From Mobula hypostoma (Eukaryota): a stretch of DNA of 64,000 nt. Positions 1 to 64,000 of the stretch are shown here, piece by piece. The notes beneath the pieces were generated by a model that was not told the origin of the DNA, did no database searches, and saw only the letters and a list, made by a program, of their open reading frames with translations. The translations under genes and the position numbers were made by a program. Location: contig NC_086108.1 of NCBI RefSeq assembly GCF_963921235.1, forward strand, positions 35,590,001 to 35,654,000, in the 5' to 3' direction. Within the stretch, counting starts at the first letter, position 1. Every line of letters begins with the position of its first letter.

Positions 1-3000
1 AGGCTGGAGACTAGAGGCGAGGCTGGAGGCTGGAGACTAGAGGCGAGGCTGGAGGCTGGAGACTAGAGGCGAGGCTGGGCGCTAGAGACTAGAGACTAGA
101 GACTAGAGACTAGAGGTGAGGCTGGAGGCTGGAGGCTTGAGAATAGAGGCGAGGCAGGAGGCTGGAGGCTGGAGACGAGACTAGAGGCGAGGCTGGAGGC
201 TAGAGGCTGGAGACGAGACTAGAGACGAGGCTGGAGGATGGAGACTAGAGGCGAGGCTAGAGGCTGGAGACGAGACTAGAGACGAGGCTGGAGGCTGGAG
301 ACTAGAGGCGAGGCTGGAGGCTGGAGGCTGGAGACTAGAGACAAGGCTGGAGGCTGGAGGCTGGAGACCAGAGGCGAGGCTGGAGGCTGGAGGCTAGAGA
401 CTAGAGGTGAGGCTGGAGGCTGGAAGCTAGAGACTAGAGGCTGGAGGCTGGAGGCTGGAAGCTGGAGGCTGGAGGCTGGAGACTAGAGTCTACAGGCTCG
501 AGGCTAGGCAAGGGACCAGGCGAGGCTTGGCAGGAGGCTGGAGGCTAGAGACTAGAGGCGACGCTGGAGGTTGGAGGCTAGAGACTAGAGACTAGAGGCT
601 GGAGGCTGGAGACTAGAAGCGAGGCTGGAGACTGGAGACGAGGCTGGAGGCTGGAGACTAGAGGCGAGGCTGGAGACTGGAGACTGGAGGCAAGGCTGGA
701 GGCTGGAGACTAGAGGCTGGAGGCTGGAGACTAGAGGCGAGGCTGGACGCTAGAGACTAAAGACTAGAGACTAGAGACTCGAGGTGAGGCTGGAGGCTGG
801 AGGCTGGAGAATAGAGGCGAGGCTGGAGGCTGGAGGCTGGAGGCTGGAGGCTGGAGGCTGGAGACGAGACTAGAGGCGAGGCTGGAGGCTAGAGGCTGGA
901 GACGAGACTAGAGACAAGGCTGGAGGCTGGAGACTAGAGGCAAGGCTGGAGGCTGGAGGCTGGAGACTAGAGGCGAGACTGGACGCTAGAGGCTGGAGGC
1001 TGGAGACGAGACCAGAGATGAGGCTGGAGGCTGGAGACTAGAGGCGAGGCTGGAGGCTGGAGGCTGGAGGCTGGAGACCAGAGGCGAGGCTGGAGGCTGG
1101 AGGCTAGAGACTAGAGGTGAGGCTGGAGGCTGGAAGCTAGAGACTAGAGGCTGGAGGCTGGAGGCTGGAGGCTGGAGACTAGACTCTACAGGCTCGAGGC
1201 TAGGCAAGGGACCAGGCAAGGCTTAGCAGGAGGCTGGAGGCTAGAGACTAGAGGCGACGCTGGAGTTTGGAGGCTAGAGGCTAGAGACTAGAGGCTGGAG
1301 GCTGGAGACTAGAAGCGAGGCTGGAGACTGGAGACGAGGCTGGAGGCTGGAGACTAGAGGTGAGGCTGGAGACTGGAGACTGGAGGCAAGGCTGGAGGCT
1401 GGAGACTAAAGGCTGGAGGCTGGAGACTAGAGGTGAGGCTGGACACTAGAGACTAAAGACTAGAGACTAGAGACTCGAGGTGAGGCTGGAGGCTGGAGAA
1501 TAGAGGCGAGGCTGGAGGCTGGAGGCTGGAGACGAGACTAGAGGCGAGGCTGGAGGCTGGAGGCTGGAGATGAGACTAGAGGCAAGGCTGGAGGCTGGAG
1601 GCTGGAGACTAGAGGCGAGACTGGACGCTAGAGGCTGGAGGCTGGAGACGAGACCAGAGACGAGGCTGGAGGCTGGAGACTAGAGGCGAGGCTGGAGGCT
1701 GGAGGCTGGAGACCAGAGGCGAGGCTGGAGGCTGGAGGCTAGAGACTAGAGGTGCGGCTGGAGGCTGGAAGCTAGAGACTAGAGGCTGGAGGCTGGAGGC
1801 TGGAAGCTGGAGGCTGGAGGCTGGAGACTAGACTCTACAGGCTCGAGGCTAGGCAAGGGACCAGGCAAGGCTTAGCAGGAGGCTGGAGGCTAGAGACTAG
1901 AGGCGACGCTGGAGGTTGGAGGCTAGAGGCTAGAGACTAGAGGCTGGAGGCTGGAGACTAGAAGCGAGGCTGGAGACTGGAGACGAGGCTGGAGGCTGGA
2001 GACTAGAGGCGAGGCTGGAGACTGGAGACTGGAGGCTAGGCTGGAGGCTGGAGACTAGAGGCTGGAGGCTGGAGACTAGAGGCGAGGCTGGACACTAGAG
2101 ACTAAAGACTAGAGACTAGAGACTCGAGGTGAGGCTGGAGGCTGGAGAATAGAGGCGAGGCTGGAGGCTGGAGGCTGGAGACGAGACTAGAGGCGAGGCT
2201 GGAGGCTGGAGGCTGGAGATGAGACTAGAGACAAGGCTGGAGGCTGGAGACTAGAGGCAAGGCTGGAGGCTGGAGGCTGGAGACTAGAGGCGAGACTAGA
2301 GGCTAGAGGTTGGAGACGGGACTAGAGACGAGGCTGGAGGCTGGAGACTAGAGGCGAGGCTGGAGGCTGGAGGCTGGAGACTAGAGGCGAGGCTGCAGGC
2401 TGGAGGCTGGAGACTAGAGTCGAGGCTGGAGTCTGGAGGCTGGAGAATAGAGGCGAGGCTGCAGGCTGGAGGCTGGAGACTAGAGACAAGGCTGGAGGCT
2501 GGAGGCTGGAGAGCAGAGGTGAGGCTGGAGGCTGGAGGCTAGAGACTAGAGGTGAGGCTGGAGGCTGGAAGCTAGAGACTAGAGGCTGGAGGCTGGAGGC
2601 TGGAGACTAGAGTCTACAGGCTCGAGGCTAGGCAAGGGTCCAGGCGAGGCTTGGCAGGAGGCTGGAGGCTAGAGACTAGAGGCGACGCTGGAGGTTGGAG
2701 GCTAGAGACTAGAGACTAGAGGCTGGAGGTTGGAGACCAGAAGCGAGGCTGGAGACTGGAGACGAGGCTGGAGACTGGAGACTAGAGGCGAGGCTGGAGA
2801 CTGGAGACTGGAGGCTGGAGGCAAGGCTGGAGGCTGGAGACTGGAGGCGAGGCTGGAGGCTGGAGACTAGAGGCAAGGCTGGAGGCTGGAGACTAGAGGC
2901 GAGACTGGAGACTACAGTTGAGGCTGGAGGCTGGAGGCTGGAGAATAGAGGCGAGGCTGGAGGCTGGAGGCTAGAGACGAGACTAGAGGCGATGCTGGAG

Positions 3001-6000
3001 GCTAGAGACTAGAGACTAGAGGCCGGAGGCTGGAGACGAGGCTGGAGGCTGGAGACTAGAGGCGAGGCTGGAGACTGGAGACTGGAGACTGGAGGCAAGG
3101 CTGGAGGCTGGAGACTAGAGCCGAGGCTGGAGGCTGGAGACTGGAGACTAGAGGCGAGGCTGGACGCTAGAGACTAAAGACTAGAGACTAGAGACTAGAT
3201 GTGAGGCTGGAGGCTGGAGGCTGGAGAATAGAGGCGAGGCTGGAGGCTGGAGGCTGGAGACGAGACTAGAAGCGAGGCTGGAGGCTGGAGGCTGGAGACT
3301 AGAGACTAGAGGCGAGGCTGGAGGCTGGAGACTAGAGGCGAGGCTGCAGGCTGGAGGCTGGAGACTAGAGTCGAGGCTGGAGGCTGGAGGCTGGAGACTA
3401 GAGACAAGGCTGGAGGCTGGAGGCTGGAGACCAGAGGCGAGGCTGGAGGCTGGAGGCTAGAGACTTGAGGCGAGGCTGGAGGCTGGAGGCTAGAGACTAG
3501 AGACTAGAGGCTGGAGGCTGGAGGCTAGAGACTGGAGGCTCGAGACTGGAGGCTCGAGACTAGAGTCAACAGGCTCGAGGCTAGGCAAGGGACCAGGCGA
3601 GGCTTGGCAGGAGGCTGGAGGCTAGAGACTAGAGGCGACGCTGGAGGTTGGAGGCTAGAGACTAGAGGCTAGAGGCTGGAGACTAGAAGCGAGTTTGGAG
3701 ACTGGAGACGAGGCTGGAGGCTGGAGACTAGAGGCGAGGCTGGAGACAGGAGACTGGAGGCTGGAGACTAGAGGCGAGGCTGGAGGCTGGAGGCTGGAGA
3801 CCAGAGGCAAGGCTGGAAGCTGGAGGCTGGAGACTAGAGGCGAGGCTGCAGGCTGGAGGCTGGAGACTAGAGTCGAGGCTGGAGGCTGGAGGCTGGAGAC
3901 TAGAGGCGAGGCTGGAGGCTGGAGGCTGGAGACTAGAGACAAGGCTGGAGGCTGCAGGCTAGAGACTAGAGGCGAGGCAGGAGGCTTGGCTTGGCAAGAG
4001 TCTAGAGGCTAGAGGCTGAAGTCTACAGGCTGGATGCTTGGCTTGGCAAGAGTCTAGAGGCAAGAAGCTGAAGTCTACAGGCTCGAGGCTAGGCAAGAGA
4101 CCAGGCGAGGCTTGGCAGGAGGCTGGAGATGAGACTGGAGGCGAGGCTCGAAGCTGGAGGCTGGAGACTGGAGACTGGAGGCAAGGCTGGAGGCTGGAGG
4201 CTAGAGGCGAGGCTGGAGGCTAGAGGCTAGAGGCTAGAAGCTGGAGACTAGAGGTGAGACTGGAAACTGGAGACTAGAGGCGAGGCTGGATGCTGGAGAC
4301 TAGAGGCGAGGCTGGAGGCTGTAGACTGGAGACTAGAGGCGAGGCTGGAGGCTGGAGGCTGGAGACTAGAGGCGAGGCTGGAGGCTGGAGGCTGGAGACT
4401 AGAGACTAGAGGCTAGAGGCTAGAGGCTAGAGGCTGAAGTCTACAGGCTCGAGGGTAGGCAAGAGACGAGGCAAGGATTGGCAGGAGGCTGGAGATGAGA
4501 CTAGAGGCGAGGCTGGAGGCTGGAGGCGAGGCTTGAGGCTGGAGGCTAGAGACTAGAGGCGAGGCTGGAGGCTGGAGGCTGGAGACTAGAGGTGAGACTG
4601 GAAACTGGAGACTAGGGGTGAGGCTGTGGACTGGAGACCAGAGGCGAGGCTGGAGGCTGGAGGCTAGAGGCGAGGCTGGAGGCTGGAGGCTGGAGACTAG
4701 AGGCGAGGCTGGAGGCTGGAGGCTGGAGACTAGAGACTAGAGGCTGAAGTCTAGAGGCTCGAGGGTAGGCAAGAGACGAGGCAAGGATTGGCCGGAGGCT
4801 GGAGATGAGACTAGAGACGAGGCTGGAAGCTGGAGGGTAGAGACTAGAGGCGAGGCTGGAGACTGGAGACTGGAGGCAAGGCTGGAGGCTGGAGACTAGA
4901 GGCGAGACTGGAGACTAGAGACTAGAGGCGAGACTGGAGACCAGAGGCGAGGCTGGAGACTAGAGACTAGAGGCGAAGCTGGAGGCTGGAGACTAGAGGC
5001 GAGGCTGGAGAATAGAGGCGAGGCTGGAGGCTGGAGACTAGAGGCGAGGCTGGAGGCTGGAGACTAGAGGCGAGACTGGAGACTAGAGACTAGAGCCGAG
5101 GCTGGAGACTAGAGGTGAGGCTGGAGGCTGGAGGCTGGAGACTATAGGCAAGGCTGGAGGCTGGAGACTAGTGGCGAGGCTGGAGGCTGGAGAATAGAGG
5201 CGAAGCTGGAGGCTGGAGATTGGAGTCTACAGGCTCGAGGCTAGGCCAGGGACCAGGCGAGGCTTGGCAGGAGGCTGGAGGCGATACTAGAGGCGAGGCT
5301 GGAGACTAGAGGTGAGGCTGGAGACTGGAGACTGCAGACTGGAGGCAAGGCTGAAGGCTGGAGACTAGAGGCGAGGCTGGAGGCTGGAGACTAGAGGCGA
5401 GGCTGGGCGCTAGAGACTAAAGACTAGAGACTAGAGACCAGAGGTGAGGCTGGAGGCTGGAGGCTGGAGAATAGAGGCGAGGCTGGAGCCTGGAGGCTGG
5501 AGACGAGACTGGAGGCGAGGCTGGAGGCTAGAGGCTGGAGACGAGACTAGAGACGAGGCTGGAGGCTGGAGACTAGAGGCGAGGCTGGAGACTGGAGGCT
5601 GGAGACTAGAGGCGAGGCTGGAGGCTGGAGGCTGGAGACTAGAGACAAGGCTGGAGGCTGGAGACCAGAGGCGAGGCTGGAGGCTGGAGGCTAGAGACTA
5701 GAGGTGAGGCTGGAGGCTGGAGGCTAGAGACTAGAGGCTGGAGGCTGGAGACTAGAGTCTACGGGCTCGAGGCTAGGCCAGGGACCAGGCGAGGCTTGGC
5801 AGGAGGCTGGAGGCTAGAGACTAGAGGCGACGCTGGAGGTTGGAGGCTAGAGACTAGAGACTAGAGGCTGGAGGCTGGAGACTAGAAGAGAGGCTGGAGA
5901 CTGGAGACGAGGCTGGAGGCTGGAGACTAGAGGCAAGGCTGGAGACTGGAGGCAAGGCTGGAGGCTGGAGACTAGAGGCGAGGCTGGAGGCTGGAGACTA

Positions 6001-9000
6001 GAGGCGAGGCTGGGCGCTAGAGACTAAAGACTAGAGACTAGAGACCAGAGGTGAGGCTGGAGGCTGGAGGCTGGAGAATAGAGGCGAGGCTGGAGCCTGG
6101 AGGCTGGAGACGAGACTGGAGGCGAGGCTGGAGGCTAGAGGCTGGAGACGAGACTAGAGACGAGGCTGGAGGCTGGAGACTAGAGGCGAGGCTGGAGACT
6201 GGAGGCTGGAGACTAGAGGCGAGGCTGGAGGCTGGAGGCTGGAGACTAGAGACAAGGCTGGAGGCTGGAGACCAGAGGCGAGGCTGGAGGCTGGAGGCTA
6301 GAGACTAGAGGTGAGGCTGGAGGCTGGAGGCTAGAGACTAGAGGCTGGAGGCTGGAGACTAGAGTCTACAGGCTCGAGGCTAGGCCAGGGACCAGGCGAG
6401 GCTTGGCAGGAGGCTGGAGGCTAGAGACTAGAGGCGACGCTGGAGGTTGGAGGCTAGAGACTAGAGACTAGAGGTGAGGCTGGAGGCTGGAGGCTGGAGA
6501 CGAGACTAGAGACGAGGCTGGAGGCTGGAGACTAGAGGCGAGGCTGGAGACTGGAGACTGGAGACTGGAGGCAAGGCTGGAGGCTGGAGACTAGAGGTTG
6601 GAGGCTGGAGACTAGAGGCGAGGCTGGACGCTAGAGACTAAAGACTAGAGACTAGAGACTAGATGTGAGGCTGGAGGCTGGAGAATAGAGGCGAGGCTGG
6701 AGGCTGGAGGCTGGAGACGAGACTAGAGGCGAGGCTGGAGGCTAGAGGCTGGAGACGAGATTAGAGACGAGGCTGGAGGCTGGAGACTAGAGACGAGGCT
6801 GGAGGCTGGAGACTAGAGGCGAGGCTGCAGGCTGGAGGCTGGAGACGAGACCAGAGGCGAGGCTGGAGGCTAGAGGCTGGAGACGAGACTAGAGACGAGG
6901 CTGGAGGCTGGAGGCTGGAGACTAGAGGCGAGGCTGCAGGCTGGAGGCTGGAGACTAGAGTCGAGGCTGGAGGCTGGAGGCTGGAGACTAGAGGCGAGGC
7001 TGGAGACTAGAGACAAGGCTGGAGGCTGGAGGCTGGAGACCAGAGGCGAGGCTGGAGGCTGGAGGCTAGAGACTAGAGGTGAGGCTGGAGGCTGGAGGCT
7101 AGAGACTAGAGGCTGGAGGCTGAGGCTGGAGGCTGGAGGCTGGAGACTAGAGTCTACAGGCTCGAGGCTAGGCAAGGGTCCAGGCGAGGCTTGGCAGGAG
7201 GCTGGAGGCTAGAGACTAGAGGCGACGCTGGAGGTTGGAGGCTAGAGACTAGAGACTAGAGGCTGGAGGCTGGAGACCAGAAGCGAGGCTGGAGACTGGA
7301 GACAAGGCTGGAGGCTGGAGACTAGAGGCGAGGCTGGAGACTGGAGACTGGAGGCTGGAGGCAAGGCTGGAGGGTGGAGACTGGAGGCGAGGCTGGAGGC
7401 TGGAGACTAGAGGCGAGGCTGGAGGCTGGAGACTAGAGGCGAGACTGGAGACTACAGGTCAGGCTGGAGGCTGGAGACTAGAGGCGAGGCTGGAGGCTAG
7501 AGACTAGAGGCGAGGCTGGAGACTGGAGACTGGAGACTGGAGGCAAGGCTGGAGGCTGGAGACTAGAGGTTGGAGGCTGGAGACTAGAGGCGAGGCTGGA
7601 CGCTAGAGACTAAAGACTAGAGACTAGAGACTAGATGTGAGGCTGGAGGCTGGAGAATAGAGGCGAGGCTGGAGGCTGGAGGCTGGAGACGAGACTAGAG
7701 GCGAGGCTGGAGGCTAGAGGCTGGAGACGAGATTAGAGACGAGGCTGGAGGCTGGAGACTAGAGACGAGGCTGGAGGCTGGAGACTAGAGGCGAGGCTGC
7801 AGGCTGGAGGCTGGAGACGAGACCAGAGGCGAGGCTGGAGGCTAGAGGCTGGAGACGAGACTAGAGACGAGGCTGGAGGCTGGAGACTAGAGGCGAGGCT
7901 GGAGGCTGGAGGCTGGAGACTAGAGGCGAGGCTGCAGGCTGGAGGCTGGAGACTAGAGTCGAGGCTGGAGGCTGGAGGCTGGAGACTAGAGGCGAGGCTG
8001 GAGACTAGAGACAAGGCTGGAGGCTGGAGGCTGGAGACCAGAGGCGAGGCTGGAGGCTGGAGGCTAGAGACTAGAGGTGAGGCTGGAGGCTGGAGGCTAG
8101 AGACTAGAGGCTGGAGGCTGAGGCTGGAGGCTGGAGGCTGGAGACTAGAGTCTACAGGCTCGAGGCTAGGCAAGGGTCCAGGCGAGGCTTGGCAGGAGGC
8201 TGGAGGCTAGAGACTAGAGGCGACGCTAGAGGTTGGAGGCTAGAGACTAGAGACTAGAGGCTGGAGGCTGGAGACCAGAAGCGAGGCTGGAGACTGGAGA
8301 CAAGGCTGGAGGCTGGAGACTAGAGGCGAGGCTGGAGACTGGAGACTGGAGGCTGGAGGCAAGGCTGGAGGGTGGAGACTGGAGGCGAGGCTGGAGGCTG
8401 GAGACTAGAGGCGAGGCTGGAGGCTGGAGACTAGAGGCGAGACTGGAGACTACAGGTCAGGCTGGAGGCTGGAGACTAGAGGCGAGGCTGGAGGCTAGAG
8501 ACTAGAGAGTAGAGGCTGGAGGCTGGAGACTAGAAGCGAGGCTGGAGACTGGAGACGAGGCTGGAGGCTGGAGACTAGAGGCGAGGCTGGAGACTGGAGA
8601 CTGGAGGCAAGGCTGGAGGCTGGAGACTAGAGGCGAGGCTGGAGGCTGGAGACTAGAGGCGAGGCTGGACGCTAGAGACTAAAGACTAGAGACTAGAGAC
8701 TCGAGGTGAGGCTGGAGGCTGGAGGCTGGAGAATAGAGGCGAGGCTGGAGGCTGGAGTTGAGACTAGAGGCGAGGCTGGAGGCTGGAGGCTGGAGACGAG
8801 GCTGGAGGCTGGAGGCTGGAGACTAGAGGCGAGGCTGGAGGCTAGAGGCTGGAGACTAGAGGCGAGGCTGCAGGCTGGAGGCTGGAGGCTGGAGACTAGA
8901 GTCGAGGCTGGAGGCTGGAGGCTGGAGACTAGTGGCGAGGCTGGAGGCTGGAGTTGAGACTAGAGGCGAGGCTGGAGGCTGGAGGCTGGAGACGAGGCTG

Positions 9001-12000
9001 GAGGCTGGAGGCTGGAGACTAGAGTCGAGGCTGGAGGCTGGAGGCTGGAGACCAGAGGCGAGGCTGGAGGCTGGAGGCTAGAGACTAGAGACTAGAGGCT
9101 GGAGGCTGGAGGCTGGAGGCTAGAGGCTGGAGGCTGGAGACTAAAGTCAACAGGCTCGAGGCTAGGCAAGGGACCAGGCGAGGCTTGGCAGGAGAATGGA
9201 GGCTAGAGACTAGAGGCGACGCTGGAGGTAGGAGGCTAGAGACTAGAGACTAGAGGCTGGAGGCTGGAGACTAGAAGCGAGGCTGGAGACTGGAGACGAG
9301 GCTGGAGACTGGAGACTAGAGGCGAGGCTGGAGGCAGGAGACTGGAGGCTGGAGACTAGAGGCGAGGCTGGAGGCTGGAGGCTGGAGACTAGAGGCAAGG
9401 CTGGAGGCTGGAGGCTGGAGACTAGAGGCGAGGCTGGAGACTAGAGGTGAGGCTGGAGACTGGAGACTGCAGACTGGAGGCAAGGCTGAAGGCTGGAGAC
9501 TAGAGGCGAGGCTGGAGGCTGGAGACTAGAGGCGAGGCTGGGCGCTAGAGACTAAAGACTAGAGACTAGAGACCAGAGGTGAGGCTGGAGGCTGGAGGCT
9601 GGAGAATAGAGGCGAGGCTGGAGCCTGGAGGCTGGAGACGAGACTGGAGGCGAGGCTGGAGGCTAGAGGCTGGAGACGAGACTAGAGACGAGGCTGGAGG
9701 CTGGAGACTAGAGACGAGGCTGGAGGCTGGAGGCTGGAGACTAGAGGCGAGGCTGCAGGCTGGAGGCTGGAGACGAGACCAGAGGCGAGGCTGGAGGCTA
9801 TAGGCTGGAGACGAGACTAGAGACGAGGCTGGAGGCTGGAGGCTGGAGGCTGGAGACGAGACTAGAGATGAGGCTGGAGGCTGGAGACTAGAGACGAGGC
9901 TGGAGGCTGGAGACTAGAGGCGAGGCTGCAGGCTGGAGGCTGGAGACGAGACCAGAGGCGAGGCTGGAGGCTAGAGGCTGGAGACGAGACTAGAGACGAG
10001 GCTGGAGGCTGGAGACTAGAGGCGAGGCTGGAGGCTGGAGGCTGGAGACTAGAGGCGAGGCTGCAGGCTGGAGGCTGGAGACTAGAGTCGAGGCTGGAGG
10101 CTGGAGGCTGGAGACTAGAGGCGAGGCTGGAGGCTGGAGGCTGGAGACTAGAGACAAGGCTGGAGGCTGGAGACCAGAGGCGAGGCTGGAGGCTGGAGGC
10201 TAGAGACTAGAGGCTGGAGGCTGAGGCTGGAGGCTGGAGGCTGGAGACTAGAGTTTACAGGCTCGAGGCTAGGCAAGGGTCCAGGCGAGGCTTGGCAGGA
10301 GGCTGGAGGCTAGAGACTAGAGGCGACGCTGGAGGTTGGAGGCTAGAGACTAGAGACTAGAGGCTGGAGGCTGGAGACCAGAAGCGAGGCTGGAGACTGG
10401 AGACAAGGCTGGAGGCTGGAGACTAGAGGCGAGGCTGGAGGCTGGAGACTAGAGGCAAGGCTGGAGGCTGGAGACTAGAGGCGAGACTGGAGACTACAGG
10501 TGAGGCTGGAGGCTGGATGCTAGAGACGAGACTAGAGGCGAGGCTGGAGGCTGGAGACTAGAGGCGAGGCTGGAGGCTAGAGACTAGAGACTAGAGGCTG
10601 GAGGCTGGAGACTAGAAGCGAGGCTGGAGACTGGAGACGAGGCTGGAGGCTGGAGACTGGAGACTGGAGGCAAGGCTGGAGGCTGGAGACTAGAGGCGAT
10701 GCTGGAGGCTGGAGACTAGAGGCGAGGCTGGACGCTAGAGACTAAAGACTAGAGACTAGAGACTAGAGATGAGGCTGGAGGCTGGAGGCTGGAGAATAGA
10801 GGCGAGGCTGGAGGCTGGAGGCTGGAGTTGAGACTAGAGGCGAGGCTGGAGGCTGGAGGCTGGAGACGAGGCTGGAGGCTGGAGGCTGGAGACTAGAGGC
10901 GAGGCTGGAGGCTGGAGACTAGAGGCGAGGCTGCAGGCTGGATGCTGGAGACTAGAGTCAAGGCTGGAGGCTGGAGGCTGGAGACTAGTGGCGAGGCTGG
11001 AGGCTGGAGACTAGAGACAAGGCTGGAGGCTGGAGGCTGGAGACCAGAGGCGAGGCTGGAGGCTGGAGGCTAGAGACTTGAGGCGAGGCTGGAGGCTGGA
11101 GGCTAGAGACTAGAGACTAGAGGCTGGAGGCTGGAGACTAGAGTCAACAGGCTCAAGGCTAGGCAAGGGACCAGGCGAGGCTTGGCAGGAGGCTGGAGGC
11201 TAGAGACTAGAGGCGACGCTGGAGGTTGGAGGCTAGAGACTAGAGACTAGAGGCTGGAGGCTGGAGGCTGGAGACTAGAAGCGAGGCTGGAGACTGGAGA
11301 CAAGGCTGGAGACTGGAGACTAGAGGCGAGGCTGGAGGCAGGAGACTGGAGGCTGGAGACTAGAGGCGAGGCTGGAGGCTGGAGGCTGGAGACTAGAGGC
11401 AAGGCTGGAGGCTGGAGACTAGAGGCGAGGTTGGAGGCTGCAGGCTAGAGACTAGAGGTGAGGCAGGAGGCTTGGGATGGCAAGAGTCTAGAGGCTAGAG
11501 GCTGAAGTCTACAGGCTGGATGCTTGGCTTGGCAAGAGTCTAGTGGCAAGAAGCTGAAGTCTACAGGCTCGAGGCTAGGCAAGAGACCAGGCGAGGCTTG
11601 GCAGGAGGCTGGAGGCGAGGCTCGAAGCTGGAGGCTGGAGACTAGAGGCGAGGCTGGAGACTGGAGACTGGAGGCAAGGCTGGAGGCTGGAGACTAGAGG
11701 CGAGACTGCAGAATAGAGGCGAGGCTAGAGGCTGGAGACTAGAGGTGAGGCTGGAGGTTGGAGGCTGGAGACTAGAGGCGAGGCTGGAGGCTGGAGGCTG
11801 GAGACTGGAGGCGAGGCTGGAGGCTGGAGACTGGAGGCGAGGCTGGAGGCTGAAGACTAGAGGCGAGGCGTGAGGCTGGAGACTAGAGTCTACAGGCTCG
11901 AGGCTAGGCAAGAGACTAGGCGAGGCTTGGCAGGAAGCAGGAGACGAGACTAGAGGCGAGGCTGGAGACTGGAGACTGGAGACTGGAGGCAAGGCTGGAG

Positions 12001-12700
12001 GCTGGAGACCAGAGGCGAGGCTGGAGGCTGGAGGCGAGGCTGGATGCTGGAGACTAGAGGCGAGGCTGGAGAATAGAGGCGAGGCTGGAGAAGAGAGGTG
12101 AGGCTAGAGGCTGGAGACTTGAGGTGAGGCTGGAGACTAGAGGTGAGGCTGGAGGCTGGAGGCTGGAGACTAGAGACAAGGCTGGAGTCTGGAGACTAGA
12201 GTCTACAGGCTCGAGGCTAGGCAAGAGACCAGGCGAGGCTTGGCAGGAGGCTGGAGACGAGATTAGAGGCGAGGCTGGAAGCTGGAGGCTGGAGACTAGA
12301 GGCGAGGCTGGAGACTGGAGACTGGAGACTGGAGACTGGAGACTAGAGGCTAGAGGCGAGGCTGGAGCCTGGAGGCTGGAGACTAGAGGCAAGGCTGGAA
12401 GCTGGAGACTAGAGGCGAGGCTGGAGGCTGGAGACTAGAGGCGAGGCTGGAGGCTTGGCTTGGCAAGAGTCTAGAGGCTAGAGGCTGAAATCTACAGGCT
12501 GGAGGCTTGGCTTGGCAAGAGTCTAGAGGCTAGAAGCTGAAGTCTACAGGCTCGAGGGTAGGCAAGAGACGAGGCAAGGCTTGGCAGGAGGCTGGAGATG
12601 AGACTAGAGGCGTGGCTGGAGACTAGAGGCAAGGTTGGAGGCTGGAGGCTGGAGACTAGAGGCAAGGCTGGAGGCTGGAGGCTGGAGACTAGAGGCAAGG
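1..12700. repeat. Complex purine-rich satellite of G(G/A)CT(G/A)GA 7-mers and GGCGA-type 5-mers, with higher-order repeats
   Basis: Continuous mosaic of GGCTGGA, GACTAGA, GACTGGA, GGCTAGA with GGCGA, GACGA, GGTGA, GGCAA. About 20 copies of a ~55-bp landmark cassette (GTCTACAGGCTCGAGGCTAGGCAAG...). Runs off the left edge of the window. Confidence 0.97.
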
Positions 12701-13246
12701 GCGCGGATCACCTGGGCAGGGCGCGTATCACCACCCGACAGAGGCAAGGGACAGAAAGGGACAGAACCAACCCCAGATAACGGCAGGACAGCCTGGCTTA
12801 CCAGGGCGGAGGCAAGGGACAGGAAGGGACAGAACCAACCCCAGGTAACGGCAAGACAGCCTGGCTTACCTGGGTGGAGGCAAGGGACAGGGAAGGAGCT
12901 AGGTACAGGGTGGTTCCAGGACCAGACAGCAAGACAACGCAAGGCTACTGGCAAAGCAAGGCAAGGCGAGAACTTCAGGTGAGGCGAGAGTTACCTGCAA
13001 GACAAGGCAGGGCTTCAGGTGAGGAAACAGTAGGCAGGGGAAGGGATACAAGGAGTAAGGACAAGAACAATCCAGCAGCCATGCCCTGGTCTCTGAAGGT
13101 ATTTATGCAGCCAGCCCCAATGAGCATCAGCTGACTCAATTAGAGCACAACAAGGACAGAAACAGGGTAGACAGGAAAACCTGGAGCAAGGGTGGATGGA
13201 CCGAACCGTAAACCGGAATATGGACTTCACGGACCGGACTATGACA
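12700..13246 (-). mobile_element. Putative 5' part (U3/R) of a Gypsy-like LTR that leads into the satellite
   Basis: Minus strand starts TGTCATAG at 13246, then TGAGTCAGCTG (AP-1/E-box) and TATA-like GCATAAATACC (~13098-13108), then tandem repeats. The other LTR end and TSD are not in the window. Confidence 0.6.
12741..12891. repeat. 68-bp tandem repeat, ~2.2 copies
   Basis: GAGGCAAGGGACAG starts at 12741, 12809 and 12877; the first two units are nearly identical. Confidence 0.9.
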
Positions 13247-14122
13247 TACTTGTACCGGGCTGGAAGCCTGAGAAGTATTTATTCGTCATATATGCCGGGA
13301 AAGCACTAGATCCTTTTTCTTTGCTCTCCTCTGTTTTCTGTTATAAGAACGTGTTTGTCTCATATCCAGACTGAGTATCTCTCTTTACTCATTTCTGTTC
13401 TATGTAGCTTACGTCATAACAGGCTAACAGTGATTCTACAATACAGGTTCCTCGAAGAACCAGGGCCAGGACAGCTTGGGGTCAAATAATATTACATCAG
13501 TGCTCTCACATTTCAGTCTTCTCAAGGATGCCAGCTCATTTCCTAATATTTCTTTTCAATTACCTAAAAAGGTATTACATACACAAACTACACAATCCAA
13601 TTGCAATGAAAGGTCAGGTGAGAGTAGGTACAGTACCGATAGAAAATGATGCTGGAGAAATTGTAATGGGAGATAAGGAGATGGCGTAGGAACTGAACGA
13701 GTATTTTGCATCAGTTTTCACGGAGGAAGACATCAACAGTATACCGGACACTCAAGGGTGGCAGGGAAGGGAAGTGTGCGCAGTCACAATTACGACAGAG
13801 AAAGTACTCAGGAAGCTGAATAGTCTAAGGGTAAATAAATCTCCCGGACCAGATGGAATGCACCCTCGTGTTCTTAAGGAAGTAGCTGTGGAGATTGCGG
13901 AGGCATTAGCGATGATCTTTCAAAAGTCGATAGATTCTGGCATGGTTCTGGAGGACTGGAAGATTGCAAATGTCACTCTGCTATTTAAGAAGGGGGCAAA
14001 GAAGCAAAAAGAAAATTATAAACGCAAACAACAGGAATTCTGCAGATGCCGGAAACTCAAGCAACACACATCAAAGTTGCTGGTGAACGCAGCAGGCCAA
14101 GCAGCATCTATAGGAAGAGGCG

Positions 14123-14158
14123 CAGTCGACGTTTCAGGCCGAGACCCTTCGTCAGGAC
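14123..14158 (-). ncRNA. Minimal type I hammerhead ribozyme motif (antisense arm)
   Basis: Exact reverse complement of 14173-14208. Confidence 0.8.
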
Positions 14159-14172
14159 ACTGACACACACAG

Positions 14173-14208
14173 GTCCTGACGAAGGGTCTCGGCCTGAAAC
14201 GTCGACTG
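14173..14208 (+). ncRNA. Minimal type I hammerhead ribozyme motif
   Basis: GTC-CTGACGA-AGG(GTCTCGG)CCT-GAAAC-GTC^GAC: CUGANGA core, helix II, GAAA, palindromic ACGU helix III and GUC cleavage triplet, as described for Penelope-like element hammerheads. Confidence 0.8.
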
Positions 14209-16469
14209 CGCCTCTTCCTATAGATGCTGCTTGGCCTGCTGCGTTCACCAGCAACTTTGATGTGTGTTGAAAAGAAAATTATAGACCTGTTAGCTTGACA
14301 TCGGTGGTTGGGAAGTTGTTGGAGTCGATTGTCAAGGATGAGGTTACAGAGTACCTGGAGGCATATGACAAGATAGGCAGAACTCAGCATGGATTCCTTA
14401 AAGGAAAATCCTGCCTGACAAACCTATTACAATTTTTTGAGGAAATTACCAGTAGGCTAGACAAGGGAGATGCAGTGGATGTTGTATATTTGGATTTTCA
14501 GAAGGCCTTTGACAAGGTGCCGCACATGAGGCTACTTAACAAAATAAGAGCCCATGGAATTACGGGAAAGTTACATACGTGGATAGAGCGCTGGCTGATT
14601 GGCAGGAAACAGAGAGTGGGAATAAATGGATCCTATTCTGGTTGGTTGCTGGTTACCAGTGGTGTTCCACAGAGGTCCGTGTTGGGGCCGCTTCTTTTTA
14701 CATTGTACATCAACGATTTGGATTATGGAATAGATGGCTTTGTGGCTATGTTTGCTGATGATACGAATATAGGTGGAGGGGCCGGTAGTGCTGAGGAAAC
14801 AGAGAGTCTGCAGAGAGTCTTGGATAGATTGGGAGAATGGGCAAAGAAGTGGCAAATGAAATACGATGTTGGAAAGTGTATGGTTATGCATTTTGGCAGA
14901 AGAAATTAATGGGCAGACTATTATTTAAATGGGGAGAGAATTCAAATTCCTGAGATACAACAGGACTTGGGAGTCCTCGTGCAGGATACCCTTAAAGTTA
15001 ACCTCCAGGTTGAGTCGGTGGTAAAGAAGGCGAATGCAATGTTGGCATTCTTTTCTAGAGGAATAGAGTATAGGAGCAGGGATGGGATATTGAGGCTCTA
15101 TAAGGCGTTGGTAAGACCTCACTTGGAGTACTGTGGGCAGTTTTGGGCTCCTTATTTAAGAAAGGATGTGCTGACATTGGAGAGGGTACAGAGAAGGTTC
15201 ACTGGAATGATTCCATGAATGAGAAGGTTAATATATGAGGAACGTTTGTCCGCTCTTGGACTGTATTCCTTGGAGTTTAGAAGAATGAGGGGGTCCTCAT
15301 AGAAACATTTCGAATGTTGAAAGGCATGGACAGAGTGGATGTGGCAAAGTTGTTTCCCATGATGGGGGAGTCTAGTACAAGAGGGAGTGACTTAAGGATT
15401 GAAGGGTGCCTATTCAGAACAGAAATGCAAAGAAATTTTTTTAGCCAGAGGGTGGTGAATCTATGGAATTTGTTGCCATGGGTAGCAGCGGAGGCCAAGT
15501 CATTGAGTGTATTTAAGGCAGAGATTGATAGGTATCTGAGTAGCCAGGGCACCAAAGGTTATGGTGAGAAGGCGGGGGAGTGGGACTAAATGGGAGAATG
15601 GATCAGCTAATGATAAAATGGTGGAGCAGACTCAATGGGCCGAAAGGCCAACTTCTGCTCCTTTGTCTTATGGTCTTATGGTCTAAGGCTGAAAGTCGAC
15701 TGTTCTTTTCAGTTGTGCAGGTGTTACACATACCACCCACCAGTCACTAATTCAAAGGTAGGAATGAGCACCAATGAAGCTTTTATCAGAATATCTTGAG
15801 CCAACTCTGGGAACCTAACGCACATCTCCCATTCTCTTTAATCCAGTATTGTCTTCAAAGTAAATAAACTACAGTAGTTTCCACGAAGCAATGAGAAAAA
15901 TCAAATTCAGAGAAACCATTAATAAGGCAGGAAGTTGTCAGTCAATTCTTCTAGTTAATTATATGATCAGTGGCCCGAAGGCACCATCCTGCTGCTTCAA
16001 CAGACTTTTGAAAGAAAGCATTGTTTGCAATATCAAGATGAAGAAATTCTCTGCAGATGTCTATACATTAACAACGTATAATGATTGCAATATACAATAT
16101 ATGCTCTAAGGACAAAGTGTCTGGACTGAGGTGACGTGAGGGCATCATAATCTGTCATCTCAACCTCAAAACCACAGAGGTGAGGAAATGCTAAGCATGC
16201 CATAGTTTGCGGCAGAAGACTACTTTTTCCATGAGGGAGGAAAGTAGTCAGCAATTGCTTTCTTAGTGAAGAAGTGACAATACTATATATAAACAAATAA
16301 AGTTAAAGCCAAAAATGTTAAAAAATACTGGAAATACTCAACATGTAAGGAAGCATCTGTGAAAGAGAACCATAGATAGCCTATCATAAACTTGGTTCAT
16401 GTGCAATGCTATCTACTTAAAGAGTTTGTAGAAAGATCAAGAGAATAAACTACAAGATGCTCTAAAAAA

Positions 16470-17290
16470 CATTTGAAGGCATTCTACAAATTCCCTCTCT
16501 TAGGATCCATCTACCACCTGATTTTCCCCTCTACCTGCATTTTGAAATCCCCCTTTACTATCATATCATTGCCTTTTTTACATGCCTTTTCAGCTTCCTG
16601 TGGTAATATGTAGCTCACATCTTTGTTACTGTTTGGAAGCCTGAATATAATTCACATCTGGGTCTTTTTACCCTTGCAGTTTCTTAATGCTACCCACAAG
16701 AATTCTACATCTTCCAATCCTATGTCACCTCTTTCTAAGGATTTAATTTCATTTTTTGCCAACAGAGCTGCCCCAACCCCTCTGCCAACCTGCCTCTCCA
16801 TTCGATACAATGTCTATCCTTGGATGTTAAGCTCCCAACTATGATCTTCTTTCAGCTACAACTCAGAGATGCCCACAAAGTCATAACTGCCAAAATCTAA
16901 CCATGCTACAAGATCATTTACTTTATTCCATATGCTGCGTGCATTCAAATATAACACTTTCCATCCTGTATTCATCACTCCTTTTTGATCTTGCCCTCAT
17001 GTTACACATCCCAATGACTGAAATTCTGCCCTACCATCTGCCTGTCCTTCCTCACGGCCTCACTGCACACTGCATCTAGTTGTATGCAAACTGCCTCATC
17101 CTCAGCCCTATCACTCTGGTTCCCACTCCCTTCCAAACACTCTGTAACACCTCTAGCAAACCCACCCACAAGGATTTTGGTGACCTTTGGGTTCAAGTGA
17201 AACCCGTCCTTTCTATACAGATCTGCCTATTCCCTTTCCCACTCCTGGCAGTTACCAGCTAGCTACCTCCTGCACTTTAGGTGTGACTAC
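16470..17290 (-). mobile_element. Decayed CR1 fragments (endonuclease region plus an ORF1 piece)
   Basis: The minus strand resembles the APE region at 23880-24070 and 27925-28400. Segment 17222-17290 is paralogous to ORF1 at 21176-21263. Confidence 0.7.
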
Positions 17291-17685
17291 CTTCCTGTAG
17301 CTCCTATTTTTTAATTCCGAAAAAGAAATCCCAATAATTCCTGTAATCTGAAACTCTGACCCCTGTACCAATTCTTCAGCCACCCATTCATCTGCCAAGT
17401 CATCTTATTCTTACCCTCACTGAAGTGAGGCACAAGCAGCAATCCAGAGATTTCTACCCTTGAGGCCTTGCTTTCCAGCTTTCTACCTAACTCCCTATAT
17501 TCTCTTTTCAAAGCCTCATCCCTTTACTACGTCTGTCATTGGGACCAATATGTACCACAACTTCCGGTTGTTCACCCTCCCCCTTTAGGGTGCTATGGAC
17601 CTGATCCGAGACCATAAGACGTAGGAACAGAATTAGGCCATTTGGAATATTGAGTCTGTTCATGGCTGATCCGTCTTTCCTCTCA

Positions 17686-18502
17686 AAGATTTCAAAGGTT
17701 TCAAAGGTGCATTTAATGTCAGAGAAAAATGTATACAATATATATCCTGAAATGCTTTTTCTTTGCAACCAAAAATGAAAACAGAGGAGTGCCCCAAAGA
17801 ATGAATGACAGTTAAATGTTTGAACCCTAAATCCCCCCTCAGCTCCCCCCTCCCACGTGTAAGCAGCAGTAAAGCAACAATCCCCCCTCCCCCACCAACA
17901 AAAAAAATCAGCACAACCCACCGAGCACTCAAGCGTGCAGCAAAGCATTAATAAAAACACAGACTTGCAGTACCCAAAGGTTACTCAATCACCCCATATT
18001 CAACATACCACAGGCTCTCTCTCTCCCTAATAAAGGAAAAAGGGGTGTCCCCATTTCGCAGCAAGAGGGGAGACATAACAAACAACTCGCTGACTTACTA
18101 TGTTAAAAGTCTGTTGCGATGCTTTTTTCGAGCTCTGTGCCCAAAGAACTTGGGTCTCTGGGCACACAGCCAGCAGCCAGCTTGCTAATTTTGATCTTCC
18201 ATCTCCCACGACACACCGTTTCCTGCAGATGCATCGACTACGAGTCTGCCTGCCTCTAGAGCCATGAAATCCCGGAACTCTGAGGGCAAGCTAGTCTTCT
18301 AAGCCGCGTCCTTGGTATAACAGAGAACGGCCAGCCGTGAAACCCTGAGAGCAGGTCCCATTCCCGCAAAGAACCGAAGTCAGCGTGTAACTCCAGGTCA
18401 GGGTCTTCAAAAGAACCCTGAAAGGGAAAAATGGAGATATTAAAGATAAAAATAGAGCTGTTTCCGAAGATGCAGGCAAAGGAGTCACCATTGTCTCCTT
18501 AG
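17686..18502 (-). mobile_element. Non-coding non-autonomous retroposon with (TTTGAAAC)n-like tail
   Basis: Interrupts a CR1 3'UTR; 6-bp TSD CTCTCA at 17680-17685 and 18503-18508; G-rich 3' body similar to 37381-38139. Confidence 0.75.
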
Positions 18503-19245
18503 CTCTCAGTCCCAATCTCCTGCTTTCTCCCTGTATTCCTTCATTCCCTGACCAATCCAGAATCTATCAACCTCTACCTTGAATATATATGAAGACTTGG
18601 TCACCACAGCCACCTGAGGCAATGAATTCCACAGATTCATCACTCTCTGGCTAACGAAATTCCCCCTCATCTCCTTTCTAAAAGGGCACTCCTCTGTTCT
18701 GAGACTGTGTCCTCTGGTCATAGCCTCTCCTACCATAGCAAAGATCCTCTCCACATCCACTCTATCAGGGCCTTTCACTACTCGATAGGTTTCAATGATG
18801 TCACCCCTCATTCTTCTGAATTCCAGTGAATACAGGACCAGAGCCATCAAACACTCTTCACATGACAAGATGTTCAATCCTGGAATAATTTTCGTGAATC
18901 TCCTTTGAACCCTGTCCAATGTCAGCACATCCTTTCTACAATAAAGGGTCACAAACTGCTCTCAATACTATGTGAGGCTTCACCAGTGCTTTATAAAGCC
19001 TCAACATTGCAACATCGCTTTTATATTCCAGTCCTCTTGAAATGAATGCTTTCCTCACCCTAGACTCAACCTGTAAATTAACCTTTAGGGAATCCTGCAC
19101 AAGGAATCCCAAGTCCCTTTGTGCCCCAAATTTCTGAATTTTCTCTCCATTTAGATAATAGTCTTGCCTTTTGTTTCTTCTACATAAGTGCATGACCATA
19201 CATTTCCTGACACTGTATTTCATCTGCCACTTCTTGGCCCATTCT

Positions 19246-19375
19246 CTGACGAAGGGTCTCGGCCTGAAACGTCGACTGCGCCTCTTCCTATAGATGCTGC
19301 TTGGCCTGCTGCGTTCACCAGCAACTTTGATGTATGTTGCTTGAATTTCCAGCATCTGCAGAATTCCTGTTGTTT
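19246..19375 (+). mobile_element. Penelope-like single-arm insertion starting at the hammerhead core
   Basis: Matches the reverse complement of the left arm of the 60254 copy. Starts at CTGACGA and ends with the tail ...GAATTCCTGTTGTTT. No TSD; ~12 bp of host CR1 are missing. Confidence 0.85.
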
Positions 19376-20343
19376 AAGTATTTCTATAGCCTCGCTACTT
19401 CTTCAAAACTACCTGCCCCTCCACTTATCTTCATATTGTCCGCAAACTTTGCAACAAAGCGTTCAATTTCATCATTCAAGTCATTGACACATAATGTGAA
19501 AAGAAGTGGTCTCAGCAGAGACCCCTGTGGAACACCACTGATAACTGGCAGCCAACCAGAAAAGGCTCCTTTTATTCCCATTCTTTGTCTCCTGCCAATC
19601 AGCCACTGCTTTATCAATAGGCTCTCAACTTGTTAAGTAGCCTTGTGTGTGACACCTTGCCAAAGGCCTTCTGAAAATCCAAGTACACAATATCATGCAG
19701 TTCTCTTTTGTCCATCCTGCTTGTTATTTCTTCAAAGAATTCCAATAGGTTTGTCAGGCAAGATTTTTCTCTTGAGGAAACTATGCTGACTACAGCCTAT
19801 TTCATCATGTGCCTTAAAGTACCCTGAGACCTCATCTTTAATAATAGACTCCAAGGTCTTCCCAAACACTGAAGTCAGACTAATTGACCTACAGTTTCCT
19901 TTCTTCTGCCTCTCTCCCTTCTTGATGAGTGGAGTGACATTTGCAATTTTCCAGTCTTCCTGAACCATTCCAGAATCTAGTGAACTTGAAAGATCAATAC
20001 TAATGCCTCCACAATCTCTTCAGCCACCTCTTTCAGAACCCTGGGTTGTATACCATCTGGACTCGGTGACCTACCTTCCTTCAGACCTTTCAGTTTCCTA
20101 AGAACCTACTCCCTATTAATGGCAGCTTCACACCCTTATGGCACCTGACACTCTGGAACTTCCACCATACTGCTAGTATCTTCCACAATGAAGATGGATG
20201 CAAAACATGTATTTAGTTTGTCCCCCATTACTTCTTCTCCAGCATCGTTTTCCAGCAGTCTGATTTCCCCTCTCACCTCTCTTTTACACTTTATGTAGCT
20301 AAAGACACTTTCAGTATCCTCTTTAGTATTATTGGCTACCTTA

Positions 20344-20674
20344 CGAGGGGTGATTGATAAGTTCGTGGCCTTAGTTAGAATGAGATGAGTTGTACAGCTC
20401 TCATTACATGCACACGCAGTTTACCTCTTTGAGTGAAAATTCAGGAAGTTTGAAGTTAATAACTCATCTCCTTCTACTTTAGGCCATGAACTTACTAGTC
20501 ATCCCTGCCGTGGACCGCTTTCTGGAGGTCCAAGACGTCAACTTCTACAAAGAAGGGATTCGTATGCTCCAGGACCACTGGTCTAAGTGTGTAAATGTAG
20601 GAAAAATAAATGTGCTAGGTTTTCTAAAATTGACACCTTCTACCTTAGGCCACGAACTTATCAATCACCCCTCG
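20344..20674 (+). mobile_element. Non-autonomous mariner element with TA TSD
   Basis: TIRs CGAGGGGTGATTGATAAGTTCGTGGCC; TA on both sides; residual transposase C-terminus FYKEGIRMLQDHWSKCVNVG; extra internal TIR copy at ~20461-20506. Confidence 0.92.
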
Positions 20675-21612
20675 TACTTTTGTATTCCATCTTTTCCTTA
20701 ATGATTTTTTAGTTGCCTTCTGTTGGTTTTTGAAAGCTACCCAATCTTCTAACTTCCCACTAATTTCTGCTCTATTATATGCCCTCTCTTTGGCTTTTAT
20801 GTTGGCTTTGGCTTCTCGTTAGCCATGGTTGTGTCATCTTGTCTTTGGAATATTTCTTCCTGTTTGGGATGTGTATATCCTGTTCCTTCTGAATTGCTTC
20901 CAGACACATCCTGACCCTGGCACCTGGGAGGCAACATAACATCTGAGGGTCGCTTCCGCATCCACAGAATCGGCTTTCTGCCTCTCTAGTATGGAATCAC
21001 CCATCACTACTGCACTCCTCTTCTTCCCACTTCCCCGCTGAGCCACAGTGCCAAACGCAGTGCCAGGGAGCCACTTGCTGAGGCTTCGCCCTGTTATTTC
21101 TCCCCACCTTCCAACAGTATCAAAAGCAGTATACTTATTATTGAGGGGAATGGCCACAGGGTTAGTCTACACTGGCTGCTTATTCCCCTTCCCTCTCCTG
21201 GCTGTCACTCAATTACCTGCTTCCTGCAATGTAGGGGTAACTACCTCCCTGTAGCTTCTATCTATCACCTCCTCATTTTGTTCATGAGCTGAATGTCCAT
21301 CGAGCTGCCACTCCAGTTCCTTAACACTGTCTCTATGGAGCTGCAGCTTGATGCACTTTGTACAGAAGTAGTTACCAGGGAGACTGGAGCTCTCCCAAAG
21401 TTCCCACATCTCACACAAAGAACATGCCACTAACTCTAAATCCATTCTCGATACTCTAGCTATACACTAATACACAAAGAAGGAGAATAAAAAATCTCCT
21501 GGGAAACTTAGAGCCTCCACCTGTTCTTATCAAAACTTGTTGAGCTAAGCCTTCTACTCTAACCCTGGCCCACTCACCCCAATGGCTGCTCTGCATATAC
21601 CTTGTTCCTTTT

Positions 21613-22218
21613 TGTAACACTCAGGGCTAACGGCTCGTGGTTGTCTAGGGGAAACCCCGTCTGCCCACCAAACCGTGTCTCATGTTTGCGTAGTTGCCGT
21701 GTAATGCACCCTGGTACAAACTCACACATCAAATATCAGACAGCACACAATGTACGATTTACAAATTACACTTTATAAATCTTGCTGGAACTATGTAATT
21801 AATAGAGATAAAATATAAAAGGAAGTAAAACGCGCCAAACTTATCAGAGTTCAACCACTTCATGCATAACTGTTGGAGCTCAGTTAACGGGGTCTTCTTT
21901 CCACCATTCGATCTGCTCCGACCTCCTCGACCCACCGCCTGGGACCAACCACGGTGTTCGACCAGAGCACATCCAGCATGTCCTTCCTCTTCAGTTCTCC
22001 TCCCGAAAAAAACCCGCGCACTGACCCAGGTTCCCACACAGAATAACATAGCTTCCATTGGTTAGTTCCTCTGTTTTCTATAACTATAACCCAAACATTT
22101 CAGCTATAGAGAACCTTACCTCATAGTTAATATTACGAAGAAGCCATTTCATTATTACACTTCAGAGAAGCCATTTTATAATTAGCAGTTAACAATTAAC
22201 ATTACTGAGAACCCTACA
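21613..22218 (-). mobile_element. Solo LTR (Gypsy-like), 606 bp
   Basis: TGTA...TACA termini; 4-bp TSD TTTT; inserted in a CR1 5' region. Confidence 0.8.
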
Positions 22219-23579
22219 TTTTTATTGGCCCTCTCCAAGTTACTAATAATAGAAGCAATCTCCCGCTCTGCAGACAAGTCCCGGCAGGCCCTACTCACTT
22301 TTTTAAACTGGTATGTAAAATCCACCGAGAGCTACATGGAACTACCTCTGCAAGATCCTGCTCCGCAGACAAGACCTGAGAGGCCCACTCACTTTTTAAA
22401 ACTGGCACTAAAACGCCACAAGGAATTGTCTCCAACTCTCTGAGCAATCTCCCGCTCCACAGTTGATTGGAATATAGGGAAAAAAGATTGCTGGCAAAAA
22501 TTAATGGGATTATCCGATGGCCCATTGATCTGGTGTTGATTTGATAGGCTGCATTGTCCTCCTCCTATGTCAGAAGGAAATATGATATTGTAAAAGGCTT
22601 AAATAATGAATATATTTCTCTCATTGGTTGTAGGTAGAGAGGATGTTGCTTAGGAATGTAAATGGACTGTGATATATAGTAAATTCTGAATTATGGAGTG
22701 TGATCTTTTATAATAGATTGAAAGTTTCACACTTCAATCCTTCCAAACATGTACCAGTCCAGTAGAAGTATCTATAACTCCTCCAGAGTCTTCCTCTTTC
22801 TGGCCTTGAGACCCCCATCTGCCACCCAGGAAACAGAGGTTGATGAATATGCTTAGACTGTGAACATTGAAAAAAATATTCCTACTCAGCCTGCAGACCT
22901 TGGTAAAAAGCATTGTTCGGTACATATACACTCTGCAAGGCCTTCATTGTCTCTCTCATACTTGATTATAAACTGTAAAGCCATTATTTTTAAAAGTTAT
23001 TTATCCTTGGTATCTAACCAATACTTACCTCTCAGCCAAGTTATCTGACATTGGGCAAGATCAAGTTGGGTCTGACCAGCTGCTTGGATTCACCATCCAG
23101 GTTGGATTTACTCCTTCTATAAAGAACAGCAACTCTCAACTCTCCCCACCAGTAAATATCCCACAAGGTGACCAGGGTCCAAGTGGCAACCAGGCTAAAT
23201 ATCCAGAGCACACTTGCAACTTTTCTCATGCCATGGCCGCTAGGTCCATTGAACTATGTTTAAATGTTTTTGATAGTCAGAGACATTTTAAAAGCTGCTT
23301 GAATAGATTGCAATAGTTAAAAAGGGGTAATAATTTCATTTAATCAAATTTGAAAAATAAAATAAAATCATTGCTCATCTCCATTATTGTTTTCCATAGA
23401 GTTATCCAGCTTCTCCTTGTATAAAACTGGAAGAGGGGATCAGTTTATTCAGTTGCTTTGTCACAGTTCTCAATGGTCACTTCAGTATTGAAGGAGGAGG
23501 CCAAATGCATCAGTGTCTCACATTCAGCTCATAGGCAATTGGGGGAAATCTGAGACAAATTATGACCCCAACAACTGAA

Positions 23580-23710
23580 AGCGGTCAATCATCTCACATT
23601 TGCCCATTATTACTGTGTAACTTGGCAGCTACCTACAGCAAATTCATTTACACTTCAAGAGTGCATTTTGAGATGTAAAGTGCCAGGATTTCCTGTGGAT
23701 GTGAAGGTTG
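23580..23710 (+). mobile_element. Highly decayed Deu-domain SINE (SacSINE1/AmnSINE1-like) 3' part
   Basis: TTGGCAGCTACCTACA...TACACTTCAAGAG...TGTAAAGTG...GTGAAGG resembles the recalled Deu-SINE 3' consensus. Confidence 0.4.
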
Positions 23711-23877
23711 TTGGGGTTTGGCCTGCTAGAACAAAGACCAAGAGTAGTGTCCACTAGACAGAAAGGGGAAAAGCAAGTGTTCTAATCGGTAATCAGTCTT
23801 TTTTTTCACATATACCAAGGTACAGTGAAGAACTTTATTTGCATGCTATCCAGACAGATCATTCCAAACATAACATG

Positions 23878-25800
23878 CGGGAAGAGCTAAGAGACTGCAA
23901 GGGTAAAAAGACCCTGATGGGAGTTATATACTGGCCTCTGAACAATAGCAAAGATGTGGGCTACCAATTACAATGAGAGATAGGAAATGCATGTCAAATG
24001 GGCAACGTTGCAATAGTCCTAGGGTATTTCAATATGCAAGTAGATTGGGAAAATCAGGTCAGTGCTGGGTCTCAAGAGGGAGGATTTGCAGAATGCCTAT
24101 GAGATGGCTTTTTAGAGCAGCTTGTGGTTGAGCCCAGAAGGGGCTCAGCAATTCTGAATTGGGTGTTGTGTAATGAACTGGAACTAATAAGAGAGCTTCA
24201 GGTAATGGAGCATTTAGGAGTGAGTGATAATAATAGGATAGAATTCACTCTGCAATCTGAAAGGGAGAAAGCAAAGCCAGGTGAATCAGTATTACAATGG
24301 AATGAAAGGGAATTCTGGCATGGTTCCAGAGGTCTGGAAAATTACAAATGTCATTCCACTCTTCAAGAAGGGAGAGAGGCAGAGGAAAGGAAATTATAGA
24401 CCAAATAATCTTAACCTCAGTCATTGGGAAAGTGTTGTAGTTAATTGTTAAGGATGTGGCTTAGGGGTATCAGAATGCACATGATAAAATAGGCTGAAGT
24501 CAGCATGATTTCCCTACTTGCCATGCCTGATTAATCTGTCGGAATTCTTTGAAGAAATAACAAGCAGGATAGACATAGGAGAGCTGGTGGATGTTGTGTA
24601 CTTGGATTTTCTGAAGGTCTTTGACAAAGTGCCACACGTGAACCTGCTTAACAAGGTTAGAGCCCATGGTATTACAGAAAAGACACTAGCATGGATAGAG
24701 CAGTTTCTGATTGACAGGAGGCAAAGAACAGGAATAAAGGGAGCTTTTTCTGGTTGGTGCCAGTGGCTAGTGTTGGTCCACAGGGGTTTGTGTTGAGACC
24801 ACTTCTTTTTGTGTTATACATCAATGATTTGGATGAATGAATTGATGGCTTTGTGGCCAAGTTTGCGGATAATATAAAAATAAATAGAGGGTCAGGTTGT
24901 GTTGACGAGGCAGAGAGGCTGCATAAGAACTTGGATACTGTAGATTAGGAGGATGGGCAAAGAAGTGGCAGATGGAATATAGTGTTGGGAAATATATGGT
25001 CACGCAATTTGGTGGAAAAAATAAAAGTGTAAACTATTTTCTAAATGGAGAGCAAGTTCTAAAATCAGAGGTGAAAAGGACTTGGGAGTTCTCATGCAGG
25101 ATTCCCTAAAGGTTAATTTGCAGGTTGAGTCTGTGGTGAGGAAGGCAAATGCAAAGTTAACATTCATTTTAAGAGGTTTACAACGTCAAAACAAGGATGT
25201 AATGCTGAGGCTTTATAAGGCACTAATGAAGCCTCACTTGGACTATTGTGACCAGTTTTGGTCCGCTTATCTAAGAAATGATGCACTGACATTCGAAAGG
25301 TTTCAAAGGAGGTTCATGAAAATTATTCCTGAATTGGAGGTTTATTATATGAGGAGTGTTTGATTGCTCCAGGCCTGTACTCACTGGAATTTAGAAGAAT
25401 GAGGTGGGATCTCATTGAAACAAATTGAAAGTTCAAAGGCCCCGATAGATTGGATGTGGAGAGGATGATTACTATGGTGGATGTCTCTAGGACCAGAGGG
25501 CTCAGCCTCAGAATGCAGGAATGTCCATTTAGAATGGAGATGAGAAGTAATTTCTTTATCCAGAGAGTGATGAATCTGTGGAATTTGTTGCCACAGGCAG
25601 CTAAAAAGACCAAGTCATTGAGTATATTTAATGCAGACCTTAACAGATACTTGATGAGTCAGGGCATGAACAGTTACAAGGAGAAGGCAGGATAATGGGG
25701 CTGAGAAGGAGATGGATCAGCCGTGGTAAAATGCTGGAGCAGACTCGATGGGCCAAATGGCCTAATTCTGCTCCTATATTTCATGGTTTTATGATCTTAT
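23878..25800 (+). mobile_element. Decayed CR1 LINE with an internal deletion joining APE to RT
   Basis: VEPRRGSAILNWVLCNE, VYLDFLKVFDKVPH, RVMNLWNLLP; deletion at ~24310; CR1 tail. Confidence 0.92.
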
Positions 25801-26114
25801 AAGCACATCAAGGTGGTGCAATGGAAGAAACAATAACAGAATGTGAACATGGTACTACAGTTTCAGAGAAAGTTCTGTTCACATAGACAACTTCAGTGCA
25901 ATGGCCATGATGAGGTGGATTGAAAGATCAAAAGTTTATCGTTCTGTTCATTCCACATTCCCAAAGCTATATGAATGCCACTGAGGCTTGTTGAACAAAT
26001 AAAAAATTGGTGTGTTGCGAACATGGAAGAACACCCAAAAGTAGGAACAGGAGAAGGATACCCAACTCCTCAATACTGCTCCTCCATTCAATATGCTTTT
26101 TGCTGATCCACCCC

Positions 26115-26375
26115 AGGCCGAAGGTCATCCTCTGGGTTACTGCCAGGCACAGGATCCTGAACACCCAAGCTCAATGTTTTAAGAACAGCTTCTTCCCCTC
26201 CACCATCAGATTTCTGAATAATCTATGAACACATGAACACTACATTGTTATTCATTTTGCATTACTTATTTATTTTGTAACATATAGTGATTTTCATGTC
26301 TTGCACTGCTGGTGCAAAGCAGCAAATTTCATAGCATGTGGCAGTGATAATAAAAATTATTCCCATTCTGATTCC
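26115..26375 (+). mobile_element. Rex1/Babar-like LINE 3' end
   Basis: FKNSFFPSTIRFLN C-terminus, AATAAA and ATTCTG-type tail. Confidence 0.7.
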
Positions 26376-27194
26376 CCATGGCTCTCAATTCCCTTAATAT
26401 CCAAATACTTGCTTAGCTCTATTTAAAAACTTCTAATAATCAAACCTCTGCAACTCTCCAGTGGGACAATAAGGACTGGAAAGCCCCAGCAGTAACTTTA
26501 AGGTGACTATTTATAACCGAAGCATGACAAGCCTCACCCTAATGAATCAACTGATGCAGATATCTGACCACTATCAGTTTATGAGAGCACAAAATGTCAT
26601 GGATGGAAACAAGTGATGAATTTCTTTCCTGTGTGTTGGCTGCTCATGGCTGGCCAGTGAGGATGTTCTAAGCTAGCGATGAAAAAAAAACCACTGAAGC
26701 CAAGTGACTTTTGTAGAGGAGACACGTGCTATTTAGAGCCTCCTGGGACTGAGATAACATTTTCATGCTTGGTAAAATCAACCTCATCCTGTTCCACTCA
26801 GACATTTGATGAATGAGGACCAAAAGAGGTGGCTTACTCAGCTGAATATTTCTGTGACTTATATATTGATAAATTGCCTTGATATATTGATAAAGTGAAT
26901 GATAATGGTAATGCTAATCACGAAATGTATTTCCACTTTCTTTCTGGTGACAGCCTCAACTTCTCTTCTGCAACGTAGATTCAGAGTATTACAGCACAGA
27001 AGCAGGCTGTTTAATGCCAACCTTCCTATCCATCTACACTCATCCCATTTTCTCACATTAGGACTGCATCCTTCAATGCCCGGCCTATTTATTGTGAGAG
27101 CCAATCTAAACACCTCGTAAATGTGATTATTGTATCTGATTCTCTCACTCTGCTGGCAGCAGTTAAGCACAGTTCCACCGACATAATTATATCA

Positions 27195-30100
27195 TTTTGG
27201 ATACTGTTGATGGGGACGACCTACCAGGGACAAGTTGCAGTGGTTGCGTCTCTGGCACTGAGACTGGACCCTCAGCTCAGAAGGGAAGGAGGGAAAAGAG
27301 GAGAGCAGTAGTGATAGGGGATTCGATAGTTAAGGGGACAAATAAGAGGTTCTGTGGAAGAGATTGAGAATCCCGGATGGTCTGTTGCCTCCCTGGTGCC
27401 AAGGTCCGCGATATCTCGGATCGAGTTCTCAGTATTCACAAGAGGGAGGGTGAGCAGCCAGATGTCATGGTCCATGTAGGGACCAATGACGTGGGTAGGA
27501 AGAGTGAGGAGGTCCTGAAAAGTGAGTTTAGGGAGTTAGGCACCAAGTTAAAGGACAGGACCTCCAGGATAGCAATCTCAGGATTGCTACCAGTACCACA
27601 TGCAGGCGGGTTTAGAAATAGTAAGATAGCGTAGATCAACACGTGGCTGAAAACATGGTGCAGGAGGGAGGGCTCCAGATTTATAGATAATTGGGCAGTT
27701 TTCCAGGGAAGGTGGGACCTGTTCCAGAGGAACGGTTTACATCTGAACTGCAGGGGGACAAACATCCTTGCAGGTAGGTTTGCTAGAGAGGCTCCGGTGG
27801 ATTTAAACTAGATACAAGGGGGGAGGGGAACCAGAGTGTAGAAACAGATGTAGAGGAGAAGGAAGAAAAAGAAGATAGTAAAGTTGTTTGCACCGTTCGT
27901 GATAAACAGAGAGTAAGAGGTAGAAAATTTATTAAATGCATTTATTTTAATGCTAGGAGCATTGTAAGAAAGGTGGATGAGCTCAGAGCATGGTCTAACA
28001 CCTGGAAGTATGATGTTGTAGCTATTAGGTCAAACATGGTTGCAGGAGGGGTGTGATTGGCAACTAAATATTCCTGGATTTGGGTGTGATAGAATCGGAG
28101 GGACAAGAGGGGGAAGTGTTGCCAGAGAAAATATTACATCGGTGCTCTGGCAGGATAGATTAGAGGGCTCGTCTAGGGAGACTATTTGGGTGGAATTGTG
28201 GAATGGGAAAGGTGTAGTAACACTTATAGGGGTGTATTATAGACCACCTAATGGGGAACAGGAATTGGAGGAGCAAATTTGTAAGGACATAGCAGATATT
28301 TGTAGTAAGCACAAGGTTGTGATTGTGGGAGATTTTAATTTTCCACACATAGACAGGAAGCCCATACCATAAAAGGGCTGGATGGTTTGGAGTTTGTAAA
28401 ATGTGTGCAGGATAGTTATTGGCAGAAATACATAGAGGTACCAACTAGAGAAGGAGCAGTGTTGGATCTCCTGTTAGGGAATGAGATAGGTCAGGTGACG
28501 GAGGTATGTGTTGGGGAGCACTTCAGGTCCAGTGATCACAACGCCATTAGTTTCAATGTAATTATGGAGAAAGATAGGTCTGGACCCAGGGTTGAGATTT
28601 TTGATTAGAGAAAGGCTAAGTTTAAGGAGATGCGAAAGGATTTAGAAGGAGTGGATTGGGACAATTTGTTTTATGGGAAGGATGTAATAGAGAAATGGAG
28701 GTCATTTAAAGGTGAAATTTTGAGGGTACAGAATCTTTATGTTCCTGTTAGGTTGAAAGGAAAGGTTAAGAGTTTCAGAGAGCCATGGTTTTCAAGGGAT
28801 ATTGGAAACTTGGTTCAGAAAAAGAGAGATACCTACAATAAATATAGGTAGCATGGAGTAAATGAGGTGCTCGAGGAATATAAAGAATGTAAAAAGAATC
28901 TCAAGAAAGAAATTAGAAAAGCTAAAAGAAGATACGAGGTTGCTTTGGCAAGTAAGGTGAAAATAAATCCAAAGGGTTTCTACAGTTATATTAATAGCAA
29001 AAGGATAGTGAGGGATAAAACTGATCCCTTAGAGAATCAGAGTGGACAGCTATGTGTGGAGTCAAAAGAGATGGGGAAGATTTTGAACAATTTCTTTTCT
29101 TCGGTGTTCACTAAGGAGAAGGATATTGAATTGTGTAAGGTAAGGGAAACAGGTAGGGAAGTTATGTAAACTATGATGATTAAAGAAGAGACAGAAATAT
29201 TTCAAATGTCATTAGAAACCGGGATGGTACCGGAGGATTGGCGTATTGCTCATGTTGTTCCATTGTTTAAAAAGGGTTCTAAGAGTAAACCTAGCAATTA
29301 TTGGCCTGTAAGTTTGACGTCAGTGGTGGGTAAATTAATGGAATGTATCCTTAGAGATGGTATATATAATTATCTGGATAGACAGGGTCTGATTAGGAAC
29401 AGTCAATATGGATTTGTGTGTGGAAGGTCATGTTTGACAAATCTTATTGAATTTTTTGAAGAGGTTACTCAGAAAGTTGACGAGGGTAAAGCGGTGGATG
29501 TTGTCTATATGTCTATAAGGCCTTTGACAAGGTTCCACACTGAAGGTTAGTTAGGAAGGTTCAATCATTAGGTATTAATATTGAAGTCATAAAATGGTTT
29601 CAACAGTGCCTGGATGGGAGACACCAGAGAGCAGTGGTGGATAACTGTTTGTCAGGTTGGATGCCGGTAACTAGTGGTGTGCCTCAGGGATCTGTACTGG
29701 GTCCAATGTTGTCTTTCATATACATTAATGATCTGGATGATGGGGTGGTAAATTGGATGAGTAAGTATGTAGATGATACGAAGATAGGTGGAGTTGTGGA
29801 TAATGAAGTACTTTATACTTTATTGTTGCCAAACAAGTGATACCAAAACATACGATCATCACAGTGATATTTGATTCTGTGCTTCCCACTCCCTAGATTA
29901 CAAGTAGGTTTTCAAAGCTTGCAGAGAGATTTAGGCCAGTTAAAAGAGTGGGCTGAAAGATGGTAGATGGAGTTTAATGCTGATAAGTGTGAGGTGCTAC
30001 ATTTTGGTAGGACTAAACGAAATAAGACATACGTGGTAAATGGTAGGGCATTGAAGAATGCAGTAGAACAGAGTGATCTAGGAATAATGGTGCATAGTTC

Positions 30101-30780
30101 CCTGAAGGTGGAATCTCATGTGGACAGGGTGGTGAAGAAAGCTTTTGGTATGCTGGCCTTTATAAATCAGAGCCTTGGGTATAGGAGTTGGGATGTAATG
30201 TTAAAATTGTACAAGGCATTGGTAAGGCCAAATTTGGAGTATTGTTTACAGTTCTGGTCACCGAATAATAGGAAGGATGTCAACAAAATAGAGAGAGTAC
30301 AGAGAAGATTTACTAGAATGTTACTGGGGTTTCAGCAGCTAAGTTACAGAGAAAGGTTGAACAAGTTGGGTCTTTATTCTTTGGAGCGTAGAAGGTTGAC
30401 GGGGGACTTGATAGAGGTATTTAAAGTTATGAGGGGGCGAGATAGAGTTGATGTGGATAGGTTTTCTCCCTTGAGAGTGGGGGAGATTCAAACAAGAGGA
30501 CATGAGTTGTGAGTTTCCGGGCAAAAATTTAGGGGTAACACGAGGGGGAAGTTCTTTACTCAGAGAGTGGTAGCTGTGTGGAACCAGCTTCCAGCAGAAG
30601 TGGTTGAGGCAGGTTCGATATTGTCATTTAAAGTAAAATTGGATAGCTATATGGACAGGAAAGGAATGGAGGGTTATGGGCTGAGTGCAGGTCAGTGGGA
30701 CTAGGAGAGAGTAAGCGTTCAGCACGGACTAGAAGGGTCGAGATGTTTCCGTATTGTAATTGCTATATCGTTATATGGAT
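27195..30780 (+). mobile_element. Near full-length CR1 LINE pseudogene (ORF1 esterase, APE, RT)
   Basis: [61 protein letters not shown]; many stops; internal deletion at ~29190; TTATATGG-type tail. Confidence 0.96.
29811..29901 (-). mobile_element. 91-bp retroposed 3' end inserted in CR1 RT
   Basis: TSD AAGTA at 29806-29810 and 29902-29906; minus strand ends AATAAAGTATAAAG. Confidence 0.75.
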
Positions 30781-30838
30781 ATGAGACTTAACTAATCAGA
30801 TAGCTATGTTCTTCCTGGCCAGCTGATTCATTATACCT

Positions 30839-31642
30839 AGAATCAGAATCAGGTTAATTATCATCGGCATGTGCTGTGAAATTTGTTGATTTAGCAGCAA
30901 CAGTTCAATGAAATACATGATAATATAGCAAAGAAATAAATAGAGTAAGCATATATATACATATATATGTATATGTCTATTGAATAGATTTAAAATACTG
31001 CAAAAATCAGAAATAATATATATATTTTTAAAGTGAGGTAGCGTCCATGGGTTCAATGTCCAGTTGGGAATTGTATGGTAGAGGGGAAGAAGCTGTTTCT
31101 GAATCACTGAGTGTGTGCCTTCTGGATCCTGTACCTCCTCCTGATGGTAGTAATGAGAAGAGGCCATGTCCTGGGTGATGGGGGTCCTTAATAATAGACG
31201 TCACCTTTCAGAGGCACCGCTCCTTGAAGATGTCTTGGATACTACGGAGGCTAGTACCCAAGATGAAGCTGACTAATTTTATGACTTTCTGTAGCTTCTT
31301 TTGGTCCTGTGCAGTAGCCGCACCCCTCCGCCCCCCCTATCAGACAATGATGCAGTCTGTCAGCATGCTCTCCATGGTACACCTACAGAAGTTTTCAAGT
31401 GTTTGACTTGACAAACCAAATCTTTTGAAACTCTTAATAAAATATAGCTGCTGTCTTGCCTTCTTTATAGCTGCATTGATATATTGGGACCAGGTTAGAT
31501 CCTCAGAAATCTTGACATCCAGGTACTTGAAACTGCTCACTCTCTCCACTTCTGATCCCTCTATGAGGATCGGTTTGTGTTCCCTCATCTTACCCTTCCT
31601 GAAGTCCACAATCAGCTCTTTAGCCTTACAGATGTTGAGTGG
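30839..31642 (-). mobile_element. Rex1/Babar-like LINE, 5'-truncated
   Basis: DFRKGK..VERVSSFKYLDVKISEDLTW..QLYF; (TGATTC)n tail. Confidence 0.85.
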
Positions 31643-32057
31643 ATACCTATCGCCCCATATCTAAACAAAAATGGTTTGAGACATTGTCAGTTCAATGTAT
31701 TGCCAAAGCTCAGTTCCCCAGTAAGCAATATATTTACCACAGAGTGACTGGGGAGAGCAATATTTGAGAAAGTTTTAGTACTTATCAACTTGATACAAAG
31801 TCATTGAAGCCTATCGAACATTTAGTGTGGGTAAAAATGGTTTTCCCCTGAAAACGGGCAGTGGGACTTATCCAATCAAACAGCACCATTGATTGTGCTG
31901 CCTGCTCCTTGAATGCATTGCTGTCCAAGGTCAATGTTAACCCTTTGCTCAGACCGGCAGGTGTCTCAACAACTGAATGGTGCATGCTGCTGAAGGCCTA
32001 AGAGGAAAATTATTTGAGGAAAGTAAGAACTTGTAGGAGTTTTGAGAAAGTGAATTG

Positions 32058-32137
32058 CAAGGCTTCCCAACCTGGGCTCCGCAGACCACTCCATTAACGG
32101 TAGGGGTCAATGGCATAAAAAAGGTTGGGAACTCCTG
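32058..32137. mobile_element. Tiny hAT/Charlie-like MITE
   Basis: Imperfect TIRs CAAGGCTTCCCAACC / GGTTGGGAACTCCTG; right flank ATCTAGAG; left TSD not matching. Confidence 0.55.
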
Positions 32138-32214
32138 ATCTAGAGTGAGAGGGAAGCCGGAGACTCAGAGAAAGTGGGAACCTGATGGCATAGTGTAAAC
32201 AATCACAGGTTTAT

Positions 32215-32400
32215 ATTAGCGTAGTGTTGCACAGTTGTTCAGCAGGCAGAGCTGCTGCTACGCAGATCCAGTCATCCAGCTTCAATCCTCACCTCTTGCA
32301 TTGTCTCTCCTTATGACTGTAAGTGTTTTCTAGAAATGATCCAGTTTCCTCCCACAATCACAAACTTAATTGGCTACTGTGGATGAACATCTCATAAGCT
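32215..32400 (+). mobile_element. Decayed tRNA-derived V-SINE (HE1-like)
   Basis: B-box-like CTTCAATCC and V-domain CCAGTTTCCTCCCACA. Confidence 0.55.
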
Positions 32401-32504
32401 TGTAACAAGAGAACCAGCGAGAGAAGAAGAAGTGACAAAGGAAATGGGACAGTTTTCAGAGCAAATACAGACTCAATAGACTGAATGACCTCCTTGTATC
32501 TCTG

Positions 32505-32855
32505 AGGAAGCCCTTCGCTGGTTGGGGTCGACCATGGATTCTGTGTCCTAGCTGTCATACGCAAGCCAGGGCAGTATGATATGGAGCTCAATCTGTTGCC
32601 CATGCAGCTGATGGATCAAAAGGAACGGCAGAGATCGACACAGTTTTGCACCTTTGGCATCGCATGAGTTTCTAGCCAAGGTTGAACTCAATGTACGACT
32701 GCCTTAAGGGCTCCAGCTCTGGATTTTTCCTTGGGCTTTAGTCCCGAGGTCTTCCCCATGAGTAGGTATAGCCGCAAGGTGGCAGAAGATTGAGAATCAG
32801 AGTTTTCTTTCTCCTAGGTGAGCTGCCACCCATGGCTGACGAGCCCATCTAACTG
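32505..32855 (-). mobile_element. RTE-derived bipartite non-autonomous element
   Basis: GGCAGCTCACCTAGGAGAAAGAAAACTCTGA (RTE 5'-UTR-like) on the minus strand; homologous to 57335-57890. Confidence 0.65.
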
Positions 32856-33329
32856 AAAGAATATGGACTATGCCATAATGAAATACAAAAGGTGCGATAT
32901 GAGTATCCAAGTCATGGATGAGGATATACCAACTTCAGTAAATAATATGACAAGCAAACTTGGTAAACAGATGAAGGAAATAAAATTGTCTGGGATCTAT
33001 TCACCATTTGGCTGGAATCATATCTAGTGCAAAGGAAAGTAATTGTGGTTGCTAGAGAGAAATTACATCAGCACCAGGGGGTCTTCAGTGTCCTCAGTAC
33101 TCCTAATCTGCTGGGTCAGTGCCACTCCTTCCTTGGATTTGCACAAGCACCAGTTTTCCCTGTACCTGCTGGACTGTTGACTGTTGGGAACTTTGGCACA
33201 AATGCTTTGTAAGTTTGCGCAGATGGTTCTTGACCCATTGAGTTCTTCCAGCATTCTGCTCATGTTCTGCACAGGTTTATGTTCCGATTTCACTTTAAAA
33301 AATAATAGAGCCATTTCAACAGTTTATAT

Positions 33330-34012
33330 AGATTTAGATTATGAGAACACTCAGTCCTCTCTTATTGTCATTTAGAAATACATACCTGCATTAAGAAATG
33401 ATACAATGTTCCTCCAGAGTGATATCATAGAAAACAGGACAAACCAAAGACTAACACTGACAAAACCACATAATTATAACATATAGTTACAGTAGTGCAA
33501 AGCAATACCATAATTTGATAAAGAACAGACCATGGGCACAGTAAAAAAAAAGTCTCAAGTCACGATCGACTCCCAAGTCCCCAATAGCAGGCGGCAAAAG
33601 GGAGAAACTCCCTGCCATAAACCTCCAAGGTACCAACAACTGCCGACGCATTGGAAGCAGCCGACACTGAGTCCGTCCATCCGAAAACTTCAAGCCTCCA
33701 ACCAGCCCCTCCGATACAGCCTCCCGAGTGCCATCCTCTTCTGGGTGCCTTTGACCTATCCCCGGCCGCCGAACCAAGCAAAGCTGAGGATTCAGGGCCT
33801 TCTGCTCCGGATATTCCGGTTACCACACAGTAGCAGCGGCAGCGAAGCGGGTATTTCAGAAGTTTCTTCAGATGTTCCTCCGTACTCTCACGTCTGTCTC
33901 CATCAAATCAGAACTGTGCACGGTACCCTACTTGACAGATTACAGATATCATTCACTGGAGAGGCCGCGCGCGCTGTATCGTGCCGCCATCTTCTCCTCC
34001 TCCTCCTCCTCC
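33330..34012 (-). mobile_element. Non-coding retroposon with GAGGAGAAGATGGCGG head and (AATCT)n tail
   Basis: Homologous along its length to 48781-49459 on the opposite strand; CpG-rich 5' half. Confidence 0.8.
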
Positions 34013-35524
34013 TATACATGAACTACTATTATAAACTCACTACTTACATAAACAGGTATGCAAATAAATTTAACCTATCAGAAATTTACTCATTATTTAT
34101 CATTTATCATTATCAAATTTACTCATTATCACATCAAAAACATTCTTCACTATACTTGAAATCAATATTTCTAAACTGTCTAATTCAAGCACAAACAATT
34201 TCCATAAATCACAGAAGATGTATGAAAAGAAAATTTCAAGGCTCATCTGTAAGTTCTTAATCATTTCATCTTTTATTGCAAATATTTATGTATTTTTTTA
34301 CTTCCACCTTTGAATCCTAACTCTAGTTCACTGAAGTACCCAGTATGCCTGCTGAAGAAACGGCTCTCAGACCCTACAACAAGCTAAATTCAATGCATGA
34401 TTCATGCCCTGTTCAGTTTCAAAGGGAGGTGGTGGAACTTTGAGGAATTCAAATGCGAAAATAATATTCTTTCTTTTGAATTATTCATGGTTCATGCCTT
34501 TTTAAAGGTTCTAAAGGTCTTTTAAGTTGTTTTGGATGATTTAAAAATGATTTTTAGATTATTTTATATTCTTAAGTGGCACGGCATCTGGAGACTTTCA
34601 GAAATATGTAAAATCTCTTAAGTCTTGACAGCTGGCAAAATGGGAAGCAGGACTTTTGACAACTAGACAATCTGCTAATTCCATATCTGTGTTCACCTGG
34701 GATTGCATTTGTTTACCATTTGGAGAATGACACGACTGGTAATTCAGATCAGCAGAAACATCCCCATCGATGGCTGAGTATAAGTGACCAAACCACTGCA
34801 GGTGCAAAATTTGTGAGAAAAATAATGCAGAAACATGTTTGTGGAAGTCAGTCTGAGTAGCTTACTAATAACTCTTAGGTTGAGGAGTTTGTTCTTAAAG
34901 GATGAATGTCAGATTGAAAATCAGAAAAGTGTGAACAGTGAATGACTGGCCAAGATCAGGCATCTCTAACTTTGGGTAAGGATAGAACATGAGCTGTTCA
35001 TATTCAAGGGGTGATGCCATAAGATTATATCAAGTCTGCAGACTGACACATTAGATTAATATCAAAATATCAAAAATCAGAGGAAGATTGCAATTATCAT
35101 TGGATTATCATCAATTATCATCTTGTATTCCTGATTCTATTTTGATATTTAACACAAAGGTGTATCTGAAGTCCTGCTTTTGCTTGCTTTTTTCCATACT
35201 AGCATCCTTGTCTTCCCACACATCCAATTTGCACCAAGAAAGGGTAATTAACTAAACATATGCCCTAATTAAATATGCCTGATTCCCTGATATTGTTCTC
35301 AATTGACTCATTCTATGCAAGTGTCTAGTGAGGTCAATGTTACTCTTCCAATAGTTTGTAACTGCTCAATTTGGCAAAGTATTTATTTGAAAATATTTCC
35401 ATGAAATCAGAAACTTTAAAGTTTATGCTAGAAGTTATGAATGTACGTGTGTATTCAATTTACTTCATTTCTGTTGTCCTGGGGCAGCAAAGGTTCTTTG
35501 AAGTGTGCAGCAATGTCACACAGT

Positions 35525-37165
35525 GTCTGCAATGGGACATTGAGTGATTGGGCAAAAGCTTGGCAAATGAAGTTTAATGTGAGGTGTTACGTACCCCGTA
35601 ACTGGGTTGCCAAACCAGCAGAAATGGATCACTCAGTTGGCGTCTGGAGTACTAGAACTAAGAAAGTTTTATTAAAGAAACAAGCAACACAGTAATTGAA
35701 AGGATAATAAATGCAACAGTTCTACAATGATAACCACACATGTGCACAGAATTAAGATAACAGCATCAATCAAGCTCTATCGTTGTCTAGGGGTAAATGA
35801 CCAAATTTAAAAGTGACTCAAAGTTCAGTCCAGTTTAGTAGTTCAGTTCGCAGTAATCATTGCCCTGGCGATGGACAACGTGGGGGGAAGAGAGAGATAG
35901 AACAGGAACAACTGATCATTCAGAACACTACTTCACTCACAGACTGGCGAGATGGCTCACAAGCAGCTTTTGGGCGGGTCCTTGGTGATGTCACCTGAGG
36001 TCACTAACTGTGACCCCTCCTCCAGACGCGGTCGATCCTTTGCAGTGAACCCGGCACCCAGGCAAGGGCGGACACACACCGGGTTCCCGCTGATCGTACC
36101 TTTCCACCCTGGTCGTTGTCTGGTACTTCTCACCCACTCGTGAGAGGCGCACCACTTCCAGGGTCTCGTTACCTCGGGTGGCGTGTGTGTCCTGCCTTAG
36201 CGAACCTGTCCCTTTTTATCCCCCTGCTGGGGTATCGCCTGTCCATACTTCAAACAGTTCAAGGTTCAAAGGGGGGAGCCGCTCCAGACAGCTCTCTCTC
36301 TCCCACGTCCCTTCATTACACATCTCCAGACGCTGCTCCATTGTTCCCTATCTCTCCTTCCCCTGAGGGCAGGTGGCAGACCACTTGCTGATGTCACTGA
36401 TGCTAACCCAGGCCAGCAAACATCTTAATTTTATGTGTATTCTCGTCACAGAGGAAATGTGATGTAAGGTGAATTTAAAAAGCAGATTTTGCCTAAATGA
36501 AGGGAATAAGTGAATCTCAGAGAGTTTTGCTACTCTGGTGCATGAATCACTAAATGCTACCAGACTAGTCCAACAAGTAGTTAAGAAGGCAAATGGCATG
36601 TTGGCCTTTATTGTAAAGGGATTGGAATTTAGCAACAGGAGGTTTAGTTCTAGTTGTACTGCGTGTAGGTGAGGCCACACCCGGATTACTGCACCCAGTT
36701 TAATCTTTTTACCTACAAAAATGGGTATAGAAGCATTAGAGGCTAATTTCTTGGACAAAAGTATTGCCCCATCAAGACAGGCTAAGCGGTTTGGGTTTGT
36801 ATTCACTGGAGGTCAGGAGAATGAGAGTTGGCCTTGTTTTAACATAAACAGTAAGGTCCTAAGGGAGCTTAATAGTCTAGATATTGAAACGATTTCACTA
36901 GTCGGATAGTCACGAACAAGGGGACCAGCTGGTTACAAAATAAGGGGCTTGTAATTTAAACTGATGTGTGTGGTAATTCATCTCACAGAGAGTGTTGTGA
37001 ATCTCTAGAATTCTCTACCCAAAGCTGGTGGAGTTCATATTATTAAATTTATTTAAGGAGAGATAGATAAGTATTTGTAAGAGTGAGGAATTAATGGCTA
37101 TGAGGAACTGGTGCAGGAATTGAGGGCATCATAGATCAGCCATGTTGAATGTCAGGGCAGGCTTG
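35525..37165 (+). mobile_element. Old CR1 3' part, split by a solo LTR
   Basis: LSDWAKAWQMKFNV before the LTR; KKANGMLAFI after it. Confidence 0.8.
35585..36450 (-). mobile_element. Solo LTR (Gypsy-like), 866 bp
   Basis: TGTTACG...CGTCACA termini; 4-bp TSD GAGG; minus-strand TATA-like GATAAAAAGGG (~36215) and AATAAA (~35670). Confidence 0.92.
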
Positions 37166-38520
37166 AGACATAGAATTCTACAGCACAGAAGGAGGCCTTC
37201 AGTCCAACTGCTCCATGCCGATCAAGGTTCCCATCTAAGCTGGCCCTATCTGCCTGTGTTCGGTTTATACCTCTTTAAACTTTTCCTATGGATTTATCTA
37301 TCCAAGTACTCTTTAAATGTTGTTTATGTATCTGCTGCAACCACTTCCTCTGGCAGCTCATTCCATATACTGACCACCTTGCTATGGCGCCAGCGTACAA
37401 TGCTAGCCTCGGTCGACATCTTCCAGATAGCAAATATAGACAGCTCTGAGAATGTTCCGGGAAGCGAGCACGTACTCGGATGGCCTCAATGCAAAGAGAT
37501 GTCGAGTCGGAGTGCGAGCCGAAGTTCGATTCCATTTCGTTTTTTTAAAATATCCAGTAATCACCAATTAAAGTGTCGAGGAAGGCTGAGGCATCGAGGT
37601 GAATGCAGAAGGTGAGTGAGAGTTTCAGCGCAGACTGAATTCCTTTTGATCGTTGCTGGAGAAGGAGTCTGCGAGCGGCCTATCGCTGTGTGGCTCGCTG
37701 CGGCAGGCAGGTAGGCCTCTCTGCCTTGTGTGGTGTCCCTCTCTGACAATGAATGTCGGTGATATCATAGGATGGTATCGTGGTTTTGCGTTTATGGACT
37801 GTGAACTTTTACTGACTTTTATATTCTGTGTTTCATTATTCCCCGTTCCTTTCCTGTTTCGTGTGTGAGGGGAGGGGTCTTGGGGGTTGATGTTCTGCTC
37901 AGTTTTTGAGTAGGGGAGGGGTCATTTTTGGGAGGTCGATGTTCCTGTTCTGTTTTGTGCGAGGGGAGGGGGTTTTGGGGGGTTGATGATTGGAATGCTG
38001 TTCCCTTTTGTACAGGGGATGGGTTTGATGTTTCTCTTGGAATGACTTTCATGTTCTTCTTTGCTACATGGCGATCTGAAGAAATAAAAATTTCAGAGCT
38101 GTATATGGAGACATGCTTTGATCATCAATGAACCCTTGAACCTTCAGGGTGAAAAAGTTACCCCACAAGTTCCTATTAAATCTCTCTCCTCTCACTTTAA
38201 ATCTATGCACACTAATTCTTGATTCCCCCTCCTTGGGAAATGGACTGTACATTTACCCTATCTATGCCACTCATGATTACAGCATATACCTATCTACAAG
38301 AATATGTCCCATTTTCCTTTGCTCAAATGAAGTAAGTCCCAATCTGTTCAACATCTCTCCATAATGCAGTCTTTAAAGACCCCATAAATCCCTGCACTCT
38401 TTCCAATTTAAGGGCATCTTTTCCACCATATTCCAAATCTGACTTTACCACCTACAACGTAACATCACAATTCTAAATATTCAGTCGCTGACTGGTGCAG
38501 ACTAGCATGTCAAAAACCTT
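37166..38520 (-). mobile_element. Old CR1 3' part, split by a retroposon
   Basis: HRFKVRGERFNRNLWGNFFT; host rejoins across ACCTT. Confidence 0.75.
37381..38139 (+). mobile_element. Non-coding retroposon with ATGGCGCC head and (TGAACC)n tail
   Basis: TSD ACCTT at 37376-37380 and 38140-38144; CpG-rich head; G-run 3' body. Confidence 0.75.
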
Positions 38521-38759
38521 GAGGGACTGAGTGGCCTACCTCTGCTCCTGTTTCCTTGTGCTCTTGCATTCATTTTAGTGTTTCTGCAGATTTGATTCAT
38601 GAATCTCATCTTTTCTGCACTTTAATGAGATTTGCACTAGGTGGCTCCAAAGAGTTGCATTTATAATGTTCAAAATGTGTGGCATTTGGATGACCTCTTC
38701 TGTAAAGAGAAACTCCATACAAGAGTCCAGCTCTCATTGAAATTGGATATTGACTTGCT

Positions 38760-39790
38760 GACCAACAGAACACAAATCAGTAAGGATAGCTAGGAAGCAG
38801 TGGGTGGTGGGTGCAAGATGTCTCTTGGAATGGAGAGTTGTCGGCCACAGGGTTCAGTGTCGGGAGCCCTTGCTATTCATTATTTATACAGATGTGATTG
38901 CATAAGACTCAGTTGGTAAGTGAGCAGATGATGTGGAATTGGGAGGTGTTGTTGATGGGGAAGAAAGTTAATGTAGACTACAGGGGATCTTGATCATTTA
39001 GGGAAGTGGACCAAGTTGTAGCAAATAGATTTCAATGCAGATAAGCGTAAGGCGATGTATTTTGGAAAGTCAAACAAGTGTAGTGTTAATGTTATGAACT
39101 GTAGGGTGCTTAGGAAGCGTAATGGGACCAGGAGTACAAATGCATAGTTCATTGAAAGCAGTATCACAGGTGGACAAGGTGCTGAGAAAGGCATTTAGCA
39201 CACTGGCTTTCATCATTCACGTCAACGAGTACAGAAGCTGGGGCAACATGTTCCAGTTCTATAATTGCTGGTGAGGCTGCATTTGCTGTACTATGTACAG
39301 TTTTGATCACCCTATTATAGGAAAGACATTGTTGAGCTGGAAAGTGCCGAAAAGGTTTACAAGAATGTTACCATGCCAACCGGGCCTGAACTATATGGAG
39401 AAGTTGGCCAGGTGTGGTCTTTATTCCTTGGAACAGGGAAGACCTCACAGAATTGTTTAAAATGATGTGAGGTATGTGACTAACAGTCTTGTCGTCAGGG
39501 TAGGGGATTCCAAAACTAGGGGACATAGATATAGGGTGAGAAAGGAGAGGTTTAATAAGGACCTGAAGGGCAACCTTTCACACAGATAGAGGAGAGTATA
39601 TGGAACGAGCTGCCAGGAGTGCCTGAGTCAGATACAATAATAGCATCTGATAGGCACAGGGATAGGTACATGGAAGATGAGGGTTGACAGATACAGGAAA
39701 TTGGGACTAGGTGGGTGGGCACTATGGTGGGACATGGTCCGGTTGAGCTGATGAACCAGTAGCCATGCTGTATGACTGCATGGCTCTCTG
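38760..39790 (+). mobile_element. Old CR1 RT fragment
   Basis: PQGSVSGALLF-like DNA and colinear similarity to 29600-30700. Confidence 0.8.
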
Positions 39791-39939
39791 ATAAGCAGTA
39801 GCACCTCCTCAATGATTATCCTGAAAAATGATACCCTACAAGGAAGAATCCTCAGACTCCTATTTTGCTCCCTATACACTTATAGCTGGGTGACCAGATT
39901 CTGCCCTAGCACCACATGTTAATTTATAGTTGACACCAC

Positions 39940-40198
39940 CATTGTGTGCCGTATCTTAAAATTCCCGCTGCTGTCTGTAAGGGGTTTGCATGTTCTCCCC
40001 ATGACGTGTAGGTTTCCTCTGGATGCTCTGGTTTCCTCCCATTGTCCAAGCAAATACCAGCTGATAGGTTAATTGGTCATTGTAAATTGTCCCATGAGTA
40101 GGCTAGGGGTTAAATCAGAAATGCTGGAGGGTGTGGCTCTAAGAGCCAGAAGGGATTATTCCTATTTATTTAACTCAATTAATCAATCAATCAATAAA
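39940..40198 (+). mobile_element. V-SINE (HE1-like)
   Basis: TTTGCATGTTCTCCCC...GGTTTCCTC..GATGCTCTGGTTTCCTCCCA V domain; (AATC)n tail. Confidence 0.8.
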
Positions 40199-40527
40199 CA
40201 GATATGAGTCAAAGTACAAGCAGGAGATAGACTAGTGTTATGGAGTCCTGACAAAACCTTTCCTTCAATGTCAGCAAAACAAAAGAGCTGTTTATTGACC
40301 TTAGGAAGTGTGGAAGTACAAATGCTCTTGTTTACATCAAAAGTACTGAGGTTGAGAGGGCTGAAGGGTGTGAGTTCATAGGAGTGAGAATCACCGACAA
40401 CCTATCATGGTGTAACCACATGCATGCTACCGTAACAAAGTGCACCAGAGCTTCTACTTCCTCAGGAGGCTAAAGAAACTCGTTATGCCCTTTTTGTCCC
40501 TCGCCAACTTCTACTGATGCACCACAG

Positions 40528-41760
40528 AATCAGAATCAGAATCAGGTTTAATATCTGCGACGTATGTCGTGAAATTTTGTAACTTACTGGTGGCAGTACA
40601 ATGATAAAATAGAACAAAAATAAATAAATTAGTAAATCAATTACAGTAAGTATATATATGTAGAAACAATTTTAAAAAGTGAGGTGGGTTCATGTGTTCA
40701 ATGTCCATTTACGAATCAGATGGCAGAGGGAAAGAAAGCTGTTCCTAAGTCACTGAGTATGTGTCTTCAGGCTTCTGTACCTCCTTCCAGATGGTACCAA
40801 TGAGAAGAGGGCATGTCCTGGGTGATAGGGATCCTTAATAATGGATGTTGCCATTCTGAGGCACAGCTCCTTGAAGATGTCTTGGATACTATGGAGACTA
40901 GTACCCAAGATGTAGCTGACTAATTTGACAATGTTCTGCTGCCTCTTTCAATCCTGTGCAGTAGCAGCCCCCACCACCCTCCCCCCATACCAACCTGTCA
41001 GAATGCTCTTCACAGTACATCTGTAGAGGTTTTCAAGTGTCTTAGGTGACAAACCAAACCTTTTCAAACTCCTAATGAAATATAGTCACTGTCCTGCCTT
41101 CTTTATAATTGCATCAATATAGAAACATAGAAAACCTACAGCACAATACAGGCCCTTCGGCCCACAAAGCTGTGCTGAGCATGTCCTTACCTTAGAAATT
41201 ACCCGGGATTACCCATAGCCCTCTATTTTTCTGAGCTCCATGTACCTGTCCAGCAGTCTCTTAAAAGACCTTATCATATCCACCTCCACCACCGTTGCCG
41301 ACAGCCCATTCCATGCACTTACCACTCTCTGCGTAAAAAAACTTACCCCTGACATTTCCTCTGTACCTACATCCAAGCACCTTACAACTGTGCGCTCTCG
41401 TGCTAGTCATTTCAGCCCTGGGAAAAAGCCTCTGATTATCCACATGATCAATGCCTCTCATCATCTTATACACCTCTATCAGGTCACCTCTCATCCTCCA
41501 TTGCTCCAAGGAAAAAAGGTTGAGTTCACTCAACCTATTCTCATAAGGCATGCTCCCCAATCCAGGCAACATCCTTGTAAATCTCCTCTGCATCCTTTCT
41601 ATGAGGCGATATGTTAGGGCCAGGTTAGATTCTCAGAGATCTTGACACCCAGGAACTTGAAATTGATCACTCTCTCCACTTCCGATCCCTTTTTGAGGAT
41701 TGGTTGGTGTTCCCTCATCCTGCCCTTCCTGAAGTCCACAATCAGCTCTTTGGTCTTACC
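40528..41760 (-). mobile_element. Rex1/Babar-like LINE nested antisense
   Basis: KTKELIVDFRKG...FKFLGVKISENLTW; (TGATTC)n tail; same family as 30839-31642. Confidence 0.85.
41119..41602 (-). mobile_element. CR1 3' fragment (TTCTATGT tail subfamily)
   Basis: QRRFTRMLPGL..RMRGDLIEVYKMM. Confidence 0.9.
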
Positions 41761-42452
41761 ATCCTTTCCAGATTTATCATGGCTTGGTATGGCAAATGCT
41801 CTGCCTGTCACTGCAAGAAACTGCAAAGAATTGTTGATGCAGCTCGGCATGTTACAGAAACCAGCCTCGTCTCCATGGAATCTACCGATAGTTCTCACCG
41901 CCTTGGTAAAGCAGACAACATAATTAAAAACACCACCTGCCCCAGACACTCACAATTCTCCCATTCCCTACCCCGTTTGGGCAGAAGATACAAAAGCCTG
42001 AAAGTACGAATGTACCACCAGCCCCAAGGATAGCTTCTACCCTGCTGGTATAAGACCATTGAACAGACCACTTGTATGATAACATGAACTCTTGACCTCG
42101 CAATCTACATCATCGTGGTTTTGCATCTTATTGTCCACCTGCCTTGCACTTGCTCTGTAATTGTAACACAATATCGTGCATTCTGTCACTGCTTCTCCCT
42201 TGTACTACCTCGATGCACAGATGTGATGAAATGATCCATACGGATGGATCAGTATCTGTGATGACAAAAAGTAAATTTCACGTACTAATTTGTCCTTTCG
42301 GGGTTGGAGTCACGGATGATAAAGTGAACATTTTAATAACTGTGTGTTGATTGGGATGTGATATCACTACTTAGTGAAGTTGGGGGAGGGTAATATATCC
42401 ATTAGAACAGTGACAAGGGAGGTAAGGAGAGAGAAGGAGTTGCTTTCCCAGA

Positions 42453-43040
42453 AAAACAAACACAAAATGCTGGAGGAACACAGCAGCTCAAGCAGCAACT
42501 ATGGAGAGGAATAAACAGTCGATGTTTCGAGTCTATACCCTTCATTAACATTGGAAAGGAAGAGGGAATAAGGTGGGGAGGGGAGGGAAAGGAGTAGAAG
42601 CTGATCGATGAAGCCAGGTGAGGGGGAAGGTAGGTGGGTGAGGCGGATGAAGTGAGAAACTGAGAGGTGATAGGTGGAAGAGGTAAAGGGCTGAAGAAGA
42701 AATCTGATAGGAAAAGAGAATGGACGTCAAGAGAACAGAAGGGTGTCCCTTTAGAACAGAGTTGTGGAATTCATTGCCATAGACGGCTGTGGAGCAGAGG
42801 TTGATAGGTTCTTGATTAGTAAGGGTGTCAAAAGTTATTGGGAGATGGAAGAAGAATAGGGTTAAGATAATAAATAAGCCACTATCGAATGACAGAGCAC
42901 ATTCGATTGGCTAAATGGCCCATCTGCTCCTATGTTCTCTGGTCTTATGGAAAGGAGGAGGGGCACTGAAGGGAGGTGTTAGGCAGGTGAGGAGAAGTGA
43001 AGTGATAAGAGAGTGGCCAATTACCAGAATTTAGAGAAAG
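42453..43040 (-). mobile_element. Older Penelope-like 3' region with decayed hammerhead, split by a CR1 tail (~42735-42950)
   Basis: ACAAAATGCTGGAGGAAC...CAGTCGATGTTTCG...ACCCTTCATT is homologous to the young copies; pyrimidine-rich 3'UTR on the minus strand. Confidence 0.7.
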
Positions 43041-43235
43041 TGCCATCAAGTTGGACTCTTCCCCAGAATGTTTCTCACATAGAAGAAATGCATTGGGGAA
43101 GGTTTGCATAGACACAGGAGGTAGAAAGGATGAGAAAAGATGGGGAACTTCTCTCAGTTCACTGGCCAATATTTATATTTCCACTAGTAGCATAAAAACA
43201 AGTTACACCTGAAAATTTTGCATTGAATTTTATTC

Positions 43236-43400
43236 CACACAAAATGCTAGAGGAACTCAGCAGGCCAGGTAGCATCTAGGAAAAGAATACAGTCAACATT
43301 TCGGACCAAAACCCTTCAGCAGAGCTTGTCCTGATGAGTTCCTCCAGCATTTTGTGTGTGTTGCTCAGATTTCCAGACTCTGCAGATTTTCTCTTGTTTC
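43236..43400. mobile_element. Older Penelope-like inverted mini-insertion
   Basis: CACACAAAATGCTAGAGGAACTCA pairs with TGAGTTCCTCCAGCATTTTGTGTG; tail on the right arm only. Confidence 0.8.
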
Positions 43401-43949
43401 TGACCGTGAGAAAGCACAAGCCCTACTCCTCCTGTTGGTTGTCACTATTGCTACCTTGATGCAGCTTTTAAATTCTGAATATGTGCAAAGATGGCATTCC
43501 CGTATAGTATTCTTTTTGGAGCACAGCAGGGGAACTTGGAGCATGACCTGAGGCAAATACTGTTGGCCACTCCTGAGACAACATGGTCTCCCCGGACCTG
43601 TGCATATCAGAGAGATTGCAAGATGGTTGAAATGGAACTGTTCGGATTTTCATGTGGTCCTCATACTGACTAACCCTCCACCTGCCATCTATATCTCTCC
43701 GATTCTGCAATTATACTGATGATTGCTCAGGGTCAGCACCTTTCCCAAACTATTCCATAACAACCTGATGACCTCCATCCACTCCAACTCCCCTCTCTGA
43801 TGAACTAAAGACATCCATTACGTCACCCAACACATATCCCTCCAATATCTCTCGTCGCAGCGTGATTTCCCAAACTTCAGTTGCCACAATCACTCAGCCT
43901 CTATGTACTCCTACAATCACTTCTCACACCCCCCCCCCATTTGAAGAGA

Positions 43950-44135
43950 CCTGTTATGACACCAAAGACTCTTACGAAGCTCTGTGGATGTATGGTGAAT
44001 GCATGTATTCTGACTGGCTGATTTGGAGCCTCCCATGCACAACACCGCAAGAGGCTGCAGAGGGCTGTAGATTTAGACAGCTCCCTCACGGGCACAATTG
44101 TTCCTGCCATCAAGGATACCTTCACGAGTCTTTGT
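43950..44135 (+). mobile_element. Rex1/Babar-like fragment
   Basis: DNA similarity to 41761-41930 and 56860-57010. Confidence 0.55.
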
Positions 44136-44700
44136 GAGGTGATATTACAGCTACAGTGTATAAGATCTTGGTCAGATCCCACTTAGAGTACTGTGTTCAG
44201 TTCTGGTCACCTCACTACAGGAAGGATGTGGATACTATAGAGAGAGCGCAGAGGAGATTTACAGGACATTACCTGGATTGGAGGGTGTACCTTATGAGAA
44301 CAGGTTGAGTGAACTTGGCTTTTTCTCCTTGGAGCAACGGAGTATGAGAGGTGATTTGATAGAGGTGCATAAGATGATGGGGGTATTGATCATGTGGATA
44401 GCCAGAGGCTTCTTCCCAGGGCTGAAATGGCTAACATGAGGGGGCATAGTTTTAAGATGCTTGGAAATAAGTACCGCGGGGATGTCAGGGGTAAGTTTTT
44501 CCACACAGAGAGTGATAGGTGCATGGAATGCACTGCTGGTGGCGGTGGTGGAAGCGGATACAATAGGGTCTTTAGGAGCCTCTTAGGTAGGTACATGGAG
44601 CTTAGAAAAATAGGGGGCTCTGTGTTAGGGAATTTCTAGGCAGTTTCTAGAGTAGATTACCTGGTTGGCACAGCATTGTGGGCTGAAGGGCCTGTAGTGA
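44135..44700 (+). mobile_element. CR1 3' fragment
   Basis: DSQRLLPRAEMANMRGHSFKMLG; homologous to 62480-63050. Confidence 0.9.
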
Positions 44701-45683
44701 TAACAAATCCGATTCTGTCTCTGCTCCTGCAGCAACCTCTCAGCCTGTGACAGCGCTCCCAGCTTTCTCCCATTTACATATCAACATACTGACCTTCTGA
44801 TCTTAACACGATTCCATGGAGTCACACAGCATCGAAAGAGGCCAGTTGGCCCACGCTGTGCACACCGACCAGTAGGTAACCATAGATCATACAGGTATGC
44901 ACTATTCCCATCTTCCAGTCACTTGCCCGTGGTCTTCTCTGCCTAGAGAATGAGTTGGTTTCAACTCCACATCTATTGGTGACCTATCCATTCTCTCTGA
45001 TCCTGTCCCCATCCTCCCTATGTTGGACTACAATATCTCCACCTAAGTCATTTCCCCAGAACATATTCCACCGATGTCCTGCCCTGGCCATAAAAAATTA
45101 CCTCAGCCTCTCCCCTTGTTACATTCCTCTTTCCACCTCTCATCTGGTCACATAAACAGCTTGTTCTTGGATGTAACTGAGTGTTTATATGGTGGTTCAT
45201 TAGTCAAAAGGGTTTTTCATGCTGGCCTCTACATCATCCCAGCAGTCCCCAAATGTCTAAGGATGTCTAAGTTGTACTTTGTTCACATGAAATTTATGTT
45301 TCCTTGCTCTGTGAAACAAATGACAAAACATCTAGATTTCAAGATGATTGAATGCCACATTAGTGGAGGTTTTTACTATATATACACTAACTCTCTGCCT
45401 CTATTTACTGCACTGAGCTTATTAAATCTTCTGCCTGTGGCCAGTCAAGCCATGGCCTTGAAATAGCATCACTTTTCCTTCCCACAATTCTTTGATTTTG
45501 ACTGATTTTGAGGAGAGATTGGATATGCTGGACTTGTTTTCCTCGGAGGCTAAGGAGGGAACTAATAGTCGTCAACAAAATGAAGATTGTCATTGATAGT
45601 TTAGATAGGAAGAAACCTTTTCCCAAAGAAGAGGTATCTAAAACCAAAGACCCCAGGTTTAAGATGAGGGAGAAGATATTTCA

Positions 45684-46068
45684 ATAGTCATAGTAGTCAT
45701 AGTCATACTTTATTGATCCCGGGGGAAATTGGTTTTCGTTACAGTTGCACCATAAATAATAAATAGTAATAGAACCATAAATAGTTAAATAGTAATATGT
45801 AAGTTATGCCAGTAAATTATGAAATAAGTCCAGGACCAGCCTATCGGCTCAGGGTGTCTAACCCTCCAAGGGAGGAGTTGTAATGTTTGATGGCCACAGG
45901 CAGGAATGACTTCCTATGACGCTCTGTGCTGCATCTCGGAGGAATGAGTCTCTGGCTGAATGTACTCCTGTGCCCACCCAGTACATTATGTAGTGGATGG
46001 GAGACATTGACCAGGATGGCATGCAACTTAGACAGCATCCTCTTTTCAGACACCACCGTGAGAGAGGT
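45684..46068 (-). mobile_element. Young Rex1/Babar-like 3' end with (TGACTA)n tail, inside an old CR1 (~45500-46310)
   Basis: Open C-terminal ORF RMLSKLHAILVNVSHPLH...RHRKSFLPVAIKHYNSS; AATAAA followed by the tail. Confidence 0.8.
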
Positions 46069-48383
46069 GGGAATTGTGAGGGAATTGAAGAAGGAAATTT
46101 TTCACCCCAGAAGTTTTGTGGAATCTGTAACACATTGCCTGAGAAGGCAGTGGAGGCAGAGGCTCTGGTAACTAGATGACTCTTGCCAAGACAAAGAAGA
46201 CTACAGATCAAGTGCTAGAAAATGGGATTGGTATATATCAATACTTTCAAGTTGGAATAGAAATGGAGCACCGAAGAGCTTGATCCTATCCTGAAAGATT
46301 CTGACTTTATGGCTCTATTTTCCACTCACAATCTCCGAGCACCATTAGGAACTCACACAGTGACTCACTGTTTGTCAGAAGTATCTACCTACATAAGGTA
46401 CCCATGATTTAACAGAGCATCAACCAGTAATAAATGGCCGTATTACCTTGTTCACCAGAAATTAAAGTGCCCCTCAGGCATTTGTACTCAATGGAGTGAG
46501 TGGGGATATTTTTCCAATTGTTGGAATTTTTCCAATATTGGAAGGTAATGAACTCCATTTAAAATATTTTATTGATAGAAATCTGGTAATGTTGCTTAAA
46601 GCCAATTCCATAGTCGGCTGTTGGAAGTGAAATAAAATGGGCACAAATCACTCTGATTTTCTTTATTGTGAAAAAGGTGGCCGATACACACGTTACCTCT
46701 GTATTGGCATGTTGCCATCAAACTTCAAGGCTGAGATATTTAATGTATTATTTCTTCACAAGTGAAATGCATATATAGAAGTGCCCATAGAGTGTTCTAT
46801 TGACTCATAACTTCCCATTTTCTAGACAGTTTTGATCACAAGACATGCAGAAAAGGACACCAACAAAAGACTTTTCTTTACTTGAAGTTCTAATCTATTT
46901 TTACAAGTTTCACATGAATCAATTACTCCTAATTTTACTTCTGCATGGTTGCTTAAATGCAACAGGAACTTGTACCGAAACTGTGATCAATATCACGCTG
47001 GTTGGACTACTGGACAAGATTCCGTGAAATGAAATTTAAGTAAACACAAATATAAAACCTTCCATAAACATAATTCTTTCTTTTATATTCGCTCCAATAT
47101 AAAAACAAATTTCCTTGATATATTTAAGTGTTGAAATCAGTTCCTGTTTTATAAATACACCAGCACCTTGATGGAGAGGCTTGTCTCCAAGCAAGGACAT
47201 TTCTAGCACTTTTAAACATTTTAATAATAAAATTACTCTACAGTGTTTATTAAGTTCATTAGTACCATGGCTGGTTACATAGTAAAGTAAATAGTTTTTC
47301 AAATTAATATCTTTTATAATGTGTCCTCTAATATTTAAGCCGCAGGATGAGAAACCAAATTGTAGACTCTTCCCAAACTATTTGCCAAGATTCTTAACAC
47401 ATTGACAGGAGTCCAGAGCACAGTAAGCTTTTTCTGTTGGCAACACCTGCTTTGGGCAATTCAAATCATGAAGCAGTATGAAAATGAAGACTCAAGTGCA
47501 AATGGTTGGAATGGAAATCAATTGTCAATCGAGTGAGCTATATGGAGAAGATAGTGCAAAGCTAGGTGAATTCATTTGCTATTAAGGAATTAAAATATGA
47601 ATTGTTTTAAGAAAACCATGCACAATTTTTAATTGTTAAATTGTACAGACTGAATTAATTTTCTTTTTAATAAATACTGTAGTTAAATTGATTGAAAGTG
47701 ATGAAGAGTTGGAAAAAATTGTTATAGAAAGATGCTGGTAATATTTATACTCCGTCTTCTAAACTGTTTGAAATAAGGTATCAGAAATGTTCAATTTCTG
47801 GGTTAGGTCATCAGGGTTTAAACAAAAGGCTTGGACTTCATCATTTTAGTTCTCATATGGTAATGTATACATTTTTAAAACAAAATAGTCATTACATTGT
47901 AAATGGCTTTATTGTCAAGTTTGTTTCTATAAAAGATTCTTAAAGAAAGTGATGTGACCCTTCTCCATTCTCCGGTGTAGTTCACCAACGTCTTTGCAGC
48001 CTCAGCCAATGCTTAAATTAATTTCATTGGCCGCTAGTCTGAACCGAAATGAAATATCTATTTTTCATTTTGTGTGTCATCATATCCAAAGCAGATCCTG
48101 ATCTGGATTTTCATTTCTTGTTTTAAGAAGATCAGAACATAGAAAAGGACCAATAATAGGCATCACAGCCACTTAAGCCTGCCTCATCATTTAATATGAT
48201 CATGGCTGCTCCAGACTTTATCTTCTCTCCTATGCCCCATCTTTAAAAATTGTATCTACTTCCTCTTTAAATACCCCCAATGTTCTGACCTTCACAATCT
48301 CCCAGAGCAGAGAATTCTAGAGATTCACCACCCTCTGCAAGAAGAAGTTCCAATGCATTTCACATTTAAATAACTACTTCTTA

Positions 48384-48698
48384 AAGTAAAGGCATCCGTT
48401 AATCTTGCGAGACCATGGACCTGTGCCTGGAAAGTCTTCACTCTCCAGGGCGCAGACCTGGGCAAGGTTGTATGGAAGACCAGCAGTTGCCCATGCTGCA
48501 AGTATCCCCTCTCCATGACACCGATGTTGTCCAAGGGAAGGGCATTAGGACCCATACGGCTCGGCACCAGTAAAACCGCAGAGCTCTGTGTGATTAAGTG
48601 TCATGCTCAAGGACACAACACGCTGCCTCGGCTGGGGCTCGAACTCACGACCTTCAGATCGCTAGCTGAATGCCTTAACCACTTAGCCAGGTACCCAC
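48384..48698 (-). mobile_element. tRNA-head + CORE-like + RTE-like-tail SINE
   Basis: A box TGGCTAAGTGG, B box GAGTTCGAGCC, GTGTCCTTGAGCA; 12-bp TSD AACTACT(T/C)CTTA. Confidence 0.85.
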
Positions 48699-48780
48699 AA
48701 CTACTCCTTACCTCATGTCCATTTGCAATTGATCAAGATTCTCCCACTAGTGGAAATATCTCAACACCTACCCTAACACG

Positions 48781-49459
48781 GGAGGAGAGGATGGTGGCGT
48801 GACGCAGCTCGCAGCGGCCACTCCTGTGGTGATATCTATTATCTGACAAGTTGGGTGCCGTGCACAATCCTGATTTGATGGAGACAGATGTGAGAGCACG
48901 GCGGAACATCTGGTGAAACTTCTGAAATGCCTGTTTCGCTGCCGCTGCTACTGTGTGGTCCGAAATCTCCGGAGGGGAAGGCCCCCGAGTTCTCAGCTTT
49001 GCTTGTTGCTCGGTGGCCGGGGTGGGGTTGCAGCGCTCGGCAGAGGATGGTGCTCGGTGCTCGGTGTCGGAGGGCTGGTCGGAGGCTCGAAGTTTTCGGA
49101 CGGACTCAGAGTCCGCTGCTGTCGGGTGCTTCCAGTGGTGCAGCATCAGCAAGTTTGCGGCGCTTGGAGGTTCATGACAGGGAGAGTTTTGCCCTTCTAC
49201 CGTCTGCGTGAGGTGATGGGGCTATCGGGACTTGAGACTTTTTTTTACCGTGCCCATGGTCTGCTCTTTATCAAATTTCAGTATTGCTTTGCACTGTTGT
49301 AACTATATGTGATAATTCTGTGGTTTTGTCAGTTTTAGTCTTGGTTTGTCCTGTGTTTCTGTGATTATCATTCTGGAGGAACAATGTATCATTTTTTAAT
49401 GCATGCATTTCTAAATGACATTAAACGAGGACTGAGTGTCCTCATAATCTAATCTAATC
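48781..49459 (+). mobile_element. Non-coding retroposon with GAGGAGAGGATGGTGG head and (AATCT)n tail
   Basis: Homologue of 33330-34012; sits inside an old minus-strand CR1 fragment (~48130-49500). Confidence 0.8.
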
Positions 49460-49511
49460 ATATGTCCTATATCTTTCACTGAGATTACAACTCATTCTTC
49501 AAGATTATATA

Positions 49512-49870
49512 CATTCAGTGGCCACTTCCTGAGGTACCTCCTTTACCTAATAAAGTGGCCTCTAAGTGTATGTTTGTGGTCTTCGGTTGCTGTATGCCAT
49601 GCACATCAAGGTTCGATGGGTTATGCATTCAGAGATGCTCTTCTGCACACCACTGTTGTAAAACGTGTCTTTTTGAGTTACTGTTGCCTTCCTGTCAACT
49701 TGAAACAGTATGGTCATCTTCCTCTGACTTCTCTCATTAACAAGCATTTTTGCCCACAGAACTGCCACTCGCTGCATTTTATTTTGTTTTTCACACATTT
49801 CTTTGTAAACTTTAGAGTTTTGTGCTTGAAAATTCCAAAAGATCTGCAGTTTTTGAGATACTTAAACCTA
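49512..49870 (-). mobile_element. Truncated Tc1-like non-autonomous element
   Basis: 57-bp terminal palindrome 49512-49568 flanked by TA; transposase remnant DRKATVTQ..GVQKSISEC; homologous to 59591-60161. Confidence 0.8.
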
Positions 49871-49879
49871 CTCTCCCAC

Positions 49880-50720
49880 ACTTCCATCAGTTCGAGTGCA
49901 CAAGAATGCAAGAAGCTGCAAAGAGTAGTAGACTGAATCCGACACATCATAGGCTCATCCCTCCTCAGCATCAAAAGTTTCTACCTGAGAAGCTGCTCCA
50001 AGAAGAAGAATCTGTCATCAAAGATACGCACCATCCGGGTCATGCCCTGTACTCACAGCTATCATCGGGCAAGACCTACACAAGTCTGAAGCTCCTCACC
50101 ACGAGGTTCAAGAACAGCTACTTCCCTTCAACCATGTGTTTCTTGAAACTAATTGCACAACATAATCACGACCTCAGTATAACAACACCATAGCCATGTT
50201 GACCACTATGCACTACGGTCGACTTTTTTCTTTGAATTGTGTTCTTTCTGTATAATTTATAAGGTAATTTAAGTTTCTCTTATGAATGTTGTGCATCTGA
50301 TGCTATGTGTGGGCACGTGGCCAAGTGGTTAAGGCATTGGACCAGCTACCTGAAGGTCGTGAGTTCGAGCCCAGCCGAGGGAACGTGTTGTGTCCTTGAG
50401 CAAGGCACTTAATCACACATAGCTCTGCGACGACACTGGTGCCAAGCTGTATGGGCCCTAATGCCCTTCCCTTGGACAACATCAGTGTCGTGGAGAGGGG
50501 AGACTTGCAACATGGGCAACTGCTGGAATTCCATACGACCTTGCCCAGGCCTGCGCCCTGGAGAGTGAAGACTTTCCAGGAGCAGATCCATGGTCTCGCA
50601 AGATTAACGGATGCCTTAAAGATGCTATGTGCCCGTGAGGCTGCTACAAGTTAGTATTCCAGGGCACCTGTGCATACTGCAATTGTGCAGATGACAACAA
50701 CCTCAACTCTGACTTTGAGC
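49880..50720 (+). mobile_element. Rex1/Babar-like 3' fragment split by a SINE
   Basis: IKDTHHPGHALYSQLSSGK..TTRFKNSYFPST. Confidence 0.8.
50310..50620 (+). mobile_element. tRNA-head + CORE-like + RTE-like-tail SINE
   Basis: A box TGGCCAAGTGG, B box GAGTTCGAGCC, TGTGTCCTTGAGCAAGGCACTTAA; 11-bp TSD GATGCTATGTG at 50299-50309 and 50621-50631. Confidence 0.9.
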
Positions 50721-51734
50721 TCTACTACCTACTTACACCAGGGGCAATTTGCAGTGGCCATTGAATCTATTGTGTCTCACATCCTTGCACTGAATGAGGT
50801 ACTCAGAATCCTGAGCAGCCATAGGGGGAGCAATCAAACTCCACATAGATGCACTAGATGTCAGGTTTAAATCTGGGTTGCTGGAACTATGAGATAACAG
50901 CTCTTCTCGTTATACTGTCTATTGTCTACATGGAAAATTCCATCAAACCAATTGCACTCCGTGATGTTCAGTATAACCTCAATACTGAGATAAACACTCA
51001 GATCCAACATCAAACAAATTCAAGTAAGTAACTCCTATTTCTGTACTGGTTAATATCAATGCCAAAATTAAAGTCAAGTTTATTGTCATATGCACAAGTA
51101 TGTGTATACACTGGTTCAGTGAAGAACCTGCAGCAGCAACCCAAGCACAAGAAAAAAAAGCCATAATTAAACAAAGATTAAATCATATTAAAATTTGTTC
51201 TTTAAAACTATTTCAATTTTATTTTATGTTTTGTAGTACTCTCACAAGACTAACTTCTTTCAAGACTTGGGGAAGAGCTTCAGCCAATCATTGTAGGTTC
51301 TGTTGCTGCTCTGAAGCCCAGTGTTGGAGTCCCTCCACATCTGCAGCAAGGGGCTTGGTCTGGGGGTAGGGCACAGCAGTGATAATGGCCAGCAAGCCTC
51401 TGCCAGCACCATCTGGCCCACTGCTTCACCTTCTTCCATCTCCTCTTCTCTGAAATGAACCCACTCAATCACTCATTGACATATGGGATCTGAGTTCACA
51501 ACTTTCTGAGACTCTGACATGAGAATGCTTCCTTTGGCTGACACCTTACAAGGGTATGAAAGAAAGCCACACCACAATTGCAAAATAACCCCTAATGTGG
51601 TTACATGTCTGCATTTGTCACTATAACAATAGGTGATGCAAGTGGTGCAAGCTACAGTCTTTGCAATCTATCCATTGTATGTTATGAGAAATCATCTGTG
51701 CACACTTACCACTGAAGGTACTCTGTATATATGT

Positions 51735-52125
51735 GGATGGCATCCGTTAGTCTCGTGAGACCATGGCTCTGCACCTGGAAAATCTTGCTTCAGTCTCTCC
51801 AGGGTGCAGGCCTGGGAAAAGTTGTATGGAAGACCAGCAGTTGCCCAAGCAGCAAGTCTCCCCTCTCCATGCCACCGATGTTGTCCAAGGGAAGGGCAAG
51901 GGCCGATACAGCTTGGCACCGGTGACGTCACAGGAGCTGCCAGAGTGAGGTTAAAAGCAACGTTGGACTGCCTTAGGGACTCCAGCTCCAGATTTGTCCT
52001 CAGAGTTTACTCCCGAAGCCTTTCCCATGAGTGGGTATGGCCGCAAGGCAGCGGAGGTTTGAAAACAGAGTTTTCCCTCTCTTAGAAGGACTGCTTTCCC
52101 AGGCTGATGAGCTCCATCTACCCCA
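51735..52125 (-). mobile_element. RTE-derived bipartite non-autonomous element sharing its 3' end with the SINEs
   Basis: 51739-51925 matches the SINE 3' half; 51945-52125 matches the RTE 5'-like region of the 32505 and 57335 copies. Confidence 0.7.
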
Positions 52126-52289
52126 TGGATGTATATATAGATATAAAGGCATGCTTAATTAAACATCTAATCCATGTTGGTTAGTAGATTTCAATATAGC
52201 TATTGTTTCAGACCACAGCCTCTGTCAGATGACATTAGCCTGCCTCAAAGGGACACTAGCGAGGGATAACGCCAGAACAGCAATGGCTG

Positions 52290-54380
52290 GAATTCCTGGG
52301 AGAAATTCAAAAAACACAGGATAGATAAATCCCAAAGAGGTACTATTCTAAAGGAAGGATGACGCAACCGTGGCCAACCAAGGGAGTCAGGAGCAACGTA
52401 AAAGCAAAAGAGGGGGCGTATAAAGAGCAAAAATTAGTGGGAAGTTAGAGGATTGGGAAGCTTCTAAAAAAACAACAGAAGACAACTAAAAAAAAAACAT
52501 AAAGGAGGAAGAGATGAAATATGAAAATAAGCTAGCCAATACTATAAAAGAGGATACCAAAAGATTTTTCAGTTATGTAAAGAGTAAAAGAGAGGTGAGA
52601 GACTGCTGGAACATGACTCTGGAGAAGTAGTAATGGGGTACGAGGAAATGGCAGATGAACTCAAGTATTTTTCATCCCTCTTCTTTAAGGAAAAAGGCAG
52701 CAGTGTGCCAGAAATTTGAGAGTGTCAGGGAGCAGAGTAAGTGCAATTACAATTACTAGGGAAAAGGTGCTTGGGAAGCTGAAAGGCCATAAAATAGATA
52801 AGTCACCTGGACCAGATGGACTACACCTCAGGGTTCTGCAAGAGGTAGCTGAAGTGATTGTAGAGGCATTAGTAATGATCTTTCAAGAGTCACTAGATTC
52901 TGGAATGGTTCCTAAGGACTGGAAAATTACAAATGTCACTTTACTCTTTAAGAATGAGGGGAGGCAGAAGAAAGGAAATTAGAGGCTAGTTCGTCTGCTC
53001 TCAGTGGTTGAGAAGATGTTGGAGATGATTGTTAAGGATGAGGTCTCAGGATACTTGGAGGCATCTAATAAAATAGGCCAACGTCAGCATGATTTCCTGT
53101 AAGGGAAAGTATTGCTTGACAAACTGTTGGATTTCTTTGAAGAAATATCAAGCAGAATAGATGACAGAAAATTGGAGGACGTTGTGTAGTTGGATTTTCA
53201 GAAGGCATTTGACAAGGTGCCACACACGAGGCTGCTTAACAAGATGAAGAGCCCACAATATTACAGAAAAGATAGTCGCATGGATAGTGCATTGGCCGAT
53301 TGGCAGGAAGCCAAGAGTGGGAATAAAAGGAGCCTTTTCTGGTTGGCTGCTGGTGACTAGTGATGCTCTACAGGAGGTTGTGTTGGGACTGCTTTTTTTC
53401 ATTACATGTCAATAACTTGGATTATGGATTTGATGGTTTTTGGCCAAGTTTGCAGAAAATACTGTACAAGGATTGATGGAGGAGGAGGTAGTTTTGAAGA
53501 GGTAGACATGCTACAGAAGGACTTAAACAGATCAGGAGAATGGGCAGATGGAATACAATGTTGGGAGGTCTATGGTCATGCACTTTGGTAGAAGAATAAA
53601 AGGGGTAGACTGTTTTCTTAATGGAGAGAAAATTCAAAAATCTGAGGTGCAAAGGGACTTGGTAGTCCTCATGCAGGATTCCCTGAAGGTTAAATTGCAG
53701 GTTGAGTTGGTGGTGAGGAAGGCAAATGTACTCTTAGCATTTATTTTGAGAGGACTAGAATATAAAAGTAAGGATGTAATACTGGAGCTTTGTAAGGCAC
53801 TGGTGAGGCATGACTTGGAGTACTGTGAGTAGTTTTGAGACCCCTTATCTAAGAAGGAATGTGCTGACATTGGAGAAGGTTCAGCGGAAGTTCACAAATA
53901 TGATTCTGGGAATAAACATGTTATGATATAAAGTGTGTCTGATGGCTCTGAGCCTGCGCTTGCTGGGATTTAGAGGAATGGCGGGGGGATTTCATTGAAA
54001 CCTATCAAATGTTGAAAGGCCTTGAATGAACGGATGTGGAGAGGATGTTTCCTACAGTGGGGGAATCTAGGACTGGAGGGCATCGGCTCAGATTAGAGGG
54101 ATGCCCATTTAGAATGGAGATGAAGAGGAATCTCTATAGCCAGGAGGTGGTGAATCTGTTGAATTCATTGCCACACATAGCTGTGAAGACCAGGTCATTG
54201 GGTTTATTTAAGGCGGAAGCTGATAGGTTCTTGATTAGTCAGGGCGTGAAAGGTTACAGGGAGAAAGCAGGAGAATGGGATTGAAAGGGAAAATTGATCA
54301 GCCTTGATGAAATGGCGGAGCAGACTCAATGGACTGATTAGCCTAATTCTGCTGTATCTCTTATGATCTTATGGTTTTAT
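52290..54380 (+). mobile_element. Decayed CR1 LINE (RT)
   Basis: KSPGPDGLHLRVLQE, QDSLKVKLQVE, VVNLLNSLP; TCTTATG-type tail. Confidence 0.93.
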
Positions 54381-55224
54381 GAGGATTAGGCTGTCAACAA
54401 GGGCAGGTTTCAAACTTCTTTTACACACTATTATCTGGAAGGCAGAGGATGGTGGAAATAGATTTCATTACTGATCCTTGAAAGTGAAATATATAGATAT
54501 GCAAAAAGAAATGAGACAGTTCTGTCCACAGCATGGGCTGTAGCTTTGTCACTCTACACCCGTACCTTCATGAGTTCTACAGCTGCCATGACGTCGAGCT
54601 CTTCTGCAGTCACCTCCGTCTGCAGACCTTGCTTAAATTGCTTAAGGGGAATCACAGCAACTTAGATGTTCTGGGTGGCCTCAGGTAAGTGAATAAAGTT
54701 GCCTTGCACCAATAAGGGGATTATGAATGAGAGCGATGGTAAATCAAAGCTGAAAGACGCAGTGGAGGTGACTTTAGAGAATGGTGGGGGGGGTGGGTGG
54801 AAAGTTGAATACAGAAGAGCAGCCGTTCTTTTCAAACAGGTTTAGTGTGACTGCAAGGCAGTGAATGCCCCAGTGATGAATAGGGTGGACTTTGAGCTAA
54901 ATCTTCCTGGACTCGGCCCAGCACTTGGACTCATCACCTGTGATCCCTACAAAAACACAGTGACTAGGAGAGGATGTAGAGAGCTAATACAACTAACCCT
55001 CGAGTCAGATTGCCCCACCCCCAAGGTACGGGGGAGAAGCAGTCAGACCTCTGATACCCCAAATAGCCTTTGAAAGTTGGGATTGGAGCTTTCTCTCCTG
55101 TCAGATTTCTGAGTGATCTTAACACTTTACCAATACCTCCGACATTCAAAAGTAGATAATCATCTTAATTACTTTTTAGAAATATAAGGTGGTGTAAAAA
55201 TTGATGTAGTAGTTCCTTGAGGTT

Positions 55225-55545
55225 GTTATACCTGGGGATTGTAGAGGGGGTACGCTACCACTTCCTAGTAAATGCTCCCACCGGCATGCATCTCAAATGG
55301 CCTCTGGCAACCAAGTCCAGCTCCTAGCCTTCAACTTTGACGGGCAACTCCTGATATGCCACTGGTGCCAAACTGTATCAGTCTCTGCTGTTCCTTTGGA
55401 TTCGACAGCTGCATAGAAAGGGGGAACCTGCTGCATGGGCTACAGCCTGCACTCCATATCATACTGCCCCGGCTTGCATGCTGGCTTGCGTGTCACGTAG
55501 ACAGAATGCAACATCCATGGTCAACTCCAACCAACGGAGGGTCTC
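55225..55545 (+). mobile_element. Internally deleted copy of the RTE-derived element
   Basis: Matches both ends of 57335-57890; lacks the middle. Confidence 0.7.
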
Positions 55546-55749
55546 AAATTAACATAGTGTAAGAAATAGTTAACTTAAAATTCATTAAAAGTAATTAAAT
55601 CATCAAGTTATAAAACATAATTAAAATGATATCTTTATTCCCTTTACCTACCAATCCACCTACCAAGAAACATCTTTGTTAATGTTGTCATGGATACTAT
55701 GTCAAGTTTCCCTGGGTAAGGGAAAATCACTACAAAGTCCAGATGCACG

Positions 55750-55990
55750 CAAATTAAAATAAAATATAAAATTCTGCAAATATTTAACAGGTCAAACAAC
55801 ATTTGTGTCAGGAGACATAAGAGAAACGGGGTTGTTTCAGGTTAAAACCTCTTCAACATCCCCCTCCACACAAGCTAGTTTTGTCCCCTTTCCAGTTCTG
55901 AAGAGTCTTTGACCTGAATCATTAGCTCTGTTTCTTTTCCCACAGATGTGGCCCGACTTCCTGAGTATGTCCTGCCGTTTCAGTTTTTGA
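55750..55990. mobile_element. Ancient Penelope-like inverted remnant
   Basis: TTCAGGTTAAAACCTCTTCA pairs with TGAAGAGTCTTTGACCTGAA; outer arms weakly complementary. Confidence 0.55.
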
Positions 55991-56764
55991 ATTAGTTTTC
56001 CCCAGGGTAATGCCGGGGAATGCCAGCATGACTGGGTCCCGACGTTGGATCTCATGAAAAATTCAGCAACGGATCATGGTGAGAGATGTGGTGCCATTTG
56101 TCATTTAGTCAGTCCTGGTGTCATGATGGAAGCGCCCAGGACCATGCTTTATTTACCTCTGTGGGTGATGTCCCCATTTCCTTTTGGAACTACTGACCAG
56201 AGGCAACAAGATTTAACCCATTGTGTTTGGAGGCCAGATAAACCAAATATAAGGAGAACTTCACTGATCTGGCAGGCAGCTGAAGCAACGTAATTGTTAT
56301 CCACCTTACATAGTAAAAAGATATAATGGAGGCGTGACACTAGCAGACAGGGAACTAAATGGAATGTGTATGGCAGACAAAGAATGAAATGGAACGTAAC
56401 CTGATTGCTTATTTTGTTGCTGTGCCTGCCCTAAAGAATTTCAGTTCATAAAGATAACCATGCTACACGGCATGAACATTTAGTTCTTGAAACTCACTCA
56501 AAAATCCCAGGTGTTTAATGCATGTTAGATTTGCTGATGTAATGTGAGAATCCTACTCACTCTTCTGTGTAGTAATGCCCTTTGATTTATGATAACACCC
56601 ACATCAACAGACAGCAGAGTGGAATGTGGGAACTGGAGGAGGCCACTTCTGGAGGCTTGTTCTGCTACTTAATTAAATCATGATTGGCCGGTATTTTAAT
56701 TGCCTGTTTTAGTCCATAAAGTTTGACAAATATAATTCAATCCAATTTAATTCTTAAATTTTTA

Positions 56765-57215
56765 ATTGGTCTATCCTGGGCCAAACACGTTGATGCAATC
56801 ATGAAGCAGTTACATCAGTGGCTATACTTCATTGGGAGCTTAAGGAGATTTGGTATTTCACCAATTACTCCAGCAAATTTCCTCAGATGTACAGTGGAGA
56901 GTATTCTGAGTGGTTGCATCACTGTCCAGTATTGAAGTTTCAGTGCACAGGATCAAAAGAGGGTGCAGAGGGTTGTAGACACAGACAGCTCCATCATGAG
57001 GATATCTTCTCCCTACGCTGGAAGACGCCTTCAAAAAGGACTCTCGCCATCCAGGATGAGCCCTCTTCTCATTACCCCATCAGGGAGAAGGAAAAGGAGC
57101 TAGATTGTAACTTATTGTAATGTCTATGTCTCGTTCTGTAGTGATGCGGCCAAACAAAAATCTTCATGAATTACGTCAGTGATGATAAGCCTATTTCTAA
57201 ATCAGATTCTGAACA
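56765..57215 (+). mobile_element. Rex1/Babar-like fragment
   Basis: LSWAKHVDAIMKQLHQWLYFIGSLRRFG..RCTVESILSGCITV. Confidence 0.8.
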
Positions 57216-57334
57216 TGACTTCTTTCCTCAGGCACTCTTGTGTGTCAGGCAAAGAGAAATGCCGGAGCCAAGTTCTCCATATTCATGAAGCACACCTGTA
57301 TTTACAGTGTACAAACTGTGGTTCCTTAAGGCTA

Positions 57335-57890
57335 TTATAGCTGGGGGTGGTAATGGAGATAGGTCCCACTACCTATTAAATGCTCCCAAAGGCATGCACC
57401 TCAAATAGCCTCTGACAGCCAAGTCCAGCTCCTGGTCTTCACATGTGGCCTAGCTATCATTTCTACTGACAGAAGAAAGGGCAAAGGCAGGTTACTGATG
57501 CCTTCAAACCAGTCACCGAGCAGCTGGGGCTTGTCAGCCGTGTTTGGCAGCTCATCTAGGAGAAGGAAAACTCTGATCTCAAACCTCCACTTCCTTGTGG
57601 CTACACCCATTCATGGGGAAGGTCTTGGGAGTAAGTCCCAAAGGTAAAATCCAGAGCTGGAGCCCCTAATGCAGTCCCACATTGAGTTCAACACTGACTG
57701 GCAACTCCTGCGATGCTGCTGGTACCAAACTGCATTGGGCTCGGCCATTCTTTTGGGTTCATCAAATGCGTGGAGAAGAGGAGCTTGCTACTTGGGTAAT
57801 AGCTTGCTCTCTATATCGTACTGCCCAGGCTTACATATCTAGACAACTAAGACACAACATCCATGGTTGACCCTGACTGACAGAGGCCTC
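57335..57890 (+). mobile_element. RTE-derived bipartite non-autonomous element (most complete copy)
   Basis: 5' hairpin; GGCAGCTCATCTAGGAGAAGGAAAACTCTGATC; 3' CATCCATGGTTGACC...GAGGCCTC. Confidence 0.7.
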
Positions 57891-58384
57891 ACTCACAAAC
57901 CGTGGATGACTTCTTCATTACGTATTCACCAGGCATGCAGCTGAATTTCTACGCCATAACTCGAAGGAATTCCGACCCTTCCAATCCATGTACTTATCCA
58001 AATTTCTTTTCAATGATTAACTCAAACCTGCATCCTTCATTTCCACTGGCAGCATGTTCCTCATTGCTCCGCTCTCCGAGAAAAATGAGGTTCCCCCTCA
58101 GGTTTCCTTCCACCACTAACCTATAGGTCTAGTCTCACCCAAACTCAGTGGAAGAAACCTGCTTGTAGTTACCCTATCTCTCACCATCATGAAGGGACAG
58201 GCTGGAGTTCAGTATACCATAACAATGAAAAGAAACTATGCTCTTTGTCAATGAAGTGCAGGAGTGATGCATCAACTGGGATTACAAAGGGAGTCTGTGC
58301 CAAGTGAGCAGACAGTAGGATATTGCCAGACAACATTACACATACCTGTCTTACTGTTCCATTGATGGACCAGTCACAGGTGGT

Positions 58385-59530
58385 GAATCAGCTTACCTGA
58401 GTGAGTAGGACATCTGGTTGTGTTGTTCTGCAACAAAACCTCTTACTCAGCATCAGTAAACTGAAGGTTGGTGACTCCAGGAAGAGAAATAAAGACAAAC
58501 ATGCACCAGTCTACATTGGCGGGTCAGTAGCGGAGTGAACCAGCAGCTTCGAATTCCTGGCCTTTAGCATATAGACTTGTCATGCACACAGCTCATTGAT
58601 GCAGTCATAAGGAAAGCACAGTGTCTTGAACTTCTCAGGAGTCATAGAGCACTACAACACAGAAACAGGCCCTTCAGCCCATCTAATCTGTGTCAAATTG
58701 TTATTCTTGCCTAGTCCAATTGACCCGCTTTTGGGAACTAGTCCCCTCTCCATACCCCTTCCATCCATGCACTTATCTGAATTCTTAAATGTTGCAATCG
58801 AACACACATCCACCACTTCTGCTGGCATCCTGTTCCACACTTGCGCCACCCGCTGCATGAATAACTTCTGTCTCAGGTTCCCTTAAATATTTCACCTTTT
58901 ACTCATAGCCTATGATCTCTAGTTGTAGTGGCTAAAGAGGTTCAATTTGTTATCAAACATTCTGACAAGCCTACAGAAGTCCTGTTGAAAGTTCCTTGAC
59001 TGATTGCATCATGGTCTGCTGCAGCAATGTGAATGAGCAGGAGTGTGAGAAGTGCACAGAGTGGCGGATTCTGCCCAATACACACAGGCACATCGACCCT
59101 CCCCCACCATTGGTTGTATCTACCGAAGGAAATGCCTCAAGAAGGCAATATCAATTCAAAGATCACCACGTCACCTTTTGACAGCTACCACCGGACAGGA
59201 TATGCAGAAGCCTGAATTTCCACATCATCATGTTCAAGCACAACAACTTCCCTTCAAGCAGTTGGTTCTCGAACCAACCAGCAAAACTCTAATTACTACA
59301 GTTTAGCAAAACTATAACCATTTTGATCACTTTGAACTAAAATGAACCTTTTTTGTTCCAATTATGTTCTTTCTAGTAAAAATTATATATAACTTATGCT
59401 CAATTTATGTTTTTGTGACTGCTGCTTACATAATGCTATGTAACTGTGACGTTGCTGCAAATACGTTTTTCATTGCCCCTGTGCGTTCATGTACTTGTGC
59501 ATATGACAACAAACTCCACTTCAACTTCTA
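58385..59530 (+). mobile_element. Old Rex1/Babar-like LINE with nested antisense CR1 tail (~58640-58928)
   Basis: LTDCIMVCCSN; nested QRVAQVWNRMPAEVV on the minus strand. Confidence 0.7.
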
Positions 59531-59590
59531 GTTTTCTTTTACGGCCTGTCATTCTTCGCTGTTGTCAATACCAAGTTACATTTCACCACA

Positions 59591-60161
59591 CACTCAGTGG
59601 CCATTTTATTAGGTACACCCCTGCACCTGCTCAGTAATCCAAGTATCTAATCAGCCAATCATGTGGCAGCAATTTCATGCATAAAAGCATGCAGACATGG
59701 ACAAGAGGTTCAGTTGTTGTTCAGACCAAACATCAGAGCGAGGAAGAAATGTGATCTAAGTGACTCTGACCGTGGAATATTTGCTGGTGCCAGATGGGAT
59801 GGTTTGAGTAGCTCAGTAACTGCTGATCTCTTGTTCCCCACACCCCCCCCCACACAGGACAGTCTCTAGAGCTTACAGAGAATGGTGTAAAAAACAAAAA
59901 AAAAATCCAGTGAGCGGTAGTTCTGTGAGCGAAAGTGCCTTCTTAATGAGCAAGGTCAGAGGCCAGACTGGTCCAAGATGTTCGGAAAGTGACAGTAAGT
60001 CAGATAGCCACATGTTACAACAGTGGTGTGCGGAAGAACATCTCTGGATGCACAACACGTGGAACCTTCAAGTGGATGGGTGAAAGCGGCAGAAGACAAC
60101 GGATGTGCACTCAGTGGCCACTTTATTGGGTATCTCCTGTGCCAAATAAAGCGGCCACATG
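59591..60161 (+). mobile_element. Tc1-like non-autonomous element
   Basis: TIR CACTCAGTGGCCA(C/T)TTTATT at 59591, again at 60108 and inverted at ~60145-60161; N-terminal transposase remnant KKCDLSDSDRGIFAGAR...TADLL. Confidence 0.85.
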
Positions 60162-60253
60162 TAAATCTCAGTGTTAGGGAAGGTTGAACCTACCGAACTC
60201 AAAAGACAGAACAGAATGCTGCCACTGGGCAAAACCAGCATCTTGACACAAGT

Positions 60254-60469
60254 AACAGGAATTCTGCAGATGCTGGAAATTCAAGCAACATACATCAAAG
60301 TTGCTGGTGAACGCAGCAGGCCAAGCAGCATCTATAGGAAGAGGCGCAGTCGACGTTTCAGGCCGAGACCCTTCGTCAGGACAAAGGGTCTCGGCCTGAA
60401 ACGTCGACTGCGCCTCTTCCTATAGATGCTGCTTGGCCTGCTGCGTTCACCAGCAACTTTGATGTATGT
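60254..60469. mobile_element. Penelope-like mini-insertion: perfect 86-bp inverted repeat plus one-sided tail, 14-bp TSD
   Basis: Arms 60288-60373 and 60384-60469; 34-nt extension on the left only; TSD ATCTTGACACAAGT at 60240-60253 and 60470-60483. Confidence 0.88.
60347..60382 (-). ncRNA. Minimal type I hammerhead ribozyme motif
   Basis: Minus strand reads GTCCTGACGAAGGGTCTCGGCCTGAAACGTCGACTG. Confidence 0.8.
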
Positions 60470-61144
60470 ATCTTGACACAAGTTGCAGCTTTCTCGGGTT
60501 GTGAGTTGCAATGAATTGACCTCAGTGGCGACTGAACAAAATGAGAGATGGAATTTCTTGCAGTTAGCTTTTCATGTCAGTTTTGTGCTGAATATGAGCA
60601 GTCTGAAAAATATTCTCTGAAATTGCACCGATTCAGAGGGTGTCGATGAGCTGAGATAACTGCCAAACGACTCAGTCAGCCGGCATTGACGACATTACTG
60701 CTTCAAACTGTTATTCTATCACAAGTCTAATCTGACTGCTTCAGAGATTTCAAAACAGAGTTGACCAGAAAAAGAACCACATAGATACAAGAGAGCCAAA
60801 ATATGTTATCTGTACTTTTCCAACTTGAAAGAACATTAAGATTATTTCAAACGCTCTGTTCTTTTCTCAGAGAACATGAGACCACAGTTCAGAAGAAACT
60901 GGTTCACTTAATTTTGGCAGAGTGATCAGCATTAAGATATGTAATTTGTTTGGAGGAAGTACATTCCTTAGCTTTCCAGTCAACTTTATAAAAAAACAGC
61001 AACAGCATCATTCCTTTCCAGACTTGTGCTTTCATATATTTCATTAGATATAAACCAATGCACTCCCTCCCACTCTCTGGCTATCTAACAACCCTGCTGG
61101 TCCATTGAACCTCTTTAGACAACTGGTCAACCAGTGAGATAATA

Positions 61145-63515
61145 TAAGACCATAAAATGGCCAGAATTAGGCCATCTGGCCCATAGAGTCTGCTCTGCCA
61201 TTCAATCATGGCTGATCCATTTTTTTTTGCTCCTCCTCAACCCCAGTTCCGGGCCTTCTCCCCACAATCTTTGATGCCATGTCCAATTATGAACCTTTCA
61301 ATCTCTGCCTTAAATACACCCAACGGCCTGGACTCCACAGATGCATGTGACAACAAATTCACCACCCTTTGGCTAAAGAAATTTCTCTGCAACTCTGTCT
61401 TAAAAGGGTGCCCCTCTATCCTGAGGCTGTGCCCTCTTGTGCTAGACTCTCCCACCATGGGAAACATCCTTTCCACATCTACCAAAAAGCTTGAACATCT
61501 AGATATTAAGAAAGAGGATGTGCTGGAGCTTTTGAAACGCATCAAGTTGGATGAGTCACTGAGACCAGATGAGACACACCCCAGGCTACTGTGGGAGGCG
61601 AGGGAGGAGATTTCTGAGCCTCTGGCGATGATCTTTGCATCATCAATGGGGATGGGAGAGGTTCCGGAGGATTGGAGGGTTGCAGATGCTGTTCCACTAT
61701 TCAAGAAAGGGAGTAGAGTTAGCCCAGGAAATTATAGACCAGTGAGTCTTACTTCAGTGGTTGGTAAGTTGATGGAGAAGATCCTGAGAGGCAGGATTTA
61801 TGAGCATTTGGAGAGGCATAATATGATTAGGAATAGTCTGCACGGCTATCTGAAAGGCAGGTCGAGCCTTACGAGCCTGATTGAGTTTTTTGAGGTTGTG
61901 ACTAAACACATTGATGAAGGAAGAGCAGTAGATGTAGTGTATATAGATTTCAGCAAGGCATTTGAAAAAGTACCCCATGCAAGGCTTATTGAGAAAGTAA
62001 GGAGACATGGGATCCAAGGGGACATTGCTTTGTAGATCTAGAACTGGCTTGCCCACAGAAGGCAAAGAGTGGTTGTAGACGGATCATATTCTGCATGGAC
62101 GTTGGTCACCAGTGGTGTGCCTCAGGGATCTGTTCTGGGACCCCTACTCTTCGTGATTTTTATAAATGACCTGGATAAGGAAGTGGAGGGATGGGTTAGT
62201 AAATTTGCTGTCAGAGGTTACACCAGGACATTGATAGGATGCAAAACTGGGCTGAGAAGTGACAGATGGAGTTCAACCCAGATAAGTGTGAGGTGGTTCA
62301 TTTTGGTAGGTCAAATATGATGACAGAATATAGTATTAATGGTAAGATTCTTGGCAGTGTGGAGGATCTTGGGGTCCGAGTCCATAAGACACTCAAAGCT
62401 GCTACGCAGGTTGACTCTATGGTTAAGAAAGCATACAGTGCATTGGCCTTCATCAATCATGGGATTGAGTTTAGGAGCCGAGAGGTAATGTTGCAGCTAT
62501 ATGGGACTCTGGTCAGACACCACTTGGAGTAATATGTTCAGTTCTGGTCGCCTCACTATAGAAGGATGTGGAAACCATAGAAAGGGTGCAGAGGAGATTT
62601 ACAAGGATGATGCCTGGATTGGGGAGCATGCCTTATGAGAATAGGTTGAGTGAACTTGGCCTTTTTTCCTTGTAGCGACGGAGGATGAGAGGTGACCTGT
62701 CAGAGGTGTATAGGATGATGAAAGGCATTGATCGTGTGGATAGTCAGAGGCTTTTCCCCTGGCTGAAATGGCTAGTATGAGAGGACACAGCTTTAAGGTG
62801 CTTGGAAGTAGGTACAGAGGAGATGTCGGGGTAAGTTTTTTTACGAAGAGAGTGGTGAGTGGGTGGAATGGGCTGCCGGTGACGGTGGTGGAAGCAGATA
62901 CAATAGGATCTTTTAAGAGACTCCTGAATAGGTACATGGAGCTCAGAAAAATAGAGGGCTATGGGTAATTTGAGGTAATTTCTAAGGTAAGAACATGTTC
63001 ATCACAGCTTTGTGGGCCGAAGGGCCTGTATTGTGATGTAGGTTTTCTGTGTTTACTGTGTCTAGCCTGTCAACATCCGAAAGGTTTCAATGAGATCCCC
63101 CCTCATCTTTCTGAGTCCCAGCGAGTACAAGCCCAGAACCATCAAACGTTCCTCGTATGATAACCCTTTCATTCCTGGAATCATCCTTGTGAACCTCCTC
63201 TGAACCCTCTCCAATGTCAGCACATCTTTTCTAAGATGAGGATCCCAAAACTGTTCACAATACTCAAGGTGAGGCCTCACCAGTGCCTTAAAAAGCCTCA
63301 GTATCACATCACTGCTCTTGTATTCTAGACCTATTGAAATGAATGCCAACATGGCATTTGCCTTCCTCACCACCAACTCGACCTGCAAGTTAACCTTTAG
63401 GGTGTTCTGCACAAGGACTCCCAAGTACCTTTGCATCCCAGATTTTTGGACTTTCTCTCCGTTTAGAAAGTAGTCTGCACATTTATTTCTACTACCGAAG
63501 TGCATGGCCATGCAT
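61145..63515 (-). mobile_element. CR1 3' part split by an antisense CR1
   Basis: ORF 63062-63511 (HFGSRN..RPHLEYCEQFW) continues at 61480-61240 (VERMFPMVGES); tail at ~61145. Confidence 0.9.
61483..63056 (+). mobile_element. 5'-truncated CR1 (RT) nested antisense in another CR1
   Basis: [52 protein letters not shown]. Confidence 0.93.
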
Positions 63516-64000
63516 ATAGGTGGCTTTCAGCTGACAGCCATGCTGAAACTTGGTGATGTGTTCAGCAAACCAAATGACGAGAAGGCCAGCCCCCACTATT
63601 GCTTGAAACTGTTACCACATCACACACCAAAATTCTAGGCTGCCCAGGTAAGCAAATTCACACCTGCACAGGATCAAGGTCCTGAGTGGAACTGTTGAGT
63701 TCAAGAAGCTTGTAACTGACAAAGTGCAGCATTACCATGTGTCATGCAATAAAATCTGGCCAAGAATTCCATTGCAATTTCACGTCAAGGCACGTTCTCA
63801 GGCACCAGAATGTACCTCCGCAGAATAATCCTGCTTGCAGCCACACCATTTCATCTGGTTCTGGTCTCTTAGAAATATCACTCATTAGAAGGAATCAATT
63901 TGACGCACTGGAGTCGCTGCTGGATCGTAGTAGAACAAACAAGTGCCTGCCTACTTGACCACACCATTTAAGCAGCCTGGTGAAATCCCCCTTCAATTTC

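Follow-up and report, generated by a model that had tools for sequence, protein, structure and literature searches.

A satellite array of more than 12 kb that probably grew inside a high-copy LTR of a ray-like genome

Introduction

The closest described counterparts of the locus analysed here are the mouse expanded simple tandem repeats Ms6-hm and Hm-2, which are built of G-rich units of 4-5 bases and attain multi-kb lengths. Their origin in MaLR LTRs was reportedly recognized by Kelly in 1994. Two published accounts state that both repeats arose in such LTRs (PMC9659126, PMC6947457), and a third describes their mutation rates as high (PMC3419097). The array presented below resembles them in being a short-unit, G-rich array at a single vertebrate locus that has probably grown from an LTR, and the likeness extends to the LTR itself, as MaLR LTRs are described as having an internal splice donor (PMC5538554). 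Unlike the mouse repeats, our array mixes 7- and 5-base words, carries 20 copies of a longer cassette and is organized into higher-order units of 0.3-1.1 kb, and its host is a ray-like genome rather than the mouse.

A second group of LTR-related satellites, Sobo, RPCS, MALREP, CRM1TR and CRM4TR, has monomers that are long pieces of LTRs. In the source that lists them, from Solanum, Ctenomys, swamp eel and maize (CRM1TR and CRM4TR), respectively, LTRs are presented as a common source of satellites (PMC9659126). Our array shares with this group, one member of which is a fish Gypsy case (PMC9659126), a likely derivation from an LTR; it differs in that a low-complexity internal module has expanded and the remainder of the LTR has been left in place. 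Satellites derived from Ogre (Ty3/gypsy) elements have been described in Lathyrus sativus (10.1101/677575) and, as PisTR-A, in pea (PMC9659126). There, as may be the case here, an LTR element carries short arrays in many of its copies across the genome, and these occasionally undergo a long expansion (10.1101/677575). The Ogre arrays described in that work occupy the 3' UTR, downstream of gag-pol (10.1101/677575), whereas ours is placed behind the promoter, in a 5' or solo LTR. Here we analyse the array and its LTR in a 64-kb stretch of DNA (hereafter, the window), for which an initial annotation made from the sequence had proposed a satellite born from LTR-internal repeats.

Results

Public contigs from four runs were placed on positions 12600-13600 at 80% likeness: X1 (organism A; 15111 contigs), X5 (organism B; 10994), X9 (organism A, guessed to be an RNA run; 440) and X17 (organism F; 7642). 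Within the window, the segment 12699-13246 is single-copy by self-match. A single-copy status of 12700-13246 beyond it had been named beforehand as contrary to the initial proposal, and was not what we found: thousands of contigs match the interval, and in the three DNA-type runs they cover 13110-13245 about 11,000-22,000 times as deeply as the unique flank 13348-13483, a ratio that gives an order of magnitude and no copy number. Contigs leave this sequence exactly at 13246 and pass into long stretches that do not resemble one another (178 contigs in X1, 188 in X5 and 14 in X9; agreement 0.33-0.39), which fixes the terminus of the family at the TGTCA of the minus strand (13242-13246), where it had been placed initially. 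High copy number, together with a sharp terminus of TG type whose flanks vary widely, also bears out the use of the term LTR. With 12699-13246 we see the 5' portion of an element present in many copies, whose identity as an LTR is well supported; what is visible of it is a 5' or solo LTR in minus orientation. It presumably resembles fish Gypsy LTRs; as this part has no coding sequence attached, Gypsy membership is a prior expectation only. In batoid genomes, Gypsy/DIRS1 elements are reported at 2.5-3.7% and retroviral LTRs at 0.15-0.63% (10.64898/2026.10.27.761883). The literature yielded no description of the LTR family or of the array; Repbase and Dfam lay outside the scope of this search, and the family may be catalogued. 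Exact-pattern searches returned no match to the LTR end in metagenome_contigs and viral_contigs, nor to the array cassette in metagenome_contigs, collections that are unlikely to hold such DNA.

The flanks behind 13246 share a weak consensus that opens GTAACAG in X1, X5 and X9. GTAAC is symmetric around its third base, and palindromic target motifs of this kind are described as accompanying target duplications of odd length (PMC3276498), so that the target duplication is more probably of 5 bp (TACTT in our copy) than of 4 bp. TACTT itself departs from the GTAAC preference, and GTAACAG could alternatively represent internal sequence ahead of 3' LTRs. The predicted duplication comprises the first five bases of 13247-13319 (plus strand), the last 73 bp of another multi-copy repeat, presumably the end of a Penelope-like repeat. 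A second cluster of loose ends falls at 13318/13319 (348; 180+350; and 16+25 contigs), and 128 X5 contigs extend the host repeat differently before 13246 (agreement 0.71); the two observations identify 13247-13319 as the end of a repeat split by insertion of the LTR. The window is eukaryotic and rich in repeats; outside the array it consists mostly of CR1/L2-like LINE pieces with many self-matches of 65-90%, and RVT_1 domains were found at 14271-14906 and 61187-62032 (two of the ten ORFs scanned).

Read on the minus strand from its terminus, the LTR first shows a group of promoter-like motifs at 13100-13138, recognized as motif matches only: AP-1 (TGAGTCA, 13138), E-box (CAGCTG, 13133), CCAAT-like (ATTGG, 13121) and a TATA-like box (CATAAATA, 13107). 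Downstream of the TATA-like box lies a chain of tandem modules. Older, degenerate internal duplications with a spacing of 40-68 bp occupy 12929-13031 and are rich in GCAAG/CAGGTGAGG words; they are followed by 2.3 copies of a 68-bp tandem repeat (12741-12896), every full unit of which contains a splice-donor-like site, and by two copies of a 20-base GC-rich unit revealed by self-comparison (12698-12738), the array being the next module. The AP-1 and E-box motifs, the TATA-like box and the 68-bp repeat had all been noted initially, and each was confirmed on the minus strand. Additional copies of the 20-bp unit precede 12698 in 37 contigs of organism F (X17; agreement 0.81). Pyrimidines make up 70-72% of the minus strand over both 1-12698 and 12741-12899, and 55% of the 42 bases between them.

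The array itself is a complex satellite that fills positions 1-12698 (minus orientation), as delimited by TRF (period 7, 1921.6 copies) and by parsing into words; it is open at the left edge of the window, so that its length is at least 12.7 kb. Words of 7 or 5 bases account exactly for 81% of its bases and, with mismatches, for a further 17%. On the plus strand the 7-base words are GGCTGGA, GACTAGA and variants thereof, the first two being the dominant units (689 and 305 occurrences, respectively), and the 5-base words are GGCGA and its variants; sub-periods of 19, 26 and 33 bases are apparent. With a GC content of 0.62 and a GC skew of about 0.49, the array is strand-biased throughout. Its CpG observed/expected ratio (0.35-0.38) nearly equals that of the background (0.30), a low value that fits methylated DNA. 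A gradient of CpG decay was looked for as well; GGCAAGG becomes more frequent only in the last 700 bases (9 against 1-6 per kb), counts that are small. AATAAA and ATTAAA are absent from 1-13246, so that a poly(A) signal of the LTR is predicted past the array, and the array's minus strand lacks TGACA. Rfam gave no match for the array, and a tRNA scan returned nothing. A coding role was considered and rejected, the longest stop-free stretch being 157 codons with 2 ATG on the minus strand; a strong G-quadruplex tendency found no support (G4Hunter-like mean 0.64; 0.03% of windows at 1.2).

A cassette of about 55 bases recurs 20 times at spacings of 310-1107 bases. In the LTR-proximal block (11400-12698), the least homogenised of the array, cassettes stand at 11567, 11896, 12209 and 12550, that is, 313-341 bp apart. 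The interior (5230-11400) has been recently duplicated; its higher-order units, each bearing the cassette as a marker, measure about 0.5-1.1 kb, and it contains twin segments of 625 bp (offset 998), 532 bp (offset 607) and 412 bp (offset 972) that are 99.5-99.7% identical, each pair differing at 2 sites, all of them transitions; most of the array sequence has its own pattern of variants, at 94-98% identity. A second diverged block (3916-5230) carries the cassette variants of the LTR-proximal block at spacings of 310-476, and its segment 3916-4128 matches 11402-11614 at 96.7% identity (offset 7486), suggestive of an older duplication of about 7.5 kb. The proposal that the most complex cassette lies nearest the LTR holds in that the CTTGGCTTGGCAAGAG cassette is found at 12454 and 12506 and the LTR-proximal 1.1 kb is least homogenised, but the same cassette recurs at 3985, 4037 and 11523. 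Near-identical twins are nearly absent for 11600-12700 and missing at about 4130-5230, and the fraction of unique 20-mers is 0.37-0.41 in the LTR-proximal 1.1 kb, 0.32 at 4.2-4.9 kb and 0.00-0.08 at 5.6-9.1 kb. Both profiles match what is expected of stepwise growth that leaves an edge least homogenised; the LTR-proximal block is probably the oldest part of the array.

The passage from LTR to array had been described as gradual. GGCAAGG and GGCGAG, cited in favour of this description, do occur on the LTR side (4 and 2 times in 12711-13246), and LTR sequence holds an excess of array words on the same strand; the transition is nevertheless not smooth, as the dominant heptamers GGCTGGA and GACTAGA stop abruptly at 12698 and are absent from 12711-13246. 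The excess amounts to 59 shared array 7-mers on the same strand against 27.7 +/- 7.5 in 500 shuffles, with 11 on the other strand, and none of 94 control tiles reached as high a same-strand value. When the 68-bp duplicates were removed and distinct words counted, the observed sharing was reached by 22-54 of 1000 shuffles; array words show no excess in 13100-13246; and when five cassettes were aligned locally to the LTR part, 9-39 of 300 shuffles did as well. The plus strand lacks TGT from 7637 to 13246, hence 12700-13246 has no ACA-type end, and its minus strand contains no AATAAA either, so that the LTR does not appear to end before the array. Likewise, no cluster of loose ends indicative of a second terminus falls in 12700-13246 among the X1 and X5 clusters listed, the smallest of which hold 30 and 34 contigs, respectively, against 178 and 188 at 13246 (1080 weaker entries stand besides).

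Contigs offered further views of this junction. None of the 32 pieces listed, of 32 + 34412, bridges 12700; 69 X1 and 34 X5 contigs continue past 12700 as array, as they would for any free-standing satellite. In 24 X17 contigs GAGGCGAGGCTTGGCTTGGC stands directly before 13021, in 4 X9 contigs CGAGGCTAGGCA stands before 12711, and 12680 is connected to 13022 by a single X17 contig of depth 468. These links consist of short consensus strings, matched at 80% likeness, and are of a kind that can also stem from other repeats. All four runs contain array-type words, the depth of array bins relative to 13110-13245 being 11.6 in X1, 5.0 in X5, 2.6 in X17 and 1.8 in X9; in X17, the deep bins on the same scale are 12804-12837 (15.6-fold) and 12702-12769 (4.6-fold). 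As a rough estimate, if all array words resided in LTRs, they would amount to a few hundred bases per copy on average, and our 12.7 kb would be an outlier.

Upstream of the array, the minus strand has three sites that resemble splice donors; they end at 12995, 12870 and 12802. The second is a 5' splice donor motif, CAG/GTAAGC (12864-12872), with a predicted exon end at 12870 (boundary 12870/12869). The third, CTG/GTAAGC (12796-12804), reads CAG/GT in most other copies, position 12803 carrying the other letter at a depth of 55317 of 57725 in X1 and 26012 of 27257 in X5. Loose ends in X17 carry GACTTACC (GGTAAGTC on the minus strand). One X9 contig (record 27; 256 nt, depth 94.7) matches 13009-12870 on the minus strand and continues from CAG/GTAAGC with 116 other bases; with 15 differences in 140 it derives from another copy, and, as a single contig from a run guessed to be RNA, it hints that this other copy uses the donor corresponding to 12870 and has an LTR-derived first exon, in agreement with the orientation proposed initially. 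MaLR LTRs are described as carrying an internal splice donor and as providing first exons in mammals (PMC5538554). If our LTR likewise supplies a first exon, the array would be intronic; as judged from 23 acceptor-like sites on the minus strand of the array (by a crude rule), splicing into the array is possible as well. X9 contigs do not cover the unique flank 13348-13600, which indicates neither expression nor silence of the copy in the window, and a difference in contig depth between the two sides of the TATA box is unreadable as a start site.

Discussion

We consider it probable that the array grew inside the LTR after insertion and that the far end of the LTR lies beyond the window. This reading draws on the lack of a second element end before the array and on the array-like words that adjoin LTR sequence in other copies; the birth of the satellite from LTR-internal repeats, as first proposed, is favoured by the same two findings and tempered by the modest sharing of words and by the want of a bridging piece among the 32 listed. 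An LTR retroelement of a high-copy family split an older repeat, which it entered in minus orientation and probably by an integrase-type insertion. Downstream of the TATA-like box, LTRs of this family would consist of successive short tandem modules of about 40 bp, 68 bp, 20 bp and, finally, 7/5 bases, the last of which would have arrived as a short module with the LTR and expanded thereafter by ordinary chromosomal mechanisms. Retrotransposition is unlikely to carry more than 12 kb inside an LTR; since an array of this size exceeds its plausible cargo, we infer that the expansion took place on the chromosome. Growth may have proceeded from slippage of 7-mers to cassette units of about 320 bp, then by unequal exchange to units of 0.6-1.1 kb and probably to a duplication of about 7.5 kb, with the end nearest the LTR left least homogenised. 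The outcome would be a non-coding, dead-end satellite, too long for retrotransposition to carry and devoid of host function.

An unlikely alternative is that an independent satellite became joined secondarily to a truncated LTR copy through a shared GAGGCAAGG word, by deletion or ectopic recombination, the satellite having perhaps been seeded long ago by a related LTR. Such a joint would account for the two occurrences of AGAGGCAAGGG, one where array and LTR meet (12691) and one where the 68-bp unit begins (12740), for the abrupt end of the heptamers at 12698, for array words being 2-12 times deeper than the LTR, and for the lack of a bridging contig among the pieces listed. It fares less well with the array-cassette words that adjoin LTR sequence in other copies and in other organisms, and with an array that is least homogenised precisely at its LTR end and has a strand bias in common with the LTR; a clean insertion of the LTR into a pre-existing satellite was itself excluded, as the junction has no LTR end. 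Alternatively, the element might be non-autonomous, with a short LTR that ends within 12700-13100, and the array might lie in its 5' leader or in its internal region. Retroviral splice donors usually sit in the leader, which would suit the donors seen here, and the Ogre arrays described are internal to their element (10.1101/677575). We regard this as very unlikely, given that 12700-13246 has neither an ACA-type end nor AATAAA, that no cluster of solo or 3' LTR loose ends falls there among the clusters listed, and that MaLR LTRs are described as having donors inside the LTR (PMC5538554).

The promoter-like motifs look intact and face the array, and the strong strand asymmetry of the latter would also befit a transcript; the initial annotation had envisaged a C/U-rich lncRNA. 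This transcription found no support in our analysis. That the array is the functional transcript of an LTR-driven lncRNA gene strikes us as highly improbable: a donor lies upstream of the array and is apparently used by another copy, 13 kb pass without a poly(A) signal, Rfam gives no match, the low CpG of the array fits methylated DNA, and there is no sign of constraint. If the promoter is active and the LTR fires, the donor at 12870 would instead permit the array to be spliced out. As to the length of the array, its inflation through mis-joined reads would be compatible with the 99.5-99.7% identity of some twin segments, but is scarcely credible where these twins differ by transitions at 2 sites each and most of the array, at 94-98% identity, has variants of its own.

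The seeding of satellites by transposable elements is a known process, of which our array, if its probable LTR origin is accepted, would be a large new vertebrate example; that it belongs to the class of transposable element-derived satellites is likely, though short of proof. The beginnings of long satellite arrays are still an open question; the well-resolved retrotransposon cases are mostly from plants or from a few mouse loci. The growth steps are still readable here at 7, 26/33, about 320, 600-1100 and about 7500 bases, and a high-copy vertebrate LTR family that has tandem modules built in would allow array length, age and chromosomal position to be compared across thousands of insertions. 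Nothing in the analysis indicates a host function. More tentatively, the LTR family might be a satellite nursery in which each of thousands of copies bears a series of modules behind its promoter; these modules, one of them with a working splice donor, would have been amplified differently by lineage, possibly the 7/5-base module in organisms A and B, and the 20-bp and donor-bearing modules in organism F. If so, thousands of loci, ranging from a few units to more than 12 kb, would form a natural series for the birth of vertebrate satellites, and the expansion of modules would multiply or bury splice donors, thereby shifting the host exons that are reachable from LTR transcripts.

Hammerhead-like motifs in two repeats

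Self-comparison of the window identified a young repeat in three places (14022-14267, 19246-19375 and 60246-60476) whose copies are 97-100% identical to one another. Its insertion sites are CR1-like LINEs, and an inverted pair was formed twice. Within this repeat lies CTGACGAAGGGTCTCGGCCTGAAAC, found at 14176 and 19246 on the plus strand and at 14155 and 60379 on the minus strand. By sequence, this motif has the core of the minimal hammerhead ribozyme which is described in PMC4209133 for the ends of Penelope-like elements. An Rfam search gave no score for the hammerhead-like CTGACGAAGGGTCTCGGCCTGAAAC.

The older host repeat at 13247-13319 is interrupted by the LTR, and its continuation was read from contigs of other copies. 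This continuation contains GTCATCGAAAC, a putative motif which we take to resemble a Penelope-type hammerhead end. Organism B likewise carries the host repeat at the corresponding site, where record 24 of the contig run X5 spans 13280-13600 with 11 differences.

Other candidate mobile elements in the window

An element of approximately 335 bp (20342-20676), with TA at its start and end and terminal inverted repeats of 39 bp matching at 94.9% in self-comparison, sits in a LINE and is by appearance a Tc1/mariner-type MITE. The 606-bp stretch at 21613-22218 (TGTAAC...CTACA), flanked on both sides by TTTT, may be a solo LTR from a different family; no AATAAA was found in it. Immediately to its right is a 94-bp tandem repeat (22254-22462; 2.2 copies, 70% matched).

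Splicing-related observations

Past its apparent splice junction, record 27 of X9, a contig run of organism A, contains within a stretch of 30 letters an ATG followed by seven open codons, too short to identify; another copy of the LTR may here be driving a host exon. The plus strand of the satellite array (1-12698) carries 30 donor-like AG|GT(A/G)AG words. No host gene was identified in the 64-kb window; the donor-like words might be relevant should the array sit within an intron on the plus strand.

Follow-up and report, generated by a model that had tools for sequence, protein, structure and literature searches.

Penelope-like insertions in the window

The insertions in the window (the whole 64,000-nt stretch of Mobula hypostoma DNA analysed in this study) are terminal-repeat pieces of a Penelope-like element (PLE), 90-138 bp in length. 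Positions within the element are numbered from the C of CTGACGA as 0, with minus values upstream and plus values downstream. Three head-to-head inverted pairs of arms were identified, at 14, 43 and 60 kb, an arrangement that marks EN+ PLEs. Each of these palindromes has one long and one short arm, and the optional 30-40-bp tail is present on one end (3' ends at +134/+93 and +125/+91). Target-site duplications of 14 bp flank both young palindromes and none adjoins the insertions at 19 kb or 43 kb. The young arms are 97-100% alike.

At 14 kb, the left copy of the duplication (14007..14020, plus strand) lies inside a LINE RT reading frame and is followed by a young arm of 138 nt on the minus strand (14021..14158; start -3, long 3' end at +134), a 14-nt filler (14159..14172) that is not common to other copies, a young arm of 97 nt on the plus strand (14173..14269; start -3, short 3' end at +93) and the right copy (14270..14283, plus strand). 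The LINE frame resuming at 14271 matches RVT_1 (E 2.7e-29), and the empty-site letters at 14020 are present in public-run contigs. At 60 kb, the duplication copies (60240..60253 and 60470..60483, plus strand) enclose a young arm of 129 nt on the minus strand (60254..60382; start -3, long 3' end at +125) and one of 90 nt on the plus strand (60380..60469; start +2 to +5, short 3' end at +91), which overlap by 3 nt; the second arm has G>A at +5. A single young arm lies in a LINE copy (19246..19375, plus strand), starting at 0 to +4 with CTGA microhomology and ending at +124 to +129 with TGTTT microhomology; it is identical to the left arm at 60 kb across 126 nt.

The older copies are found near 43 kb. 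The arm at 43236..43322 (minus strand) has a start at about 0 and a short 3' end, and its partner at 43324..43399 (plus strand) has a start at about +53 and a long 3' end; no target-site duplication of 6 nt or more was found for this pair. Another old copy with a decayed core (42452..42725, minus strand) continues at least 175 nt upstream through a pyrimidine tract, and 42950..43060 (minus strand), beyond an interrupting LINE fragment, is probably a further upstream piece of it, which may resemble the end of a PLE ORF.

No ORF with a telomerase-like RT and GIY-YIG endonuclease was found linked to the arms in the window, and no Pfam match was found in three frames of 43019-43234. Pattern scans of metagenome, genome and viral contigs yielded no further copies and no full-length copy. 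A head-to-tail array of the unit, by which non-LTR retrozymes are defined, was not found in the window. A few joints among the public-run contigs may be tandem.

Hammerhead motif and predicted fold

Intact hammerhead core motifs occur four times in the window as exact matches, against 0.01 expected in shuffles. One of them, CTGACGA...GAAACGTC, lies at 14128..14155 on the minus strand with a predicted cut after 14128, and the motif is as described in PMC4209133. The core boxes CUGANGA and GAAA, an NUH site and palindromic 15.2-16.2 are all present, as in minimal type I hammerheads. Helix I has 4-5 bp: G-3, T-2 and C-1 pair with G+28, A+29 and C+30 in the window, and A-4 pairs with T+31 in the family letters from public-run contigs. 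The G10.1-C11.1 closing pair of stem II, described as conserved in the accessible text of PMC4209133, is replaced in the young arms (CCTGAAA) by G-U, whereas the old arms have C.

An Rfam search found no hammerhead family up to E 1, which is expected of the minimal form without loop 3. Matches to Rfam mir-3926, below threshold, come from the 60-kb palindrome. The predicted monomer fold is no better than that of shuffles (z of -0.62, 0.49, -0.38 and 1.23 for four young-arm sequences). Folded together, two copies of the region are predicted to form an extended duplex (-27.5 against 2 x -9.6 kcal/mol) and not a hammerhead.

Arm starts relative to the hammerhead core

Analysis of the five young arms revealed starts at -3, -3, -3, 0 to +4 and +2 to +5, that is, 23-30 nt upstream of the cut site. 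The preliminary description had given the start GTCCTGACGA for both 14-kb arms and the left arm at 60 kb, and it does begin at 14158 (-), 14173 (+) and 60382 (-), each of which is -3. This position is within the 5' strand of helix I and is not its first base; the family has A at -4. For the arm at 19246, the CTGACGA letters given as its start are present, but the exact start is ambiguous because CTGA is already present at this point in a paralogous LINE site at 53.5 kb that lacks the insertion. The older arm was said to stop at about the same place and, read from 43322 to 43236, it does. The right arm at 60 kb begins inside the core as described, but as the supposed sole exception it is joined by the +53 arm (43324-43399), which had not been counted; the old copy read from 42725 to 42452 had also been missed. 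The earlier point that the starts lie upstream of the GUC cleavage site, and hence are not the cleavage-product end, agrees with the predicted cut after C+27.

The junction at 60 kb can be read as -3/+5 or as 0/+2, because GAC is common to both arms; with the shared GAC assigned to the other arm, 60254..60382 starts at 0. The five young arms represent three insertion events, because each palindrome lies within one 14-bp target-site duplication. Overall, six of the eight arms in the window start at the edge, and four of the five events have an arm there, in a tally that leaves out a ninth, faint match (33221-33258, E 6.6). The counter-examples are the old copy at 42452..42725 and the +53 arm.

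Random 5' truncation had been judged unlikely to cluster in this way, and simulations under three nulls agree. The probability of three of three events in any one 8-nt window was 0.003-0.02, and that of four of five events was 0.0005-0.012; the nulls were of our choosing and the 8-nt window was picked after the data were seen. The upper value of 0.02 for the three young events was obtained under the short-copy null.

Junctions in public-run contigs

In public-run contigs with two further organism labels, 7 of the 11 junctions with a 5' start, among those listed, start between about -3 and -8 (p 4e-6 to 1e-4 in a binomial test against 9 of 119 positions); 21 junction rows and 462 loose-end rows lie outside this tally. 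All seven depart at -3 with 1-9 extra letters, and their element-derived starts are -4, -4, -7, -7 and -8 in run X4 and -4 and -4 in run X8, the latter two probably from one locus. If the listed junctions are inverted, their partner arms, which were left uncounted, begin between +27 and +33, close to the cut.

The 3' ends form piles at +94..+98 and +134 with AT-rich flanks. The short class is a major pile, at about 100 contigs per position in runs X2 and X4. Where variants of the window are absent from the contig tables, this was not taken as a sign that they are rare. A pile of contigs at 14158 (181 of 1816, 201 of 1761, 137 of 534 and 54 of 425 partly aligned contigs) was rejected as proof of a start peak: the reference departs from the family at this position, which pools all copies running further upstream. 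The median loose length at this pile is 15-44, against 255 for unique-flank piles, and fewer than half of its contigs in X2 and X4 are therefore long unique flanks. Contigs cannot reveal RNA ends, and their depths are summed, so the depth profile was not used as evidence of starts; run X16, presumed to be RNA, is for this reason uninformative on expression.

Sequence upstream of the core

In the old copy (42452..42725) pyrimidines make up 68-92% of the letters between -175 and -1 and drop to 32% at the core. The young family, as seen in public-run contigs, has CAG, TAG and a run of pyrimidines immediately before the core, and in each of three runs the loose-end consensus is headed by an identical set of 15 upstream letters. 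The family thus continues upstream as a pyrimidine tract and is not a fixed 135-nt element. Two overlapping words with A at -8 and -4 are presumably initiator-like, judged by the Inr consensus.

No shared spliced leader was found among the young arms or in the loose-end consensus. The possibility that the 14-kb filler is a first exon joined by splicing, or a leader common to the copies, was rejected: its depth in public-run contigs reaches about 0.2% of that in the neighbouring arm bin, and the other young arms lack it. One orientation of the filler was covered by depth and the other through the loose-end consensus only.

What sets the boundary

Our preferred reading, to which we assign a probability of roughly 0.4, is that the starts cluster at helix I because an internally primed reverse transcriptase reaches a defined 5' end of its RNA template, at about -8 to -3, and runs off. 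Reverse transcription would be primed internally, 90-135 nt downstream, and would proceed to this end. The RNA end may come from transcription start, at the initiator-like words, or alternatively from 5'->3' trimming halted by the first helix or a bound protein; the monomer fold, as modelled, is too weak to halt an exonuclease unaided. Self-cleavage would have no part in the boundary.

Poseidon of Anolis carolinensis (PAc) begins reverse transcription at two internal sites and extends both strands (Frangieh et al. 2024, PMC11167929). By this analogy, the protein would nick and extend both target strands from two internal sites, so that every arm would derive from a separate cDNA, and end-joining would then link the 3' ends of the two cDNAs, with filler at 14 kb and a 3-nt overlap at 60 kb. 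The two 3' ends seen here match the PAc internal start sites and thus imply no RNA 3' end. The 14-kb arms share the start base, have no microhomology and differ in their 3' ends (+134/+93), and so fit separately primed cDNAs with one template limit. Against run-off, two of the eight window arms start elsewhere. A variant is common to both arms within a pair, which also fits fold-back copying or later conversion. In D. virilis, according to PMC2377424 and PMC4209133, the start site is not at helix I but upstream of it, by 46 nt and an intron of 75 nt.

A strong-stop-like form of this reading seems rather doubtful to us: RT would run from the 5' terminal repeat to an RNA 5' end on the first helix, and a protein dimer with hammerhead-paired RNAs would write two cDNAs per break, giving palindromes.

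A close rival, possible though on the unlikely side, is a roadblock or fall-off where RT passes from the ribozyme into the pyrimidine tract and AG of a longer, unspliced RNA, caused by splicing or pyrimidine-binding proteins on the 3'-splice-site-like tract or by a weak pyrimidine-RNA/purine-DNA hybrid. The fall in pyrimidine share in the old copy and the pyrimidine run, CAG and TAG of the young family suit this rival, its direction fits and longer copies exist. The D. virilis intron ends, on its 3' side, where helix I begins (PMC4209133), and introns of PLEs survive transposition (PMC2377424, PMC8557442). However, intron and bound protein are hypothetical for this family, the young arms and loose-end consensus have no shared spliced leader, and fall-off from a weak hybrid should smear deeper into the tract.

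The preliminary description had proposed instead that the ribozyme fold stalls RT or defines a non-autonomous RNA of about 135 nt; a defined template-side boundary at this spot survives from that idea, whereas the stall is not supported and the short RNA is not needed. RT reads RNA 3'->5', and a stem blocks it at the 3' foot of the stem. A stall by the fold would thus be expected at about +31, on the wrong side of the monomer stem, and the cDNAs copied the whole ribozyme; the fold is also no better than shuffles. A stalling RNA dimer, in which the partner RNA holds the 5' strand of helix I, could be imagined, given that the starts fall on this strand, that minimal hammerheads are believed to be active as dimers (PMC4209133) and that two copies are predicted to pair. 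Yet the predicted dimer is an extended duplex, helix I has only about 4-5 bp, and three arms include G-3, so most of the 5' strand was copied. We regard a stall of either kind as improbable.

Coincidence or selection in a small sample, with related events and counter-examples left out, has a slightly smaller chance still. It is favoured by there being three young events, two with identical sequence, by the two of eight arms that start elsewhere and by p values up to 0.02, but the old arm and the junctions from X4 and X8 indicate the same zone.

Two further readings receive very little credence. Junction choice by end-joining, with cDNAs stopping anywhere and joined at self-complementary words (GTC/GAC, CTGA) by annealing or snap-back, would suit the 3-nt overlap at 60 kb, the 4-nt target match at 19 kb and the predicted 5-bp DNA hairpin (-3.6 kcal/mol) formed by the first 6 nt of the 14-kb filler and the arm end; snap-back junctions are known for R2 (PMC11331408) and 5' palindromes of the pLTR for rotifer PLEs (PMC3846280), both as given in the accessible text. 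Self-complementarity at -3..+4, however, is not above the rest of the arm (mean 3.0 against 3.6 nt), 42 of 96 downstream positions equal or exceed the best position in the start zone (positions upstream of -3 were outside the scoring), the strongest snap-back sites are +74/+75, +15 and +97, and a fold-back second arm has no reason to stop at the short 3' site of the family. Equally weak is a non-autonomous master element that is short (about 135-145 nt) and begins at the ribozyme: the likeness of the young arms and the existence of non-autonomous PLE derivatives (PMC8557442; bioRxiv 10.64898/2026.07.22.740005, in part) speak for it, but it would have its own fixed 5' end, whereas starts spread over about -8..+5 and differ by more than 10 nt, the upstream letters recur in three runs, an old arm of different sequence begins at the same place, the window has no head-to-tail array and internal priming accounts for the 3' ends.

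Comparison with known systems

The comparisons given here refer to the accessible parts of the cited papers. Like the present family, PAc carries its hammerhead close to the 3' end of genomic copies and has two classes of 3' end that differ by 30-40 nt (the 'tail'), AT-rich flanks at the 3' piles, use of both target strands and dispensable cleavage: ribozyme-dead mutants insert normally and no reads were found at the cut site. Its template extended across the pLTR-ORF junction, and a 5'-truncated template gave a shorter product. PAc differs in having ATG in the core, whereas the young family has CTGACGA without ATG, and no protein or ORF was found for it here. The accessible text of PMC11167929 holds nothing on 5' breakpoints of genomic copies.

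In the terminal repeats of metazoan PLEs, the minimal type I hammerheads described by Cervera and De la Pena (2014, PMC4209133) share the CUGANGA...GAAACGUH core, the extra base before stem II, palindromic ACGU and a short helix I. They are mostly single, with some paired on opposite strands, as here. Their pairs are about 100-700 bp apart, whereas those in the window are head to head within 0-14 bp, and the cleavage and circles proposed in that paper differ from starts upstream of the cut. Canonical EN+ PLEs (Craig et al. 2021, PMC8557442; Arkhipova et al. 2013, PMC3846280; Goubert et al. 2022, PMC8969392) likewise show heavy 5' truncation, an inverted truncated partner, an optional tail on one end, target-site duplication and microhomology junctions, but in those accounts truncation is called frequent with no preferred position; the duplications are 8-10 bp in rotifer PLEs (PMC3846280) and 14 bp here. 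Non-LTR retrozymes (bioRxiv 10.64898/2026.07.22.740005) are also short, non-coding, PLE-derived dispersed monomers with a type I hammerhead; they are defined by head-to-tail tandem units, whereas the units here are single or head to head. In R2, the fold of the 5' HDV-like ribozyme aids templates, for which its authors propose exonuclease resistance (PMC11331408). [quoted passage not shown] R2 RNA begins at the cleavage site, whereas the boundary here precedes the cut by 30 nt.

Earlier papers already describe inverted arms, tails and the ribozyme, and the 5' peak is the part for which no paper was found, in a search that left subscription literature, Repbase/Dfam and some supplements outside; passages of PMC12602865 held nothing relevant. 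The window itself contributes only three young events, and the remaining features of the insertions have all been published.

Significance of the boundary

The PLE hammerhead is a poor cleaver that insertion in vitro does not require, and some successful clades lack it (PMC4209133, PMC11167929 and PMC8557442). If the strong-stop-like reading is true, the ribozyme is a marker of the RNA end and a clasp for the dimer rather than a cutter, and genomic breakpoints map the RNA start. A breakpoint peak at the upstream edge, and not at the cut site, would be a germ-line fossil read-out of the RNA template. Such a peak allows a cheap comparative test of which feature the boundary tracks (start site, splice acceptor or fold), and it would also account for the filling of a genome with short perfect palindromes.

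Arms of the family and their 5' starts

A total of eight arms of the Penelope-like family were identified in the window by BLAST and profile search; a ninth family match (E 6.6) was left out of this count. Positions are numbered on the element sense strand from the C of CTGACGA (0; window 14155, 14176, 19246 and 60379), with upstream positions negative. Starts at -3 were found for the young arms at 14021-14158 (-), 14173-14269 (+) and 60254-60382 (-). The young arm at 19246-19375 (+) starts at 0 to +4, and that at 60380-60469 (+), from which the first core bases are missing, at +2 to +5; GAC is common to both 60-kb arms. A paralogous empty LINE site at the 19-kb insertion already carries CTGA at its left edge and TGTTT at its right edge. 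Mutual differences among the five young arms are confined to four positions, and since each young palindrome is enclosed by a single 14-bp target-site duplication, they represent three events. The old arms are 71-78% alike and comprise a pair, at 43236-43322 (-) with a start at about 0 and at 43324-43399 (+) with a start at about +53, and a single copy at 42452-42725 (-) that starts at -175 or further upstream. At 33221-33258 and 16322-16369 the central part of the old arm has barely recognisable matches, too weak for placing a start.

Six of the eight arms and four of the five events touch the start zone. The preliminary description, in which young arms start at the 5' edge of the hammerhead, is partly confirmed: its motif positions were correct, and two more arms start elsewhere besides the 60-kb right arm that it took as the only exception. 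Simulation under three nulls, one uniform and two geometric, put the chance of all three young events falling in any 8-nt window at 0.003, 0.005 and 0.019, and that of four of five events in one such window at 0.0005-0.012. Clustering in the window is thus beyond chance at a suggestive, not strong, level, because the zone was chosen post hoc and two events are identical over 126 nt.

All three arm pairs combine one arm with a long 3' end (+134 at 14 kb, +125 at 60 kb) and one with a short 3' end (+93 at 14 kb, +91 at 60 kb). Position +88 is G in both 14-kb arms and A in both 60-kb arms. The 14-nt filler between the 14-kb arms (14159-14172) starts by repeating the end of the arm in fold-back orientation and continues into an AC repeat like the letters of the short 3' start site; this sequence could record a snap-back and then a template jump.

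Hammerhead motif and its 5' boundary

The motif agrees with the minimal hammerhead of PMC4209133. Helix I pairs A-4..C-1 with G+28..T+31; there is an extra A, a 4-bp stem II and a palindromic ACGU, with a predicted cut after C+27. In the young subfamily a T precedes GAAA (14136, 14195, 19265, 60360), so that G-U closes stem II instead of the conserved G-C, and the core is CTGACGA without ATG; old arms carry C ahead of GAAA. The minimal-hammerhead-core pattern gave four matches in the window against 0.01 expected. Pyrimidines make up 68-92% of the 175 nt upstream of the core in the old single copy, compared with 32% at the core itself. Four features coincide at the boundary: the helix I 5' strand, the point where the pyrimidine tract stops, AG words resembling a 3' splice site, and words that match an initiator. 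The tract of the old copy is broken at 42725-42950 by a LINE-like fragment, to which several other stretches of the window are related.

Surroundings of the insertions

Two of the three young events lie inside LINE reverse transcriptase (RT) remnants (13690-14903, 18939-19632), and the 14-kb insertion breaks the RT frame, of which it duplicates 14 bp. Decayed frames at 17314-17984, 20837-21166 and 27368-27631 resemble the first ORF, of esterase type, in CR1-like LINEs. A long satellite of short G/A-rich units occupies 1 to about 12700 (503 copies of a 42-nt reference). The palindrome at 60343-60414 scores below threshold to the microRNA family mir-3926, an effect of its perfect hairpin. Inverted copies of a 196-nt repeat (49507-49713, 59963-60166), whose hairpin ends score weakly to mir-9256, may be relics of a small DNA transposon. 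A 335-bp piece at 20342-20676 is MITE-like: its terminal inverted repeats are 39 bp long and 95% matched, and a third copy lies inside.

Family copies in public sequencing runs

Contigs from four of 24 listed runs (X2, X4, X8 and X16, from organisms A, B, C and A; X2 is possibly the window's own source) were placed on a reference of the 14-kb left arm plus filler. The numbers placed (30,894, 36,255, 9,202 and 4,812, respectively) are so large that the family must be abundant in all four. Filler depth was about 0.2% of that in the neighbouring bin; the filler is not common to the family's copies. Pattern scans of metagenome, genome and viral contig collections found no further family copies.

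Piles of 3' ends were found at +95, +96 and +98 (89-130 contigs each, X2 and X4), with long, A-rich, unique flanks, and a small one at +134 (X16). Among the piles listed, -3 was the biggest in every run (181/1816, 201/1761, 137/534 and 54/425 partly placed contigs). It was rejected as proof of a start peak, as the reference departs from the family there and every copy continuing upstream exits at this point too. Its consensus opens with 15 identical letters in X2, X4 and X16, which read on the sense strand as a pyrimidine run, then CAG, TTA and G-3; the family sequence does go on upstream of -3. Agreement of 0.38-0.47, near that of unique flanks (0.37-0.44), indicates that the pile is a mixture. 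Loose ends in this pile have a median length of 15-44, compared with 255 in unique flanks.

Junctions were taken as the best 12 of 33, chosen by support and listed irrespective of joint kind (inverted or tandem). Among these 12, two are internal deletions, seven leave from -3 with 1-9 intervening letters, and three leave from +7, +38 and +67. Matching the intervening letters to each run's upstream consensus re-placed the seven at -4, -4, -7, -7 and -8 (X4) and at -4 and -4 (X8, probably a single locus); where only one T intervenes, it may be untemplated. Starts of the listed junctions fall in the zone (9 of 119 detectable positions) in 7/11 (p = 4e-6), 6/10 (p = 3e-5) or 5/8 (p = 1e-4) cases. 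A separate junction table held one inverted joint at +37/+4 and five skips. Six of the 12 listed joints, from -3 or +7, reach +27 to +33 (reference 14122-14128), near the predicted cut site; this is a possible second start hot spot if the joints are inverted (partner arms), and was left out of the zone counts.

Origin of the start bias

According to PMC11167929, the protein of Anolis Poseidon is a predicted dimer, and its RT begins at two internal RNA sites that follow the hammerhead. The same study shows cutting and extension of both target strands, normal insertion of RNA whose ribozyme is inactive, and a shorter product when the RNA 5' end is shortened. By analogy, each arm would be its own separately primed cDNA, and a palindrome would be two cDNAs with joined 3' ends. 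Both 14-kb cDNAs end at the same base without shared letters, which points to a template-side limit. Run-off from an RNA 5' end, either a start site or a trimmed end, is our tentative reading (probability about 0.42), favoured by the sharpness of the starts, by the position of those at -4 and -7/-8 next to initiator-like A's, and by the finding in vitro that the product depends on the RNA 5' end. The one other reading of right polarity, a close though less likely rival, is an RT roadblock on a longer RNA at the pyrimidine tract/AG. It is favoured by the precedent of D. virilis, where the splice acceptor lies at helix I and the start site about 120 nt further upstream (PMC4209133, PMC2377424). 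A joining bias at self-complementary words is not favoured, as self-complementarity, scored from -3 downstream, averages 3.0 nt in -3..+4 and 3.6 nt elsewhere, and the maximum of -3..+4 is matched or exceeded at 42 of the 96 positions outside it. RT copying RNA meets helix I first at +31, on its 3' side, so a monomer-fold stall has the wrong polarity; moreover, shuffled sequences fold just as well as the young arms. The preliminary interpretation is thus partly supported, with the stall by the ribozyme fold unsupported and a dedicated short non-autonomous RNA not required.

Structurally, an inverted partner, tail, target-site duplication and minimal hammerhead were found, and the tandem arrangement of a retrozyme was absent from the window. 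In these structural traits the element resembles a canonical endonuclease-bearing Penelope-like element. Three frames of 43019-43234 gave no Pfam hit. Published work already describes tails, microhomology junctions, truncated inverted arms and hammerheads paired on opposite strands (PMC8557442, PMC3846280, PMC4209133, PMC8969392). The literature texts available gave no description of 5' breakpoints peaking at the hammerhead, and the start bias there is apparently undescribed. With three young events and eleven junctions behind it, it is probably a real positional bias within a known kind of element.

What the first reader, a model, noticed from the sequence alone, without database searches (positions are those of the whole stretch)
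60240..60483. Second independent fold-back copy; both arms share copy-specific variants
Seen: same architecture and again a 14-bp TSD, but a different junction (86-bp stem, right arm lacking CTGA). Both arms here read ACATACATC, whereas both arms of the 14-kb copy read ACACACATC. Inferred: the hairpin is built anew at each insertion from a single RNA source (twin priming or template switch), not copied from one master palindrome.
Basis: partly seen in the sequence, partly recalled or inferred. Interest (0 to 1): 0.75.

Follow-up and report, generated by a model that had tools for sequence, protein, structure and literature searches.

The report
Fold-back Penelope retroelement stub insertion
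This is a real, recently inserted 216-base hairpin-shaped stub of a Penelope-like jumping gene, a shape already described for that class, and its copies do seem to get their hairpin junction at each insertion.

Summary
Confirmed: 14-bp duplication (60240-53/60470-83), perfect 86-bp stem, 10-nt loop. A relative about 2% diverged carries the empty site with the 14-mer once, so the insertion and TSD are real. The insert is two head-to-head, 5'-truncated ends of a very abundant repeat with a minimal hammerhead motif; only one arm has a 34-nt tail. That is the published 'inverted pLTR + tail + TSD' form of Penelope-like elements; no parent ORF was found. 'Copy-specific variants' is overstated: it is one site, and an identical single-arm copy at 19.2 kb shares it; chance concordance is 0.25-0.47. 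'Built anew at each insertion' is supported by better evidence: identical sequence occurs as a fold-back with TSD and as a single arm with a target deletion, and public contigs show 13 other distinct junctions (some recurrent). 'Single RNA' is untested, and classic twin priming does not fit. Best model: both target strands are nicked, each primes a cDNA from one of two adjacent start sites, and the cDNAs are joined by microhomology; snap-back self-priming is the close rival. The scan noted the same pattern before in other genomes.

The parts
60240..60253 (+). left copy of the 14-bp target site duplication
   Evidence: present once at the empty site in run X5 (table 8, record 26)
60254..60287 (-). 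34-nt 'tail', present only on this arm; about 7-8 nt shorter than the tail of the 14-kb copy and of the family consensus end
   Evidence: table 7 (loose ends pile at 60254 and 60257)
60254..60382 (-). left arm: 129-nt 5'-truncated pLTR-like end plus tail
   Evidence: many contigs continue upstream of 60382 (table 7, 324 contigs in X1)
60349..60382 (-). minimal type I hammerhead motif: 3-bp helix I, CUGANGA box, one extra nucleotide, 4-bp helix II, GAAA, palindromic CG; predicted cut between 60352 and 60351
   Evidence: features as listed in PMC4209133; activity not tested
60374..60383 (.). 10-nt loop = head-to-head junction; reads as a 3-nt overlap (60380-82) shared by both arms plus one G>A at a CpG (60383)
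60384..60469 (+). right arm: 86-nt inverted copy, no tail, hammerhead core incomplete
   Evidence: right junction confirmed with 0 differences by X1 and X2 contigs 60447-61100
60470..60483 (+). right copy of the target site duplication
14007..14283 (.). sister fold-back copy: 14-bp TSD, 41-nt tail, 97-bp stem, 14-nt filler loop, both arms starting at the same base; inserted in a CR1-like LINE RT region
   Evidence: host LINE collinear with three other copies once the insert and one TSD are removed
19246..19375 (+). single-arm copy with tail, identical to the 60-kb left arm over 126 nt, no TSD, on a short deletion of its host LINE
   Evidence: 12- and 17-nt gaps against two paralogues; less clear against two others
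43237..43399 (.). older-subfamily fold-back; here the tail-bearing arm is the more 5'-truncated one; arms differ at 3 of 32 aligned sites; no TSD left
42452..42554 (-). older-subfamily tail-less copy, continuing upstream into a pyrimidine-rich stretch

Best explanation
A dead-on-arrival insertion of a Penelope-like retroelement (PLE) end, with the hairpin made during integration by two primings. Inferred steps: a GIY-YIG/RT protein from a full-length element elsewhere nicks both target strands 14 nt apart. Each 3'-OH primes cDNA on element RNA, one at the tail-end start site and one at the internal start site about 34 nt upstream. Both cDNAs stop early at the 5' side of the hammerhead and are joined head-to-head by a 3-nt microhomology (14-kb copy: by filler). 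Gap repair gives the TSD. Shown here: the insertion, the TSD, the asymmetric arms, the motif and the varied junctions. Taken from PMC11167929: both-strand nicking and two start sites that bound the tail. The copy itself is non-coding and probably inert.
For: Empty site in X5. [quoted passage not shown] Family ends pile up at two places about 30 nt apart, 60254/60257 and 60284, with A-rich flanks (table 7), as expected from two start sites and AT-rich targets (PMC11167929). Two Mobula predicted proteins stop at the same tail-less end. Minimal hammerhead: 5 descriptor hits in the window, all in this family; none with both helices in 20 shuffles; helix II paired in 16 of 16 cells across 4 distinct rows, with one-sided changes only. 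13 distinct other junctions, microhomology of 2 nt or more in 5 of 13 against 14.5% expected (p = 0.03). The 43-kb copy has non-nested arms, which one cDNA folding back on itself cannot give without a later deletion.
Against: No PLE RT or GIY-YIG ORF could be tied to this repeat: 148 of 356 open stretches of 55 aa or more were scanned and gave only LINE-type RVT_1/Exo_endo_phos hits, and the 42-aa open frame hit no PLE protein. Unlike the anole element, no ORF start sits at helix II. The 60-kb junction is equally well predicted by snap-back, and both young fold-backs have nested arms. The listed joints are the best-supported rows only (328 not shown), come from contigs, may hide inserted letters, and could include library chimeras. 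The 43-kb copy is old, so a central deletion is possible. The 60-kb target is only moderately AT-rich (50% within 20 nt).
Confidence: 0.5

Rival explanations
1. Same PLE origin, but one cDNA only: the truncated first strand folds back on itself, self-primes a DNA-templated second arm, and that arm is joined to the other target end before reaching the tail (self-priming / template switch).
For: Folding the 3' end of the left arm back on the 3-nt match at 60375 predicts the observed right arm except one CpG-type G>A. Arms are identical within each young copy and nested. Self-priming was proposed for PLE inverted junctions in PMC3846280. Hairpin self-annealing with 2-bp microhomology is reported for L1 inverted duplications (10.1101/2024.12.14.628481).
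Against: The implied hairpin has a 2-4-nt loop and 2-3 bp. The 14-kb copy has both arms starting at the same base with 14 nt of filler. The 43-kb copy is not nested. It does not by itself explain why tail-less ends cluster at one position (60284, 67 contigs in X1).
Confidence: 0.3
2. A non-autonomous palindromic master element (hairpin already in the source) is copied whole, from a few masters with different junctions.
For: Listed joints have depth 14.5-185 against 4-10 for single-copy DNA, and 3 of 13 occur in both organisms A and B. One X10 contig crosses the 60-kb junction in the same register, though with only about 17 letters on the far side, below the tool's 31-letter rule. Arm concordance is expected under this model too.
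Against: All 13 listed junctions differ from each other and from the two in the window. The deepest (185) is below 0.01% of the 5-6 million family depth (depth is not a copy number, and counting was capped). The identical sequence occurs as a single arm at 19.2 kb. A palindromic RNA would be a poor template (inference).
Confidence: 0.1
3. Arms arose independently or diverged and were later homogenised by conversion within the hairpin, so arm identity says nothing about insertion.
For: Perfect inverted repeats can be corrected against each other (general knowledge, recalled).
Against: The insertion is young (absent in a relative 2.2% diverged), so there was little to homogenise. The old 43-kb copy has arms differing at 3 of 32 sites, so conversion is not keeping arms alike.
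Confidence: 0.04
4. A MITE or other DNA transposon (foldback element), or an assembly artefact.
For: Short, non-coding, inverted repeat with a TSD.
Against: The inverted repeats are not terminal (34-nt one-sided tail). Ends and junctions vary, single-arm copies exist, and a hammerhead motif is present. The right junction is in raw-read contigs X1 and X2 and the empty site is in X5.
Confidence: 0.03

Closest known systems
Complex insertions of endonuclease-positive Penelope-like elements (inverted 5'-truncated pLTR + one-sided tail + TSD; PMC3846280, PMC8557442)
   Same: Head-to-head inverted 5'-truncated copy, 30-40-nt tail on one arm, overlap at the inverted junction, short TSD, hammerhead in the repeat.
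   Different: Reduced to 216 nt with no ORF; TSD 14 bp in 2 of 2 young fold-backs against 8-10 bp in the rotifer examples read; parent ORF not identified.
Poseidon element of Anolis carolinensis in vitro (PMC11167929)
   Same: Two adjacent ends bounding a tail, AT-rich flanks in the family, both strands implied to be cut and extended.
   Different: In that element the ORF starts at helix II; here that frame has no ATG and closes after 16 codons. The parts of that paper I read do not model how the inverted copy is formed.
Minimal type I hammerhead motifs of metazoan PLEs (PMC4209133)
   Same: CUGANGA and GAAA boxes, extra nucleotide before helix II, palindromic 15.2-16.2 pair, short helix I; that paper also notes pairs of motifs 100-700 bp apart on opposite strands.
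   Different: Helix II is 4 bp with a G-U closing pair in the young subfamily (G-C in the two older copies); cleavage not tested.
Non-LTR retrozymes (PMC7229834)
   Same: Short non-coding hammerhead-bearing repeats in animal genomes.
   Different: Retrozymes are head-to-tail tandem repeats of 150-450-bp monomers with canonical hammerheads; this copy is head-to-head, has a minimal motif and a one-sided tail.
L1 twin priming (recalled; passages in 10.1101/2024.12.14.628481)
   Same: Two cDNAs primed from the two target ends and joined by microhomology.
   Different: Twin priming inverts a non-overlapping 5' part of one RNA; here the same segment is duplicated and there is no poly(A) tail.

Membership tests
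Endonuclease-positive Penelope-like element | PLE-clade RT plus GIY-YIG endonuclease ORF in full-length copies | tested here: inconclusive
   None in the window (148 of 356 open stretches scanned); the open frame hits only host proteins with an exonised copy; no genome held. A truncated copy is not expected to have it.
Endonuclease-positive Penelope-like element | Adjacent inverted 5'-truncated copy of the 3' end | tested here: met
   family continues upstream in other copies (table 7)
Endonuclease-positive Penelope-like element | 30-40-bp tail on one end only | tested here: met
   34 nt at 60 kb, 41 nt at 14 kb; two end clusters in public contigs
Endonuclease-positive Penelope-like element | Minimal hammerhead motif in the pLTR | tested here: met
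   own descriptor scan, fold, pair count; Rfam has no match at gathering or relaxed score
Endonuclease-positive Penelope-like element | Partial head-to-tail tandems in the family | tested here: met
   go-back joints such as 60379 to 60293 and 60308 to 60254 in X1, X2, X5 (table 5c); contig evidence only
Endonuclease-positive Penelope-like element | Short TSD (or target loss) from a real insertion | tested here: met
   empty site in X5; paralogue comparison for the 14-kb and 19-kb copies
Penelope/Poseidon clade | ORF start inside the pLTR at hammerhead helix II | tested here: not met
   ACG in place of ATG and a stop after 16 codons; clade left open
Non-LTR retrozyme | Head-to-tail tandem monomers with canonical type I hammerhead | tested here: not met
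   head-to-head or single copies in the window, minimal motif
MITE / DNA transposon | Terminal inverted repeats with fixed ends | tested here: not met
   one-sided tail, variable ends and junctions
Active hammerhead ribozyme | Self-cleavage, probably as a dimer or protein-assisted | not testable with these tools
   bench assay needed

The most novel reading that the evidence does not exclude
This young, very high-copy ray family is an in vivo record of symmetric double target-primed reverse transcription: a dimeric PLE enzyme cuts both strands with a fixed 14-nt stagger, each half starts at a different one of the two RT start sites, and the two cDNAs halt at the hammerhead and are joined. It may favour near-palindromic targets that resemble its own tail, as at this site. 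Thousands of such copies with empty sites in close relatives would settle how PLE inverted repeats form.
Probability: 0.2. Interest if true: 0.5.

Novelty: new member of a known kind. Interest (0 to 1): 0.22.

Why it matters
The structure is ordinary for Penelope-like elements, and this copy most likely does nothing. The value is as material: papers read here say the making of tandem and inverted PLE insertions is still undefined (PMC8557442, PMC11167929). A young family with short complete insertions, clean TSDs, subfamily markers and empty sites in a relative 2% away allows a purely computational test of two primings against snap-back.

Tried and rejected
No whole genome is held, so 'align all genomic copies' could not be done. 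Pattern scans found no copy in viral contigs, metagenome contigs or prokaryote genomes. Rfam: 0 matches at gathering score in 64 kb; relaxed matches are microRNA-hairpin models hitting the palindrome, all below their gathering scores, and a non-significant UnaL2 match (E 2.8), rejected. Folding energy of single arms is not unusual (z -1.4 to +0.9), so the hammerhead call rests on motif anatomy. Helix II shows no two-sided compensatory change and the shuffle control is uninformative with 4 rows. Parent ORF search failed; P0003 is a repetitive chance hit. An empty allele in organism A could not be judged: depth falls to about 1 left of the insert and most joints and pieces are not shown. X10 has no cover of the flanks, so it says nothing about the locus. 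A splice-junction reading of the shared 5' ends was considered, because the two exonised copies begin 2 codons upstream, but the window's arms do not begin there; left open. Literature searches for this family in cartilaginous fish found no description (0 papers; 8 papers, none on it by title or listing; one search was swamped by hammerhead-shark papers); searches found no paper modelling PLE inverted copies by dual priming. Subscription journals and Repbase/Dfam were not searchable.

Full report
Observation. The structure is as described. An exact 14-bp direct repeat (60240-60253, 60470-60483) bounds a 216-nt insert holding a perfect 86-bp stem and a 10-nt loop; the 14-kb copy has a 14-bp repeat, a 97-bp stem and a 14-nt loop. 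These two are the only perfect fold-backs with a short loop beyond the satellite at the start of the window. Public contigs make the insertion certain. In run X5 (organism B) one 852-nt contig covers 60110-60239 and continues directly with 60470-61100, with 17 differences in 761 nt (2.2%), so the 14-mer is there once and the insert is absent (table 8). Runs X1 and X2 (organism A, one sample, possibly the window's source and so not independent) carry the right junction with no difference. The insertion is therefore younger than the A/B split, or polymorphic.

What it is. Read on the minus strand, the left arm is a 129-nt piece that begins with a minimal hammerhead motif (60349-60382) and ends in a 34-nt stretch the right arm lacks. 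The motif has the features listed for Penelope-like element (PLE) hammerheads in PMC4209133 (abstract, results and discussion read): both catalytic boxes, an extra nucleotide before helix II, a palindromic 15.2-16.2 pair and a short helix I. My descriptor found 5 hits in the window, all in this family, and none with both helices in 20 shuffles. Helix II pairs in 16 of 16 cells over 4 distinct rows, by one-sided changes only. Rfam does not recognise it. The family is very abundant: summed depth over the arms reaches 5-6 million in X1 against about 10 in the unique flank (not a copy number). Its open frame occurs inside two predicted Mobula ray proteins at 94% and 79% identity; I did not determine the window's species. 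Family ends cluster at two places about 30 nt apart (60254/60257 and 60284) with A-rich flanks, and many copies run further upstream than this one (table 7). PMC8557442 (12 passages) describes 5'-truncation, an adjacent inverted 5'-truncated copy and a 30-40-bp tail often at one end only as typical of PLEs. PMC3846280 (main text read) shows an insert with an inverted pLTR overlapping the direct one, a 31-bp tail and a 9-bp TSD, and proposes self-priming. PMC11167929 (main text and first methods read) shows that a purified PLE protein cuts and extends both strands and starts at two sites that bound the tail. Supplements were not read; the vertebrate hammerhead alignments of PMC4209133 could hold this family. 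I could not link the repeat to an RT/GIY-YIG ORF, so membership rests on the non-coding features, and the clade is open.

The shared variant. It is one site in the region both arms cover; the other two differences between the copies are in the tail. It is a subfamily marker: the single-arm copy at 19246-19371 matches the left arm at 126 of 126 nt, and the window's letter is 19.5% and 19.3% of depth in X1 and X2, 2.6% in X5 and 6.5% in X10. With arms drawn independently, two concordant copies arise with probability 0.25-0.47. The observation fits a single source but does not show it, and a master palindrome predicts it too.

Is the hairpin built at each insertion? Probably yes. The three young copies show three outcomes: microhomology junction with TSD (60 kb), filler junction with TSD (14 kb), and a single arm on a short loss of host LINE sequence (19 kb). 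Of 15 joints shown table 5 (328 more not shown), 13 join left arm to right arm with no listed insert; I set aside one in the flanking repeat and one with 22 letters between. All 13 differ from each other and from the window's two. Microhomology is 2 nt or more in 5 of 13 (14.5% expected, p = 0.03) and 3 nt in 3 of 13 (4.5% expected, p = 0.018). Against: their depths are 14.5-185 where single-copy DNA is 4-10, 3 of 13 occur in both organisms, and one X10 contig crosses the 60-kb junction in register (too few letters to count as bridging). Some junctions therefore recur, by microhomology bias, later duplication, minor masters or library chimeras. None dominates: the deepest is below 0.01% of family depth. 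The rows are a selected top, and the tool capped its counting.

Mechanism. Best reading (0.5): nicks on both strands 14 nt apart each prime a cDNA, one from the tail-end start and one from the internal start; both stop near the 5' side of the hammerhead and are joined. In the window 5 of 8 arms begin within the first 4 nt of the motif. This explains the one-sided tail, the two end clusters, and the old 43-kb copy whose tail-bearing arm is the more truncated one. The close rival (0.3) is snap-back of one cDNA: it predicts the 60-kb junction except one CpG-type change, and both young fold-backs are nested. Classic L1 twin priming (recalled; passages of 10.1101/2024.12.14.628481) does not fit as such, since the same segment is copied twice. 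A master palindrome (0.1), later conversion (0.04; old arms differ at 3 of 32 sites) and a DNA transposon or artefact (0.03) are weaker. The enzymatic steps are inferred from the anole element, not shown for this family.

Comparison and novelty. It works like, and very probably is, a truncated PLE insertion. It is not a retrozyme as defined in PMC7229834 (passages) and not a MITE. PMC8969392 (passages) lists inverted pLTRs and short 3' extensions as routine for curators. Searches found no description of this ray family and no dual-priming model for PLE inverted copies, within an open-access library. Two earlier notes of this scan reached the same class in other genomes; my reading was recorded before that. 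Verdict: real, ordinary for its class, useful as material for an open mechanistic question. Interest 0.22.

Noticed in passing
window 60234-60489 (empty target): The empty target of this copy is near-palindromic (8 of 10 arm matches, background 0.3%) and holds a 9-mer identical to the element's tail (background 2.3%); the 14-kb target shows neither. Post hoc, 1 of 2 sites.
   Followed up: partly
window 60245-60253 and 60470-60479: Both TSD ends partly match, in register, the element sequence that would continue past each arm end (5 of 7 and 5 of 8 positions); both arms here stop a few bases short of the modal family ends. Possible pairing of target and template at priming.
   Followed up: partly
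window 14021-14061: The 14-kb copy differs from the 60-kb and 19-kb copies at three sites, all G versus A on the element strand, two of them in the tail stem-loop; could be RNA editing of the template or chance.
   Followed up: no
P0001, P0002: Two Mobula predicted proteins (one a STARD3NL isoform) contain the element as an inserted segment with the same start and end, suggesting a splice acceptor just upstream of hammerhead helix I, as reported for the Drosophila virilis element.
   Followed up: partly
window 55755-56000: Very old, decayed fold-back of a related subfamily; arms align weakly (1 of 500 shuffles scored as high).
   Followed up: partly
window 33220-33258: Short decayed fragment of the same family (nhmmer E 0.006).
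   Followed up: no
window 1-12700: About 12.7 kb of strand-biased satellite built from 5-7-nt units with higher-order repeats.
   Followed up: no
window ~59590-60130: Repeat with short inverted ends just left of the insertion, also present near 49518-49713; high depth in all four runs; looks like a non-autonomous DNA transposon (recalled resemblance).
   Followed up: no
window 13600-15600, 18500-20130, 24100-25700, 52700-54300, 61187-62560: Several decayed LINE copies with RVT_1 hits (CR1-like by recall); two of the three young hammerhead copies sit inside them.
   Followed up: partly
window 20342-20676 and 48389-50617: A 30-bp perfect inverted repeat 275 nt apart and a 248-nt, 90% inverted pair 1.7 kb apart: probable DNA-transposon remnants.
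   Followed up: no
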